In this document: positions 1 to 54,665 of the stretch, piece after piece
How positions within the stretch are numbered: position 1 is the stretch's first letter
How the letters are laid out: each line of letters starts with the position of its first letter
From: an uncultured virus (IMG/VR IMGVR_UViG_3300021256_004112)
Lineage: Duplodnaviria > Heunggongvirae > Uroviricota > Caudoviricetes
Length of the DNA: 54,665 nucleotides
Strand: one strand, 5' to 3'
IMG/VR virus record: IMGVR_UViG_3300021256_004112
The notes under the pieces: generated by a model
What the model saw: only the letters and a program-made list of their open reading frames with translations
The model's database searches: none
Told to the model about the DNA's origin: nothing
Position numbers and translations under genes: made by a program

Positions 1-1
1 C

Positions 2-652
2 CGCAATCCTTGCAATCGCCGCCAACGGAATACTTTTATAATTGAACTGCTGGCTTCGTTGTAACGGGTCAGTAGAATTAATACTGAACTGCAAACCAGC
101 TTCCCCATGATACACTTCATTCTTTATACGACACCACTGATACAGAAATTCTTTCAGATGGGGATTTGCCAACGGCAACATAGTAGAAACAACAGGATGG
201 ATTGTATCCGCTTTAATATATTTTTCCACCAGTTTTCGCAAATCAAATTCCGCAAACTTCAACACATCATGGTTAAAAGTCGGTTCACCCATTCGGGCAA
301 AATGAACATTAAAGCGTTTAGTGTATTTACATTCTTCGTTTTCCAATATGGTTTTAATTTCATACGCCAACTCTTCACGGGACGCATTCCCATAAAACCC
401 AAACTTAGGACAATCGCAGAACTGACATTTCATGGGACAGCCTTTTTGCGTAGAAATGGTTGCTACCCATTTATCCGAAAGGTCAACATCTTTATGTTGC
501 ACCCCATTGATTTCTTTTGTCAGCCCCAAAAAATTTGCTTTTATGTTATTTTCCTTGCCGTAATCCCCGACCGTAAGAAACTCAAGTTTTCGTTCATGGT
601 CCACATAAATCTTTCCTGTATGAGTACGGACAATCGTTAATTTGCTATTCAT
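2..652 (-). CDS. RlmN/Cfr-like radical SAM protein (3' end runs off the window)
   Basis: Absent from the ORF track. My translation from ATG 652: MNSKLTIVRTHTGKIY...ISTQKGCPMKCQFC (CxxxCxxC)...FARMGEP...GLQFSINS. CxxxCxxC plus MGEP is typical of the RlmN/Cfr family. Confidence 0.8.
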   Translation of the reverse strand, partial: MNSKLTIVRTHTGKIYVDHERKLEFLTVGDYGKENNIKANFLGLTKEINGVQHKDVDLSDKWVATISTQKGCPMKCQFCDCPKFGFYGNASREELAYEIKTILENEECKYTKRFNVHFARMGEPTFNHDVLKFAEFDLRKLVEKYIKADTIHPVVSTMLPLANPHLKEFLYQWCRIKNEVYHGEAGLQFSINSTDPLQRSQQFNYKSIPLAAIARIA

Positions 653-654
653 AT

Positions 655-1284
655 TTAAAACATCCTTTCCTTTTCCGAGAAACGGAATCCCCAGTCTTCT
701 CTTTCTTCGGGTGTTGTAAAATACCACATACGGCGTTCCACATCCCATTTTGCGCCAAATCTTTTTGCATTATCTTTTTCATCATAAGAAACGGACGCAT
801 AATACCGATGATTCACTTCATCATCTATTTCGCAGGAAATGCCTAATTGTGCAAAAACCGTATCCTTAATTTGTTGCACATCAATCTTCCATGGAAAATC
901 ACTGCGTCTTTCCCAGTCATCCCACGCAGCGTCTAAATCTTTTTCCGCAAGCTGTTCCGAAAGGAAATTGACTTTTTGGTAATGGGCAAACGCTTCTTTA
1001 TCCAATCCGATTATCTGCGCATACCCTATATGGATTGTATGATGGCATTCTTTACAAACGGAAATGACTCTCTTTAACTTTTGCGTATGTTGCACATCAT
1101 CATATTCCCAAACCTCATGGGCGTCTAATGAACTGGTTGCTTTTCCACAGATATCGCAATGTCCCGAAGCCCTAACTTTCAGTGATATTTCTTTCCAATT
1201 AGGCAATATACTGCGAAGATTGGTATACCACGATGTAGAAGGAACAAGCTGGAAAGATAGCTTTCGTTTTTCATATTCTTTCAT
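655..1284 (-). CDS. HNH-type endonuclease with C-terminal DUF5710-like domain
   Basis: CDIC...AHE...CKECH..H; C-terminal VSYDEKDNAKRFGAKWD..RRMWY. Confidence 0.75.
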   Translation of the reverse strand: MKEYEKRKLSFQLVPSTSWYTNLRSILPNWKEISLKVRASGHCDICGKATSSLDAHEVWEYDDVQHTQKLKRVISVCKECHHTIHIGYAQIIGLDKEAFAHYQKVNFLSEQLAEKDLDAAWDDWERRSDFPWKIDVQQIKDTVFAQLGISCEIDDEVNHRYYASVSYDEKDNAKRFGAKWDVERRMWYFTTPEEREDWGFRFSEKERMF

Positions 1285-1309
1285 TTTGTCTCCTTACATA
1301 CACAATCTG

Positions 1310-3241
1310 TTAGAAGTTGCCACCGAAGCTGAAATGGAATCGACCGCGACGGCTACCATGTTCATTCTTACCAAAACCATAATCCAGTTTTACCGGTCCC
1401 AACGGGGTATGGACTCTGACGCCAATACCGTAACCAAACTGCATTTTCTTCAAGTCAAATGCGCTTTCATCCCGTTTATCCCATGCATAACCAGAATCAA
1501 GGAACGCAAGGACGGAGAACTTTTTAGCAACAGGTACACGATATTCAAGAGACGCCCGCAACATGGAATTCCCGCGGAACTGTCCGTCTTCATACCCACG
1601 TAGCGTAGACCCGCCACCCATATAGAACCGCTGGCTTAACGGCATATCGCCCCAAGCATACCCTGCGCCAAAGTCAAACGCTAACGTATGTTTTCCTTTT
1701 TCGCCTGCCGACCAGTAATAACGCTGGTCAAAGCTTAATTTACGGAAATTGAAATCACCGCCAAATCCGGCCCATTCAAACGAAATCTCATTCCGTTTCC
1801 CTTTATGCGGGTCTTGCACATTATCACGATTATCATAAACACGGGAGAATGTAATAGAACGGGTCGTGCCGAAGTTCTCCTTACGGCGTTCATCGGCTGT
1901 CGTATGTTTCCCATAACGGGCATAATATTCATCATTATAAGAGTCTTCAAAATACTGACGGCTATATCCGGATATAGGCTTCTTATAAGAATCCTTACGG
2001 TTTTTAATCCGAATGGAATTATACGTGTATTCACTGTCCGCACGGCTGAAAGTAATTTCCTGTCCTACACTGCGTTTGTCAAATCGGGCAATCTCATGAG
2101 CGCCACGGCTGTATTCTGCGGATTCACGGGTATTGTCATACAGATTTACGGACATGGTAGTACCCTTATTATCCAAATACGGATGGGTATAGGAAAGGTC
2201 ATAGTTCTTATTGTCTTCCCCGCCGAATTCCCAACGCAACTGAATATTATCCCCAGTACCAAGGAAGTTTTTATCGCCAATGGTAAACTGACCGACAAAC
2301 CCGTCAGAATGGCTGTAGGTAGTACCCACACCGACCGTAGCGGTATTTGCTTCCTCTACAGTAACAATCAACTCTACCTGTTGCGGATTATGCCCAGGTT
2401 GCACCTGTACATCCACATCATCAAAAATGCCAAGGTTATATAACCGTTGTACTGACCGGTCGACCAAAGGTTTATTCAACGGCTCGCCGATACCCTGACG
2501 GATTTCCCGTTCAATGACATATGCTTTTGTGCGTTTATTGCCTTTTACCTTAATTTTCTCAACGATACCTTCATTAAATGTAAGATGCAGTACCCCGTCC
2601 TCGGTTAAATCAATGCCTGTAACGGCAAACAGCAGATAACCCATCTTCTTGTACTGTTCGTCAATAATATGAAGATTATTGCCGACAGTCTTCATATTGA
2701 CCCGTTCGCCGAGACGAAGCCCAAGAACAGCAGGAAGCTGTTGTACATCCAATTTACTTGTACCATGTACTTCGACCTGTTTAAACGCAGGATTTTCTTT
2801 TACACGGTAATTAACGATTACACCATTTTCTTTTTCTGTGATTTCAGGCGTAACCGAAGCGTAAAACCCTGTCATATAAATAGTACGGCAGTCTTTTACT
2901 ACCCCTTCTTCGGTAAAGGAAGCACCTGTCTTTAAAGAAAGATAAGCGGAAAAAGACTCAGCGGGAATACTTTCGCTGCCAAGCACGTTCACCTGCAAGA
3001 CAGGTTTACCGGCATAATCCGAAAGCTTTTTATTATCAGGATTACTTTTTTCCCGCAAAATCTCATTCGGTACTTTCGGCTGCAATTTCTCAGGGATACG
3101 GACATTCGCCGTTTCAACCTGTTTAGCAGAACCGGTCTTTGTCTGTATCGGCTGGGAAGAAGTCTGTTCTGCGCCATATACAGGAGAAGTAGCCAGTAAA
3201 GCCGTAGCGAATACAATAGATTTTTTCATTATCATACGCAT
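1310..3241 (-). CDS. bamA: Omp85/BamA-family outer membrane protein
   Basis: Signal peptide, about 3 POTRA repeats (IKVKGNKRTK..VIEREI), beta-barrel with NFLGTG and FYMGG.STLRGY, terminal F (FSFGGNF). Confidence 0.9.
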   Translation of the reverse strand: MRMIMKKSIVFATALLATSPVYGAEQTSSQPIQTKTGSAKQVETANVRIPEKLQPKVPNEILREKSNPDNKKLSDYAGKPVLQVNVLGSESIPAESFSAYLSLKTGASFTEEGVVKDCRTIYMTGFYASVTPEITEKENGVIVNYRVKENPAFKQVEVHGTSKLDVQQLPAVLGLRLGERVNMKTVGNNLHIIDEQYKKMGYLLFAVTGIDLTEDGVLHLTFNEGIVEKIKVKGNKRTKAYVIEREIRQGIGEPLNKPLVDRSVQRLYNLGIFDDVDVQVQPGHNPQQVELIVTVEEANTATVGVGTTYSHSDGFVGQFTIGDKNFLGTGDNIQLRWEFGGEDNKNYDLSYTHPYLDNKGTTMSVNLYDNTRESAEYSRGAHEIARFDKRSVGQEITFSRADSEYTYNSIRIKNRKDSYKKPISGYSRQYFEDSYNDEYYARYGKHTTADERRKENFGTTRSITFSRVYDNRDNVQDPHKGKRNEISFEWAGFGGDFNFRKLSFDQRYYWSAGEKGKHTLAFDFGAGYAWGDMPLSQRFYMGGGSTLRGYEDGQFRGNSMLRASLEYRVPVAKKFSVLAFLDSGYAWDKRDESAFDLKKMQFGYGIGVRVHTPLGPVKLDYGFGKNEHGSRRGRFHFSFGGNF

Positions 3242-3300
3242 AGAAAAATTCCTTTCGTAAAAATTTGAAACAGCATGTAAAACACAATTTTCCTAAGTTT

Positions 3301-3337
3301 ATTATATATCATAGAAAAGGTTAAAGTCAATACGCAA
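3301..3337 (-). promoter_or_regulatory. SigA-type promoter of bamA, with TTGCGTA before the -35
   Basis: TTGCGTA-TTGACT-N18-TATAAT on the minus strand. Confidence 0.6.
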
Positions 3338-3350
3338 ACACGCAAAAGAA

Positions 3351-3378
3351 AATCCATTGGCAATAAAACCAATGGATT
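3351..3378 (-). terminator. Intrinsic terminator
   Basis: AATCCATTGG/CCAATGGATT inverted repeat after ORF 3403-3960. Confidence 0.65.
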
Positions 3379-3402
3379 CTTTGTAGTGACTCAAATCATA
3401 TT

Positions 3403-3960
3403 TTATGCTTTAATTTGCGAAGACCACCCATTAAATGCGACACATTTCGCTTCAAACAAATAATCTTCACAAGAAGATACTTGTTGTTTAAGTGATTCTT
3501 CATGATAATCCCGCCATTTTCTCTTTTTCAGCCTTCCTTCTTTATCGAAATAGTACTCATAAGCAACAATAACGTAACCATGCCAATCATCCAATATTTT
3601 TTCCGCACATTCAAAAGAAAAATAACGAGACAACATGTGATTGTCGTTTTTTGAGGAATCTTCAGTAACGATAATAATCTGTTTTGCTGTACCTAATGAA
3701 AATTCATTACAACTATCAAACGGTAACGTCAACACATGAAAGTATTTTATGCCCGGATATAAAGTTTCTTCACTGCCAAACACACTATATCCTTCAGATT
3801 GAAAATGACGGGAAAAATAACCTTTACTTCCCAAATACTCCATAAACGGCGGCATAAAAGCGGAAAAATGCTGGCATATCTTTTTTACAGTATCCGTTTC
3901 CGTCTTTAAGATTAAAGAAGGAAAAACCTCTTGGGTAAAACGTATCAAATTAACGTCCAT
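3403..3960 (-). CDS. Hypothetical protein
   Basis: ORF overlapping the upstream stop, RBS AAGGTGGT. Confidence 0.65.
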   Translation of the reverse strand: MDVNLIRFTQEVFPSLILKTETDTVKKICQHFSAFMPPFMEYLGSKGYFSRHFQSEGYSVFGSEETLYPGIKYFHVLTLPFDSCNEFSLGTAKQIIIVTEDSSKNDNHMLSRYFSFECAEKILDDWHGYVIVAYEYYFDKEGRLKKRKWRDYHEESLKQQVSSCEDYLFEAKCVAFNGWSSQIKA

Positions 3961-4990
3961 CCGACATACCACCTTTCCGCAATTCCGAAAGAAATCCCAA
4001 CCGTTTCGTAAATGGTAATGATTTACGCATTGATTTCAAAATGGATTGCGCTTTTGCTAAATGCACCAAAAAGGATTCTAAGGCTGTATCACAAAACGAA
4101 TACGCATACAGTTCTTTCGCCTTTCGGTATTCCTTTATAGCGCCTACCACACCCATATAATCTTTCATAGCCTCATAGGTATTTTTATGTGGTTTCACAA
4201 TTTGTTGGGTACGTTCCTCAAATTCTGCTGAAGCGCATACCAAATTATCTAAAGCGCGATTTTTTAATTTAAGTTCAATTTCTTTTGCTTCAGAGGAAGA
4301 ACCATTAAATGCAGCTATCCGCAAATTTTCACAGCCAACAGCCTGTATCCTGTCCAATGAAAGATGCGTATAACGGGATAAGGCCGCAATACGGCTTGCA
4401 ATTGGCGGATGGGAATCAAAGACCAATAACCCATCTTTAGCTAATACCCGTTGCCCTGCCATTTTCCCAAACAGGACAGGACATTCTTCCAATCTTAATT
4501 TATATCCGGATTCATTTAGAAGAAACATAGAAACGGCGTCCGCTTCATATTCATCCTGTCGCATAGTCAAAGACAGAAGCATTTTATCAACTTCTCCGTT
4601 ATGCAAAAAATAACGGTTAGCCAAAGAAGACAACGCAATAATATTGGCATTTCGTTCCTGATGATGTAAAAGCATATGCCCCAACTCATGACCAATTACA
4701 AAAGCATATTCCTTTTCCTCGGTCAGCCGATTCAAAACAGCGCTACCCAAAACAATTTCCCCTTTATAATCTGAACGCCATATGCCATAACAATTATTGT
4801 CAGAAGTCACGTTCAACTCTATAGACTGTCTGTATTCATCAGGAACAATATTAAAAAATGCCCGCAATAATTCTTTCTCCTTTTGATAAGGAATCGAAAA
4901 ATCTTCATCCTTATAAAACTTAGACTCTAAAAAATTTTCTAATGCGTTACCGAGAACAGAATCCAAAATATTTTCTACAACAGGTTGCAT
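3950..4990 (-). CDS. M48-family zinc metallopeptidase
   Basis: AFVIGHELGH (HExxH), EYEAD, SHPP...RI. Confidence 0.85.
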   Translation of the reverse strand: MQPVVENILDSVLGNALENFLESKFYKDEDFSIPYQKEKELLRAFFNIVPDEYRQSIELNVTSDNNCYGIWRSDYKGEIVLGSAVLNRLTEEKEYAFVIGHELGHMLLHHQERNANIIALSSLANRYFLHNGEVDKMLLSLTMRQDEYEADAVSMFLLNESGYKLRLEECPVLFGKMAGQRVLAKDGLLVFDSHPPIASRIAALSRYTHLSLDRIQAVGCENLRIAAFNGSSSEAKEIELKLKNRALDNLVCASAEFEERTQQIVKPHKNTYEAMKDYMGVVGAIKEYRKAKELYAYSFCDTALESFLVHLAKAQSILKSMRKSLPFTKRLGFLSELRKGGMSDGR

Positions 4991-5019
4991 AAGAACAACT
5001 CCTTTGTTTCACGCCATGA

Positions 5020-5904
5020 TTATTTGTCTTCAACAATACTCCGCTTCCACTTCATATCGGAAAGGATACTGTTTCCCTGACTTACGGATTCCAGCATGAC
5101 AGACATTGCCTTAAAATTCGCCTGTACACCTTCCCCTGTCTTTTTAAACTTCATACTGCTTTCCTTTTTTATGCCTATTCCCTGCGCCACAGAAGAAGCG
5201 TCAATATCAGCGCCAAGGAACACGAATTCATATCCTTTTTCCTGTAATTCCCCAATCAGTTGTTTAACAGCTTCCTTATTCCATTCTTTTGAAGCATTTT
5301 CCATGCCGTCCGTGATGATGACAACCAATACCTTATTCCCTTCTACATTGACTTCTTCTTTTATTTTCAAAGCGGAAAGGGTATTTCCTACGGCGTCCAT
5401 CAAAGCAGTCGTTCCCTGCGGGATATAATCTTCTTTTCCCAAATCTTTTATTTCTTTCAAGTCAACCCGATTGTATTTTACATCCAGCACCTGATTAAAC
5501 ATGCCCAAAGAAACCTTTACGGGGATATTCTTTTTCCGCTGTTCTTCGAGCAGACTGTTAAACCCGCCAATCGTGTCTTCCGTCATCTGATACATAGAAC
5601 CTGATTTATCCAGTATGACAATCAAGTCAATGCTTTTTACTTCTTCATTTCCATTTTGCTTTTCTTTCTTTTCAGACATCTCATTTTCTTCTTGTCGTTC
5701 TTTCTCAGGATTCTCACCTTCAATAGCGGATTTATCATTTTTATCCCGCCCGTCTTTCCATTCCCCTGTTTCCACATTCCACGGAAGGAAGTCAAAGAAA
5801 TCAGCGTCAAAATCCAAGACCGTTTTTTCTTTGGCAAACCCCGTCACACAAGAACAAAGAATCATTGCACTACAGAGAAAAGCTAAGATACGTTTCATAT
5901 TCAT
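5020..5904 (-). CDS. Exported vWA-domain protein
   Basis: Signal peptide; MIDAS ILDKSGSM, GTTALMDA, IITDGMEN. Confidence 0.85.
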   Translation of the reverse strand: MNMKRILAFLCSAMILCSCVTGFAKEKTVLDFDADFFDFLPWNVETGEWKDGRDKNDKSAIEGENPEKERQEENEMSEKKEKQNGNEEVKSIDLIVILDKSGSMYQMTEDTIGGFNSLLEEQRKKNIPVKVSLGMFNQVLDVKYNRVDLKEIKDLGKEDYIPQGTTALMDAVGNTLSALKIKEEVNVEGNKVLVVIITDGMENASKEWNKEAVKQLIGELQEKGYEFVFLGADIDASSVAQGIGIKKESSMKFKKTGEGVQANFKAMSVMLESVSQGNSILSDMKWKRSIVEDK

Positions 5905-5924
5905 TTCTCCTTTTTAAAGTTATT

Positions 5925-6461
5925 TTATTGATACAAAAACTCACGACGCAAAACATCCCATACATCTTCCGTCCACTTATCGGAAAGTTGCACTTCTTTT
6001 AATTTCTGCCGAACCATTTCAAGGGTACAGGACGGCAAATTATGAACAGAAGAGAGGATATAATATACAGAAGCCAACATAATAATCCATTGCATATCCT
6101 TTTTATGTATAGCAATCTGATACATATCCGCCCATGCATTCAACGCCTTCCAGTCAGCAAGATGGATTTCTTCAATTTTAGTCTTTTGATAAATATCAAT
6201 ATAAACACCTTTTTTATCCAACTGCTGCAACATGGCGTCCAAGCCTGCGGAATACATACCATTTTGCGTGAGGCAGAATTCATAGTCAGTATTAGTCCAG
6301 TGTTTTTTCTGAAGGAAATACACAACATTCTGCATTAAGATTTTATCTTCTGAATTTCGAACATCATACCGTCTATTAAGAAAATAATAGAAAGCCTGTA
6401 ACAAACGGCGTTGTGTATAAGTCAGGTAGTCTTTTATATTAGAAACAGAAGAATCTTTCAT
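5925..6461 (-). CDS. Hypothetical protein, weak Panacea/YwgA-like winged helix
   Basis: LMQNVVYFLQ...YEF....GMYS..L resembles the KLQKLVYF...GPYS pattern. Confidence 0.5.
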   Translation of the reverse strand: MKDSSVSNIKDYLTYTQRRLLQAFYYFLNRRYDVRNSEDKILMQNVVYFLQKKHWTNTDYEFCLTQNGMYSAGLDAMLQQLDKKGVYIDIYQKTKIEEIHLADWKALNAWADMYQIAIHKKDMQWIIMLASVYYILSSVHNLPSCTLEMVRQKLKEVQLSDKWTEDVWDVLRREFLYQ

Positions 6462-7231
6462 TGTATCACCCCATATCTTTCTTTTCCCCACGGAAATTCC
6501 CGCACCATATTCTCTTCCCCAACAACAGGTAATAAACTGTTTTTCATAAACAGCGGAATATGTTCCCTGTTACAAACTGTACGGATATGGTCTATCCAAG
6601 CTGGTTTAGGAATCACTTTTTCTTTACGATTTCCTGTTTCCGCACCAACGATAATCCATTTTGCCTTAGAGATAGACATAGCGCCATCATCCGAGCCAAA
6701 ATCTTCCAATAACGGCTCAATACTGATGAATGTCTGATATCCATCCGCCCAAAAGAATTCTGTTTTTGGTGTAGGAACAGAAGTCCCGTACCACATATTA
6801 TCTTCCTTTGGCAACAGTCCTTTTTCCGCTAATGCAATATAACGGGCGGGATTTTTAGTCAAAAACAGATATCGATGCTGCGATGAATTTCGGCAATCAT
6901 CAAAAACAGCAGAAATCCATTCATCAGGAATCCATTCGCCAAATAAATCTGCCATACTGCATACGAAAATGGTGCGACCTTTCTTATTTGCATATTCCCC
7001 TAACCGATACCGATGAAATGTAGGAATAAACATTGTTGGAAAAGCGATTCGGTTGCCGTTTTCATCTAAAACAGGTCGAAGTAATTCAACAGGTTTTGAA
7101 ATTTTCATAAAGGAAATATTTACACCAAACCGATTAGCTATTCGACGGGCATAACAATACGGGCAGTTATGCCAACACCCCGTAATCGGCGACCATGTTG
7201 AATCACACCATTCAATTTTAGTCTTATTCAT
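6458..7231 (-). CDS. DUF5131 (phage Gp37/Gp68) family protein
   Basis: TKIEWCDSTWSPITGC...CPYCYA, FVCSMADLF, LFLTKNP, SIEPLL, WIIVGAETG. Confidence 0.9.
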   Translation of the reverse strand: MNKTKIEWCDSTWSPITGCWHNCPYCYARRIANRFGVNISFMKISKPVELLRPVLDENGNRIAFPTMFIPTFHRYRLGEYANKKGRTIFVCSMADLFGEWIPDEWISAVFDDCRNSSQHRYLFLTKNPARYIALAEKGLLPKEDNMWYGTSVPTPKTEFFWADGYQTFISIEPLLEDFGSDDGAMSISKAKWIIVGAETGNRKEKVIPKPAWIDHIRTVCNREHIPLFMKNSLLPVVGEENMVREFPWGKERYGVIQ

Positions 7232-7270
7232 AAAAACACCTTATCTTTTCTTAATTTCTTTCTTTATTGA

Positions 7271-7684
7271 CTAACACCACCGCATTTTTCTTCGCTTCTG
7301 ATAACACTCTTGCAAAAACAGCTTAAAATTCTCATAATCATCTTTTCGATAGGTTACATACTGAAAACCCTTTTCGCCAAAATCCACATCTTTAATCATG
7401 TTATAAATTTTTTGGCAGGTCTTATAACTCACTGCTCCCCCCATATCCGGTTGAAACAAAAAATCCAAGATATCATCATCCAGTTTCTTTTCTTGCGCAA
7501 TCTGATTCGCTAACTTATTGAACCACTCAAAATCTTCTTTCGTATGGCATTCCAAAAGCCGGCCATACAAATCGCCAAAATCAGTGTCTAACACTTCAGC
7601 TATATTTTTCCGTAAAGAAAAGAAACCGCCAGACCCCATTTCAAAACTGTACTTACTATTGGTGGCATATAAAGATACTCCCAT
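7271..7684 (-). CDS. Hypothetical protein
   Basis: ORF with RBS GAAAGGA, in operon. Confidence 0.7.
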   Translation of the reverse strand: MGVSLYATNSKYSFEMGSGGFFSLRKNIAEVLDTDFGDLYGRLLECHTKEDFEWFNKLANQIAQEKKLDDDILDFLFQPDMGGAVSYKTCQKIYNMIKDVDFGEKGFQYVTYRKDDYENFKLFLQECYQKRRKMRWC

Positions 7685-7700
7685 TACCCATTCCTTTCTG

Positions 7701-8321
7701 TCACCCTAACCGAATCAAATTTTGCAATCCAAATACTCTTTCCATTATTTTCAATCCGCATACATGATTATCTATTCCTTGGGAAGACGCTATACAATCT
7801 ACCAATATACAAGGACGGATACCCTTTTCAAACAATCCCATAGCAGTCGCCAATACACATCCTTCTGTATCAAATCCTGCAAGCAAAACGCGGGAAGGAA
7901 TTACCCCATGATTCAGAATTCGTAATTGGTCAATAACCCCGTCGGTTATACAGTTGAACGATTCTTTCAAAACAATGCAGGAAACAAACGGTTTAAACTC
8001 AGGAATGATATCCTGTTCTTCTGCGTTCATCAAAAAAGAATAATGAAATTCTTTATGAAACCAGCTTTCCGCATAATTTATAAATTTAGTCGCAACAACT
8101 TTACGAAAAGAAATCTTTTGAAACAGAGCTTTCAATTCCTGTATCGCAGGTTCTGTATAATCATTCCGATATCCATTTTGCATATCAACCAACAACAAAA
8201 TATCGTCAGCGGATATTCGTTCTTCTCCTTTACCGTGGCATATCGGACAAATTTTCATAACCCAACCGATATCTGTTTTTTGTCGAATTTGCCCAGTGCC
8301 ACCACAATGTTCGCATTTCAT
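7701..8321 (-). CDS. Isochorismatase/nicotinamidase-family cysteine hydrolase with N-terminal DnaJ-type zinc finger
   Basis: CEHCGGTG...CPICHGKG, then LLLVDMQNG, K, AGFDTEGCV. Confidence 0.8.
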   Translation of the reverse strand: MKCEHCGGTGQIRQKTDIGWVMKICPICHGKGEERISADDILLLVDMQNGYRNDYTEPAIQELKALFQKISFRKVVATKFINYAESWFHKEFHYSFLMNAEEQDIIPEFKPFVSCIVLKESFNCITDGVIDQLRILNHGVIPSRVLLAGFDTEGCVLATAMGLFEKGIRPCILVDCIASSQGIDNHVCGLKIMERVFGLQNLIRLG

Positions 8322-8324
8322 GAC

Positions 8325-8678
8325 TCAATCCTTTACACGAATATTAAACTGCGGAAAAACTATCTCGTCAGACACATCTGCAGAAAAACAAATCTTTTTC
8401 CAGTTTCCGATAACATTAACTTTGCAATGAATCGAAAATTCATCCGTAAAACCCACTATTGCAGGATTGTATGTACGGATAACATACATGAAATACTCAA
8501 CAAACGCCAATACTTCCGAAGCGCTCAACAAACCTACAGATTTACGGCGGTTTGATTTATTAATTGTGCGCAACATACCATCATCAATGATATATATTTC
8601 TTTGATGTTATTATCAGCTAACATTCCAATGATATAATCGTACATTTCTTTACCGCTTCTCATACTACATTCCTCCAC
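8325..8678 (-). CDS. Hypothetical protein
   Basis: Coupled ORF in operon. Confidence 0.6.
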   Translation of the reverse strand: MEECSMRSGKEMYDYIIGMLADNNIKEIYIIDDGMLRTINKSNRRKSVGLLSASEVLAFVEYFMYVIRTYNPAIVGFTDEFSIHCKVNVIGNWKKICFSADVSDEIVFPQFNIRVKD

Positions 8679-9166
8679 TAAATCTCAAGCAGGTGTTTAA
8701 ACAAAAATTCCATGTCTTCTTCCCCATTTCGATACAGCTTACAATTACGATAAATAACACAAATTTCTGTTTTTACATCTAATGGGATAGAAACATTATC
8801 AGCTATATGGTATGAAGGCGCTTCCACGGTAAATTCCTTGCCAAATTCAATATGGTGTTCAACAACATATTGGTTTACCATGAATTCATAATAGTTTGTT
8901 CGTTTACGCCCCATAAACAAATGAAATGAATTAACAGGAATATACCAGCCTGTCATGATTTTCCATAAAACTTCATACGAAAACTTCGTCCCTGTTTCTT
9001 CCGTCTTATCAACAAAACAAACATAAAATTTATGTCCCGAAAACTTACCGAAATAGAAACAAAGCTTCTCTTTCACTGTATCAAAAATCGGAAACAACTC
9101 GTCGTCTTTCAACTTCATATCCTGTTTCAAATCTTTAATAACATCCACAAAAATCACCTCTAACAC
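8678..9166 (-). CDS. Hypothetical protein
   Basis: Coupled ORF in operon. Confidence 0.6.
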   Translation of the reverse strand: MLEVIFVDVIKDLKQDMKLKDDELFPIFDTVKEKLCFYFGKFSGHKFYVCFVDKTEETGTKFSYEVLWKIMTGWYIPVNSFHLFMGRKRTNYYEFMVNQYVVEHHIEFGKEFTVEAPSYHIADNVSIPLDVKTEICVIYRNCKLYRNGEEDMEFLFKHLLEI

Positions 9167-9167
9167 T

Positions 9168-9563
9168 CTAACAAATAGTTTTTACGTTATCTTCTTTCGG
9201 CGAATGCGGTTCTTTATGGTACAGATACCGCCAACTTGCCCTTTCCCGCATCCTGTATCGTCCGACCTTTCTGTATTGTTCTACTTCTTTTGCGTACTTT
9301 GTTGTGTCAGCTTCCACATATCGGCAAACAACTTCTTTATCATCGGGTGTAAAAAGACAATTCACGGAAGGAAACGCAACCCCATCTTCCTCAGTAACCA
9401 AACACATTAGATTTAATAAATCTTTTGCCATATATTTAGCCTGTTGCCACGTTTTCCCTTGCGTCACGCCACCCATTAACTCAATCCAATCAGGAAATCT
9501 CACAATCCAAACTTTCCCTTTTTTATCCCATTCAAAAATACATGGATAGGTGTACTTTGCCAT
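9168..9563 (-). CDS. hicB: HicB-family antitoxin-like protein
   Basis: YTYPCIF.....WIVRFPD....VTQGKT..QA..MAKDLL. Confidence 0.75.
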   Translation of the reverse strand: MAKYTYPCIFEWDKKGKVWIVRFPDWIELMGGVTQGKTWQQAKYMAKDLLNLMCLVTEEDGVAFPSVNCLFTPDDKEVVCRYVEADTTKYAKEVEQYRKVGRYRMRERASWRYLYHKEPHSPKEDNVKTIC

Positions 9564-9566
9564 GCC

Positions 9567-10484
9567 TTACAATCCTCCAATCACACGTTCCAACACAATC
9601 TGTTTATGGCGCAACTTCAAAACCCGTTCTACATCCGCATAAGAAACTGTGCTATCGAATTTATCTTTTTCCCATTGAAAATCGTCTTTGGATAAATTGT
9701 ATTGATTGACATACTGCGCAATATATCGGTTCTTTTCTTCCACCGTAGGATTATTGAACTGCATTGTTATATCAAACCGACGCAGGACGGCATTGTCTAA
9801 CATATCGGAACGATTGGTTGCGGCAATAAAAAACACAGTCGGGCGAATCCGTTCAATGTTTAACAAAAGTGAAGTTACGATTGAATTCCATGCGCGTCCG
9901 GAACCGCCTGCATCCTTACCGGGATTCCCCCTGCCGGTAGCGACTGCCTCAAACTCATCAAAAAATAACACACATTCCTCGGGAAGGTATTGGAACAGTA
10001 AAGATACATTCTTTTCCGACTGCCCCAAATAAGAATCCAGTATGACTGAGGAGTTCGTATTAAGTAACGGAATCCCCATCTTTTCCGCTAACGCTATAGC
10101 ATAGCTGGTCTTGCCGTTACCTGGCGGTCCTTCCAATAATAATTTATTAATGGGACTCAGACCATTCGCAATCAAAACATCTTTATGTTCCCATTCCCTT
10201 AAAATGCGTTCCGTATAGATTTTTATAGTGTCAGAAAGAAAAATGTCATCAAACGTACAGTTACGATACGGGGCGGAAATTAAAGTTTTTATACGGTAAT
10301 CCAGTTGCGCAATCACAGCCATTCCTTCCCGCTGGCGGTACTCGTCATACATTCGTTGTAAAGCAACCCGCACAGAGCTTCCCTCTTTTTCATTAGAAAT
10401 GCAGGAAGCGAACGCCTGATGCACTTCTTCTTTTTCACCCCGTATCAACCCATAAAGTAAGGGCTTTAACAAATCAATTTTCAT
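9567..10484 (-). CDS. AAA+ ATPase (IetA-like)
   Basis: Walker A GPPGNGKT, SYLGQS, Walker B LFFDEFE, AATN..LD.AVLRRFD. Confidence 0.9.
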   Translation of the reverse strand: MKIDLLKPLLYGLIRGEKEEVHQAFASCISNEKEGSSVRVALQRMYDEYRQREGMAVIAQLDYRIKTLISAPYRNCTFDDIFLSDTIKIYTERILREWEHKDVLIANGLSPINKLLLEGPPGNGKTSYAIALAEKMGIPLLNTNSSVILDSYLGQSEKNVSLLFQYLPEECVLFFDEFEAVATGRGNPGKDAGGSGRAWNSIVTSLLLNIERIRPTVFFIAATNRSDMLDNAVLRRFDITMQFNNPTVEEKNRYIAQYVNQYNLSKDDFQWEKDKFDSTVSYADVERVLKLRHKQIVLERVIGGL

Positions 10485-10523
10485 CCGTACTATCCTCTTT
10501 TGAAATGAATTTTATTTGTACCC

Positions 10524-10557
10524 ATTATAACACATTTATATATTTTCGTAAATACGC
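10524..10557 (-). promoter_or_regulatory. SigA-type promoter of the AAA+ operon
   Basis: GCGTA-TTTACG-N17-TATAAT. Confidence 0.65.
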
Positions 10558-10581
10558 TAACACGTAATACAAAATGTAAAA

Positions 10582-10611
10582 AACAGGAAACCCAACCAAG
10601 GATTCCCTGTT
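10582..10611 (-). terminator. Intrinsic terminator
   Basis: AACAGGGAATCC/GGGTTTCCTGTT stem with G-U pairs on minus, then a U tract. Confidence 0.7.
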
Positions 10612-10624
10612 CTTAAAACAAACA

Positions 10625-11548
10625 TTATTTACTTAATCCGTCCAACTCACGGTCAAATCCTTTTATCTTTTGGAATTTGCGTTTTAAAGGACGGGACGCA
10701 TATTCATTGACAACCTGCGCAGTTTGGTCGTTGCATTCTGCAATCCGTTCCGCTTCCGCTTTACGATGCAGTAAATCGTTCTGCACCAGTTTGGCAAGAT
10801 GAAGGTCTTTTTGCAAAGTAAAAGGCGTAACGGTTTCTCTATGTCCATGATAATTCGGCGCATAGGTCATATCATATTTAACAACACAAGAATAGGTATC
10901 CTGCCTCATAAGCTTACCATCCTGCTGCTGTTCCTGATACGTCTTCCTTGCCCATGTATCTGCCTGCATAAACAAATCGCTCTTCAGTCCTTTTGCGACC
11001 TGCATCTGCATGGCGGTCAATTTTTGGGCGACAAAAAAGACCTGTTCTTTGTTACGAATGATGGTAATGCTTTCCACCTGTACCATAGAAACTTTAATTG
11101 GCTCATAAAACTTAGGCGCAATAGCAACAGGCTGCCAAACGATTGCTTTCTTTTCATCATCCCGTTTCACCTTATCAGCCAAATTCAGACGGGTAAGTTC
11201 CTCGAACAGCTCTTTCATTCGGACATCCCACGGTTTTTCTTTCGGAAAATCCTTTTCTTCCAAGACCTGTTCCTGTTCTTTATTCTTTCCTTTACGGAAC
11301 ATCCCCTGTAATGTATCGGAACAAGTTGTGATATCGACAGATTCGGTTAAATGTTCCAAAGCGGCTTGCAGCACATCTTCTTTCCCCTTGATTTTTTCCG
11401 TAGGGATGTAAGCGACGGTATATTTACCATCCTTTTTAATATGTACGCCGCTTACCTTTTCTTTTTCATCAAAAACAGTAACCTCATCCGGCGACAAGAC
11501 TTCGGGAATAATAACATTCTCTTTTTTCTTTTCATCCATAATAACCAC
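10625..11548 (-). CDS. Hypothetical protein with basic C-terminal tail
   Basis: 307-aa ORF with RBS; ends ASRPLKRKFQKIKGFDRELDGLSK. Confidence 0.8.
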   Translation of the reverse strand: MVIMDEKKKENVIIPEVLSPDEVTVFDEKEKVSGVHIKKDGKYTVAYIPTEKIKGKEDVLQAALEHLTESVDITTCSDTLQGMFRKGKNKEQEQVLEEKDFPKEKPWDVRMKELFEELTRLNLADKVKRDDEKKAIVWQPVAIAPKFYEPIKVSMVQVESITIIRNKEQVFFVAQKLTAMQMQVAKGLKSDLFMQADTWARKTYQEQQQDGKLMRQDTYSCVVKYDMTYAPNYHGHRETVTPFTLQKDLHLAKLVQNDLLHRKAEAERIAECNDQTAQVVNEYASRPLKRKFQKIKGFDRELDGLSK

Positions 11549-11575
11549 CTCTTAAATTTAAATTTTTACAAATTC

Positions 11576-11606
11576 ATTTTACCCCTTTATGAGAAAAAGC
11601 TTCCTA
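11576..11606 (-). promoter_or_regulatory. TAGG-class promoter, copy 1
   Basis: TAGGAAGC-N17-TAAAAT. Confidence 0.6.
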
Positions 11607-11616
11607 CAAAAACAAA

Positions 11617-11740
11617 AAAGCGGGCATAAAACCCGCTTTAAGTGAACCGCAGCAATTCATAGAGAATTACCGCTTCCTGTTTTACAAACAGGCATGACCT
11701 CGGGTTGTTCAAAGCCCTACGCATTAAAAGAAAGGTCAAT
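11617..11740 (-). ncRNA. Candidate structured RNA ending in a terminator
   Basis: Consecutive stems UGACCU/AGGUCA, CCUGUUU/AAACAGG, GCGGUAAUUC/GAAUUGCUGC, then AAAGCGGG/CCCGCUUU and a U tract. Confidence 0.4.
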
Positions 11741-11760
11741 GAAGGAAAAAGAATGGAAAA

Positions 11761-12069
11761 TTAGCTCGCAAACAATTCTTTGATATCGGAAGGCATTTCC
11801 TTATCTTTTGTTTTCCGAAGATACTGGACGACCATAGAACGGTCAAGACCGTACATTTCCGCAAGTGCAGAGATAGAATATTTCTCATGCAATTTACGCA
11901 TCTCCCAAATAATATCGGGGGTAATCCAATGGGGCTTGTTATAATACAAAGCCCTGGCCTTTTCCGGCGTACATCCGTGAACAATAGCGATAGCAAGGCA
12001 GAAATAACCGTCATTACAGGAGTCGGGATTCACATCATACAGCGTTTTTTGTGGCTTATCATCTCTCAT
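11761..12069 (-). CDS. Small HTH DNA-binding protein
   Basis: YSISALAEMYGLDRSMVVQYL HTH; coupled to the DUF739 gene. Confidence 0.7.
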   Translation of the reverse strand: MRDDKPQKTLYDVNPDSCNDGYFCLAIAIVHGCTPEKARALYYNKPHWITPDIIWEMRKLHEKYSISALAEMYGLDRSMVVQYLRKTKDKEMPSDIKELFAS

Positions 12070-12328
12070 AATCCTGCTCCCCCTTGATTTCCTTTTTTAA
12101 CACAGTAAAAAATGCTTTCTTGGTTTCTTCGGGGGTCAGCTTCAATATATTGCTAATCAGGATGATTTCCTGTTGCCGAAACGAAATTCGATTCTTTAAT
12201 TTCAATGATAAAGTAACAGGATTCAGCCCTACGGTGTGGGCAAAGTTTTTATCCGTACCGAATTTCTCGCGGATTTTTCCACGCAGGAAAGAATAATCAA
12301 ACTTCACATTCTGCTTCTGTTCTTTCAT
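12059..12328 (-). CDS. DUF739-family (Cro-like) HTH protein
   Basis: FDYSFLRGKIREKFGT..NFA..VGL...TLSLKL....F.QQEI. Confidence 0.85.
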   Translation of the reverse strand: MKEQKQNVKFDYSFLRGKIREKFGTDKNFAHTVGLNPVTLSLKLKNRISFRQQEIILISNILKLTPEETKKAFFTVLKKEIKGEQDYER

Positions 12329-12546
12329 AATAAAACACCCTTTACAAAAGACATGATAATTTAAATTAATTCTATTTTGCCATAAGGGAACATATTCCCC
12401 CAAACGGAAACAGTTAAACGAAATTTTTAACAGTATTAAAACTTTTGTTTAACTTGTTATTTTCATCTTACCATGTTATACGCAATTTGTAAAGAGTGAA
12501 TCTAATATAATTATTTTGTTTTACAAAATAAAATTTTGTTTTTCTT

Positions 12547-12585
12547 AAATTCCGTATTGATTTTTACTAATTCTCGTGGTATCAT
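12547..12585 (+). promoter_or_regulatory. Promoter of the XRE repressor gene
   Basis: TTGATT-N17-TATCAT with TG; the 14-mer AAATTCCGTATTGA is identical in the integrase promoter. Confidence 0.65.
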
Positions 12586-12657
12586 AAAAATCAAGAAGAA
12601 CACTGAACGCAGTGTGTGGAACGGAATGAAAGGACAATCGGAGAAAGGGAGAGGATT

Positions 12658-13077
12658 ATGGACAGTAAGGAACAGTTATTGAAGGAAGAAGGAATCAAGT
12701 ATGCGCCGTTGCAGGAAAACGAAAAAGGGCAGGCTGCTTTCACCAACCCCAATTCTGTTGCATTCCGTTTGCGCCGTCTGTTGGAGATTAAAGGCATTAA
12801 AGGCGTTGACCTGGCCAAAGCCGTCGGCATCCCCTATGGAAGCTTTTGCCAATGGACAAGCGCACGGAACATTCCCAGACAAAAAGCGCTGGTTGCTATC
12901 GCATTATATACAGGTGTAGACATCTTATGGCTGCTTGGTAAAAAACCGCTGGAAGATATTTATCCCGAACCCAACCCCAATGATGAAGAGAACGAATTAT
13001 TGGAGCTGTATCGGAAGCTCCCGCGGGATAAACAACAGTTATTTGTCATGATGCTCCGCACCGGCTTTTTAAAATAA
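12658..13077 (+). CDS. XRE-family (CI/ImmR-like) repressor
   Basis: RLRRLLEIKGIKGVDLAKAVGI...W....NIP...L..IA....V...WLLG; C-terminal ELLELYRKL; divergent from the DUF739 gene. Confidence 0.85.
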   Translation: MDSKEQLLKEEGIKYAPLQENEKGQAAFTNPNSVAFRLRRLLEIKGIKGVDLAKAVGIPYGSFCQWTSARNIPRQKALVAIALYTGVDILWLLGKKPLEDIYPEPNPNDEENELLELYRKLPRDKQQLFVMMLRTGFLK

Positions 13078-13115
13078 CCACAGGACAGAGATATATAATA
13101 AAAGAAGAAAAATAA

Positions 13116-13150
13116 AAATGCACCTACGGCATTACACCGTAAGTGCATTT
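13116..13150. terminator. Bidirectional terminator between convergent genes
   Basis: AAATGCACCTACGG/CCGTAAGTGCATTT flanked by A and T tracts. Confidence 0.7.
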
Positions 13151-13212
13151 CTTTTTTATTTTTATTTGGCAAATAACATTTTTATTTTTATGCCCGTCGC
13201 TTTATCCTGTTA

Positions 13213-13521
13213 TTACCTTTCATCCATCCCCTGCCCGTTTCTTTCGTTTTCTTTTTTGCGGATATATTCATCCACTCTGACTTTGGTAAAGTAGTCATAT
13301 CCGTCGTCCTTCGTTTTAACATCAATCTTTCCGGACATACGGAGACAGTCCAACACGCCTAATACATAAGAACATTTATGCAACGCAAGATTTGAACGTC
13401 CTTTTGTCTTTGCCATACGGTCTTCCGCTATTTCCTCGCTGGTCCGTAAAAGTTCCTGCCGTATATTCAAATCTATTTTCTTCAATTGGGAAACAAGCTC
13501 TGCCCGTCTTATCTTATCCAT
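13213..13521 (-). CDS. Hypothetical protein
   Basis: RBS present; ends RKKENERNGQGMDER. Confidence 0.7.
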   Translation of the reverse strand: MDKIRRAELVSQLKKIDLNIRQELLRTSEEIAEDRMAKTKGRSNLALHKCSYVLGVLDCLRMSGKIDVKTKDDGYDYFTKVRVDEYIRKKENERNGQGMDER

Positions 13522-13651
13522 ATCTATTCCTTCATTCCTTTCTTTATTGACTTCCTGCTAATTCGCATTCGCATATTCTATAACCATTATATAGCAATCA
13601 ATGGGTTTTTGACAAGATGATTACAGTCCGTTATTATTTCGTTTAACATAA

Positions 13652-13687
13652 TTGCGTATTTACCATCCTGCGATTCTTTGGTATAAT
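13652..13687 (+). promoter_or_regulatory. SigA-type promoter
   Basis: TTGCGTA-TTTACC-N17-TATAAT, extended -10 TG. Confidence 0.7.
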
Positions 13688-13725
13688 TAAAGATGGAAAA
13701 ATAAGGGTCAGAAAGGAAGCATAGC

Positions 13726-14298
13726 ATGATAGCGAAACTGAAAGAGATTTCGGTAAAATTTGATACAGACGGCGAGCCAAAAGTTACTATCACCGTAGAT
13801 AAATCAGACGAAAGCAGTCTGAAAGAATTTTTGAATATGTTACAAAAAGGCAAAGAATATATTGTCCAAATAGAGCCAAAGCCTAAAGGAAAACGCAGCA
13901 TATCGGCAAACGCCTTATTATGGAGTATTATCGGGAAGATGGCAAAAGAGATGTGGCCGCTTACCAAAGAGGAAATTTACCGTCATATGCTTCGTCAGGT
14001 CGGTGTTTACGAGTGTTTTACAATACGGGAAGACGCCTATCCTTATCTGATAAAAGACTGGGAGAAGCGGGGGACGGGATGGTTCACAGAAGTCCTTTCC
14101 CCCGCAAGGGATGGGATGATAGATGTTGCCTGTTATTACGGGACTTCCTGTTATGACACGAAAGATATGTCCCGTTGCATTGATTTCCTGTTGGAAGAAG
14201 CAAAACAGATGGAAAGTGACTGCCTTCCCCTTCCCTTGCATGAGATAGAGAAAATAAAAAAGGAATGGGGTACGGGAATAGAAAAAGCGTCTGCATAA
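13726..14298 (+). CDS. NinB-like phage recombination protein
   Basis: KRSISANALLW..IGKMA; YYGTS.YDTKDMSR.IDFL..EAK. Confidence 0.7.
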   Translation: MIAKLKEISVKFDTDGEPKVTITVDKSDESSLKEFLNMLQKGKEYIVQIEPKPKGKRSISANALLWSIIGKMAKEMWPLTKEEIYRHMLRQVGVYECFTIREDAYPYLIKDWEKRGTGWFTEVLSPARDGMIDVACYYGTSCYDTKDMSRCIDFLLEEAKQMESDCLPLPLHEIEKIKKEWGTGIEKASA

Positions 14299-14320
14299 TC
14301 TGTAATTTTATTGCACTTAT

Positions 14321-14356
14321 TTGCGTATTGACTTTTTATGTAGTGCATTATATAAT
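14321..14356 (+). promoter_or_regulatory. SigA-type promoter of ssb
   Basis: TTGCGTA-TTGACT-N17-TATAAT. Confidence 0.75.
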
Positions 14357-14417
14357 GGAATTACAAAAGCGGTAGACTTTGATTTTTGAATTTAAATTTG
14401 CAAAGGAGTAGTAAAGT

Positions 14418-14828
14418 ATGAACAAAATTGAACTGTATGGAAGACTGACCAACGACCCTGAGATTCGCACGACCGCAAGCGGTAAGAATAGCGTTCGGTT
14501 CACGGTAGCTGTAAATCGTCCTTTGAGTCCCGATGCGCCGAAAGAAGCACAGAAAGCAGATTTCATTCCGTGTACTGCCTTCGGCAAGCGCGGGGAAGTT
14601 ATCGCCCATTATTTCAAGAAAGGACATCGCATCGTATTGGACGGCGAACTTCGTATCAACCTGTATGAAAAGAACGGTCAGCGCATGAGCTACACCGAAG
14701 TTTGGGTAAACAACATTGATTTTGTAGAAACCAAAGCCGAAGCGACAGCAAAAACGGGGGGTGCGGCAACCAAGACTGCCGAAAATGCACCGTACAATTC
14801 GCCGATGGACGAAGAGATTCCGTTCTGA
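14418..14828 (+). CDS. ssb: Single-stranded DNA-binding protein
   Basis: MNKIELYGRLT.DPE.R, FTVAVNR, ADFIPC.AF, acidic tail DEEIPF. Confidence 0.95.
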   Translation: MNKIELYGRLTNDPEIRTTASGKNSVRFTVAVNRPLSPDAPKEAQKADFIPCTAFGKRGEVIAHYFKKGHRIVLDGELRINLYEKNGQRMSYTEVWVNNIDFVETKAEATAKTGGAATKTAENAPYNSPMDEEIPF

Positions 14829-14851
14829 TACGGCTGAACAGGTAAAAGAAT

Positions 14852-14879
14852 GGGGAGTGGAAGAAACTCCCCTTTTTTT
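14852..14879 (+). terminator. Intrinsic terminator after ssb
   Basis: GGGGAGT/ACTCCCC followed by a T tract. Confidence 0.75.
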
Positions 14880-14921
14880 ATATATCCAAAAATTGTGTTT
14901 TACATGTTAACGGAGACAAAT

Positions 14922-15260
14922 ATGCGTACAATGAAATTCTTAAAATGTTTATTGGTCTTTTTCGCGGTTATTATCCGCACATTAGAAATTACAGCATATA
15001 CACCGGCCGAAGCGCCGAACCAAACCGCAAGCGGGATATGGCCGGAAATGGGAGTTACCTGTGCAGCCGATTATATTGCGGGTATGAAAGTACCATTTGG
15101 GACGGTCATTGAGATACCCGGCATGGGAAGTTATATCGTACAGGACAGGTTTGGCGCAGGGCATGACGACTGTGTAGATTTATTCATGTTAAGCGTAGAC
15201 GACGCCCGTCGCTGGGGACGACGGACGTTAAAATGTAAAGTTATCTTCCCCGACACTTAA
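14922..15260 (+). CDS. 3D-domain (MltA-like) cell-wall protein
   Basis: ITAYT, TASG, CAAD, PFGT.I.I.G.G..IVQDR.G...VDLF. Confidence 0.85.
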   Translation: MRTMKFLKCLLVFFAVIIRTLEITAYTPAEAPNQTASGIWPEMGVTCAADYIAGMKVPFGTVIEIPGMGSYIVQDRFGAGHDDCVDLFMLSVDDARRWGRRTLKCKVIFPDT

Positions 15261-15279
15261 AACAAAGGAAGTGAGATGA

Positions 15280-15603
15280 ATGGTTTATCTAAAATTAAAG
15301 CATGCTGTCATTGCTTTGGAGCATTCCTTGGACATTGATGAAAATATGTATGAATTTGTGGATAATGACGGCGTAAGCTGTAAAACCCCATTAGGCGATA
15401 TTTCCGTAAAAGTGAACGCAGGGGAAAACACTTACACGCTTGCAACCTTCCCTAACACGGAAGAAGGAAGCCAAAAAGCATATTTGCTGGTAGATACCAT
15501 ATGGAATCAGATACACCAGAATCATGACCGAAAAAACATCTGCGTAGAAATTTCAGAAGTGTTGCGTTCTATAAACAAGGAAGAAAGGAAACATCATGCT
15601 TAA
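15280..15603 (+). CDS. Hypothetical protein
   Basis: ORF with RBS, in operon. Confidence 0.65.
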   Translation: MVYLKLKHAVIALEHSLDIDENMYEFVDNDGVSCKTPLGDISVKVNAGENTYTLATFPNTEEGSQKAYLLVDTIWNQIHQNHDRKNICVEISEVLRSINKEERKHHA

Positions 15604-16408
15604 TCGTTGGCTGGCAATTATTGCCATGGTCTCATGTATCGCATTAAGTGGTTGCCATTTTTTCAAAGCAAATCAGGCAGAACCGATACCAAAAACAAAT
15701 TTGCCCGCTGTAACGGTGCATTCTGTTCATCCTGACGATATTCCTGCTTATACGGGAGCAAAAGCATATGCCGTGATAAATGGTAATATTCCCTTTTTCA
15801 CAGAAGCGGATGTACAGGAAGGTCGAAAGCAAAGCTTTGAACGCTATGCCCCGCTGGATGAATTAAAACGCTGCGGTGTTGCGTATGCCCGTATAGGAAA
15901 AGATGTGATGCCGACAGAAAAACGCGGTCCTATCGGTATGGTAAAGCCGTCCGGTTGGCAGTTAGCAAAATATGATATCGTGGACGGAAAATATTTGTAC
16001 AACCGTTGCCATCTTATCGGATTCCAATTAGCGGGGGAAAATGCCAATCCCCTAAACCTTATTACGGGAACCCGTTATCTTAATGTAATCGGTATGCTAC
16101 CTTTTGAGAATCGTATTGCGGATTATGTTAAGCAGACAGGGAATCATGTATTGTATCGTGTCACCCCATTATTCAACGGGCATGAGCTGGTCGCCCGCGG
16201 GGTATTAATGGAAGCGTACAGCATAGAAGATAACGGTAAATTAAAGTTTAATGTCTTTTGCTATAATATCCAGCCTGGTATATGGATAGACTACAACACA
16301 GGAAAAAGCCGGCTTGACAAAATGAGCAATGAAAATAATAAAGCTGTGGAGAAATCCATACAGCGGCATAATAAGAAAGAAGCTAAAAAAAGAGGTAATG
16401 AGAAATGA
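15596..16408 (+). CDS. EndA-like DNA/RNA non-specific endonuclease, lipoprotein
   Basis: Lipobox LSGC; LDELKRCGVA, KPSGW, YNRCHLIG, NLITGTRYLN, VLYRVTP. Confidence 0.9.
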   Translation: MLNRWLAIIAMVSCIALSGCHFFKANQAEPIPKTNLPAVTVHSVHPDDIPAYTGAKAYAVINGNIPFFTEADVQEGRKQSFERYAPLDELKRCGVAYARIGKDVMPTEKRGPIGMVKPSGWQLAKYDIVDGKYLYNRCHLIGFQLAGENANPLNLITGTRYLNVIGMLPFENRIADYVKQTGNHVLYRVTPLFNGHELVARGVLMEAYSIEDNGKLKFNVFCYNIQPGIWIDYNTGKSRLDKMSNENNKAVEKSIQRHNKKEAKKRGNEK

Positions 16409-16653
16409 AACAGAAATTAAAGATTGGCGGCAATGCAAATGTGCGGTTGGCATTATATAACCAATACCGCACAGATGCCAACATCATAGAAAAAGCTTGG
16501 AAAAACACCTTACAAAAACTGCAGGAAGAAGCGTACATGGAATGCACGGCAGAAGAAGCATTAGCGCTTTACGAAAAAGAAAAGAACGCAGTCAGTGAAA
16601 AACATAGTGTTGCCGGCATCCTTGACGCATTCAATAAACGGAACAACATCTGA
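16405..16653 (+). CDS. Hypothetical protein
   Basis: ATGA overlap with the upstream gene. Confidence 0.65.
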   Translation: MKQKLKIGGNANVRLALYNQYRTDANIIEKAWKNTLQKLQEEAYMECTAEEALALYEKEKNAVSEKHSVAGILDAFNKRNNI

Positions 16654-16661
16654 GTGCGGGG

Positions 16662-17126
16662 GTGATAATCGTGAAAAATTTGGAAGAAAAGTTTTATAAA
16701 GACTATCATGACGGATTGTATGATTTACCAGAAGGCATGTATGAGTATGTTATTACAGCTTTACGGCATCGCAGTGAAAAAAGTGTTCGTATCCGTAGGG
16801 CGGAACGCCATTACAAAATGGAACAACTCAAAGAAAAGTACAAGTTGCAAGGGCTTAAATTTACACGGGAAGAAGATACGACTACGGCATTTCCCGACCT
16901 GCTTGGCATGAATCATGTAATGACGATTCGCCCCAAAATGTTTCTTGCCAATTTGCAACTGTTCTATAACGGTGTTGGCAGCGCGACCAAGGTAAATGAA
17001 AAAACGCCATATACCCCACCCGCTTCCGTAGCTGAAGAAAAAATCATGGATACTGGCGCAGAATCAGAAACAAGAACATTGGGCGATGAACTGCGCAGGA
17101 TTATCCGAGAGATAACGGAAAATTGA
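16662..17126 (+). CDS. Hypothetical protein
   Basis: ORF in operon. Confidence 0.65.
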   Translation: MIIVKNLEEKFYKDYHDGLYDLPEGMYEYVITALRHRSEKSVRIRRAERHYKMEQLKEKYKLQGLKFTREEDTTTAFPDLLGMNHVMTIRPKMFLANLQLFYNGVGSATKVNEKTPYTPPASVAEEKIMDTGAESETRTLGDELRRIIREITEN

Positions 17127-17140
17127 GGGGGTATGGGATA

Positions 17141-17293
17141 ATGAAAGAAAACACAAAATGGCTGACGATAAATCGCAAACACCGAACCTATTGGGTATCG
17201 GAAGAGGAAGACAAATATATCCGCCAGTATTTAGAAGAACAGCGGGGAAAAGAAAAAGGTCAAACAGCTAAAAAAGAAAACCCGGCATCCTAA
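17141..17293 (+). CDS. Small hypothetical protein (50 aa)
   Basis: MKENTKWLTINRKHRTYWVSEEEDKYIRQYL..., G-rich RBS, ends at the terminator. Confidence 0.5.
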   Translation: MKENTKWLTINRKHRTYWVSEEEDKYIRQYLEEQRGKEKGQTAKKENPAS

Positions 17294-17310
17294 GATGTCG
17301 GGTTATTTTT
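17279..17310 (+). terminator. Terminator ending the plus-strand operon
   Basis: AACCCGGCATC/GATGTCGGGTT followed by T. Confidence 0.65.
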
Positions 17311-17386
17311 ATGGCGGAGACAGAATATATCTGCTCCGCCTCGGCGCAGTCCGAAAACATACGCCTCACTCAAATGACCAAAACGA

Positions 17387-17833
17387 TTACAATTCCGATT
17401 GGATTGCTCTGTTCTCTTTATTCTTTTCACTCTGCTTGTTGTTTTCCGCTCGCAGACTCTTCTTTTTCGTAACAGGCGAAAGCCCGTTTTCCGTAATATA
17501 AAAAGCCGTGGGCAAATCAATGGAGTCGAACTCAATATTGTCTTTCTTTCCCCGTTGCAACGCATATTGCAAATTCTCATACACATGCATATATTTATGA
17601 CCTGGGGGGAATACGCATTCCGCCATTTCCGTCCCATCCTTTTTGCAGATAGAAAACTTACCCTGTCCCGGCTCTTTTTCGTTTTGAGACTCGGTTAACC
17701 GCAGGAAAAATTCCTTTTTATCCATACGGATAGGCATAAATGCTTCCTTTCCGTCCTTTGTATTTCGGCATCCCGCTGTCCCTGTAATAATAATAGCCAT
17801 CCAATACACCGCCTCTCGACTTATCTTTCCCAT
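17387..17833 (-). CDS. Hypothetical protein
   Basis: RBS GGGAG; ends KKKSLR...RAIQSEL. Confidence 0.7.
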   Translation of the reverse strand: MGKISREAVYWMAIIITGTAGCRNTKDGKEAFMPIRMDKKEFFLRLTESQNEKEPGQGKFSICKKDGTEMAECVFPPGHKYMHVYENLQYALQRGKKDNIEFDSIDLPTAFYITENGLSPVTKKKSLRAENNKQSEKNKENRAIQSEL

Positions 17834-17839
17834 AGTATA

Positions 17840-19315
17840 TCACATATCGCAGGACATCTCCCCTGTTTTTCGCAAATCATGGGAATGGTGTTTAGCCAAC
17901 GAATGCGTCTTATGGAATACAGGCGTTACGGCGTCAGTTTCCCGCCCCATAACGTCGCCTTCAAATTTATGGTACGATTCCAACCGATAGCGTTTACAAA
18001 GGATATCCGCATGTAATTGTTGCGCCATACCGTCCATTGCCGCGACCGTCTTATTTACTGTTTCCCTTAATTCGTTACGGGCAGGCTTATGGAAGTGTTC
18101 GGCTAAAAAAAGGGCTTTTTCCCCAAAGGGATAAGTTTTAAAGCGACGGGGAATCACAGGCGTAGAACACGCCGCCAAATAGGTATGCACATCTTCCCTG
18201 TTGCACATATTACGATACCACTCTTCTATCTGCTGGCAATGTTTTTTGACGGACGGAAGGATACGAGCAAGGATTTTCTCTTCGATTTTAAATTCCGTAT
18301 CCATCATCCATATCTCCTGGTCTATATTCAATCCCACATATTGCCCGTTACGGAATCGTTTCTCTTTATAGAATTTCTCCTGTTCCGCAACAACAGGACG
18401 GATAGATTCAATATATTCTTTACGGGCTTGGGCATCAAAAGAAATATTCGCCTTGACTGTAGCCTTTTCTAAAGCTATCGCCCGTTCCACGATAGTTGGT
18501 TCTAATTTAAATATATCTATTGCGCTATGTATATCGCGCTGGTAGGGCGATTTTTTATTGAAATGGGAAAGGAATCCAAAGGATTTAGGCCTTTCAATCC
18601 CGGCCTTATCCAATAATGCCAAACTGATTGAATCCTCTTCAAATACATGCTCGCGAACCAACGCATGATAAAATCGGTTTATATAATCTTTAGGAACTTG
18701 TGTGTTCGCCACGATTCTCCCAAACAGCTCCTGTTCCTCTTTATGATGGTACATTTGTGCGACAATTTTAGTTCCCACCACAAACGCAAGCTCATTATCC
18801 GTCAAATGTTTCGTAACGGAAAAATCCAATATAATATCCTGTTTCGTATCACCATGTTCCAACAACAGCTTTTGGAAATTACCATCATCATTCTTGATTA
18901 ACCATACAGCAGATTTTTCCATATTTTCCGATTCGGTCAATTTATTATAAACGGAAACAATACGGCTCATTTCCCCATCCAATTTTGCTTTCTCTTCTTC
19001 GGAGACAACCATTGTATTTGTTTCAGGATTTGCGGAAATGAAGAAATCAGCAAGTTCCCATGGTTTTAAAGCGGGATGTTTTAAAATCTCCTGAATATCG
19101 TTTGCTTCTTTATCTTCTTTTGCCTGTGGGTTAAGCTCGGAAGGGTTTTCTGCATCATTCTCTGCTATAGTATTTTCTGTTTTAAATGGCGCAGTATGAT
19201 TATCCTGCGATACAGGAATAGTGTCCGATTGGGCAACCGTGTTATTATCTTTTACTTCAACATCCTGCGCAATACCCGCAAATTTTTTCAGTTTCGCAAA
19301 AAAAGTTTCTAACAT
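17840..19315 (-). CDS. Degenerate M48-peptidase-like protein
   Basis: LTDNELAFVVGTKIVAQMYHH (HExxH lost), EEDSIS, EPT..ER..AL; ATG 19315 has RBS AAGGAG. Confidence 0.65.
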   Translation of the reverse strand: MLETFFAKLKKFAGIAQDVEVKDNNTVAQSDTIPVSQDNHTAPFKTENTIAENDAENPSELNPQAKEDKEANDIQEILKHPALKPWELADFFISANPETNTMVVSEEEKAKLDGEMSRIVSVYNKLTESENMEKSAVWLIKNDDGNFQKLLLEHGDTKQDIILDFSVTKHLTDNELAFVVGTKIVAQMYHHKEEQELFGRIVANTQVPKDYINRFYHALVREHVFEEDSISLALLDKAGIERPKSFGFLSHFNKKSPYQRDIHSAIDIFKLEPTIVERAIALEKATVKANISFDAQARKEYIESIRPVVAEQEKFYKEKRFRNGQYVGLNIDQEIWMMDTEFKIEEKILARILPSVKKHCQQIEEWYRNMCNREDVHTYLAACSTPVIPRRFKTYPFGEKALFLAEHFHKPARNELRETVNKTVAAMDGMAQQLHADILCKRYRLESYHKFEGDVMGRETDAVTPVFHKTHSLAKHHSHDLRKTGEMSCDM

Positions 19316-19396
19316 AATATGACTCCTTATGGGATACCAAAACGCAAATTTTTGAATGATGTTAGATAAAAAACAACAAAATCTGATAAAGTACAT

Positions 19397-19465
19397 CTTG
19401 GAGTCCTGATTGCGGCTCCTACCCTTCCGTGGCATCCGCTAAACCCTTGGCGGGTGCCGTTTTTA
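19397..19465 (+). ncRNA. Candidate small RNA of about 70 nt
   Basis: Hairpin GGAGTC/GGCTCC, linker TACCCTTCCGT, terminator GGCATCCGCT/GGCGGGTGCC plus T5; G-U pairs favour the plus strand. Confidence 0.45.
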
Positions 19466-19516
19466 TTGTGATAAATAGAGAAAACCCGACTCCGAAGAAT
19501 CGGGCTTTTCGTAAAA

Positions 19517-19612
19517 TCACTTATTTTTATTGGTATCATCCGGTGACCCGATAATCCCGAACATTCGCAAGAAGACATATATAATAACAACGCCAAACAA
19601 TAATTCAAACAT
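19517..19612 (-). CDS. 31-aa single-TM peptide
   Basis: MFELLFGVVIIYVFLRMFGIIGSPDDTNKNK; RBS GAAAGGAG; hairpin at 19481-19510 follows. Confidence 0.65.
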   Translation of the reverse strand: MFELLFGVVIIYVFLRMFGIIGSPDDTNKNK

Positions 19613-19634
19613 AAGGATAACTCCTTTCAAAAAA

Positions 19635-20093
19635 TCAAACTCTAACTATCCAAGCTAACGAAAGCATCATACAAAGTATTACAAATGCGCTTTCCCCAAA
19701 ACTGCCCACATAGAACAGACGCGGGCAGACATACATCCGTTTATGCGGATGCCATACAGGAATTTTCCCGCATACCGCATCTTCGGCAATATGAAAAAGA
19801 CAGCCGACCAAAAACCATCCAATAACAGTAAGCGGGGAAAAATAAAATGATGTAAATAATAGCGGTCTTCCGTAAAAATAACGCATAGCAAGATATACGA
19901 CTCCCAATAAGACCGCATACATCACCCACCAATGGGATGTTTTACGATGATGGCATTGCCATCCGCCCGGCATCCAATACTCCACTTTATCAGGGAATGT
20001 ACTGCCAACAGTAGCAAAGACAGCGAACCACACATTTTGCGTCCCAGCCAGTACAGTCATTGCAGTAACGACCCGATGAGACAGCCATGTCAT
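19635..20093 (-). CDS. YdjM-like membrane metal-dependent hydrolase
   Basis: SH, GSTFPD, HHRKTSHW, FHIAEDA motifs plus TM segments. Confidence 0.85.
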   Translation of the reverse strand: MTWLSHRVVTAMTVLAGTQNVWFAVFATVGSTFPDKVEYWMPGGWQCHHRKTSHWWVMYAVLLGVVYLAMRYFYGRPLLFTSFYFSPLTVIGWFLVGCLFHIAEDAVCGKIPVWHPHKRMYVCPRLFYVGSFGESAFVILCMMLSLAWIVRV

Positions 20094-20098
20094 GATAG

Positions 20099-20323
20099 TT
20101 ACTCAGCGTTTCTTTTAGCGCCGTAGATATCGTCCAACTGTTCATCATCAAAACAGATGATATCACCGACTTCATCAACGGCGAATCCAAGGACGTTTAC
20201 AATAATCGCCGCCTGTTTTGCCGTAAGGTCAACAACGGATACCTGTTTATTGGGGAATAACAACCCAACCTGCATACCTTCCAGTTCTTCAATGTTCTTT
20301 ACTTTCAATTTCTTTTCAGCCAT
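20099..20323 (-). CDS. Hypothetical protein
   Basis: RBS GAAGGAG. Confidence 0.7.
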   Translation of the reverse strand: MAEKKLKVKNIEELEGMQVGLLFPNKQVSVVDLTAKQAAIIVNVLGFAVDEVGDIICFDDEQLDDIYGAKRNAE

Positions 20324-20507
20324 AGTTTTACTCCTTCCGCAAATAAAAAAATATAAAAAGAATCTTTAACTTCCCATATTATAGAAAAACGCCCTGTTTT
20401 TTATGAAACAAAACAAGGCATAAAAAGAAAAAAGCCGGGCAACCGTAAAATACGATTACCCGGACTTTTTGTTTGAATCATCCCCACAAGAAGCGGGGTT
20501 ACCCTTC

Positions 20508-20741
20508 TTAATTTTTCTGTTTATTCCGTTGCAAAGCGTTGATATATTCATCCAATGCGGCAAGGACTATTTCTGCCGTTTCAGGATAAGGTAAATTCCG
20601 TCCCCTGCCATTCAAGGCAATTAAAAGGGTACGGGCAATCCCGCTTTTTTCTTTGAACGCAGTCTGCAACTCTTTGGTCGCCCGAATTTGGATATAAACG
20701 TTCTTTATCGAACGCTCACCTTCCCTATGCATGAAAATCAC
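20508..20741 (-). CDS. Small hypothetical protein, possibly RHH DNA-binding
   Basis: VYIQIRATKEL..AFKE strand-helix pattern. Confidence 0.5.
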   Translation of the reverse strand: MIFMHREGERSIKNVYIQIRATKELQTAFKEKSGIARTLLIALNGRGRNLPYPETAEIVLAALDEYINALQRNKQKN

Positions 20742-20789
20742 CCCCTGCCTTTCATTTTACATGAAAACGTATTGACAGTCAAGGCTGTC

Positions 20790-21152
20790 TCAACTTTTCG
20801 GCTTACGGGGCGGCGCTGCAACCGCAATAACAGACATGACGTTTGCGATATCTGCGCTGGAAATGACCACGGTATCAGCCACAGAACGGGTCTTCGGGTC
20901 ATACTTCGTAAACGTGTAATCCCACTGAGCGGTAGGAATGTAGCCCAAACTCAACAGATTAGGGTCTGCGGAAACATCACGCGCCGTTTTCTTAGGCCAG
21001 ATGGTAGAATACCCTGCATACGGACCGTCCGGAAGCGTGATACGATAGCATTCATTACCTGCTTTTGACGTAAATTCTTTCGCATGTTCTTTAGGAATAT
21101 AGATGTTTTTCCAAGGGGAACTTGCTTTACCCTGTCCAGCATTGTAAGCCAT
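20790..21152 (-). CDS. Hypothetical protein
   Basis: RBS AAGGAG; upstream TTGACA-N17-TATAAT at about 21210-21238. Confidence 0.7.
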   Translation of the reverse strand: MAYNAGQGKASSPWKNIYIPKEHAKEFTSKAGNECYRITLPDGPYAGYSTIWPKKTARDVSADPNLLSLGYIPTAQWDYTFTKYDPKTRSVADTVVISSADIANVMSVIAVAAPPRKPKS

Positions 21153-21253
21153 ACTCTTTTTCTCCTTTTCCAATAAAAAATTTTCAAGACAAAACTATCT
21201 GTCAATACCATTATAAGTAATATAAAAGTTTTTGTCAATACCGAAACGCATCG

Positions 21254-22528
21254 TCAACGCTCCATCCCCTTATCTTCTTTCCTGCTGACAGAAATTGTTT
21301 TTTCCCTTGACTTGACACGGGTCATATAAATATAATTACCTACAATTTTATCTAACAGCTTCTTCCCCTCTTCAGATAACTTTGGGTCTTTCAAGGCGGT
21401 TTCCCTAAGATATTCAGGGGCGTCTTTTTGAGAACGGAAGATAGCGACCGAACGGCTGATTATGCTTTCCAAATGCTTCTTATCAGTTCCGTGATACAAC
21501 ATTCTTACGTCCCGAACTGTCTTACCGACTTCATATACATGACGGGTACTGTTAACAGTAAACGCAAGTGTTTTAGTAACATCTAACGGGATACCTTTAT
21601 ATCTCTCATACCGATGGTATTCCATGGCGGGAAGAATATCATGCAGAATCGGATTACCCCGTTTTGTATAAGAATGCCCATTCTTCCAAGCGGAAAATAA
21701 ATCCTTATCATAAATTTTTGATTTGAATTCACCAAAAGACAATCCTTCCAATTGCGGGTAATTTGCAAGTTTTGTCTGTGCCTGCTGATAATACTGATAT
21801 GCTTTCCTTTGAAATTCAATCTCTCCCTGTGTGGAAAATTCACGATACTCTTCCAACATATGTTCGGATTTTAATGTTTCTTTTATATCCATAGCTAACG
21901 TTTCATCCATGCGGAAGTTTTTCAGCCGACCAATATGGGTAGCATGGAATACATCTTTTGCTTTATCTTTCAATGGGAAATCAACAACATCAAGCAGTTC
22001 ATCCGCATCCTTAAACCGCTGTCCCGTAAGTTTACTGTAATCATATTCCGAAAGATACCGAACGGTAAGCTGCATAGGTGATATCCCCGTTTCTTTCCCC
22101 GATAATTCCATTACCGTAATATCCTGTTCCAAATTAGACACAACGGAACGGAAACGATGTAAGGTCGGCTCATCTAACGAAAAATCTTTCTCACCGCCCA
22201 AAGACGACTGGTTTAAAAGATTTATGCTCTCAACATGGAATAAAGCTTTGGCATAATCATCAGGGGTATTTATATTAGCGAACCCGTCACTGTTACGAAC
22301 AGCATTCATAGCGGCTGACAAACCTTCCTCATTTACATTAAAATATTTCTGTACTGCCTTTATATCAGTACCGATAATCGGTCGGTTACTTTCCGCATCA
22401 AAATTACGGAACATGGTATCAACCAAATCAGAAACATCTTTAAATTTTCCCGATTGGATGGTCGAATCCCTTTTTAATTCATCCAGTAAAAATTTCTGCA
22501 CATCTTGTTGAAACTGATTAAATTTCAT
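21254..22528 (-). CDS. Hypothetical protein; N-terminal domain paralogous to 47506-48006
   Basis: Starts MKFNQFQQDVQKFL; ends SRKEDKGMER. Confidence 0.8.
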   Translation of the reverse strand: MKFNQFQQDVQKFLLDELKRDSTIQSGKFKDVSDLVDTMFRNFDAESNRPIIGTDIKAVQKYFNVNEEGLSAAMNAVRNSDGFANINTPDDYAKALFHVESINLLNQSSLGGEKDFSLDEPTLHRFRSVVSNLEQDITVMELSGKETGISPMQLTVRYLSEYDYSKLTGQRFKDADELLDVVDFPLKDKAKDVFHATHIGRLKNFRMDETLAMDIKETLKSEHMLEEYREFSTQGEIEFQRKAYQYYQQAQTKLANYPQLEGLSFGEFKSKIYDKDLFSAWKNGHSYTKRGNPILHDILPAMEYHRYERYKGIPLDVTKTLAFTVNSTRHVYEVGKTVRDVRMLYHGTDKKHLESIISRSVAIFRSQKDAPEYLRETALKDPKLSEEGKKLLDKIVGNYIYMTRVKSREKTISVSRKEDKGMER

Positions 22529-22547
22529 AATATCTTCTCCTTTTTTA

Positions 22548-24011
22548 TCATCTTCCCGCAACATCCGCCATAGCATTATCCATCATCCGAACAGAAGGCA
22601 CAGCCTTCTTAACATGCTGTTTGGTACGATGTTGTGGTATAACCATTAACACGGATTTTGTTTTCAGGAAATTACACATCGTCTTTAAAGGATAGACGGA
22701 ATGTTCTATCTTTTGGCATCCGCCTGCTTTGGCCATATTCAGAACAAAAGATTTCTTTTGTAATAAAACAGGATGGACAGGACGATAAGGACTATGTGTA
22801 TCCCCTGTTTTTTCCACTTCCGCAAATTTACCTTCCAAAGTACATATATATGTTTTTTCTTTAGGGATACTCACATGCAGAACATCTCCTGCACAGATTT
22901 TCTCGACTGTTTTTTCCAATGAATCTTTTATCAACATTTCTGCTTCCTTATGAGATATGGATACAATCTGTTTTCCATAAGAAATCCGATACATTTTTTC
23001 GGGATTGAACGCATGATATTTATCCAATTTCATTTCCGTTAACGCCAAATCGTTGAGTGGAATTATTGCTTTTTTTCCTTCCTTGACCATAATCAGGAAT
23101 TCTTCATGTGCGTTCAGGCAATCTATATTATTAGTTTGTTCTTCAATCCCATTGAGGGCGAATATCGTATGAATTGTCTTTCGGATACCCTGTTTCTTTA
23201 ATAATCCGGACAATGCTGCATCAGCCCATGCTTTCCCATCGCCCAGTCCTAATTCATTGTCTTTCAGTAATATTTTAGAAAATTCATTATCCTGATATGC
23301 AAGATTAGCAACCATTTCCCGAACAGATTTCTTGTCTTTTCCATTAAGGAGCGAAGATAATGTAAGCTCATCAGAATCAGCCAATCCCGCATATTTAGAG
23401 ATGCGCACTCCCTGTTTTAATAACGATACGACCTTAGAAGCTTTTGCTTCCACAGTACACAATACATTGCTATGCACGATGCCGTCCCTGTCCAGCTCCT
23501 GCAACTCTTTACGAACGGGCTGTTCCAACGCCATAGACAACGGCACAGGCTCATAAGGATACCCAAATAAAGCGCCTTCTGGTCCAATATCCAAAAAACG
23601 GACAGGTCCCTGCACATACATAGCAGTATTATCTTTCGTACCGCCATATCCGCCGTCCTGAAATTCGCCCATGACCACATGTTTATCAGCCAGCCAAAGA
23701 GCATATTTTATATGTTGCCCTGTTTCTTCATTAACTGCTTCCAATACTTTTTCTATAAAATTACGGGATGTAAGAGATTTATAACCAAGCGGGAAATGGG
23801 ATGGCGAAAACGGGGTGTCCTGTTCGTCCATTGATTCCAAGACTTTGCCAAGAACACGCCCCATCTCTGTATTTTTTATTATGTTGTAACAACCTTCCAG
23901 ACAGTCGCGGTTTCCTAAATCTACCGTTTCATACAAAAGCACAGAAGCAGCGTCCCGTACCTTACTACCTGAATAGGATTCTGTCCGATATCCCACCTGT
24001 ATATCTTTCAT
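22548..24011 (-). CDS. Hypothetical protein
   Basis: Long ORF, RBS GAGGTG; ends MADVAGR. Confidence 0.8.
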   Translation of the reverse strand: MKDIQVGYRTESYSGSKVRDAASVLLYETVDLGNRDCLEGCYNIIKNTEMGRVLGKVLESMDEQDTPFSPSHFPLGYKSLTSRNFIEKVLEAVNEETGQHIKYALWLADKHVVMGEFQDGGYGGTKDNTAMYVQGPVRFLDIGPEGALFGYPYEPVPLSMALEQPVRKELQELDRDGIVHSNVLCTVEAKASKVVSLLKQGVRISKYAGLADSDELTLSSLLNGKDKKSVREMVANLAYQDNEFSKILLKDNELGLGDGKAWADAALSGLLKKQGIRKTIHTIFALNGIEEQTNNIDCLNAHEEFLIMVKEGKKAIIPLNDLALTEMKLDKYHAFNPEKMYRISYGKQIVSISHKEAEMLIKDSLEKTVEKICAGDVLHVSIPKEKTYICTLEGKFAEVEKTGDTHSPYRPVHPVLLQKKSFVLNMAKAGGCQKIEHSVYPLKTMCNFLKTKSVLMVIPQHRTKQHVKKAVPSVRMMDNAMADVAGR

Positions 24012-24043
24012 GGCACACCTCAACAACCCAATTTCTCTATAAA

Positions 24044-24074
24044 AGTATGCCGCGAAAACACTAAATACTCCCTA
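24044..24074 (-). promoter_or_regulatory. TAGG-class promoter, copy 2
   Basis: TAGGGAGT-N17-CATACT. Confidence 0.65.
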
Positions 24075-24125
24075 TCTCACAAAAAGAAAAAGACCTTCGG
24101 TAAACACCAAAGGTCTTTCTTATCT

Positions 24126-24776
24126 TTAAAGGGAAAAGTCCTGTCCGACTGCCATAGCTTTTGGACTGGAACGCCGCCTTACATTTTGCTGGCGCACAGG
24201 TTCATTGACGATTTTATCCAATTCTTTCTGTGTCATCCTGTTTTCTTTAAAATCCTCTTCCAAATGTAAATTTCGGATAGAATCTAAAACTTCATCAGCA
24301 TTCTCTATTGTATTTAATTTAGCGCCAGTACGTTCTTCAATTGTTTCCAAGCCGTTATACAAATCGTCTTTTATATCCTCTATATAAGAATCCAGCATAA
24401 CCTTATACTCACAGCGTTCATATAATGTCTCATCATCAATTTCCACTTCATCGGGCTGGTAATAATTGCCGGGATAGGTTGTAAACGTCCCCCCGTTATC
24501 TTCATAAAGACGATTAGTTGCATCTTCGTCCAAATCACAAAAATTAAAAGACGCTTCTTTCGGAATACCTAAATGCTTAAAACATGATTCAATAAGGTCA
24601 ATCCGCTCATCCACTTCCCGAATAGGAACATCATTATCCAAAAGGTCTTCACGGATATCATCCAACGAATCAATTTGGTTTTTACAGGAAAGAGCGGTCA
24701 AGAAAGAAGAAGAATCAAAAGAACCCAATTGCACTTCCTGCAATGTCTTTTTCCAATCTTGCATAGTCTTTTTCAT
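24126..24776 (-). CDS. Acidic hypothetical protein with basic tail
   Basis: Very D/E-rich body; ends VRRRSSPKAMAVGQDFSL. Confidence 0.75.
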   Translation of the reverse strand: MKKTMQDWKKTLQEVQLGSFDSSSFLTALSCKNQIDSLDDIREDLLDNDVPIREVDERIDLIESCFKHLGIPKEASFNFCDLDEDATNRLYEDNGGTFTTYPGNYYQPDEVEIDDETLYERCEYKVMLDSYIEDIKDDLYNGLETIEERTGAKLNTIENADEVLDSIRNLHLEEDFKENRMTQKELDKIVNEPVRQQNVRRRSSPKAMAVGQDFSL

Positions 24777-25393
24777 TGTGCCATCCCCTCATCCAACCCC
24801 ATATCGTTTGACCGTTGTACAGACGGGGTACGACGGGCAAGCTTACTTTTACGATTCGCTATCTGCGATACCAATTCCATATTGACCTTACCTGTTTCCC
24901 GTTCGATAATCCCCTTTTCCAAAAAACGGTCATAAACGACCTGAGAAACCATATTCAGCAACAAATCCCCTTTTTCTTCTGTCTGCTGGATATATTCTTT
25001 GGCTTTATCCTGTTTACCGTACCAGTCATAATAAAAAGCTTTTTCCAAAGAAGCAACGCATTCATCCATCTGCTCAATACAAGGGCGATGGGATTGCAAT
25101 ACCATTGCCGTTTCTTTACGCAGGACAGACGACATATCCGCATTACCCTGTGCCAACATACCCATATCATGCTGCAGTTTCTTTTCTATTTCCTTACGGG
25201 CGGCAACGATATGTTCCCGTTTATCATATCCGCCATACAGGACATTATATATAGCCTGTCTGCTTTTAGATACGCCCGTATCTTCTTCTATTCCCAAAAA
25301 ATCACGAAAGGGCTTGTCATATAATTCTTCAAACCGCTTACGGTCTTTTTCTTCTTGTGTCATAGTCAGTGTTCCATATATCTCCTTAAACAT
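24773..25393 (-). CDS. Hypothetical protein
   Basis: RBS GAGGT; ends RRTPSVQRSNDMGLDEGMAQ. Confidence 0.75.
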   Translation of the reverse strand: MFKEIYGTLTMTQEEKDRKRFEELYDKPFRDFLGIEEDTGVSKSRQAIYNVLYGGYDKREHIVAARKEIEKKLQHDMGMLAQGNADMSSVLRKETAMVLQSHRPCIEQMDECVASLEKAFYYDWYGKQDKAKEYIQQTEEKGDLLLNMVSQVVYDRFLEKGIIERETGKVNMELVSQIANRKSKLARRTPSVQRSNDMGLDEGMAQ

Positions 25394-25439
25394 GTCAATT
25401 ACCTCGCTTACTAAAACAATAAAATACATTCCTACCCAT

Positions 25440-25470
25440 AATGTACTATAAAAATTTTATATACTCCCTA
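25440..25470 (-). promoter_or_regulatory. TAGG-class promoter, copy 3
   Basis: TAGGGAGT-N17-TACATT. Confidence 0.65.
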
Positions 25471-25540
25471 ACAGAAGTCATGATAAACCCGCAATTAGAG
25501 AAAAATTAAAACCCTCTGCGACAAAACGCAAAGGGCTTAA

Positions 25541-25572
25541 ATTACAGAGTTTAACAGATTACAGAGTTTAAC
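25541..25572. repeat. 15-bp direct repeat, two copies
   Basis: ATTACAGAGTTTAAC at 25541-25555 and 25558-25572. Confidence 0.9.
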
Positions 25573-25657
25573 GGGCAAGTCCTTCTGTATTTACCTGTCG
25601 AAAAATAGACTGCAACCCAACATCTTTTACAGGTACGCCTTTTCTTTTAGCGTAATA

Positions 25658-26425
25658 TTACCTGCCCTTTTCAAATGTGTTACGCATTTTAAATCCCCGT
25701 TCCTGCGCCTGTTTTATCAACAACCTAAAGCTTGCTAACACTTTTTCAGCATTACGGTTATACGAAAGCAGATACCCTTTATTATTCCGTACATTATTAT
25801 CAAAAGCCCATTTTTCAATCGCATAAGCAAGTTTATTTTGTTTATCGGTCAATACAGGACTGCGCTTAAAATGAAAAACTTTAGTATTTTCATTTTGTCC
25901 TACATTCATTGATTTATCTGCTTTATCCTGCGCCTTTTCTTTAAGAGGAATAACAAATTTTTCCAATGGCATATCCTCTCGGGTCTTTCCAGCGAACAAT
26001 ATCGTTCGCTCATTCTCAAACTTTTTCAAAGCATACTCCTGCGTTAACAAAGTTTCCATGTACATTTTATTTTCACGACGTAACGCGTCCAATGCTTTTA
26101 AAAAAGTTTTGCTGTTTTCTTCTTCAAGACAAGTTTCAATGGATAATCTAAACTCATCCCGATAATTTTCGTCTACTGCATGATGCACAGACACTAAATA
26201 TTCCTCTGCGCCAGAAGCAATACATAAAGTACGTTTATCCCAATATGGTCCTTCAACGCGACAGTCGGCAACAGTTCCTTCTTTCTTATTACCTGCCATC
26301 AATCGAAACAAGTCTTGCACGATTTCAGGCTCTTTATCCATCTTATCCAAACTGACATTATAAACCTTGTCCGCAAGACCTTCCGGACTGTCCCATGAAA
26401 ACTCAAAATGTGCATACTGTAACAT
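25658..26425 (-). CDS. Hypothetical protein
   Basis: 255-aa ORF; ends KMRNTFEKGR. Confidence 0.75.
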   Translation of the reverse strand: MLQYAHFEFSWDSPEGLADKVYNVSLDKMDKEPEIVQDLFRLMAGNKKEGTVADCRVEGPYWDKRTLCIASGAEEYLVSVHHAVDENYRDEFRLSIETCLEEENSKTFLKALDALRRENKMYMETLLTQEYALKKFENERTILFAGKTREDMPLEKFVIPLKEKAQDKADKSMNVGQNENTKVFHFKRSPVLTDKQNKLAYAIEKWAFDNNVRNNKGYLLSYNRNAEKVLASFRLLIKQAQERGFKMRNTFEKGR

Positions 26426-26454
26426 AATATATTCAACCCCTTTCTTTGGGGCAT

Positions 26455-26485
26455 ATTGTACAACAAAACTGCAAAAAACTTCCTA
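26455..26485 (-). promoter_or_regulatory. TAGG-class promoter, copy 4
   Basis: TAGGAAGT-N17-TACAAT. Confidence 0.65.
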
Positions 26486-26562
26486 CAAGAAAAATCCCCT
26501 GCGCTGTTTTACAAACACAGGGGAAACACCAATTTAACTTTTTATATTAACTACTTCAATTA

Positions 26563-27630
26563 TCAAAGCTCTATATTATGGTCAATATGTTTTACATTAT
26601 CTTTCTTTGTACGGGGACGAGACAATGGACGGGATGCATATTCCCTAACCGTTGCCAAATTAACATCCATAACAAAACCATTGATGCGCTCCATATTCGG
26701 CTTATTGGGCAATACGCTATGTTCTGCAGCATACTTGAATTTTGTTTCCAAGTCATCTACCATTTCAAAGAATTCCGACTGGAATGTATGGTCATCCTTT
26801 TGATATTTACCCATACGGATATCCATCAAAAGGTCATGTTCCTTTTCCCGATAAGTATGCATCTTCCCTGTTTCCAACAATTCTGTACCCGTAAACAACA
26901 AACGGACTAAATGCATGGCATGTTTATTAAGATGGGCATCATCTTTCTTCCGATTCCGATGATTCAGTTTATCATACTGACGGATAACAGATTTCAATTC
27001 AGAAAACATACCATACGCATCATTTAACGGATAATCTTTCAGGTTCATGGAAGTAACCAAGCCGTTATCAGACAAAGCCACGGTAACGCCATACTGTTCT
27101 TTATATCGTTCATTGAAAGTAGACAGCGCGTTTTCCAAAGAACCCAAAATATGCCTGTCTTTTTCCTGTTTCGGGTAGGCATCATGCGCCAAAGCATTCT
27201 GCAAGCGACGAAGTTGTGCTGTAGCATACCCGCCAAAAGAGAACTGCGCCTTACGGGAATAAAACATATCCTGTTCAGCGATAAGACGCCGACCGATAGT
27301 ATCCAAAAACAGATAATCCTGTTCCCGTAACCCTAACATTTCCACCATGTTAGGATTACAATTAGCCAGCAATGGTACAGCCCGATTTAATGCGTATACA
27401 ACGGTATCCGTTTCATTATCTGTCCGTTGGCGGAAGCTTTCCAAACCCAACATATCCTCCACATTATTTTTAGCAATCCCGCGGATATCTACATCACTGG
27501 AAGGGATGTTTGTGCCATACGAATGACTGCCACCCAATCCTAACAGGACAATCCCTTTCATCCGTTCTTCCGTTTTTAAAAATGCGTATTCCGGCAAATC
27601 TAAAATCCGTTTACGTTCTTTTTCTTCCAT
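26563..27630 (-). CDS. Pol-beta superfamily nucleotidyltransferase (YcgL/RlaP-like)
   Basis: GGSHSYGTN...SDVDIRG, NCNPN..E.L, KHAMHLVRLL. Confidence 0.85.
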   Translation of the reverse strand: MEEKERKRILDLPEYAFLKTEERMKGIVLLGLGGSHSYGTNIPSSDVDIRGIAKNNVEDMLGLESFRQRTDNETDTVVYALNRAVPLLANCNPNMVEMLGLREQDYLFLDTIGRRLIAEQDMFYSRKAQFSFGGYATAQLRRLQNALAHDAYPKQEKDRHILGSLENALSTFNERYKEQYGVTVALSDNGLVTSMNLKDYPLNDAYGMFSELKSVIRQYDKLNHRNRKKDDAHLNKHAMHLVRLLFTGTELLETGKMHTYREKEHDLLMDIRMGKYQKDDHTFQSEFFEMVDDLETKFKYAAEHSVLPNKPNMERINGFVMDVNLATVREYASRPLSRPRTKKDNVKHIDHNIEL

Positions 27631-27651
27631 AATAAATCACCTTCCAAAAAT

Positions 27652-28167
27652 TCAATCAAAAAGCACAACTTGATTGTCATCTTCCGCAACGGCAGACAAT
27701 ATGCTTTCCCGATACGAATCAACTTTTCCGATATGAAGGCAAAGACCGCCAAATCCACGCATATTTTCATTTTGTTGTGGATAAACAGACTGGTACTTAT
27801 TATCCTGCTCATTCTTTCCATCCATCCATTTTGCGCTATATTCATCCATCGTATCATCTTCGTAATGAATAACTACACTAACTACATCAGAAAAGAGAAT
27901 AAGCCGGTCCGAAAATGGCATATAAGGTCGCTCATTCCCAACTAAAGCATCAAAAGAAGAAATTGCCTGCTTATCGACACCCTTCTTGAAGATAATGAAA
28001 ATATCATTTGCCGTTTTCGTACAGGATGCGACATTCCCTTCGTAGGCACACACATTTTCCGTAATGTCTGTAATATTTAAAAAAACAATATAATCTGCAG
28101 GAATCGTAAAATCTTCCAAGTTTTCAAAATTCAATTGAATGTCTTTAATTCTTTTATTTTCATTCAT
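27652..28167 (-). CDS. Hypothetical protein
   Basis: 171-aa ORF with RBS. Confidence 0.7.
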   Translation of the reverse strand: MNENKRIKDIQLNFENLEDFTIPADYIVFLNITDITENVCAYEGNVASCTKTANDIFIIFKKGVDKQAISSFDALVGNERPYMPFSDRLILFSDVVSVVIHYEDDTMDEYSAKWMDGKNEQDNKYQSVYPQQNENMRGFGGLCLHIGKVDSYRESILSAVAEDDNQVVLFD

Positions 28168-28197
28168 TCCCTTAATTCCTTTCTTTATTGACCCTTT

Positions 28198-29739
28198 TTA
28201 TCTTTCTAACGATTGCCCGTTCTTATTCCGTTCTGCCCATCTCTGCAAAGAAGAAGTAAGCATATTGCTTGAATTAAGCAACTGTCCCAGTTGCACTTTA
28301 TCTATCAACATACGATATGCCTTTTTAATAAGGTTCTTATCATTTCCGACAATTTCTTTTACAACATCGCCCCGTATTTCCAAATCACTGGAATGGACAG
28401 GCATTTGATGTTTAGCCATATCACGGGCAACAAGCATATTGTTTCTCAGATTTGATAAACGGAGCATATTTACAGGAGATAGTCCTTTTGCTTTTAAATC
28501 GGCTTGAAACACAAAAGAAAGGTTATTGACTCTTTCTACCAGTTCTTTTTGTGTACGGCATTGAAGCGCCTTACGACGAAGCCAACGCCGAATCTGCGTT
28601 TTATTTGCTGTTTCCAAGTACTGCTCGTCCCCATGATTCTTAATGCAAAAAACAACATTTTTTACAAAAGAGTCGCTATACCCTAAAGAAGTAAGCGCTT
28701 TTTGAGCAATAGAAGAAGAATACCCTTCATGTCCTTTATCGGATGGTTGCCCTTCCGAGTTAAAAGTGCGTACCCCTTCCAAGCCTTTCCCGCTATCATG
28801 GAACAACATGGTATAACGAAGCATGATGATAGCAGGAACTTCTTTTACGGCGATACGGGTATGTTTCCAAGCATTATAGCAATGGTATTTAGGATTTTGG
28901 GATAAATGCCTTAAATGGGTCAAGGAAGAAAATGGTGTGATGTAAGAAAGAGAATCGTTCTTTTTACTCAAACATGGGGCATCTACTAACCCGCTGGACA
29001 TAAAAAGCTTCAGTCCTTTATCGGGCGCATAACCTTCCAACAGTTTTTCCATTTCTTTTCGTACCCGTTGAACGGACAAATTTTTGGCATTGCATTCCTT
29101 CCAAAAATCTTTACGGACAAAAACATCACTGTTCGCATTCCCGTCTTCGACATAATCAAAACCAAGTTGGGACACAAAACGGCAAGCCCGATACATACGC
29201 AACGGGTCTTCCCTGTATCGTTTTTCTGCGTCGCCGACGGGACGGATGATTTTCTGAGCGATATCTTCCCTGCCATGGAACGGGTCAATGATATTCCCTT
29301 CAATATCCATTGCCATTGCGTTTATCGTGAAATCCCGACGGGCAAGGTCGTCCTCAATATTTTTACAGAAAGAAACTTCGCTGGGACGATGTGCGTCATG
29401 GAAATCGTAGGCATCCGAACGGAACGTTGCAATTTCGACCGCATGGATTTTATCAGGCAGGGCAACAACAACCCCAAAATTATTCCCAAGATTTTCGACA
29501 ACAGGGATGTCTTTTTCTTTCAAAAGGGCAATCATTTCATTAGGAGTTAAATCAGAAGTCAGGTCCCAGTCTTTCGGCTCAAAGCCCGTAAAAACATCCC
29601 GTACCGCCCCACCAACAACATACGGTTTTCCCCCAGCGTCAATGATTGTACTCATCATATCTTTCACATAATTTGGAATACATTGCGTTCTTTTATAAGA
29701 CAAGAAAGACATCGTTTCAGATGTATTTTCTTCTTTCAT
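28198..29739 (-). CDS. cca: CCA-adding enzyme/poly(A) polymerase-family nucleotidyltransferase with HD domain
   Basis: VGGAVRD..KDWD, EIATFR, DLARRDFTINAMA, EDPLR..RA.RF, RVRKE..K, QNPKYH...HT...LFHDSGK. Confidence 0.85.
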   Translation of the reverse strand: MKEENTSETMSFLSYKRTQCIPNYVKDMMSTIIDAGGKPYVVGGAVRDVFTGFEPKDWDLTSDLTPNEMIALLKEKDIPVVENLGNNFGVVVALPDKIHAVEIATFRSDAYDFHDAHRPSEVSFCKNIEDDLARRDFTINAMAMDIEGNIIDPFHGREDIAQKIIRPVGDAEKRYREDPLRMYRACRFVSQLGFDYVEDGNANSDVFVRKDFWKECNAKNLSVQRVRKEMEKLLEGYAPDKGLKLFMSSGLVDAPCLSKKNDSLSYITPFSSLTHLRHLSQNPKYHCYNAWKHTRIAVKEVPAIIMLRYTMLFHDSGKGLEGVRTFNSEGQPSDKGHEGYSSSIAQKALTSLGYSDSFVKNVVFCIKNHGDEQYLETANKTQIRRWLRRKALQCRTQKELVERVNNLSFVFQADLKAKGLSPVNMLRLSNLRNNMLVARDMAKHQMPVHSSDLEIRGDVVKEIVGNDKNLIKKAYRMLIDKVQLGQLLNSSNMLTSSLQRWAERNKNGQSLER

Positions 29740-29755
29740 ACTCCATTCCTCCTTA

Positions 29756-32011
29756 TCAATCCTTTTGATAATATTGGGCAAAATCGCTTATCCATTCAAC
29801 CAATAAAGTATTACGACGGATAATTTCGTTATTATATACTGCCCGTCGCAACGCTTTTTGTGTACCGACAATGACGAGCAGTTCTTTGGCGCGGGTAACT
29901 CCTGTATACAGCAGATTACGGTGTAACATACGCCAAAAGCTTGTCACGAGAGGAATGATGACGACTTTGTATTCAGACCCCTGTGATTTATGGATAGTCG
30001 CCGCATACGAAAGGATAATTTCGTCAATATCGCTTTTGTCATACGTGACAAACACGCCATCAAAATTAACCAGCAATTCCTTTTCATCATAATTAATGCT
30101 TTCGACAATCCCCACATCCCCATTAAAGACATTTTTGTCATAATTGTTTTTAATTTGCATTACGCGGTCGCCCACCTTAATACAATCATCCTTCCCTACG
30201 GGGAAAAACTCCATATTATGATTTAAAGAAGTCTGCAATGCTTTATTAAGGAGAATCGTGCCGGCCGGCGTATTTTTCTGCGGGGTAAGAATTTGGATAT
30301 CATCTACAGAAAATCCTTTTTGTGGCAACCGTTTTTCCATAAGATTTGTCACTATGGTAGCGGCTTCTTCAGTATAACGGGAAGGAATACGTTCCGTCAA
30401 AGGCACTTTCCGCCTGTCTAATTCCTTATCCACATCAATAAAAAAGAAGTCGCTGTTACTTCCGTTACGGATATCGGGAAATACGCCTTGATTGATTTTG
30501 TGTGCATTAGTAATAATACGGCTGCTTTCCGCCTGACGAAAAATCTTATTCAGACGGACGACAGGAAACATATCTGACTGAATCATATCATGAAATACAT
30601 TGCCGGCCCCTACACTGGGAAGCTGGTCAGCGTCCCCTACAAAAATAACGGACATAGTATCAGGCACAGCCAAAAGCAGATGGTACATTAACGATATATC
30701 AATCATAGAACATTCATCAACAACAAGGATATCACCGCTCAACGGATTATCCTCATTGAACTGGAACGAATTATCCTTACCATACCCCAGCATACGATGA
30801 ATGGTCTTTGCTTCTTTGCCTGTGGATTCTTTCATCCGTTTGGCGGCGCGTCCTGTTGGGGCTGCCAATAAAATTTTAGCGCCTGTAGACGAATAAGCCG
30901 CAAGGATGCCGTTAACGGTCGTCGTCTTACCTGTACCTGGTCCACCTGTTAATATCATGACTTTGTGGGATGTAGCCAGCTTGATTGCTTCCCACTGTTC
31001 GTCAGCGAACTTTTTATTTGCAAGATAGGATACCCGTTCCCTGTCAACGGAAAGATGGAAATTGCCATCGCCCTGAATTCGTAACAGCATAGAGGCTACG
31101 GAACGCTCCGCATAGTAATAGAACGGCAGGTAAACGGCTTTATCCTCTGCCTTTGTAATGTCTTTGCCAACGAATTTTACATAGGGATGCGCATCGGGTT
31201 TTTGGTCTGCCATATCATCCAATGACATGGTAACGACCTGTTCATCCACCCCAAGCATTTCCTGTGCCTGTTTAAGCAACGGTTTATAAAACATAAAACA
31301 ATTGCCCTGTTTAGTGTCTTCCCGCAACAAATAAAGAATACCGCTGCGAATACGAAAATAACAATCTTTAGCAAAACCAAGCCGTAAAGCGATACGGTCG
31401 GCAGTTTGGAATCCGATACCGTCAATTTCATCAGCAAGGCAATACGGGTTTTCCTGAATACGGGATACGCTTTGCACTCCGAATTTACGGAAAATCTTCA
31501 TAGCAAGCGCATCCGTAATATCGTTTGCTTTCAAAAATGTAAGGATATTACGGATTTCTTTTTGTTCATTCCAACTTTTGATAATTTTATTCAGACGGAC
31601 ATTGCCAATACCGTTTACATTCAATAACTGTTCCGGACACTGATTTAAAACATCAAATGTCTTAACGCCAAACATAACAACAATCCGTTTTGCGATGGCT
31701 TTGCTGATGCCTTTGACAAATGAGCTTGACAAAAACTTTTCAATCCCCTCTTTGGTTACGGGAAGATTCATCTCATAGTAAGTTAAAGAGAACTGACGGC
31801 CAAATTTCTCATGGCGTACCCATTCCCCTGAAAAACGATATGTTTGGTTTTTAGACTGTTGCAGGCTCACGGGAATCATCCCTACTACCGTTACTGCATG
31901 TTGGTGGTCAGTATCATAACAAAGCATTACGGTATAACCCGAATGCTCATCCCGATAAATATATTTTTCTACAAACCCATTGAAGGTTACTAAATTGTTA
32001 TTATCAAGCAT
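29756..32011 (-). CDS. recD2: RecD2-type SF1B helicase
   Basis: N-terminal GEW..H.KFGRQF, HhH repeats, GGPGTGKT, APTGRAA, DECSM, GDADQL, YAATIHKSQGSE, LLYTGVTRA. Confidence 0.95.
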   Translation of the reverse strand: MLDNNNLVTFNGFVEKYIYRDEHSGYTVMLCYDTDHQHAVTVVGMIPVSLQQSKNQTYRFSGEWVRHEKFGRQFSLTYYEMNLPVTKEGIEKFLSSSFVKGISKAIAKRIVVMFGVKTFDVLNQCPEQLLNVNGIGNVRLNKIIKSWNEQKEIRNILTFLKANDITDALAMKIFRKFGVQSVSRIQENPYCLADEIDGIGFQTADRIALRLGFAKDCYFRIRSGILYLLREDTKQGNCFMFYKPLLKQAQEMLGVDEQVVTMSLDDMADQKPDAHPYVKFVGKDITKAEDKAVYLPFYYYAERSVASMLLRIQGDGNFHLSVDRERVSYLANKKFADEQWEAIKLATSHKVMILTGGPGTGKTTTVNGILAAYSSTGAKILLAAPTGRAAKRMKESTGKEAKTIHRMLGYGKDNSFQFNEDNPLSGDILVVDECSMIDISLMYHLLLAVPDTMSVIFVGDADQLPSVGAGNVFHDMIQSDMFPVVRLNKIFRQAESSRIITNAHKINQGVFPDIRNGSNSDFFFIDVDKELDRRKVPLTERIPSRYTEEAATIVTNLMEKRLPQKGFSVDDIQILTPQKNTPAGTILLNKALQTSLNHNMEFFPVGKDDCIKVGDRVMQIKNNYDKNVFNGDVGIVESINYDEKELLVNFDGVFVTYDKSDIDEIILSYAATIHKSQGSEYKVVIIPLVTSFWRMLHRNLLYTGVTRAKELLVIVGTQKALRRAVYNNEIIRRNTLLVEWISDFAQYYQKD

Positions 32012-32059
32012 AATGAAATTCCTTTTTAAATGTCAGTACACGAAAATTTACCTACTTAT

Positions 32060-32095
32060 ATTATACACCATTTGCATTGTAATGTAAATACGCAA
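32060..32095 (-). promoter_or_regulatory. SigA-type promoter of the recD2 operon
   Basis: TTGCGTA-TTTACA-N17-TATAAT. Confidence 0.7.
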
Positions 32096-32135
32096 CATAT
32101 ATTTAAAAAAGCTGTAACAGGTAATCCTGCTACAG

Positions 32136-33530
32136 CTACAGGCGTTGGATAAGCACTCTTGAATAGGGAACAAGTAAAAACCCATCAACATTAGAAGCAG
32201 TAAAATATACCGTTTGCATTGGCTTTAATTTTGTAAATATCGTAAGGTTATGGTTTACGGGGATATGTTTTTTGCATACGGTATCATCCCGCCCGTGGTA
32301 CAACACATCTTTATAATATTTCAACGAAGTAAAGAAATTCGTGTTAGAGACACCCACAATACGAAAACGGGCAGTATGTGCCGAATCATTTGTGTTTAAT
32401 GAAAAGCCGTTTATAGCGACGGTATCCGTTAATGAATGGATGTCTTTCCCTACCGTTCCAAACCCCATAGGACAATCCGTTGCCTTCTGATTCGGTTGTC
32501 CCGATAAGGTAAAAAAAGAGGGAGATTTACCAGTCCTTTCGACAGACGGCAATCCGTTTGAACCGCAATGTCCCAAAAATCTTTGCTGATGCGAAATCCC
32601 ATGGTCCATCCTGTCCGTGATTGAACAATCCGCAGACATAGAAAATTTCTCTTTTTTTTTACAATCGGTTGGCACAATGGGATTCCAATAATCCAAAAAG
32701 GTAATAGGAACACCCATAATCCCTTTATAATCGCAGGGAATATCTTTAAGTTTATCTACATTGATGGCATCGTAGTTATCATATTTAGGATATTTCTTTT
32801 CAATGTCGGGCAAAGGTTGTCCATTATCATCATAATAACGGGCTTGCAAATCCAATGAATTTTTAGTTTTCAGTAAGGGAATATTCGTAAACCAGCCAAC
32901 ATTCCCAAACTTTTTAGGTTGCCCATTAATATCAACAAAGGTTGTAATATAATGTTCGCCAAACCACAAAGAATTCGCAATCACATAGGGAAAAACCTGT
33001 TTATAAGTAATTGCGTTCTTATTACCAACTAAAAGGATTTGCTTCTTCTTCTCCATCATCAAGGTAAAGAACTCGCGCCACAAAGAAAAGGGCGGATTCG
33101 TTACCACAATATCGGCTTTTTCCAGTAAAGCTAAACAATCTTTACTGCGAAAATCCCCTGCCCCATACATTTCATCCGCCCAAATCCTTTTCTTTTTAGA
33201 CGAATATCCCATTGGGTTTTTGACAGAAGCCTTCAGTACCAAAGCATACGAATAGGTGGCAGGAACAGGAGCAAATAACGAAGATTGAATACCTGCGTTT
33301 ATCTGTAATCCCGAAACCATTAATCCTTTGAGTCCCAACCGCACAAAATTCTCTTTAAAAAACAAAAAGAAATTACTGGAATTCGGGTCGTCACAATTAC
33401 AATAGACTGTCTTTCCTTTAAAATAAGGGACATACATATCTACTTCCTTACGGATATCATCCAATAAGGTATAGAACTCATCATTCTTATTCTGTTTTGC
33501 TGAATTCAAATTAAGATTTTTATTCGACAT
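32136..33530 (-). CDS. EcoRI-family adenine DNA methyltransferase, orphan (zero-frame isoform)
   Basis: KNDEFYT, VYCNCDDP, GDFRS, DIVVTNPPFS, YPKYDNYDAI, MGVPITFLD. Confidence 0.92.
   Translation of the reverse strand: MSNKNLNLNSAKQNKNDEFYTLLDDIRKEVDMYVPYFKGKTVYCNCDDPNSSNFFLFFKENFVRLGLKGLMVSGLQINAGIQSSLFAPVPATYSYALVLKASVKNPMGYSSKKKRIWADEMYGAGDFRSKDCLALLEKADIVVTNPPFSLWREFFTLMMEKKKQILLVGNKNAITYKQVFPYVIANSLWFGEHYITTFVDINGQPKKFGNVGWFTNIPLLKTKNSLDLQARYYDDNGQPLPDIEKKYPKYDNYDAINVDKLKDIPCDYKGIMGVPITFLDYWNPIVPTDCKKKEKFSMSADCSITDRMDHGISHQQRFLGHCGSNGLPSVERTGKSPSFFTLSGQPNQKATDCPMGFGTVGKDIHSLTDTVAINGFSLNTNDSAHTARFRIVGVSNTNFFTSLKYYKDVLYHGRDDTVCKKHIPVNHNLTIFTKLKPMQTVYFTASNVDGFLLVPYSRVLIQRL
32386..32517 (-). 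other. Alternative methyltransferase C-terminal cassette 2 (-1 frame)
   Basis: FFYLIGTTESEGNGLSYGVWNGRERHPFINGYRRYKRLFIKHK*, entered at T-TTT-TTT (32517-32511). Confidence 0.75.
32527..32660 (-). other. Alternative methyltransferase C-terminal cassette 1 (-1 frame)
   Basis: REIFYVCGLFNHGQDGPWDFASAKIFGTLRFKRIAVCRKDW*, entered at the A9 run (32660-32652). Confidence 0.75.
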
Positions 33531-33690
33531 ACCGCCAACCTGTAAAACAAAATTTATTCATCTTATTTTACAGATAAATCCATTATGTTGTCAATACCTA
33601 AACATTTATAACTCCATATTGCGTATTTACGAATAATGAGATACAATATACATAGAAAACGATTTCATTAATACGCATGGGAGACAAAAG

Positions 33691-34143
33691 ATGAATATAA
33701 ACATAAATTTTACGCCATTAGAAGAAGACTGTTTTGCTGAAGCGTTCAAAAAAAGAAAGATGGATGCTGCAGAATATGCTCAGTTTGCAATAACGGAACA
33801 AATGAAACGGGATGCAAGCATTTTGTTGCCTGGCGAAAAAGTAAAAGCAACTTTTTTCCATTGTTCCTTACATGGCGATATGTCAGATAATGCTATTGCC
33901 CTGTTAAAACTTCAAAACAATATAACGAAATATCCGCATTATCTTTGGGACTATTGGCTGGAAGAAGACAATGTATATGTAATAGCCAATCCGAATTATA
34001 GTAAAGATATAAAAAATTTTCTCAATACAATTCATCGCGGAATGTTATTAGAAACAAAAACGATTGGATTTATCCTCAAAGTCTTCAAAGAAGAAGAAAT
34101 TGAGGTAATCCATTGTGGAAAGCGTTATTTTCATAAAATTTGA
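33691..34143 (+). CDS. Hypothetical protein
   Basis: RBS GGGAG; promoter TTGCGT-N17-TACAAT at 33619-33647. Confidence 0.7.
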   Translation: MNININFTPLEEDCFAEAFKKRKMDAAEYAQFAITEQMKRDASILLPGEKVKATFFHCSLHGDMSDNAIALLKLQNNITKYPHYLWDYWLEEDNVYVIANPNYSKDIKNFLNTIHRGMLLETKTIGFILKVFKEEEIEVIHCGKRYFHKI

Positions 34144-34218
34144 CAAATAATATTATTAAAAGAAAAGAGCAAATAAAATTTACAAGTGTCAATAATTTTT
34201 GTAAAAGGGGTATATAAT

Positions 34219-34556
34219 ATGACAAAAAACATTCTGAACTTTTTGTTTCCATAAAACGAGGAATAGACAGCACAATGCAAGGAATTAAAGACAATTCCCT
34301 ACAAAGGGAATATCGTAGTTTAGACATTCCTGCATTACCTAAATTTTCACCAAAAGAAATAAAAGAGATAAGGAAGAAAACATGCGTTAATCGGAAAATT
34401 TTCGCTACCTATATGGGCGTATCTTATCAAACCGTTTGCGCTTGGGAAAAAGGAAATAAAAAACCATCCGGACCTGCTCGGCGATTATTAAGTCTTCTGT
34501 TTCAAAATCCTTTTCTTTTTCAAGACGGTCAAATACCTACTAACAAATCAATTTAA
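34219..34556 (+). CDS. HigA-like XRE antitoxin/regulator; first ATG out of frame (in-frame ATG at 34275)
   Basis: EIKEIRKKT...FA.YMGVS..TV..WEKG.KKPSGPA.RLL; the upstream SELFVSIKRG segment is -1 relative to ATG 34219. Confidence 0.7.
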
Positions 34557-34604
34557 CCGAAACACAGAATTAATCCAAATAAAACTAAATGTGCCTAAAA
34601 AAAA

Positions 34605-34639
34605 GACTCCCTGCAAAAATATTTAGCAAGGAGTTTTTT
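34605..34639. terminator. Bidirectional terminator
   Basis: GACTCCCTGC/GCAAGGAGTT between convergent genes, with A and T tracts. Confidence 0.6.
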
Positions 34640-34656
34640 ATATATATGTTCACAGC

Positions 34657-35772
34657 TTACATGCTTATCTCTTCTGATATATCTCTCTTATTCGGTCGAA
34701 CAGACTTCTTCGTTTTGGTTCGACTTCTATTGTTAGCAGGCCGTAAAAGATTCTTTCCTTTTTGTTGTTCCTCTTGTGTAATTCTTTCATAATCTATTCC
34801 TAAAATTGAAGCCATCTTTTTACCGTCAAGACATACCAATCGGTTACATTCTTGCACACTACTGTTATGGTCATAATCAATCCCGTCATTCACAATGACC
34901 TCTTGCATACGGAATAATCCGGGAACATCTTTAACAGGTTTTAGCGTCACATTATGCATTACACTTATATCTTCGCCTTTATAGGTAGAAAAAGAAATAC
35001 TTTCCATTCCTTCGGGTAGCACCAATCCATTTTTCACAGAAATATTCTCTGTATCCATTCCCTGTTGAAATAAATCATTAACACTTGCCTTTTTATTCCC
35101 AATGTACGCTTCGGCTACCAAAAAATGGGAATACAATCCCGATAAATCTTTCGCAAACACCTCTTTGCACACTTCGGTAACTGCATTGCCAATATCATTG
35201 GACTTAGGGATTTCGTTTTGCACGGAAGTTTCTTTTGTCGAAAAGCTTTGATGGAATTTGTCATTATTATGTTGGATTGTTTCCACAACCTTCTGTGAAA
35301 CATTTTCCCAATATGGTTCAGCGCTTTGAATCTGATACAAACATTTTCGCACTGCGTCTATATCATTTCCTGCGTAATAAACTTTACTCTTCTGTTCCAT
35401 TTCCATCATAGTTAACAACCCACGATACCGAGGTTCTATAGCCAACGAATCTTTATGTTCTTTTAGCAATTCCTCTTCCTGGCCACGGAACCCGGGATGC
35501 GTTTTTACAAACTTATCTACAGCAATTTTTGCCGTTAACCTGTCATACGCCTGCACTGTCTGGTCAAGTATCATCGGCACAACAGTAGCCCCTATAGTCG
35601 GCCCTGCAAGAACAGTAAGCACTCCTTGTATGCCAGGGTTGGCGCCTAACACACCGGCCCCATAAAACATAGCTCCGGCAGTAGCAGCCATTCCTAACGC
35701 ATAGCCTGCCGTCCCCATTTTTTCTTGCCCGCGAAACCAACTGGAAAATAATTCTGTACCAAAATTTTTCAC
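34657..35772 (-). CDS. Hypothetical protein with N-terminal hydrophobic Gly/Ala-rich hairpin
   Basis: Two hydrophobic segments; ends RTKTKKSVRPNKRDISEEISM. Confidence 0.75.
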   Translation of the reverse strand: MKNFGTELFSSWFRGQEKMGTAGYALGMAATAGAMFYGAGVLGANPGIQGVLTVLAGPTIGATVVPMILDQTVQAYDRLTAKIAVDKFVKTHPGFRGQEEELLKEHKDSLAIEPRYRGLLTMMEMEQKSKVYYAGNDIDAVRKCLYQIQSAEPYWENVSQKVVETIQHNNDKFHQSFSTKETSVQNEIPKSNDIGNAVTEVCKEVFAKDLSGLYSHFLVAEAYIGNKKASVNDLFQQGMDTENISVKNGLVLPEGMESISFSTYKGEDISVMHNVTLKPVKDVPGLFRMQEVIVNDGIDYDHNSSVQECNRLVCLDGKKMASILGIDYERITQEEQQKGKNLLRPANNRSRTKTKKSVRPNKRDISEEISM

Positions 35773-35787
35773 AGCACACCCTGCTTT

Positions 35788-36222
35788 CTATCTTATTGCC
35801 TCATTTTTTTCAAAATCCTGCTGATTACTATTCTGCTTTGGTCTTCGCAAAGAAACCTTTTTACTTCTCTTTTCTCTGTCTTTTCCCATCGCTTGCAAAA
35901 GATTATGTTTTACGACTGAAATTGCCTGCTCTGCGTCCTCTTTCAATTCTTTTGAAGCATTCCCCCGAGTACCTGCTTTTCCGTCCTGTACCCATTCCTC
36001 ATAAAGGACATGAGGAACCGTTCTGTCCCTTTCACATGTCAGATATTCATTCGCATCATATAACACGGTCCAAAAATCCCGTCCTTTGTCTTTTGTACTG
36101 TAATCTGAATGGGAAAGAATATAAGAAGCCCCATGGCTATCAAACTGAACCAACAACGAAGGCTGGAAGTCCTCACCCTTTGGGTTCATATTTTCTGCAG
36201 ATAATACTTTTATATTTTCCAT
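35788..36222 (-). CDS. Hypothetical protein
   Basis: RBS GAGGTGG; basic tail. Confidence 0.7.
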   Translation of the reverse strand: MENIKVLSAENMNPKGEDFQPSLLVQFDSHGASYILSHSDYSTKDKGRDFWTVLYDANEYLTCERDRTVPHVLYEEWVQDGKAGTRGNASKELKEDAEQAISVVKHNLLQAMGKDREKRSKKVSLRRPKQNSNQQDFEKNEAIR

Positions 36223-36238
36223 TTTTCGTCCACCTCTC

Positions 36239-36895
36239 TTATTTTGGTTGATATCCAAGCTGAACTAAATTAGCTGTTGCGTAATCTTTTAATATACAAG
36301 GCTGATAGTTTGCTTCCGCAAATACATGTTGCCAAAACTGTTTGGCTTTCTTATTTTTCTCTAATACATAGAGGCAATATGTACCTTTGTGGGTTTTCAT
36401 AAACTCAAACACAGCATTCCGCATAAATCCTTTTTTACGATACGCAGGCAGCACGAATGATTCCTCAATGTAATAATCCGCATCAGGATGGCAGTTTTTC
36501 CCATACCCCATGACAAGGAAACCAATGACGGTATCCCCGTCCTTAATGTCAATCCATGTGGTACACGGACCAGCATAGACGGAACAAAACGATTCCATAT
36601 CGGTCATATCGTTGGTCGGTCCTTCATTAATAGAACGCAACTCTTCAAGATACTGGAAGAACAGGTTCTTACGCAATTGAAAATTGGCAAACCAATCAGT
36701 TTCTTTTTCTTCCCGTTCCAACCAACACAAAATAGCATTCTTTATATCAGCTTTATATTCTATTCCTTTCTGCTTACCGATACCCGCCTGTGCCGAATAA
36801 AGGTAATGGATAAAAGACGGGGTTAACATTTCTTCATACAAAATATCTGCCGCCCGTTCCGCACGGAAACTACGAATTTCATTAAAATGGTTCAT
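36239..36895 (-). CDS. GNAT-family acetyltransferase
   Basis: IGFL, YIEESFVLPAYRKKGF, VLEKN..AKQFW. Confidence 0.85.
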   Translation of the reverse strand: MNHFNEIRSFRAERAADILYEEMLTPSFIHYLYSAQAGIGKQKGIEYKADIKNAILCWLEREEKETDWFANFQLRKNLFFQYLEELRSINEGPTNDMTDMESFCSVYAGPCTTWIDIKDGDTVIGFLVMGYGKNCHPDADYYIEESFVLPAYRKKGFMRNAVFEFMKTHKGTYCLYVLEKNKKAKQFWQHVFAEANYQPCILKDYATANLVQLGYQPK

Positions 36896-37404
36896 TTGCT
36901 TTTCACCTCATGGTCGTACCCATCCCAAATCCGCCACATCGTTTTCATGTTATGCCAATCTTTACGAATACAGGATACCGTATAAGAAATAACCATTCCT
37001 GCAATAAAAGCTAACGCAATATCCAAAAAAGAGGATGGCAATGTATTGAAAATGTAATAAGCATCTACTTTATATTTCCAAAACCGAACGGCTTCCCGCA
37101 AGACGGATAACAGCATACCAAGAGAAAATAATATCAAAAAGACTGCGATACAAAGACGGACGGAAGATTTTAACCTTCTTTGATACCATTCTTTCTGTTT
37201 TATGCGGCCGCAAGGAACACTATTACTTTTACTGCAGCCACACTTTGTCGCATCCCCTTGCAATACACCAAATTCACATTCCCAACAGTATCGTTTCATA
37301 CATTTTGCAAAAAGCCATGCAACGAAACGGACAGATAAACCAATCCAAAGAATCTGCATCATTATGTACAGCAACATATCCAATAAAGAAAACATAGCTT
37401 TCAC
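36892..37404 (-). CDS. Membrane protein (about 3 TM) with a Cys cluster
   Basis: Hydrophobic segments; CWEC...CGC...C. Confidence 0.65.
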   Translation of the reverse strand: MKAMFSLLDMLLYIMMQILWIGLSVRFVAWLFAKCMKRYCWECEFGVLQGDATKCGCSKSNSVPCGRIKQKEWYQRRLKSSVRLCIAVFLILFSLGMLLSVLREAVRFWKYKVDAYYIFNTLPSSFLDIALAFIAGMVISYTVSCIRKDWHNMKTMWRIWDGYDHEVKSK

Positions 37405-38039
37405 CTTTCCATATCAGAAACAGCCAATCGCTTTTTTACTTCCCATTCCTTCTTTTCTTTCTTGACCTCATTTTCAAACATAAGCGAATAGAATTCCATT
37501 TTTTTAGAAACGAAAGACTTACGCAGTAAAGAAGTAGGCGTTTTGAAATATTTTGCTTTTTCCATTGGCACAAACTTAGGTTTTACCATAACATTGATAA
37601 CGGCATGCTTTTGGTAAAGATTAACAGTATCGCCAACACCAATTAGGGTAACATCCCTTAATGCGCCTTTTTTCACCTTCTGTGCCAACTCTTCCATAAA
37701 AACTTCTAACCGTTTTGGAAGCGGTTTAAAACCCAATTTTCCCTGTTTATCCAACTCCACTTCATCCGAGGTAAGAGGCGACGGCATAGAATAAAAGACA
37801 TTATTTTTCACTGATGTTTTCAAAAACATCACTACATCTGAAAGCTGCTTATATTCCGCTTCGCCCTGTGGGCATCCATACCCTTTATCAAGTATGACAT
37901 TCAAAAAAGCGTCCTTTCCTGCTACAGCATAACTCGGCCGAAGCTCAATATATTTTATTGGCAACAGTTTTTCTTTTTGTGCTAAATCGCGAATAGCAAT
38001 AAGTAAATCCAAATCATTCCGATTGATTGCATTTTCCAT
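37401..38039 (-). CDS. Hypothetical protein
   Basis: Ends KKRLAVSDMER. Confidence 0.75.
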   Translation of the reverse strand: MENAINRNDLDLLIAIRDLAQKEKLLPIKYIELRPSYAVAGKDAFLNVILDKGYGCPQGEAEYKQLSDVVMFLKTSVKNNVFYSMPSPLTSDEVELDKQGKLGFKPLPKRLEVFMEELAQKVKKGALRDVTLIGVGDTVNLYQKHAVINVMVKPKFVPMEKAKYFKTPTSLLRKSFVSKKMEFYSLMFENEVKKEKKEWEVKKRLAVSDMER

Positions 38040-38042
38040 ATT

Positions 38043-38651
38043 TCACATCCCCATGCTTATATTTTGCTCCTTGTGATGTTCCATTTCTTTATGATGCATG
38101 GCTTTCTTCTCCCTTTGTTCTCTGTTATATTCATTCGTCCGCTCAAAAATCTTAATTTCTTCCCGCATCAACAACGCAAATTTATCGCGGTCCATAAAAT
38201 TATGGCAGAACATACGGGCGGACTGCTCGCAAAGATTGGCCAGCTTATCATTCAATAAATGACCAGAGGCAGACAATTCTTTATTAAACTTTGAAAAATT
38301 ATTGGGAACACGACTCATTAACAACACAGGATAATGGGTTTCTGATACATCATCATAAACAGAAGAATAAAGCCTTTCCCCATCCTGTTTTACATTCTTA
38401 GACACATGACGGGCGACTTTTTCCTGATAAGATAAAATTAAACTTTCCTTCACCTTATCCACATCAACAGGTCTACCCACATTAAAATGTTGCGCTAAGA
38501 ATTTAGCTTCTTTTGGAAAACCAAATGACTGGATATCCAAAACCAACTGGTCTTTATCCTTAATCGTCATCTTTTTACGCAAAACGCCGATACTTTCCAA
38601 TGCCCGCATAAAACTCTTATTGCTTAATTCATCCATCTTATTTTCCATCAA
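38043..38651 (-). CDS. Hypothetical protein
   Basis: Ends KEQNISMGM. Confidence 0.75.
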   Translation of the reverse strand: MMENKMDELSNKSFMRALESIGVLRKKMTIKDKDQLVLDIQSFGFPKEAKFLAQHFNVGRPVDVDKVKESLILSYQEKVARHVSKNVKQDGERLYSSVYDDVSETHYPVLLMSRVPNNFSKFNKELSASGHLLNDKLANLCEQSARMFCHNFMDRDKFALLMREEIKIFERTNEYNREQREKKAMHHKEMEHHKEQNISMGM

Positions 38652-38654
38652 AAA

Positions 38655-39212
38655 TCACCTCGAAGCTTCTAACCCGTTATTTTTCAAATTCTCAGAAGCG
38701 GGTCTCTTCAAACTAACTGTTTTATCATAGCGTTCCACCCACATTCCTAACTGCTGGCAAATAACTTTCGGCGCTCTTTCATCCATAAGGAAATTCCCGT
38801 CACGGATAGAATCTATAATTCCCTTATAACAGGAACGCTCCAAGGAGTTTAACGGTTTCCAAACCTGTAACATTCCCTCGTTAAACACTTCTTTTTCCTT
38901 TTCTGTACGGTGTTCCGTTACGAATTGCACCATATCTTTCATTTTGCTGAACAATGCAGGTCTATCCGTTTTAATTTCCTGTAATTTTTGCGTTGCGCGG
39001 GTAGCATACCAAAGCGCTTTTTCCAAATCTTCTTTTCCGTTCTTGTGATGGGTACGCCATGTGTACTTAACAACATTCTGTAAATCCCCGGCAATCTCAC
39101 CTACATATCCGCCAACAGCTACAGCAATATAATCAATACATTCAACCTTACCCTGTCCCGCATAATGAGAAGGGTGGTTGACCATATCTTGTGCTTCTTT
39201 TTTACTTTCCAT
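38655..39212 (-). CDS. DUF3310 (SaV-like) domain protein with C-terminal extension
   Basis: DMVNHPSHY...ECIDYI...NVVKY.WR..KNG.EDLEKA.WY. Confidence 0.85.
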   Translation of the reverse strand: MESKKEAQDMVNHPSHYAGQGKVECIDYIAVAVGGYVGEIAGDLQNVVKYTWRTHHKNGKEDLEKALWYATRATQKLQEIKTDRPALFSKMKDMVQFVTEHRTEKEKEVFNEGMLQVWKPLNSLERSCYKGIIDSIRDGNFLMDERAPKVICQQLGMWVERYDKTVSLKRPASENLKNNGLEASR

Positions 39213-39232
39213 ATCATATTCTCCTTTTTTGC

Positions 39233-40189
39233 TTATCGCCCACATTCTATCGTTTTCCCATCACGGTAAAGATTCCACTTTTCCGTCAGTTCTTTTTTCT
39301 TTTTAATCAGCAAAGGTCCGCTTTTTCCACCAGCCAGTCCCTCAATTTCTTTTTTATGTTCTTTTATAAAAGTTTTGGCCATATTCATCCGGTCTTTTAC
39401 CTTCTTTTCCGTAGAAAGCGCCAATTCTCTTTTTTCCTTAAAATAGGGCAAAATAAGGACAGGAATGCAATCTTTCGTTTTTACGACAGCCGACAACTGA
39501 TGGGTTCCGTCCTTTTTATGAATCCATCTTGTCAAAAAATACGGCTCTTTATGACGGGTGCATTTCCGTATCATATAACTATCCTGTTCCAATATCCGGT
39601 CTTTTTCTTCCATTTCTTTCAAACAGGTATCAAACATCTTAGAACAGGAATCATCCGAACTCCAGCCATGAAAATTCCGTTCTCCCGTACTCCGAATCAG
39701 GAAATTCCGTTCCATCTCTTCCCACAGAGAATTACGGCTGACAACTTCCCGTTCCAATATTTCCATAATGTTTTCTTTCATGTTGTCTTTGTTTTGCTGG
39801 TAAATTTCCTGTACTTTTTCTATGGAACAGTCATAGATTTCGGTTGACCTCTCAGAACGCCCCATATATCGGAACGAAAGGAACGCATGATTTTTCAATA
39901 CATCTTCAATTGCCTTCCCTTCCTCTTTATCACACACGGCAGTCAATTCCATTGGATGTATATAAACCTCTCTGCCGTTCTTCGTCATGGTGGCACAGCT
40001 TATTCCGTCCCTTGGGTTATATTGCCAACCCCTCTTTTCCAATACAGGAAAAACAAACTTTTTAATCTCCATATTAAAAGCTGCAATACGGTCAGGGTCG
40101 CCACCCTTACCCCATTCATAACCAGAATCAACCCGAAACTGTATATTTTCCATCTTTTCCACATCAGATGGTATTTGTAAAGGTTTCAT
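39233..40189 (-). CDS. Hypothetical protein
   Basis: RBS AAGGGGG; ends IECGR. Confidence 0.75.
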   Translation of the reverse strand: MKPLQIPSDVEKMENIQFRVDSGYEWGKGGDPDRIAAFNMEIKKFVFPVLEKRGWQYNPRDGISCATMTKNGREVYIHPMELTAVCDKEEGKAIEDVLKNHAFLSFRYMGRSERSTEIYDCSIEKVQEIYQQNKDNMKENIMEILEREVVSRNSLWEEMERNFLIRSTGERNFHGWSSDDSCSKMFDTCLKEMEEKDRILEQDSYMIRKCTRHKEPYFLTRWIHKKDGTHQLSAVVKTKDCIPVLILPYFKEKRELALSTEKKVKDRMNMAKTFIKEHKKEIEGLAGGKSGPLLIKKKKELTEKWNLYRDGKTIECGR

Positions 40190-40205
40190 GATATACCCCC
40201 CTTTT

Positions 40206-42143
40206 TTACACACGCCCAATCCCGTCTTGCCTGTCTGCAGACTGTGATAAAGGACGGGATGCTGTCAAAGAACGATACGGCGACATATCATTCTGTATCA
40301 TCTTAGCCGCAGTCTGTATGGGACATTCCCGAATCGCCACATTCTTATTGGCATCATAAAAATGAAGCTTCCAATAAGGCGGGAAACGCAGTACCAAAGT
40401 ATCAATATTTTTATCTTTCCCCACAGGCTTGCCTTTCCGCACCATATATTCCGGCACCTTGAAAGACCAGCCCTTTTTATCGCCCTTTGCCATACGAAAA
40501 GTACGGAAACGGTTATTACGGTTATAAGAAGAAACATTAACCTGCTTATCCTGTAAAGGAAAATCCTGCATACGGTCAGCAAAGACGACAATCGTTTGGT
40601 AATTATATTGCGGTTTTGATATTGGTTGTAATGCTTCTGCTACTTTTGATTGGGAAACCTCTACTTCCTGCTGTTCCTTATCATTCACAACCGAAACGCT
40701 TGGCATTGACTGATTTTGAGATATTGTCTCTTCTTTCATTTCCTGTTTGTCGTCTTTCCCGTTTTCCTGTACAACAGGGATATCCGAAGATTTATGTTCG
40801 ACAGATTCAGTCGGTCTTATTTCCACATTTTCCTTTTCTGCTGTTTTTTCAATATCCGCCTTCTGTTCTGCAGCCTCTTTTACTTCAACTTTTTGTTTTG
40901 TTTCTTCCTGTTTTTGTATTGCCTCTTGCTTTTCTTCTTTTTTTTTAGTCTGTTCCACATGCATCAATCCTAAATCAAACGCATGCGGGGTAAGCAGTTT
41001 TGGCTCTTTATCGCCTTTGAACAAGATTAAGAGATTGCCCTTTTCATTCTTGCCGGTAAAGATACCTTCACCAAAAACATTATGGACGATAACAGCGCCG
41101 TCTTTTAATGTTTCAGCGATTTCTTTTCCTTTATTCCCATCTATTGTTTTTCCGTTGCTTAATACCACACTCGCCTTTTCATTCTTCCCTGACGGAACTG
41201 ATTTATTCTCCGTTTCAGGAAAAAGAATCCCCTGCGAATCCTTGTCTGTAAAAGTCGCTTCTTTTACCGTTGCGGCAGTTGGGATTTTACTGACGGGAAG
41301 AACTTCCTTTTCTTCCTGTAATTGTGCTTTATTTACTTCACACTCATACATAAATTCTTTTAACCTGCATAAGTCGCAGGAAGGGATTAAGGAAGAGTCC
41401 ATTAAATCCAAATCCAAAGGAAGCTCTTTTTCTTTGACAGGTTTATACTCTTTACCTGCTTCTGTATTTAAAATCATATCGTATGCTTCTAACTCATGGA
41501 TGACCAAATGGTCATTTCCCTCTTTACGGGAAGAGAATACAGACGCATAATCCCCAAAAAGCTCTTCTGAAAAAGAAGTTCCATAAACCCTGTCCACTTC
41601 TTCTAAATAATGAGAGACAGGATTATCAAGAACAGGATTTTCACCTGCACCCAAGGAAGTCGCAAAAGACTGGATAGACGCTTCCAAGGAAGCAAGCTGG
41701 CGAAAATCGTCTTCCATGCCAGCTTCTTTAATTTGCGGATACCGCTCCATATAATCCTGCTGAACAGCATCCACCTCATTACTATCCGCTATTTGAAGGG
41801 AAACAAAATTACGGGAAGGAACAGCAATTTCCATCCCATTATCCGACAGCGAAGGCAGGTTATCAATTGCGTCCCTTGCCTGTTGCATATCCTGTTGCAT
41901 CTCTTCCAAAGGAATAAAGCCTTTCGCATAATCATCCATAGAATCAACCAACAAATTCATCCGACGCACAAATCGGAGCATTTTGAAAAAATCAGGTTTA
42001 GACATGGAAGCCGTATCAATACTTTCCACGATATGACTTTTATATGCGTCCACATCCAATCCGCGGTAATACGGTTTATTGTTTTTAGCCATCCCGCCAT
42101 ACTTAGCAAAATCTTTAAGTTCTTTCGTAGTTAAGACTTTCAT
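40206..42143 (-). CDS. Multidomain hypothetical protein with a Tudor/SH3-like module
   Basis: GAVIVHNVFGEG...LLILF motif, charged linker, ends ASRPLSQSADRQDGIGRV. Confidence 0.75.
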   Translation of the reverse strand: MKVLTTKELKDFAKYGGMAKNNKPYYRGLDVDAYKSHIVESIDTASMSKPDFFKMLRFVRRMNLLVDSMDDYAKGFIPLEEMQQDMQQARDAIDNLPSLSDNGMEIAVPSRNFVSLQIADSNEVDAVQQDYMERYPQIKEAGMEDDFRQLASLEASIQSFATSLGAGENPVLDNPVSHYLEEVDRVYGTSFSEELFGDYASVFSSRKEGNDHLVIHELEAYDMILNTEAGKEYKPVKEKELPLDLDLMDSSLIPSCDLCRLKEFMYECEVNKAQLQEEKEVLPVSKIPTAATVKEATFTDKDSQGILFPETENKSVPSGKNEKASVVLSNGKTIDGNKGKEIAETLKDGAVIVHNVFGEGIFTGKNEKGNLLILFKGDKEPKLLTPHAFDLGLMHVEQTKKKEEKQEAIQKQEETKQKVEVKEAAEQKADIEKTAEKENVEIRPTESVEHKSSDIPVVQENGKDDKQEMKEETISQNQSMPSVSVVNDKEQQEVEVSQSKVAEALQPISKPQYNYQTIVVFADRMQDFPLQDKQVNVSSYNRNNRFRTFRMAKGDKKGWSFKVPEYMVRKGKPVGKDKNIDTLVLRFPPYWKLHFYDANKNVAIRECPIQTAAKMIQNDMSPYRSLTASRPLSQSADRQDGIGRV

Positions 42144-42211
42144 AAGACACCTCACACAAAAAAATGTATATTAATAACGGAAGACCCGATGATGATACAT
42201 CGGGTCATAAA

Positions 42212-43378
42212 TTATCCGGCAAACAATTCCTGCTGTTCACCCTGTTCGGCAGAAATCGTTCTTGCTTTATTGCGACTCTTTACTTTAGGTCGTTTTGCCT
42301 GTTGGAACGCATAACGCTTTTCATCCGCCTCACAACATTCTTTTAAACAGCCGGACGCTACCTGCGCCCAATGCTGATGGTCCAATGCAGTAGCGCAGAT
42401 AGAAGCGTTCCGCGCCTGATAACGGATTTCCTTATTTACCTTTGCCAATGTCTCATCGAATTCTTTCGGTGGTAAAAGGGAATCCACATTCGGCATTTTC
42501 ATTTGGACATTATCCATAGAAAAAGAAACATCATAAACATAATGGGCAGGAATCGGCGCTTGCGAACCCCGTACCTTTTCAGGGAATTCCTGCAGTAAAG
42601 ACGATTCAAACAACACGCCTGTCTCTTTTTGGATAGTATCTTTATCCTGCAGGCGCATATGCCCCTGATAATCCGAAAAAACAGTACGGTCAACGCCTAT
42701 CCCCAGCTCATCATCCACGGCAAGGGAATATAAAGCCTGGCTCAATGCGTCGTCCCACTGTTCCTTCCCGCGCCGTTCCATCTGCTGCACATCCTTGATA
42801 AAAGGAATATACGGATACCGCTTTTCGCCGTCCAACGCTTCACGGACTGCTTTTACGGAAATACTGCCTTCCTGTTGATATTTCTCAGATTCCGAAAGAT
42901 AAGCCAACGCTTTTTCTTTCAATTCCTTCACATTATAATTTCCCTTCTCATTCGGATAGAACAAAGACGAAGAAGTATCGGGACGGGAAGAAATTTCAAC
43001 CCCTAACTCATCCGCAATATCATGTAATTTTTCATCAATGCGGGAGACCGCTTCTCTCGTGCCAAAAATTTCTACACCCGTAGAACGGAAATGGACGTAA
43101 AAATTCTCAGAATACATACGAGGGAAGGATACAGTCTGAATCGGCTTATTTTCTTCTTTGTCTTCTTCCTTGATTTCTGCCACATCTTCATTTTCCATCA
43201 TAAAATCAGGCAACGATTTCTTTTTCTCCGTTTCAGTACGCTCGGGGAAACTTACTGTCCAAGCCTCATTTCCGATATTCTTTTCCGAATCCATAAAAGA
43301 CGCCATCTCATTAGCAATCTTTTCCACATTCTCATTATCCAGCTTGTATTTCACAGCATATACAGGTTCTTTCAGCAT
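42212..43378 (-). CDS. Hypothetical protein
   Basis: ATG 43378 with RBS GAAAGGAG; basic tail; hairpin at 42183-42206. Confidence 0.8.
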   Translation of the reverse strand: MLKEPVYAVKYKLDNENVEKIANEMASFMDSEKNIGNEAWTVSFPERTETEKKKSLPDFMMENEDVAEIKEEDKEENKPIQTVSFPRMYSENFYVHFRSTGVEIFGTREAVSRIDEKLHDIADELGVEISSRPDTSSSLFYPNEKGNYNVKELKEKALAYLSESEKYQQEGSISVKAVREALDGEKRYPYIPFIKDVQQMERRGKEQWDDALSQALYSLAVDDELGIGVDRTVFSDYQGHMRLQDKDTIQKETGVLFESSLLQEFPEKVRGSQAPIPAHYVYDVSFSMDNVQMKMPNVDSLLPPKEFDETLAKVNKEIRYQARNASICATALDHQHWAQVASGCLKECCEADEKRYAFQQAKRPKVKSRNKARTISAEQGEQQELFAG

Positions 43379-43415
43379 AATTGCAACTCCTTTCAAATTC
43401 TTTTTGCTTGTTCTT

Positions 43416-43446
43416 ATTGTATGACAGAATGTAAAAACACTCCCTA
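43416..43446 (-). promoter_or_regulatory. TAGG-class promoter, copy 5
   Basis: TAGGGAGT-N17-TACAAT. Confidence 0.7.
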
Positions 43447-43461
43447 CACTGAGCAATACCA

Positions 43462-43845
43462 TCAAGCACCAATTACGTCTGCAATCGCAGAATCAATAAA
43501 CTGGCTTTCCTGTACATGTTGCGTATTTTTACGACCATGTTCCTTATAATGTCTTTTTACCTTCCGATTAGGTTGCGTCACGCTTCGCACATCCGTAAAC
43601 ACAACCATTTCGCTATCCCCTAATACTTCAAGGTCTGTCATAGCCCGTTGCGCATCAATCATAAATTTTCTTGCGCCTTGTCGAATATGATGGATTTTCC
43701 GCTCCCTGCACAATGCTCGAATAAACATAGGTGAAAGCCCCATTCCTTTGGCAAATTCGTTAACGGAAACATATTTCGCTGACCATGTTACAGGGTTGTA
43801 TACGGGCGTATTTTTCATTTCATTCTTATCATTCATTTTCCTCAT
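43462..43845 (-). CDS. xis: Excisionase-like HTH protein
   Basis: YVSVNEFAKGMGLS...IR.LCRE.KI.HIRQG.RKF.ID; divergent from the integrase. Confidence 0.8.
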   Translation of the reverse strand: MRKMNDKNEMKNTPVYNPVTWSAKYVSVNEFAKGMGLSPMFIRALCRERKIHHIRQGARKFMIDAQRAMTDLEVLGDSEMVVFTDVRSVTQPNRKVKRHYKEHGRKNTQHVQESQFIDSAIADVIGA

Positions 43846-43898
43846 CCCTTTCTTTATTGACCCTTTTCACCTTAACAAATGCTCTTGTTTTTATCCAA

Positions 43899-43929
43899 AC
43901 AATACCACGAATATTTTCATTACTCCCTA
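43899..43929 (-). promoter_or_regulatory. TAGG-class promoter, copy 6 (xis)
   Basis: TAGGGAGT-N17-TATTGT with TG extension. Confidence 0.65.
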
Positions 43930-43950
43930 CTTCACCAAACATCATTAACG

Positions 43951-43989
43951 AAATTCCGTATTGACTTAGAAGCAAAGCTGAAATATGAT
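43951..43989 (+). promoter_or_regulatory. Integrase promoter
   Basis: AAATTCCGTA-TTGACT-N17-TATGAT. Confidence 0.7.
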
Positions 43990-44012
43990 GGAAAAAGAAA
44001 GGGGATGATAAT

Positions 44013-45332
44013 ATGGGGCATGGTGACGGCACGATTCGGGAAATTTTCGACAAACGGATTAACAAAAGCAGGCTGGAAGCAAAGATATTTATTGACGGCA
44101 AACCGAAAACAGCCCGTTTTGAATGCACCAAATACGGACGGAAGGAAGCGAACGAATGGCTGCGCTCCATACGCAGGGACAAAGAAGATGAAATCCATCC
44201 GTCTAACCAAACATTAGGAGAAGCAATCGGAATCTATATTAAGAACAATGATGCCGCCGAATTTGAACGGCAAAACATAAAGCTCAATACATTAAGTCGA
44301 ACATTCTCTACCATTAAAGGATTACCCAAATGGCTAAAGGATATGCCTGTATCAGAAGCAAAAAAAGACGAAATAACAAAAGCGTTGAGCGAAATGTCAA
44401 AACGCATGGGGAAAAACGGAACGGATAAAGCATTAGCTTTCTTAAACCGTTTCTTTAAAAATGAAGTAGATAATGGACGCTTACGCTCAAACCCATGCAG
44501 CATGATAAAACGCAGTAAAGCAAAAGAAACGAAAGAAATTGAAATTTACTCCAAAGAAGAAATCATCCAACTTATCCGTGGCATCCATTACATCATGAAC
44601 AACGGGACATACCACAGCATCACACACAACTACGATTTATTTTTCAAACTGTTGCTGACGACAGGCATGCGTATCGGCGAGCTGTTGGCACTCCAATGGG
44701 AACAAATTGACTTAACTGAAGGCAAAGAAATGATAAAAGTAAAATATACATTAGATTCCCATTGGTACAAGAATGCAGTACAAAAAGGATTGATGTTAAA
44801 TACGCCAAAGACACAAAGCAGCAACAGGAATATACCCCTACTATCCCCGCATGTTATCCGAACGCTAAAAAAGGAAAAACAGAAAAAAGGAAAACACATA
44901 TTCCTTTTCGAAACCAAAGATGGAAAAGCAATAGACTATCACAACTTTTACAAGACCTGGGACAATATTGGAAAAGAAGCGGCAAGGCAATGCCCGCACT
45001 GCCATACCATACGCCCAAACGATTGGATATGCGAATGTGGGAACCATGTTACCCGTCGCAGGCGTATCTGCCAACGATGTAACAGGGAACGCCCGCAGGA
45101 ATGGATATGCCCCACATGCGGGAACACAGTTAGGGAAATCCATAAAAAACCGCATACGACCCGCCATACATTTATCTCTTTTATGATTGCAAAAGGATAT
45201 CCTATCGCTACAATAAGCAAAATCGCAGGGCATTCCAGTCCCAAGGTAACATTGGACGTATATACCCATGCTACCGACAATTACATAGAAGAACTGCGAA
45301 GTTTGGTAAAAAACAAAAACAAAGGACAATAA
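44013..45332 (+). CDS. int: Tyrosine integrase with zinc-ribbon insertion
   Basis: G.G.G.I arm-binding N-terminus, TGMRIGELLAL.W, PKT..S.R, HTTRHT, GHSS...T...Y. Confidence 0.95.
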   Translation: MGHGDGTIREIFDKRINKSRLEAKIFIDGKPKTARFECTKYGRKEANEWLRSIRRDKEDEIHPSNQTLGEAIGIYIKNNDAAEFERQNIKLNTLSRTFSTIKGLPKWLKDMPVSEAKKDEITKALSEMSKRMGKNGTDKALAFLNRFFKNEVDNGRLRSNPCSMIKRSKAKETKEIEIYSKEEIIQLIRGIHYIMNNGTYHSITHNYDLFFKLLLTTGMRIGELLALQWEQIDLTEGKEMIKVKYTLDSHWYKNAVQKGLMLNTPKTQSSNRNIPLLSPHVIRTLKKEKQKKGKHIFLFETKDGKAIDYHNFYKTWDNIGKEAARQCPHCHTIRPNDWICECGNHVTRRRRICQRCNRERPQEWICPTCGNTVREIHKKPHTTRHTFISFMIAKGYPIATISKIAGHSSPKVTLDVYTHATDNYIEELRSLVKNKNKGQ

Positions 45333-45338
45333 AAAAAC

Positions 45339-45370
45339 TCCCCATACCGCATAAAAGCACAGTATGGGGA
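45339..45370 (+). terminator. Hairpin after int
   Basis: TCCCCATAC/GTATGGGGA. Confidence 0.55.
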
Positions 45371-45376
45371 ATTATT

Positions 45377-45662
45377 TATGTCCTATGTTATGTCATATGT
45401 TTTGTAATATGTTTAGGTACAAACAACTACTTGTTTTTTATCATTACTCCAAACAACAACAGAAAATTAAAAACCCCTCAAGTGCAGTATTTATGCAACT
45501 TGAGGGGTTATTTTCATGGCAGGGGCAGAAAGAATCGAACTCTCAACACACGGTTTTGGAGACCGTTGATACAATACACTTCTGTTACGGATATAAGCGC
45601 ATTTCGAAAGAATTTATTTGTTATGTCATATGTTTTGTAAGATGTTTTAGTTTGTAAGACAT
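45377..45662. mobile_element. attP-like site: tRNA-derived core flanked by arm-type repeats
   Basis: 12-bp-period T[AT]TGT..[TG]ATGT repeats at 45377-45412 and 45622-45662; exact 22-mer TGTTATGTCATATGTTTTGTAA at 45386 and 45619; hairpin 45472-45509. Confidence 0.8.
45517..45566 (-). pseudogene. 3' half of tRNA-Trp(CCA), att core
   Basis: ACGGT-CTCCAAA-ACCGT anticodon arm, GAGAG-TTCGATT-CTTTC T arm, TGCCCCTG-CCA end; D arm and 5' acceptor strand absent. Confidence 0.9.
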
Positions 45663-45677
45663 TTTAGGTTTAAAAAC

Positions 45678-46055
45678 TTACCGTTCATTCCCTAAAACCA
45701 TACCATCTAAATCTTTCTGCAATTTCTGAATCATAGTCGTACTTGGATTGCGGGTCAAGGAAGAAAGAAAATTGCGGTGAACTCGATTGAAATACGAAAC
45801 TTTCTCGTTAATGTAATTGGCTTTTACGGAAGAAACATTTGTAAACTGGTGTACCTTACGCTCGTGGGCATACATGTCCTGCATAAACACGCCATAGACA
45901 AGCCCAAGCTTTTTATCTTTTTCCCAACGGCAATATAATTTGCCTCTGCGTTCCGCCTCTTCCTGTTCCCGTTTAATACGGTTCAGGTCCGGCACCCGAC
46001 CAGTCCGCATCTGTTCTTTAATTGCCTGTTGGATAACTTTATTGCTAAAACCCAT
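45678..46055 (-). CDS. Hypothetical protein
   Basis: Ends GMVLGNER. Confidence 0.65.
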   Translation of the reverse strand: MGFSNKVIQQAIKEQMRTGRVPDLNRIKREQEEAERRGKLYCRWEKDKKLGLVYGVFMQDMYAHERKVHQFTNVSSVKANYINEKVSYFNRVHRNFLSSLTRNPSTTMIQKLQKDLDGMVLGNER

Positions 46056-46136
46056 ACTGTACCCCCTATACCCCATATACCATTACAACATCATTATCTG
46101 CCATCTATCGTTTTTCCCATCATAACACAACCAAAA

Positions 46137-46703
46137 TCAGAGTTCAAGGGAAAGGTCCCCATTCTTTTCCACCAGTTTAGGACGCAACGGTCGTTTATTG
46201 GCAGGATATCTTTCAATAAATGCGTCTACCTTTTCATTTTCCAAAAATACCATTCCCGCCTTTTCCCGAAAAGCATTGGAACATAACAATTTGCTTAATC
46301 GGGTCGCATTTTTCTTTTTCAGGCGGAAGCCAATCATCATATCATCGGTCTGTTGGTCAAGGAACGCATCTTTTGTTGCGGCCGCCACATAAAGATACTG
46401 CGGTTCTTGCCAATCCTTCTTTTCATTAAATACAATAAAAGACAATGTATAGGTATCAGGTTTATTCCTTTCCAGTACCCTGCCGACAGGAACAGTAAAC
46501 TCATCCCCAAACTCTTTGACAAACAGTTCCTGCAGATTTTTGGCATAAGCGGAAAACAACTCTTTATCCTTTGCCATCGCTTTCAAAGCTTCATTCAGAT
46601 TATAGGGTGAATCTTCCAACTGAGGTATATTCTTACAACTGATACCACCAATATGGAACACATCTTCTTCCATGCCCAATTCTTTATTATACATAATCAT
46701 CAC
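46137..46703 (-). CDS. Hypothetical protein
   Basis: Ends KRPLRPKLVEKNGDLSLEL. Confidence 0.75.
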   Translation of the reverse strand: MMIMYNKELGMEEDVFHIGGISCKNIPQLEDSPYNLNEALKAMAKDKELFSAYAKNLQELFVKEFGDEFTVPVGRVLERNKPDTYTLSFIVFNEKKDWQEPQYLYVAAATKDAFLDQQTDDMMIGFRLKKKNATRLSKLLCSNAFREKAGMVFLENEKVDAFIERYPANKRPLRPKLVEKNGDLSLEL

Positions 46704-47491
46704 CTCGTATTTTCATACCGTTTATCAATGTAACGGTTATCATCAAACATTTTGGGATAACCCGCACTTTTCGCCGCATTGGCTACTCTGTGTTGCACGG
46801 CAAAAAACATATCCATCCCGCTACCGTGGACAATCATAGTCCCTTGCGTCATCCTTGCTTTTGATATTGGCATATTGATAGCATTCGCTACCATGCCTGT
46901 TACATCATAATCTTGAATAGAAATCCGCATATAGCGTTTATCATTCCCCTGCCGTTTCGGGTCTTTCACCCATTTTTTCATATCAATCTCCAATTGGATA
47001 GGGGTTTTGAATTTATGATTTTTACAGAATTGGAATAATGCTGTTTTCCGTTCCCGCTCAACTAAGATTTGATGGATGGCTCCGGAGGCGTCCATCATAT
47101 TATCAATCATCTTTTTTGTATTGACCTGGGTACTTAAAAGCTCGCCTCGGCTTTGCTTATCCATAAGCTGATGCATTTTCTGACGGAACGCTTCCGCAAA
47201 ACGGGTATCCGCTTCCCCAGCTTTTTCTTTATATTCTAAAGTAATAGTATAGCCAATTCGTTCAGGATTATTTTTCAATTCATCCCATTTCACATCATAA
47301 ATAGCGACAAAGCGTTTTACTTCACGGGTTTCTTTAGAAACCTCAGACGGGTTCAAATAAACTTTTTGGGATGGATTCAAGATAACGCCATTATCTTTCA
47401 AAGTAGCAATAAACTCCTTTGAAAGCGGGGATTTGTATTCATATTTATCAGGCAACAACTTACTTTTCACAACCGTAAAATCTTTTTCCAT
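46700..47491 (-). CDS. Hypothetical protein
   Basis: C-terminal V.GSGMDM.F motif; coupled to the next gene. Confidence 0.75.
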   Translation of the reverse strand: MEKDFTVVKSKLLPDKYEYKSPLSKEFIATLKDNGVILNPSQKVYLNPSEVSKETREVKRFVAIYDVKWDELKNNPERIGYTITLEYKEKAGEADTRFAEAFRQKMHQLMDKQSRGELLSTQVNTKKMIDNMMDASGAIHQILVERERKTALFQFCKNHKFKTPIQLEIDMKKWVKDPKRQGNDKRYMRISIQDYDVTGMVANAINMPISKARMTQGTMIVHGSGMDMFFAVQHRVANAAKSAGYPKMFDDNRYIDKRYENTR

Positions 47492-47505
47492 AACATTTAC
47501 CTCTC

Positions 47506-48006
47506 TTATCGTTCGACGCCTTGTACCGACAAAGTATTCGCATTCTGTTTTGATTTTCGAGCCAAAAACTTAGACTCTTTACGGGTAATATCTCTTTCGA
47601 TATCATCTATCATTTCCAACATTTCGCCTTTTAACTGCGCATCCAAAATAAAATCTTTCAATCCGGAAAGACTGCTACGGGACAAAAGGTTTTTACTTTC
47701 CTCGCTGGCCATCTGTAAAAGAAAACCGTTCGGGTTATCCATAAAATTTTCCAAAGAAACGGACAAACCCTGATTTCCTGCTTCTTTTAATGTATCCTTA
47801 ATACCATCGTTCCAGTTATCAATCACATACATTGCCGAATCCTGTACCGTATTCCCAACCAACGGGAAATTACTTGCAATATCCGACTCAAAAGCGGTGT
47901 CAGCCAAAGAAGATGTATTCTCAAACTGTTGTCCTTCCGCTTCTATCGCATCCAGCCTGTCATAAAGAAAATCTTTTACATCCTTTTGAAAACCATTAAG
48001 CTTCAT
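47506..48006 (-). CDS. Hypothetical protein, paralog of the 21254-22528 N-terminus
   Basis: Starts MKLNGFQKDVKDFL; ends LSVQGVER. Confidence 0.75.
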   Translation of the reverse strand: MKLNGFQKDVKDFLYDRLDAIEAEGQQFENTSSLADTAFESDIASNFPLVGNTVQDSAMYVIDNWNDGIKDTLKEAGNQGLSVSLENFMDNPNGFLLQMASEESKNLLSRSSLSGLKDFILDAQLKGEMLEMIDDIERDITRKESKFLARKSKQNANTLSVQGVER

Positions 48007-48029
48007 CAGTAAAACCCCTTTCCTGAAAA

Positions 48030-48866
48030 TCACTTACTGAAATCATTTGTATTTTCGTTTGCCTTTTTCGTATTTTCTTTCTTCAAAGACCGTATTGGCG
48101 CAATTCCACATTCTTTCAATGCCTGATTCAAATCCTTTAATGTTTTTATGGCATTGGCTTCTTTATTGCCGATACTTTCCAAGAAATCCTTTACCGTTTC
48201 CCCACGAAACGAAACGCCGCCTGTTTCTCCTCTGCCGTCTTTCAGTTCATAATCCAAATACCGTTGGATACTCTTACTTACCTGTAAATTCTCTTCCTTC
48301 CCATTAGCAAGAGACATTTCAGATTGCTCATATAACCGTTGAACGGCATCATACGCTTTTTGACAGTCTCTTATATTGGCAAACTTCCCTTTGGAAAAAT
48401 CATTCCCCTCTTGCAACTCGTTGGTCAAAAGCTTACCTGCCGTAAAGGTCAGACACTCTTCCATTAATTTAGGCAGATTTTCTTTCTCGTATAAATGTTC
48501 CTTTTCCACGCGCACCGCTTCATATTCACTGTACGGGTAAAAAGGATGTTGTCTGACTTCCGCAACGGTCTTATCCATAACCTCTTTATTTTCCCGTACA
48601 AACTGTTCCAGAAGATGAAGACTTTCTTTTTCAAACTTTTCATGGTTTTCAATATAATCATCCATCAAGGTATCCAAACCTTTACCTTTCAAATGAGAAA
48701 TTTCTTTCGCCAAAGAAAAATCTATGCCACCATCAAAAGAAGAATCAATCACATCACTTACGGGAACAGAACCGTATTCTTCAACAATATCTTCCAAATG
48801 ATTAACACGCCGTTTCATGATACGGCTCGCCATAATTTCCAAATCATTCATCTTTTTCATAATCAT
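48030..48866 (-). CDS. Hypothetical protein
   Basis: RBS GGAGG; basic tail. Confidence 0.75.
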   Translation of the reverse strand: MIMKKMNDLEIMASRIMKRRVNHLEDIVEEYGSVPVSDVIDSSFDGGIDFSLAKEISHLKGKGLDTLMDDYIENHEKFEKESLHLLEQFVRENKEVMDKTVAEVRQHPFYPYSEYEAVRVEKEHLYEKENLPKLMEECLTFTAGKLLTNELQEGNDFSKGKFANIRDCQKAYDAVQRLYEQSEMSLANGKEENLQVSKSIQRYLDYELKDGRGETGGVSFRGETVKDFLESIGNKEANAIKTLKDLNQALKECGIAPIRSLKKENTKKANENTNDFSK

Positions 48867-48897
48867 CTGCCTCCGAATTTTATAATTTCCTTCTTGT

Positions 48898-48928
48898 ATT
48901 ATCGCGTAAAACGACTCAATACTCCCTA
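48898..48928 (-). promoter_or_regulatory. TAGG-class promoter, copy 7
   Basis: TAGGGAGT-N17-GATAAT. Confidence 0.65.
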
Positions 48929-49024
48929 CTTCTGCCTACAACACAACCAATACAAACAATTATCGGGAAAAGAAAAAAAGACCGATAAACGGTCTTTCTC
49001 TTACAAAACAATTTTATCCAAACT

Positions 49025-49696
49025 TTATCGTTCCAAATCACAAGGCAAAGTATTGTTTTTTACTTTATATGTTTTAGCTACAATCTTTCCTGCCATAAGA
49101 GATTCAAGTTCTCTATCTTTAAATGGGCGGGACATCTTACGGTGGGAAAAATAAAAAGGTTCATCCATTCCAATACTTCCGTCTGTAAAAGAAGACGGGA
49201 AGACAAGCTGATTGGATTCATATAAGATTCGGTCTTTTTCTTTCCGAATATTTACTTCACACCAAAAAGAACTGGATGATTTCACAAACGAACGCTTCTT
49301 ATCTCCAATACCAAAAGTAATCATATCCCCACGCCGATAATGACTATCAGCCCGCATAGCAGAAAGAGAAATTTCTGTAGCGGCTTCCCCACGACTGATT
49401 TCTTTCATCTTGCCTTCCTTCGGCTGCACAAGATAAAAAGAAGAGTTTTCATCCAAATACCATTTCAGGGAATCAGGCGGGGCAAACGAATCCAACGAAA
49501 CAGGAAAAGACCCTTCTTTCCCCACGACTAACAAAAAGTGTTCTTTGGAGAAACTGTTTTTTAAAATAGAACCGGTAATTTCCCTATCGGGTAATTGGTT
49601 TTCATCCTTAACTTTCTCAGATATGATATCCATAACAGCATCCATTACATCGGAAAAATTTTTAGTATTAAAAGTTTTGTTTTTATCCTGTTTCAT
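49025..49696 (-). CDS. Hypothetical protein
   Basis: Ends NNTLPCDLER; hairpin at about 48978-48998. Confidence 0.75.
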   Translation of the reverse strand: MKQDKNKTFNTKNFSDVMDAVMDIISEKVKDENQLPDREITGSILKNSFSKEHFLLVVGKEGSFPVSLDSFAPPDSLKWYLDENSSFYLVQPKEGKMKEISRGEAATEISLSAMRADSHYRRGDMITFGIGDKKRSFVKSSSSFWCEVNIRKEKDRILYESNQLVFPSSFTDGSIGMDEPFYFSHRKMSRPFKDRELESLMAGKIVAKTYKVKNNTLPCDLER

Positions 49697-49722
49697 ACCG
49701 CCATCATCCTTCCTTGTTACAA

Positions 49723-50622
49723 TTACCTTAAAATCTCTTTATCAACTTCCGAATTCTCTCTTTCCCTGCTTTCCTTTTTTCGAGACAACACCTTGTACAA
49801 CACCTTGTCCTTCTTTTCATATTTCGCATGGACGACGGTATTAACCGCATCATGCAAGCGGATGTCTTTAAGGAAGATAGAGCGAAAAGAGGACGTGCCG
49901 GATATACAGCAATGCCCTGCCAGTTTTACATCATGCAACATAGCATTTCCACCTACGAGGCTTTGTTCCATAATAAAGCTTTCTCCGCTTATTTCGGCAT
50001 TCCCCATTATTACCGAGTTTCCGAACACTTCAGAATTTCCTCTTACATTCGCCCTGTCCAACACTTTCGCAAAATTGTTAAGTCTTGCAAACCCTTCCAC
50101 AACAGCTTCCCCACTTACAAGAACAGCACCATTTAAATTCGCTTTATCTTCAATCTTGGCTTTACCTGCAACAACAGCATCATCATTAATAACTGCCTCA
50201 CACGACACAGAAGCTTTATCCGTAACAAGCGCCCTTCCCTTTACAGTTGCCATTCCAAAGACCTGTGCATTCTTTTCCACTATAGCCTGTTGGGAAATAC
50301 AGGCATTATCATAAACACAAACATTATCACGCACAACCGCATCATCTTTGACAACCGTATCCCCATGCACATTCGCCCTGCCAAAAACCATAGCATTGCC
50401 TTCAATCTGCGCATTTCCTTTGACAGTGGCATAACCGAACACCATGGCGTCATCCCTAACCCAACATTTTCCGAATTGGGAAAGATTCTGCGTATCTTCT
50501 ATCCATCCGCCATAATCACCTGCCTTGACATTATAATCAGGGATATCCTGTAACGCCTTGATACGGTGCAAGGTAAATTCAACACCCATATCGTTCGTAT
50601 AAGCTTTCGTAATCGAAGTCAT
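49723..50622 (-). CDS. Left-handed beta-helix (hexapeptide repeat) protein
   Basis: LHRIKAL.D...VKAGD.GGWIE...NLSQ.G.CWV followed by about 20 V.G.A. hexads. Confidence 0.85.
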   Translation of the reverse strand: MTSITKAYTNDMGVEFTLHRIKALQDIPDYNVKAGDYGGWIEDTQNLSQFGKCWVRDDAMVFGYATVKGNAQIEGNAMVFGRANVHGDTVVKDDAVVRDNVCVYDNACISQQAIVEKNAQVFGMATVKGRALVTDKASVSCEAVINDDAVVAGKAKIEDKANLNGAVLVSGEAVVEGFARLNNFAKVLDRANVRGNSEVFGNSVIMGNAEISGESFIMEQSLVGGNAMLHDVKLAGHCCISGTSSFRSIFLKDIRLHDAVNTVVHAKYEKKDKVLYKVLSRKKESRERENSEVDKEILR

Positions 50623-50656
50623 TTCATATTTCCTCTTATCTTCCACAAAGCCCACC

Positions 50657-52933
50657 TCATTTCAAAAGCGATATCTGCCGTTTTTGCTTTTTACTGGTTT
50701 CTTTTTCCAAATCCAAATTATCCTGTTTTAAATAAACGAAAGAAATAGCATCATCAATTTTCTTATTATCAAAAGCCGTTTCTACCGCATTCATGGCATG
50801 TAATAATGTATTGTTTTCCTTACTTAAATGGGCAAGAGAAACAGTATCCGCATGGCATTGTTCCAATGCTTTACAAGCCTGTTCATTGGAAAGATGCCCT
50901 CTGTCACTGACGATACGCCATTTCAATGAGTTGCTGTAATTTTCATTCTTTGCCAACAAATCTATATCATGATTCGATTCCAATACGACTGCATTTGCTT
51001 TTTGTATCGCCTGCTCCATCTCTTTTGTAACCTTTCCTGTATCCGTCACATATAAAGCAGAATACCCATTCCGTTCAAACAGATACCCATTCGGTTCTTT
51101 CACATCATGGACGGTCGCTATTTTATCTACGACTAAATTGTCGGCAAGGTACAACCGCTGTGGCATAACATACGCTTTCTCACTCGTCAATGAAGAAAAG
51201 CGGTCACGAATCTTATCCCAGGTTCCTTCCGAAGCGTAAACAGGACAATCTAATTTCTTCAAAATCTGCGGAACAGCATAAATATGGTCAATATGTTCAT
51301 GCGTGATAAACACGCCTCTAATTTCTTTCGGGTCAATTTTTGCTTTCTTTAAGGCGGGCAACAATTTAGTGGTAAAAGGAACACCTGCGTCAATCATATA
51401 TTTCTGCGTTCCCGTATCAAGTATGGTCACATTGCCTTCACTTCCGCTAAATAATGTTGTCATCGTAAAAGGCTTACATTTCTTTTCTTCATCTAATACG
51501 AAAGGTAGCTTAGAATGAGATGGCATAGTGCTTTCCTTCCAATACTCCCTGCAATGTTTTTCAAAGTACTCCCTGCAATGTTTTTCAAATTCCAATCCGA
51601 CAGATTTAGGGAAATGCATCATGGTTAACATATCGACAGGAAATACCCAATTATTTTCATTTTCGGTAGATACCGCATTAGTAATAGGAACGGACACACC
51701 TTCCGAAGCATCCTGTCGAAGCAAACGTTCTTCCATATACAAATTGATACGGTCATCCCATTTTTTCAAATCCAAAGACAACGCTTCGGGACATTGCCCC
51801 GTTTCTTTTCCAATACTGCGAACAGTTATCATCATAGACTGAATAAGTATCCGAAAATGGTCAGAACATATATTCTGTGTAGGGATTTTACGGTCAGAGC
51901 CAAGCAAATCAGCTAAAATCTGCTGGCGTTCCGTTTCTTTAAGAGAATCATATTCTCCGCCAGACGCCCTGACCCCCTGCAACTTGGAAGTATCAAAACT
52001 TTCATTTTTTACAGAGCTGTTTTTCCATGCCACATAGGAATCCAAAAATTCCTTATTAAATATCTTAAACACACGGCGGTCGCCCAAAACATAAGAAACA
52101 AAAAGTCGGTCAGTATCCTTGATACGGTATTCTTCAATCTCGCAGATACAGGATTTTACTACTTTATCCTTTATATCTTCCCTTGTCATATGAACATCCG
52201 AAACCAACTCCCCATACTTTTGCAAGCGGGTACGTTTAGACATATAAGAAGGGAAAATCTTTGCGTCTTCATCCGTGATATCCATATTGTCATCTTTCAG
52301 ATACCGAAGATTTCGAGCATCCAAAAGCTCCTGAAAATCAATCCCCAATTCTTTCAGCGAAGAAGGTTTACAGGAAGCAATTCCACGGAACTCATCCGCT
52401 TTTTCTTTTTCCTTATAATACACATCCTCAACACTGTTTACTGCAAAAGTACCTGCGGGCGATATATAATACACATCATATTTTTCACAAAGCGTAGAAA
52501 GCCCATACCGTTTTGTCAGGTCTACCTGATACCCATCATCACCAAACTCACCAACTGCCATACGTTGCGCATGGACTTTCGCAATATCCACATACTTATC
52601 CGTATCGGGTACAATAAAACCGCTTTGGGCAAGCATACGAAACTCAAAATCAAGGCTCGTACCGATAATCACATCTGCTTCATTCATCTTTTGGCGCAAA
52701 GTTCCATAAAATGCGTCCATCGTATTGAAAGCATTCACATCTTCAGGGAAAATATTATGGACAGAAGCAGCGCTATCCCATGTATCCCGATACAACGGAC
52801 AAACTTTAAAGCTATCTTCTTTACGGACGGTATTCCCATCCTCATTCTGTTTTACTTCAATAATATTCACTTTGAGGACTTCATCATTCTTATCGTATCC
52901 TGTAGTATCATTCTTAATAAAAAGTAAATTCAT
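50657..52933 (-). CDS. Fusion of a degenerate DEDD-exonuclease-like domain and a WalJ/YycJ-like MBL-fold nuclease
   Basis: C-terminal SGSEGN, IDAG, THEHIDH, HD, TDTG, LESNHD, GHLSN, LAHLS.ENN; N-terminal IKNDTTG, A.SVHNI..E, DFEFRML. Confidence 0.8.
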   Translation of the reverse strand: MNLLFIKNDTTGYDKNDEVLKVNIIEVKQNEDGNTVRKEDSFKVCPLYRDTWDSAASVHNIFPEDVNAFNTMDAFYGTLRQKMNEADVIIGTSLDFEFRMLAQSGFIVPDTDKYVDIAKVHAQRMAVGEFGDDGYQVDLTKRYGLSTLCEKYDVYYISPAGTFAVNSVEDVYYKEKEKADEFRGIASCKPSSLKELGIDFQELLDARNLRYLKDDNMDITDEDAKIFPSYMSKRTRLQKYGELVSDVHMTREDIKDKVVKSCICEIEEYRIKDTDRLFVSYVLGDRRVFKIFNKEFLDSYVAWKNSSVKNESFDTSKLQGVRASGGEYDSLKETERQQILADLLGSDRKIPTQNICSDHFRILIQSMMITVRSIGKETGQCPEALSLDLKKWDDRINLYMEERLLRQDASEGVSVPITNAVSTENENNWVFPVDMLTMMHFPKSVGLEFEKHCREYFEKHCREYWKESTMPSHSKLPFVLDEEKKCKPFTMTTLFSGSEGNVTILDTGTQKYMIDAGVPFTTKLLPALKKAKIDPKEIRGVFITHEHIDHIYAVPQILKKLDCPVYASEGTWDKIRDRFSSLTSEKAYVMPQRLYLADNLVVDKIATVHDVKEPNGYLFERNGYSALYVTDTGKVTKEMEQAIQKANAVVLESNHDIDLLAKNENYSNSLKWRIVSDRGHLSNEQACKALEQCHADTVSLAHLSKENNTLLHAMNAVETAFDNKKIDDAISFVYLKQDNLDLEKETSKKQKRQISLLK
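51543..51589. repeat. 24-bp in-frame tandem duplication
   Basis: TACTCCCTGCAATGTTTTTCAAA twice, giving FEKHCREY twice. Confidence 0.9.
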
Positions 52934-53520
52934 CAGACCATACCTCTTTCCACATTTTCTTGCGTCATCCTACAGATATTTTTCACAGGATTCCGTCGTA
53001 AAGAGCGCTTGCCGTACAATTTTTCTTTTCCCATTAACACTTCACCATATAAATAAGTACAGGGAAACAAGTTGCCGTCTACGGCATTGCCGTACACAGC
53101 GCCTTTTTTCATCAAACCCTTTTCTGTCAGGAAATAAACATTATTGTCTTTATCCGATTCCAAAGACAAAGGTACATCAATAGAAACATGAAGCAAATCA
53201 GCAATCTTCCGAAGGCGCTCCTCGTTCGGCAAATCTTTCCCGCCAGTATATCCTTCCTGGTTATGCTTATCCATAACCTCTTTACGGCGCTCCACATAAA
53301 AACGACCGATACATAAATTTCCCAATACATCGGGGCAGGAATTCCCCATAACATTCAGCAGTCCTTTTTCTGTAAAACAGTAAGGTCCATTCGTAATAAT
53401 AAGCGGTTCCTGTTTCAATACTCCCCGTTTTTCCTGTTCCTTCACCCCATTACCGATACAAAAAGGAGTATCCATAGGAACATCAAAAAGCGAAGCCAAT
53501 TGTTCCATCTGCGTAGCCAT
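52933..53520 (-). CDS. Hypothetical protein with an internally duplicated domain
   Basis: QLASLFDVPMDTPF...YCFTEKGL and KIADLLHVSIDVPL...YFLTEKGL. Confidence 0.75.
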   Translation of the reverse strand: MATQMEQLASLFDVPMDTPFCIGNGVKEQEKRGVLKQEPLIITNGPYCFTEKGLLNVMGNSCPDVLGNLCIGRFYVERRKEVMDKHNQEGYTGGKDLPNEERLRKIADLLHVSIDVPLSLESDKDNNVYFLTEKGLMKKGAVYGNAVDGNLFPCTYLYGEVLMGKEKLYGKRSLRRNPVKNICRMTQENVERGMV

Positions 53521-53523
53521 ACC

Positions 53524-53907
53524 TCACCGTCCCATATCCCGACCAACAACTTTCGTATATGCTTCTTTTAACATAGAACGCAACGCATTATTACGCACCC
53601 GTGTTGCCGTCTTATCAAAAGAACGGGTATCTTTCACCTTATCGCAAGCTTTTCGAACCATTTCATAGGACAACTTATGCGTCCCAAAGGAACGGTCGCC
53701 AGTAACAAGAGCAACCTTACCCCGATATTCTTTAGGCATATACGCTGACACATCATATATGTCTGCATTCCATCCATAAGACCCCGCAGTATAAGCATCC
53801 GCTGTACGATAATTCATCAACTGTGACAAATCAGCACTGCCACCTGCATCAAAGACAACATCATACTGATTCATGACCTGTTGTTTCGTAAGCCGTATTT
53901 TTGCCAT
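53524..53907 (-). CDS. Hypothetical protein
   Basis: AYTAGSYGWNADIY motif; ends GRDMGR. Confidence 0.75.
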   Translation of the reverse strand: MAKIRLTKQQVMNQYDVVFDAGGSADLSQLMNYRTADAYTAGSYGWNADIYDVSAYMPKEYRGKVALVTGDRSFGTHKLSYEMVRKACDKVKDTRSFDKTATRVRNNALRSMLKEAYTKVVGRDMGR

Positions 53908-53927
53908 AAAAAACACCTCCCAAAAAA

Positions 53928-54629
53928 TCATCGATTCTTTTCAAAATGCGGTCGGATATGCGTTGTGTTCCGTTGCAAATCCAAACGGGATTCCACCTGA
54001 AGAACGGTAACATGCTGCCGTTTCCCACCCTGTTTTCGTTTTGTTTCCAGTTCCAGCACAGCAGAAACGGGACACGAAATATAATGTTCCCCCGTCTTTG
54101 TCTTCCGCATATATTTAGAAGGAAGCAATAAATATTGCCGTTCCCCTACTTCCGTACCCGTCATCTCCACGCGGTACACATCCTGTCGATACTGGCTTAA
54201 CGAAGAAACCGAATTAGGATACAGCCGATGGGAAGTAAACCACATCTTTTCTTTCCCTGTCCGTTCCTGAACCGCCAATCGGACGATATCATCCGCTTTA
54301 GGGACAAAGCCATCCGCCAAAGAAGCCTGTGCTTTTATAAAATAACTGCGAAACTCTTTGGGCTGATATTCCCGTCCGGCAAGGAAGATAAAGGAATTAT
54401 TCTTCTTTTTATATTCTTCCATACGCCGTTTTGCCATTTCCTCAAATGTGCCGGTTTCCACAGGATTTAAATTACCCATAGCATCTTTTTCGACACGATG
54501 GTAACACAATTTATTTAACACTTCATTGGAAATTTCTATAATTGCTTTCCGTTCTTCTTCGGAAACGGACATACGGGAAGATTCCCGTTTTTGTTGTTTT
54601 TCTTCTATCCTGTCATTCAAAACAGCCAT
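53928..54629 (-). CDS. Hypothetical protein
   Basis: ATG 54629 with RBS AGGGGTGA; ends HIRPHFEKNR. Confidence 0.7.
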   Translation of the reverse strand: MAVLNDRIEEKQQKRESSRMSVSEEERKAIIEISNEVLNKLCYHRVEKDAMGNLNPVETGTFEEMAKRRMEEYKKKNNSFIFLAGREYQPKEFRSYFIKAQASLADGFVPKADDIVRLAVQERTGKEKMWFTSHRLYPNSVSSLSQYRQDVYRVEMTGTEVGERQYLLLPSKYMRKTKTGEHYISCPVSAVLELETKRKQGGKRQHVTVLQVESRLDLQRNTTHIRPHFEKNR

Positions 54630-54665
54630 AAAATCACCCCTTTTCATCATATATGAAAATAACAT

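Follow-up and report, generated by a model that had tools for sequence, protein, structure and literature searches.

A putative second promoter class with a GGRAGY box in the -35 register on a probable integrative element, likely from a rumen bacterium

Activators that are encoded by a mobile element and replace a -35 are known, mostly from Proteobacteria and phage T4. To our knowledge, the delivery of proteins by conjugative elements to their recipients is settled for few systems. In the SXT/R391 ICEs and the IncA/C plasmids, the element activators SetCD and AcaCD replace the missing -35 at many promoters, and the available part of the account counts among their targets operons of unknown function as well as transfer genes and the xis genes that belong to mobilised islands (PMC4542580). 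At the middle promoters of phage T4, the MotA box replaces the -35 next to a good host-type -10; according to the excerpted text, this box is centered near -30, and its reader is a double-wing domain of saddle shape that acts with a co-activator (PMC6755090). For Tn916, a Bacillota ICE, the accessible sections of a preprint describe a dedicated positive factor, Sig7-Sig8, that drives xis and transfer genes (bioRxiv 10.64898/2026.10.01.756105). Conjugation machines also transfer proteins besides DNA, and the portions of the literature at hand name F/pED208 substrates, SogL primase, ArdC and polyvalent proteins (PMC8406263, PMC5512222), with C-terminal positively charged signals in VirB/D4 substrates and MobA (PMC10025392, in excerpt).

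Judged from its sequence, the promoter class presented here would work like SetCD/AcaCD, MotA or Sig7-Sig8 while fitting none of them. As with SetCD/AcaCD, an element activator is proposed to replace the -35 at many promoters. However, the excerpts on SetCD/AcaCD describe a poorly conserved -10 and a motif that partly overlaps the -35, whereas here a good -10 follows a short box in the exact -35 register. SetCD/AcaCD also use an FlhC/FlhD-like heteromeric activator, whereas no Pfam match to that family was found among the 116 ORFs scanned of our record (G000), a fragment from a likely Negativicute host. T4 MotA/AsiA shares the good -10 and the box replacing the -35, but the MotA box near -30, as placed in the excerpt, differs from a box that occupies the -35 hexamer, and the candidate reader is a helical HTH protein with no AsiA or MotA match. 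Tn916 is similar in its dedicated positive factor, here proposed for a xis and transfer program. As outlined in the accessible sections, it relies on one main promoter with positive feedback, whereas G000 has at least nine dispersed predicted promoters and no box before the candidate gene; moreover, no sigma-2-like partner for a split sigma was found on the incomplete G000. A primase-like gene (G000 50749-51894) and, in a relative, ArdC parallel the cargo of the protein-transferring systems and lie in box operons. Known conjugation cargo, as covered by these sources, has no common terminal tag or promoter class of its own, whereas here some 25-30 mostly orphan proteins combine a C-terminal tail with the box promoter class. 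No earlier description of the box, including the motif itself and the host genus, was found in the literature searched (mainly open-access papers).

The window is the whole stretch analyzed, 54,665 nt of the 116,665-bp G000. This record is probably part of a giant integrative, probably conjugative element, and the host is likely the rumen bacterium Succiniclasticum. G000 carries 24 tRNAs and a tmRNA in addition to the integrase, xis and attP-like core, so that these three ICE traits are all present (Table 1). Among the 116 ORFs scanned, there was no match to a T4SS, coupling protein or relaxase on this fragment, nor a Pfam match to capsid, portal, terminase or phage tail genes; IMG/VR classes the incomplete record as a prophage. 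Rfam gave no match within the window, and a search for RNA runs that contain the stretch listed none.

Table 1. Features of the window, with positions counted from its first letter; "tail" denotes a basic, hydrophilic C-terminal tail.
Feature	Position	Strand	Remarks
Predicted promoter TAGGAAGC-17-TAAAAT	11576..11606	minus	Directly past terminator-like hairpin; gene 10625-11548 (tail protein)
102-aa protein, candidate box reader	11761..12069	minus	N-terminal helix pair and C-terminal three-helix HTH
Cro-like DUF739 gene	12059..12403	minus	Overlaps start of HTH gene
CI-like repressor	12616..13077	plus	Divergent from cro-HTH
Five box-headed orphan genes	21254..26425	minus	Tail in every one
Predicted promoter TAGGGAGT-17-CATACT	24044..24074	minus	Past terminator-like hairpin; heads operon 22548-24026, 21254-22576 (tail in both)
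Predicted promoter TAGGGAGT-17-TACATT	25440..25470	minus	Operon 24773-25429, 24126-24776
Predicted promoter TAGGAAGT-17-TACAAT	26455..26485	minus	Past terminator-like hairpin; gene 25658-26425
Ten box-headed genes	34657..43465	minus	One GNAT, one DUF3310, others orphans; 7 score as tail proteins
Predicted promoter TAGGGAGT-17-TACAAT	43416..43446	minus	Ten-gene operon 34657-43378
xis-like HTH_17 protein	43462..43845	minus	Weak Pfam match, E 0.002
Predicted promoter TAGGGAGT-17-TATTGT	43899..43929	minus	Extended -10 TG; xis-like gene; divergent from integrase
Tyrosine integrase	44013..45332	plus	Canonical TATTGACT-17-TATGAT promoter
55-bp attP-like core	45514..45568		Identical to 3' part of Succiniclasticum ruminis tRNA-Trp; both flanks non-host
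Eleven genes	45678..54665	minus	Tails in most; five up to 48866 under box
Predicted promoter TAGGGAGT-17-GATAAT	48898..48928	minus	Five-gene operon 45678-48866; far side of att

The initial annotation described seven 31-bp elements on the minus strand, and their coordinates, strand and sequences proved correct. They are the only matches to TAGGRAGY in the window, and in all seven the box is separated from a -10 of the form NANNNT by exactly 17 nt. Alone, the 8-mer is mildly enriched (7 against 3.8 expected; at least seven in 6 of 100 shuffles), while its combination with NANNNT at exactly 17 nt occurs 7 times against 0.29 expected (0 of 100 shuffles). As a guard against post-hoc choice, hexamers with at least two G/C were ranked by how often they lie 17 nt 5' of intergenic -10-like sites across the whole 116,665 bp; GGGAGT took first place (7) and TTGACA second (6). 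The motif first proposed, TAGG[GA]AG[TC], holds at all seven window sites, but the true core is the hexamer GGRAGY. Two further sites beyond the window (G000 8254 and 53707) have AA or GG 5' of the hexamer, and at most of the element's canonical TTGACA promoters, too, the -35 hexamer follows a TA. All 9 sites on G000 are GGRAGY and none has a TTGACA-like -35, in agreement with the earlier view that the box takes the -35 register in place of TTGACA on an element that has many TTGACA promoters. Their layout is of the sigma-70 type: a -10 in which A and T are conserved, a distance of 17 nt to the -35 hexamer, and a position 5' of a gene start. Two promoter classes can be told apart on G000: TA-TTGACA 5' of maintenance genes and TA-GGRAGY 5' of xis and tail-protein operons.

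Two positional details required correction. SD-bearing starts lie 29-62 nt past the -10, with xis at 62, rather than 30-55 nt as first given, and the site at 43416-43446, first listed as intergenic, falls inside the longest possible ORF, 42212-43465, but 5' of its SD-ATG start. The spacers of the seven window sites differ in sequence, and the sites are therefore not copies of one repeat. Just before five of the seven sites lies a hairpin plus U-run (-12.8 to -19.4 kcal/mol). No upstream second half-site or dyad, and nothing conserved upstream, was found in the 9 aligned sites. A plus-strand AAGGAAGT at window position 15265 overlaps an SD and was scored as non-box.

Checked against host DNA, the box is without enrichment. 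Five likely host genomes (2.0-2.6 Mb) have 4, 5, 4, 5 and 6 matches, with higher counts for reversed-pattern controls (7-14); the density in the window is 128 per Mb. Across 140 family genomes there was likewise no enrichment over reversed controls. Searches of IMG/VR for relatives by integrase, 25658-26425, RlaP-like protein, HTH alignment and dispersed repeat found none, and the integrase alignment retrieved only distant integrases of other elements there, save one 1.1-kb contig. In the plasmid collection, two orphans had no match and only a generic RecD2 was found, and 25658-26425 matched 0 of 140 family genomes. The YdjM gene turned out to belong to hosts as well, and the stretches of G126 that were fetched did not represent an element of the same kind.

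Two related elements, in the genomes G123 and G124, have hexamers of their own. In G123, the box GCAASG-RWAA, followed 17 nt on by a -10, occurs 6 times in 109 kb of pieces (0 of 40 shuffles). In G124, GTCGGG-17-TATAAT occurs 2 times in 28 kb (0 of 40 shuffles), that is, at two sites only. Each box is absent from the other two elements. Both were first spotted 5' of tail genes (3 of 6 sites in G123, 1 of 2 in G124) and the patterns were fitted afterwards. Within the relatives' box operons, 10 of 15 proteins have tails against 6 of 72 others. One G123 box lies 5' of ArdC and another about 480 nt before virB2-virB4, on contig C14, which encodes VirB2, 4, 5, 6, 8, 9, 10, 11 and VirD4 as well as a MobA/MobL relaxase and is tied to the G000 family through shared homologues, not by one contig. 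The virB8 operon of G123 has no clear box, and three sites were discounted as probable chance matches: C14:11602 (overlapping an SD and start codon), C12:3380 (within an ABC gene) and C37:11657. Host genes flank the G124 element after int; VirB4 and a set of T4SS, coupling protein and relaxase were not found for G124, and its VirD4 matches at C97 and C138 belong to other contexts.

Most proteins encoded under the box share a property at their C-termini. After removal of 22 shadow or tRNA-overlapping ORFs, basic, hydrophilic tails like T4SS signals were scored in 18 of 26 box-operon proteins, with 8 failing the rule, and in 7 of 68 others, by a rule written after the sequences were seen and with the reservation that overlapping ribosome-binding sites may account for some of the tails. 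Tail net charge is 2.5 in box-operon proteins and 0.1 in others (p 4e-5), and the hydrophobic share is 0.20 and 0.32, respectively (p 2e-6). Six tail-bearing proteins lack a box: an RlaP-like protein (26563-27630), a CCA-like protein (28198-29781), 17840-19435, 17387-17833, 13213-13521 and Cro. For the six genes beyond 49025, the promoter falls outside the record. These tails lead to the prediction that the proteins are exported via the element's T4SS.

We give somewhat better than an even chance to the reading that the boxes are promoters of a second, element-private class, at which an element factor replaces sigma region 4 and switches on xis together with a set of T4SS-exported proteins. 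The -10 would be recognized by host polymerase carrying sigma-A, and the element-encoded factor would read GGRAGY instead of region 4. Regions 2.4 and 4.2 of the host sigma-A are canonical in sequence, and it should therefore read TATAAT and TTGACA, not GGRAGY. The CI-like repressor would keep the cro-HTH operon off; its release would yield the 102-aa HTH protein, which would bind the box as a non-palindromic, single-HTH site and recruit polymerase. The tails would serve as VirD4 recognition signals, so that the regulon would amount to protein cargo loaded by the donor into the recipient along with DNA. The original proposal of an element-specific regulon or transfer program gains from a box that is not host-enriched and that heads xis and tail operons, and from the relatives' own boxes 5' of ArdC, tail proteins and virB2-virB4. 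Co-induction of xis with the orphan operons would not be family-wide, because in G124 the xis gene is under a canonical TTGACA promoter.

That the HTH protein is the reader of the box is a possibility we place somewhat below even; its tie to the box is shared presence. The cI-cro-HTH cassette is common to all three elements and the HTH recognition helices differ between them. The cro-HTH operon itself has the promoter TTTACA-17-TAAGAT. Residues 19-97 of the protein match phrog_11376, a family of unknown function (E 1e-5), and matches were found in 3 of 140 family genomes (two elements and one prophage-like locus) and in 8 of 401 class genomes, the others distant. Fold matches are to generic HTHs (Z 5-6). 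Mor and C activators have a Mor-type dimerization domain next to an HTH and bind a dyad site upstream of the -35. The candidate, which may resemble Mor, aligns over residues 46-91 to Mor 1rr7 (Z 4.9, rmsd 3.0, 46 residues) in the HTH only, and to Mu C with Z 5.3; the Mor family was absent among the best 25 families listed. A paralogue with two HTHs, at G000 4840-5379, is a second candidate reader.

Another possible, though unlikely, explanation is the other branch of the initial annotation, an element-encoded sigma factor, either full or split like Tn916 Sig7-8 or SigN of pBS32, that is unsequenced or too divergent for Pfam and of which the HTH could be the region-4 half. Sigma region 4 would give the precise -35 register, a spacer fixed at 17 nt and the common upstream TA, fold matches of the HTH include sigma-4 domains, and 2-3 of 14 HTH family members show weak Sigma70_r4 or r4_2 matches. 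The available part of the Tn916 preprint provides a precedent on an ICE (bioRxiv 10.64898/2026.10.01.756105). Since G000 is a fragment, a sigma factor or other activator could sit in the missing part. Against this, the -10 is the same as that of the element's TTGACA class. No Sigma70_r2 or r4 match was found on the incomplete G000, and no sigma match among the 30 and 60 element ORFs scanned in G123 and G124. Nor do these two MAGs, both incomplete, hold an extra Sigma70_r2, as their 5 and 4 matches all have counterparts in the element-free G001. The encoded sigma factor thus drew no support from the three incomplete sequences.

It is improbable that the sites are ordinary weak sigma-A promoters using the -10 alone, with the box as an operator through which CI, Cro or the HTH protein represses cargo genes. 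Repressor-like genes are present on the element and a box at -35 could obstruct polymerase. However, an extended -10 TG is present in 1 of 7 sites and a TTGACA-like -35 in none, which leaves a repressor little to act on; the box also lacks a palindrome, and an operator would not have to keep the identical spacing that all 9 sites show. More improbable still is a box reader supplied by the host, either an alternative sigma factor or an activator. The hosts have 2-4 Sigma70_r2 matches beyond sigma-A, and the AGGA core presumably resembles sigma-H -35 boxes, but the lack of enrichment in the family genomes and three different hexamers in three related elements of one host family argue against it. 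Least probable is a Shine-Dalgarno-like or chance sequence that forms no promoter part. GGGAG and GGAAG do look like SD sites and the 8-mer alone is barely enriched, but each of the seven window sites has its -10 exactly 17 nt away, and the genes have their own SD, with starts 29-62 nt on.

A broader proposal, which we regard as tentative and rather unlikely in its entirety, is a giant Negativicute ICE family in which host RNA polymerase is reprogrammed by a swap-in -35 reader of about 100 aa (the phrog_11376 HTH) that differs between elements and is paired with an own hexamer in each, yielding mutually orthogonal codes, and in which dozens of tail-tagged proteins are injected into the recipient at conjugation. 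If true, this would provide a function for a widespread unnamed phage/ICE protein family and bring to light a large natural repertoire of effectors of conjugation. If the preferred reading of an element-private promoter class holds, the element would own the switch for its transfer program. A box in the exact sigma-4 register whose hexamer varies between relatives, with spacing and -10 constant, would represent a natural swap experiment on how a small factor redirects the sigma-A holoenzyme, and possibly a source of orthogonal promoter-activator pairs for Bacillota. One promoter class combined with one C-terminal tag also offers a testable list of proteins possibly delivered to recipients. Variation among strains bears on the box as well: none of 28 box positions has changed, compared with 6 events over about 190 non-coding positions elsewhere, a weak comparison. 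Strain changes adjoin both tested boxes and leave the box letters intact; at 43416-43446, two other strains have a deletion at the 5' side and a substitution at the 3' side with the same box.

The seven minus-strand elements that the initial annotation described as non-canonical promoters were all recovered exactly as proposed, and TAGGRAGY has no other match in the window. Each box is followed on the minus strand by NANNNT exactly 17 nt downstream (7/7). By itself the 8-mer is only weakly enriched in the window (7 versus 3.8 expected), while the box combined with NANNNT at 17 nt occurs 7 times versus 0.29 expected and in 0 of 100 shuffles; the signal of the class is its geometry, the box-to-(-10) spacing, rather than the 8-mer count. 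Across the whole record (G000; 116,665 bp, classed by IMG/VR as a provirus, with the window as its final 54.7 kb), a ranking of every hexamer with at least two G/C positioned 17 nt upstream of intergenic -10-like sites places GGGAGT first (7) and TTGACA second (6). Two further sites lie beyond the window, and alignment of the nine gives TAGGGAGT.TTT, a free spacer and then TA.A.T, with no conserved positions upstream of the box. In keeping with the proposed element specificity, matches number 4-6 in each of five likely host genomes, below the reversed controls, and are in no general excess across 140 genomes of the family. The box sites very probably constitute a real promoter class.

G000 carries many near-perfect TA-TTGACA-17-TATAAT promoters upstream of genes for maintenance and cargo (methylases, ssb, recD2, erf, bamA, int), alongside the nine GGRAGY promoters. 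Since TA usually precedes the hexamer in both classes, the box class resembles the TTGACA class with its -35 hexamer swapped. Terminator-like hairpins just upstream of five of the seven window box sites (and of 5/12 canonical promoters) indicate that box sites head separate units. Other strains carry a deletion and a substitution directly beside the box at 43446, and changes inside the spacer and immediately 5' of the box at 43929; none falls within box or -10, in counts too small for significance.

Box promoters head xis plus operons of mostly orphan proteins with a basic, hydrophilic C-terminal stretch, often closing in ER, GR, EL or GM. After removal of 22 shadow ORFs, and by a rule formulated once the data had been seen, such tails occur in 18 of 26 box-operon proteins versus 7 of 68 others. 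The two sets also differ in net charge (p 4e-5) and in the share of hydrophobic residues (p 2e-6). The operon below 10484, with its own TTTACG promoter 3' of a terminator, has one tail among 11 proteins; counting these as box genes gives p 0.001 and 0.003, respectively. The tails resemble VirB/D4 C-terminal signals (PMC10025392) and may well serve as T4SS signals. Six minus-strand tail genes lack a box. These include an RlaP-like nucleotidyltransferase and a CCA-adding-like enzyme with basic C-terminal tails, which would be RNA-repair cargo if exported.

Two genomes of the host family, G123 and G124, carry related elements that have the cI-cro-HTH gene cassette in common with G000. G123 carries GCAASG-RWAA with a -10 at 17 nt at six sites in 109 kb, located before ArdC, YdcK-solenoid and other tail proteins, with one inside virB11, ~480 nt before virB2. 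G124 carries GTCGGG-17-TATAAT at two sites in 28 kb, both upstream of tail operons. These patterns were fitted post hoc and partly located by inspecting upstream of tail genes; later pattern searches supplied three sites in G123 and one of the only two in G124. Neither pattern occurs in the two elements other than its own or in any of 40 shuffles, and box operons of the two relatives encode tails in 10 of 15 proteins versus 6 of 72 others. Three boxes in one register within one host family favour an element-encoded reader and disfavour a host factor. The suggestion that xis is co-induced with the orphan operons agrees with the box heading both on G000, but xis in G124 has a canonical promoter, so the wiring differs between elements.

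The box is probably read by an element factor, for which the initial annotation had offered a sigma factor or an activator. Regions 2.4 and 4.2 of host sigma-A have canonical sequences. G000, which is part of the element, gave no match to a sigma domain, and the Sigma70_r2 matches in G123 (n=5) and G124 (n=4) all have counterparts in an element-free family genome. We lean slightly towards an element factor that acts together with host sigma-A, in preference to a sigma factor encoded by the element. As to an activator, the cI, cro and HTH genes form the only regulator cassette common to the three elements as far as they are sequenced. The HTH protein (102 aa, phrog_11376, about a dozen close relatives plus a wider family) is modelled at pLDDT 84 as a pair of helices at the N-terminus followed by a three-helix HTH. 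Its fold matches many HTHs at Z 5-6, including sigma-4 domains and Mu C/Mor, none decisively, and its recognition helix differs in each element. It is a tentative candidate for the reader. A second candidate is a paralogue with the same N-terminal helix, two HTHs and a canonical promoter upstream.

The class works like SetCD/AcaCD (PMC4542580) and T4 MotA (PMC6755090) but fails the promoter anatomy of both; it also works like Tn916 Sig7-8 (bioRxiv 10.64898/2026.10.01.756105), though no sigma gene was found here. Three features are new: the hexamer changes between related elements in exact register, the candidate reader is a protein without a name, and the class is coupled to a set of tail-tagged proteins; a literature search found no description of such a system.

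G000 encodes an integrase, xis-like gene, SSB, RecD2, ERF, toprim primase, methylases, BamA and adhesins; among 116 ORFs scanned, no Pfam match to capsid, portal, terminase or T4SS was found. A 55-bp core 3' of the integrase is identical to the 3' part of Succiniclasticum ruminis tRNA-Trp and has non-host sequence and box promoters on either side; it would be an attP junction, with the DNA in excised or circular form. At ~95% identity, contigs from four other studies cover both sides, with no bridging piece among the matches listed; labelled runs that contain the DNA come from the gut of sheep or other animals. G123 contig C14 encodes VirB2, 4, 5, 6, 8, 9, 10, 11, VirD4 and a MobA/MobL relaxase. 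It has several homologues in common with G000, and we infer that it forms one element with C42 and C1. In G124, host genes adjoin downstream of the integrase. The integrase, xis and att on G000, the T4SS and relaxase on C14 and the host-flanked G124 element point to a likely giant ICE whose transfer region is missing from G000. In the likely order of events, the repressor would be released first; cro-HTH would then be expressed, xis and the cargo operons activated, the element excised, and DNA and proteins transferred.

Positions of features on G000 and the related elements
Feature	Location	Strand
Box sites beyond the window	G000 8254, 53707	
Candidate HTH	window 11761-12069	minus
HTH paralogue	G000 4840-5379	
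RlaP-like and CCA-adding-like enzymes	window 26563-29781	
tRNA/tmRNA clusters	G000 41956-46256 (L003), 10635-11186 (L001)	
G124 tRNAs and tmRNA	G124:C63 16046-18361	
Dispersed repeat	window 7271, 13551, 28192, 43861	minus
Dispersed repeat	G000 4723, 5470, 13297, 23547, 32752, 40901, 47561, 53764, 55719	
BamA/Omp85 and adhesins	window 1310-3241; G000 27139-39589	
Cytosine methylase	G000 57249-61191	
Cas12a	G123:C42 5537-9418 (L173)	
Beta-lactamase-family match	G123:C14 1072-1926 (L207)	
Tad/TadE-like pilin genes	G124:C63 8964-10846 (L199)	

The element has 23 tRNAs and one tmRNA in two clusters (the ARAGORN total of 24 includes the tmRNA), with the tmRNA tag AKNVVNIFARRSVAPVALAA; G124 has 10 tRNAs and a tmRNA 74% identical. 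BamA/Omp85 accompanies trimeric autotransporter-like adhesins (ESPR, YadA anchor, SLH), and ESPR N-terminal fragments on the opposite strand suggest invertible 5' ends. A cytosine methylase spans two overlapping frames and has intein domains. On the relatives, Cas12a (Cpf1 domains) adjoins an ArdC operon of G123, a beta-lactamase-family Pfam match shares the contig of the T4SS genes, and the G124 element bears Tad/TadE-like pilin genes. A dispersed repeat of ~30 nt, in about 13 copies on G000, consists of a core GGTCAATAAAGAAAGG and then RATRARGGRAAW. It was not found in the G123 and G124 pieces or in IMG/VR. It lies mostly directly 3' of a stop or 5' of a start codon and is possibly a cassette junction or translation-start module.

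Follow-up and report, generated by a model that had tools for sequence, protein, structure and literature searches.

The window, that is, the whole stretch of 54,665 nt analysed here, carries on its minus strand a methyltransferase gene with an unusually organized 3' part (Table 1). Residues 7–284 of the gene match positions 1–292 of the 345 of Pfam model PF13651 (E 2.9e-84; 283.8 bits, curated cut-off 26.4), and the PADLOC model MTase_II also matches it (E 4.8e-79). The NPPF motif is invariant in the homologue alignment. The core model (residues 10–224) resembles class I SAM methyltransferases, with a best Z of 10.1 (rmsd 3.4, 143 aligned residues) and a match to M.TaqI at Z 8.8. A Foldseek search with the model of the methyltransferase gave no match at E 0.001 or better, and a sequence search for PDB relatives returned none. 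The gene is a member of PF13651, and m6A activity is predicted for its product.

RecD2 is encoded downstream of the methyltransferase gene, and a 150-aa ORF without a family match lies upstream. No cognate nuclease, and hence no type II restriction-modification pairing, was found among the neighbours scanned. The sigma-70-like promoter has to be read as a consensus match, since shuffled sequence contains 7.8 such sites and the region itself 9; one terminator-like hairpin was found, against 1.5 in shuffles. In relative X3, a 1431-nt insertion is located at 33573–33577, just upstream of the gene and inside the promoter-like site. Because the gene is an orphan without a nuclease neighbour and has its own promoter- and terminator-like sites, self-protection of a mobile element is its likely role.

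The element has genes at 1310–3241, 28198–32011, 26563–27630 and 9567–10484, which include those for BamA/Omp85, RecD2 and a CCA-type nucleotidyltransferase. It also carries an RlaP-like nucleotidyltransferase, an IteA-like AAA ATPase (below the cut-off) and many genes without a family match, and its overall appearance is that of a large plasmid, or of a phage-like element, from a diderm host. The best matches of the BamA-like gene (37–41%) are in genomes of the phylum to which a Butyrivibrio locus belongs, and a Negativicutes host may be proposed. Positions 50657–52933 encode a 758-aa protein with a C-terminal metallo-beta-lactamase fold, whose best matches are RNase Z-like, far below the NCBIfam cut-offs.

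Table 1. Features of the methyltransferase locus (window coordinates)
Feature	Position	Strand	Remarks
Methyltransferase gene	32136..33530	minus	PF13651, EcoRI family; orphan; zero-frame product of 464 aa
Common core, residues 1–284	32679..33530	minus	from alignment; NPPF catalytic motif; ends at the GVPITFLDxxNP junction
A9 run	32652..32660	minus	leads into module 1; heptamer A AAA AAA in frame at 32658; a -1-frame TAA overlaps the run
Module 1 (tail 1)	32527..32658	minus	-1 frame, own TAA stop; would give a 334-aa product
T7 run	32511..32517	minus	exact register T TTT TTT; leads into module 2; lies three codons past the module 1 stop
Module 2 (tail 2)	32386..32517	minus	-1 frame, own TGA stop; would give a 381-aa product
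Zero-frame read-through linker, 104 codons	32367..32678	minus	spans modules 1 and 2; predicted disordered
Module 3 (tail 3)	32136..32366	minus	zero frame; end of the 464-aa product
Possible stem-loop	32462..32510	minus	just 3' of T7; -18.4 kcal/mol; weak candidate stimulator
20-nt inverted repeat	32509–32528 and 32643–32662 (arms)		85%; arms are the T7 and A9 sites
Sigma-70-like promoter	33565..33594	minus	11 of 12 consensus matches
Intrinsic-terminator-like hairpin	32110..32137	minus	directly 3' of the last stop

The -1 frame of the methyltransferase gene contains two complete C-terminal modules, each with its own stop. A preliminary description of this DNA had placed these modules and given product lengths of 334, 381 and 464 aa; all coordinates and lengths hold when recomputed from the window DNA. 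Single-base gains at A9 and at T7 were computed to give the 334-aa and 381-aa products, respectively. Translation also confirmed the earlier remark that the zero frame stays open across both -1 modules, where the linker has no family match; the +1 frame is likewise open across module 1. Each run is closely preceded by a -1-frame stop, which limits entry into either module to a stretch of about five codons.

The tails belong to the C-terminal part of the protein, because the catalytic domain spans approximately residues 10–224. In the AlphaFold model, linker residues 287–386 have pLDDT values under 50, and module 3 is folded (pLDDT 72–92). Module 1 modelled alone has strands at both ends, like module 3, in a single-sequence model of low confidence (mean pLDDT 66).

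The tails were compared with 122 homologous proteins plus homologous loci, so that the E-values given refer to these small local sets. Module 1 has 62% identity over 37 aa to the in-frame tail of protein P0028 (E 4e-12, 122-protein set) and 50% to P0007. Module 2 has 48% identity to P0050/P0055 and 57% to locus L090, with 48–57% overall among the in-frame tails of P0050, L090, L119 and L148. For module 3, identity is 54% with P0003 and 43% with the one tail of P0039. What the zero frame encodes across modules 1 and 2 gave no family match in the local set (best E 0.3–0.6). The proposal that the -1 peptides are family C-termini is thus borne out by their 62% and 48–57% identity to natural in-frame tails, and the gene holds three complete family C-terminal modules, each matching natural tails.

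The slippery runs had been proposed to stand at the module starts, and among the 464 codons of the gene there are exactly two X XXY YYZ heptamers in frame, one at each module entry. The background is 74 heptamers in 11,868 codons of 36 other, hand-picked ORFs of the window; from this background, the chance of heptamers in both 5-codon entry windows is about 0.001. The A9 run is one of only two A/T runs of at least 9 nt in the 54,665 nt. The other one, at 40938–40946, lies inside a 649-aa ORF (40206–42155).

A control set of single-tail genes comprised 128 homologous modules, not all of them independent, after 5 of 133 had been dropped as known switch loci. The first 40 codons were open in the frame +1 to the module in 7 of these modules, in the frame -1 to it in 1, and in both in none; in the window, both off-frames are open over module 1. 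From the stop densities, with modules that are partly non-independent, P is about 0.002 for the open zero frame of the window and about 0.007 for the open +1 frame over module 1. Protein P0121 keeps the same frame, without a stop in the linker. The three-tail architecture is real and well supported, and the zero frame of the methyltransferase gene is under selection to remain open.

The surroundings of the two runs were folded in search of frameshift signals. The structure 3' of T7 reaches z -2.0 on 61 nt and z -1.2 on 91 nt, and nothing significant was seen 3' of A9 (z -0.7 and -0.2); by these folding z-scores, a convincing stimulator was found at neither site. According to the accessible text of PMC5009743, E. 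coli shifts far less readily on A AAA AAA and U UUU UUU than on A AAA AAG, and 9-nt runs of A or T support efficient slippage of RNA polymerase in vivo. Nine nucleotides is also the cut-off used for phase-variable mononucleotide tracts in the accessible part of PMC7383803; the A9 run reaches it and T7 falls below it. The A9 and T7 sites also form an inverted repeat, for which no role was found; the region 25000–40000 has no other such pair within 150 nt. An inversion between the arms of this repeat was tried in all 21 registers, each of which gives a 306-aa truncation, and a shufflon-type switch was rejected as well, the plus strand between the repeats encoding no module.

Four close relatives of the gene were compared as contigs (X2, X3, X4 and X6; 4 of 22 listed runs, from four studies), the gut of sheep and goats being the habitats listed for relatives. 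The four diverge from the window at approximately 4–5% of sites (about 95–96% identity) and, since most substitutions are common to them, amount to about one further lineage. The lengths of A9 and T7 are unchanged and the gene is free of indels in all four, a comparison made among close kin and on contigs, which drop rare variants. Over modules 1 and 2, 11 substitutions are found among the 40 of 156 rows listed: five are silent in the zero frame, three in the -1 frame, and three change both. Eight of these 11 alter the -1-frame residue; with only three -1-silent, the comparison gives, at this distance, no clear signal that the hidden tails are under purifying selection. None of the substitutions listed for the four relatives creates a stop in the zero or -1 frame, and one of them creates a +1-frame stop in X2 and X6.

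Locus L190, from another assembly, is identical to the window (2096/2096) and is not independent of it; it alone had the window's layout in a pattern scan of metagenomes. Among the best 120 protein matches, none has the window core with tail 1 or 2 in frame, and the cluster has only two members. Protein searches with the tails alone, which returned the window itself in one case, 14 representatives in another and five proteins in a third, added no new member of the hidden-tail clade.

More distant proteins were analysed by a back-translation test for hidden modules, based on a library of 184 modules and 60 shuffles, with the window as positive control (z 9.2). Hidden -1 modules were detected in the linkers of P0003 (z 10.7), P0004 (z 8.7), P0017 (z 4.5) and P0007 (z 11.9). 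In the +1 frame, z did not exceed 2.4 anywhere in the test (0.3 for P0003 and 0.6 for P0004). Ten of 120 proteins were flagged with a hidden module, all strongest in the -1 frame, and four further proteins lacked the anchor motif; the -1 bias is partly due to the fewer stops in that register (0.068 vs 0.106 per codon). The orthologues P0003/P0122 and P0004/P0123 (50% and 46% overall identity to the window protein) have a -1 tail of the module 2 type ahead of a tail of the module 3 type, as in the window, and all four are in the read-through state.

The linkers of P0003 and P0004 cannot encode a homopolymer longer than 5 nt or a dinucleotide repeat longer than 6 nt before the module. In both proteins, codons compatible with G GGT TTR and C CCT TTY sit exactly on the first Phe of the module, and such tripeptides occur at only 2 of 60 and 4 of 58 positions of the linkers; these heptamers are deduced from protein rather than DNA, and the agreement follows in part from Phe being encoded by TTY. 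In P0017, heptamer-compatible codons, also deduced from the protein, come one codon after the module start. It is possible, though rather doubtful, that in the clade of the window, P0003 and P0004 programmed -1 ribosomal frameshifting has replaced a DNA-repeat switch, and that one fixed gene would thereby address up to three target motifs.

The idea that homologues share the design of frame-hidden tails was substantiated across the family, both by the hidden -1 tails of the orthologues and by repeat tracts. In a survey of 200 gene clusters, 194 of which have a complete tail, 17 of the 194 have a repeat tract followed by tails in at least two frames. The loci were picked by similarity to the query and are non-random, L190 was excluded, and the repeat units sought were of 1, 2, 4, 5, 7 and 8 nt, units divisible by three being outside the scope. 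All three frames are shown by 18 of the 19 listed switch loci, and the units of the tracts are G, GA, GACA, CAGC, GAGAA and AACGG, plus 7- and 8-mers. Long-repeat switches are found in many groups (L057, L059, L083, L084, L090, L093, L096, L097, L122 and L135), and further three-frame switches with long repeats are L192, L200, L238, L244, L251, L252, L264 and L265. Cultured carriers of a three-frame switch are Fibrobacter intestinalis (L096, G10) and Riemerella columbina (L084, GAGAA x12). Three other loci, L246, L195 and L080, were rejected as switches and left uncounted, as they look like single indels in ordinary tails. A set of 401 genomes of one class contained 22 matches, none with the layout of the window, and 401 genomes of one phylum contained 5 matches. 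The DNA of P0003, P0004 and P0017 turned up neither in these genomes nor in scans of viral sequences and metagenomes.

Allele pairs were also recognized. L057 and L059 are GA7 and GA6 alleles with different tails in frame and 1078 of 1120 positions identical. P0008 and P0154 have identical cores (301/301) and diverge from a Gly run onward; 47 of 47 linker positions of P0154 are compatible with an off-frame reading of the P0008 tail. No hidden module was detected in the P0008 linker of 21 residues (z -1.1), which is expected because P0008 is the in-frame allele. Further pairs are P0018/P0153 (254/260), P0017/P0022 (253/260) and P0023/P0035. In P0008, P0018 and P0017 the switch is located just after the junction, the same position as A9, and P0153 apparently has two repeat tracts, like the window, the second linker reaching only z 3.8. 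As far as can be read from the sequences, these pairs show DNA-level switching in the PF13651 family.

GVPITF heads are repeated before each tail in L090, L097, L200, L264 and L265, which suggests that the tail arrays arose by tandem duplication. Arrays do also collapse, since P0028, P0155 and P0156 keep only a short linker remnant before one tail. P0003 and P0005 have cores identical at 288 of 297 positions and tails that diverge right after the junction (an array in one, one ordinary tail in the other), which may reflect either tail exchange by recombination or a chimeric contig.

Frameshift-dependent specificity has precedents. The closest is the type IIG system of H. pylori (JHP1272, i.e. 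Hpy99XIV, and HP1353-HP1354), in which a shift of frame changes both the recognition part at the C-terminus and the methylated motif, from GGWTAA to GGWCNA (Krebes et al. 2014, accessible text of PMC3936762). It resembles the window, as far as that text describes it, in having two homopolymer tracts in one methyltransferase gene, of which the first acts as an on/off switch and the second adds a single further domain in series; the window, in contrast, has three mutually exclusive tails with their own stops in overlapping frames, no nuclease domain, and A9 and T7 as tracts. In NgoAV of Neisseria gonorrhoeae and in the three-TRD HsdS of Mannheimia haemolytica, tract length shifts specificity instead of switching it off (accessible part of PMC7383803). 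As described there, these hsdS switches work on a separate S subunit by truncation or extension, whereas the alternative tails of the window are stored in different frames.

In dnaX-type recoding, E. coli uses -1 ribosomal frameshifting at A AAA AAG, and Thermus thermophilus uses transcriptional slippage along a run of 9 nt (accessible text of PMC5009743). The window gene is similar in that one gene would have different C-termini through a slippery run. The dnaX-type product is a truncated form, whereas each shift in the window would give access to a complete alternative domain; a strong stimulator was not detected there. With M.EcoRI and M.SsoI the window gene shares the PF13651 core and the NPPF motif. 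An ordinary PF13651 gene has a single tail and, in most cases, a nuclease gene beside it; the window gene has three tails and is an orphan.

The preliminary description knew of no report of this arrangement. For PF13651, indeed, no description of alternative tails in overlapping frames was found in the literature covered, mainly openly readable texts without supplements. The arrangement is not mentioned in the accessible text of the GeneTack survey (PMC3711429), the cluster tables of which could still list the PF13651 family, nor in that of a 2025 review (PMC12707154). On the other hand, a two-state frameshift precedent is published (PMC3936762), and the window appears to be a short-tract member of a widespread switch. 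The overlapping-frame tails are therefore a new form of the already known frameshift-switched methyltransferase specificity, with the change of motif presumed here from the tails.

Three enzymes, each marking its own DNA sequence, can probably come from this single gene. Plain translation would give the core with the disordered linker and tail 3 (464 aa). At A9, a -1 event in which RNA polymerase adds an A or the ribosome slips would give the core with tail 1 (334 aa), and a -1 ribosomal slip at T TTT TTT the core with a short linker and tail 2 (381 aa). The design could be a short-tract derivative of the repeat-driven three-frame phase switch of the family, and A9 may additionally phase-vary at a low rate. 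The tails are quite probably interchangeable target-recognition parts, so that the isoforms would methylate different motifs and together shield the element from several restriction specificities of its hosts. We base this role of the tails in motif choice on two points, their placement outside the catalytic domain and the analogy with class A methyltransferases: M.EcoRI is nearest to the class A topology, and class A has its recognition part outside the catalytic domain (accessible text of bioRxiv 10.1101/2023.12.13.571470).

As to how the hidden tails would be reached, we tentatively favour the reading in which one fixed DNA allele yields more than one enzyme by slippage at the level of expression. 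In its favour are the tail identities and the placement of the runs, the unchanged A9 and T7 in the four relatives, the kept frame of P0121, the orthologues that retain a hidden tail with heptamer-compatible codons but have no room for a long repeat, the shortness of T7, the polymerase slippage described for 9-nt runs, and the orphan state of the gene. Speaking against it are the low efficiency of both heptamers in E. coli, the weak or missing stimulators, the few -1-silent substitutions, and the DNA-level switching of relatives whose switch has the same upstream layout. The preliminary description had put the emphasis on -1 ribosomal slippage; heptamers do stand at both entries, but there is no convincing stimulator, and the route demonstrable in the family is DNA repeat-length switching, which that description gave only as an alternative. 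Pure phase variation is the closest competitor, possible if less probable: slipped-strand changes at A9 and T7 would set one tail per copy, and the population, not the cell, would carry the three specificities. A10 would then select tail 1, A9/T8 tail 2, and A9/T7 or A8/T8 tail 3, with A8/T7 as a dead end of 359 aa. It agrees with the switch clusters (17/194) and with the allele pairs, among them L057/L059 and P0008/P0154, which include switches at the very position of A9 and, in P0153, seemingly two tracts. The A9 run also meets the 9-nt cut-off, a T8 allele would let a single A tract reach all three tails, and the open +1 frame over module 1 (P about 0.007), relevant to base-loss events only, points the same way, but this frame is interrupted by a stop in X2 and X6. 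Moreover, tract-length variants are seen in none of the four relatives, no protein with tail 1 or 2 in frame occurs among the best 120 matches, T7 is short, and P0003 and P0004 are unable to hold a long repeat.

We regard it as unlikely that the gene is a locked relic, an ancestral three-frame switch that lost its long repeat and became fixed on tail 3, its hidden tails persisting through recent decay and the open zero frame. The lack of an excess of -1-silent changes among the 11 substitutions, the new +1-frame stop in two relatives and the collapsed arrays of P0028, P0155 and P0156 are what such a relic would predict. Nevertheless, the pair of hidden and terminal tails is still recognizable in proteins only 46–50% identical, the listed differences of the four relatives include no -1-frame stop or indel, and the only heptamers of the gene are both at module entries. 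An inversion switch, an assembly artefact or chance is very improbable. The A9 and T7 sites do form the arms of the 20-nt, 85% inverted repeat, the sole such pair in 15 kb, but inversion truncates the product to 306 aa in every register and the plus strand lacks a module. The same sequence in another assembly and the layout in four relatives argue against an artefact, and chance is excluded by the tail identities, the 0/128 open off-frame controls and the heptamer placement.

If expression-level recoding is the true reading, approximately 100 codons would be under two-frame constraint, in a gene for a multi-specificity anti-restriction enzyme. The clade of the window may then show a shift from heritable switching, with one state per copy, to recoding, with all states at once, which would suit an orphan protective enzyme. 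One annotated ORF would hide two more enzymes, and gene callers would for that reason undercount the methylation specificities of mobile elements. For the family, three tails behind one repeat would turn phase variation from an on/off choice into a three-way choice of specificity. Frame-locked isoforms, with one core and tails of 40–80 residues that differ, would offer a direct test of where PF13651 proteins read DNA.

Some observations concern the neighbourhood of other family members. A gene with a conserved IRPxYQR-like motif, which we take to be DUF262-HNH, follows the methyltransferase in 114 of 178 single-tail clusters and in 6 of 11 multi-tail clusters, a set that misses the long-tailed loci. 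Should the methylase change its motif while the nuclease next to it stays the same, that nuclease may owe its specificity to the methylase. The genome behind L096 (G002) has four PF13651 copies, some tails of which were inspected. A tail of the module 1 type is fused to a GGPPC-motif gene in L053 and stands directly before one in L226 (the same locus as L162); this partner is presumably a C5-cytosine methyltransferase, and the association hints that tail type may track a particular recognition site.
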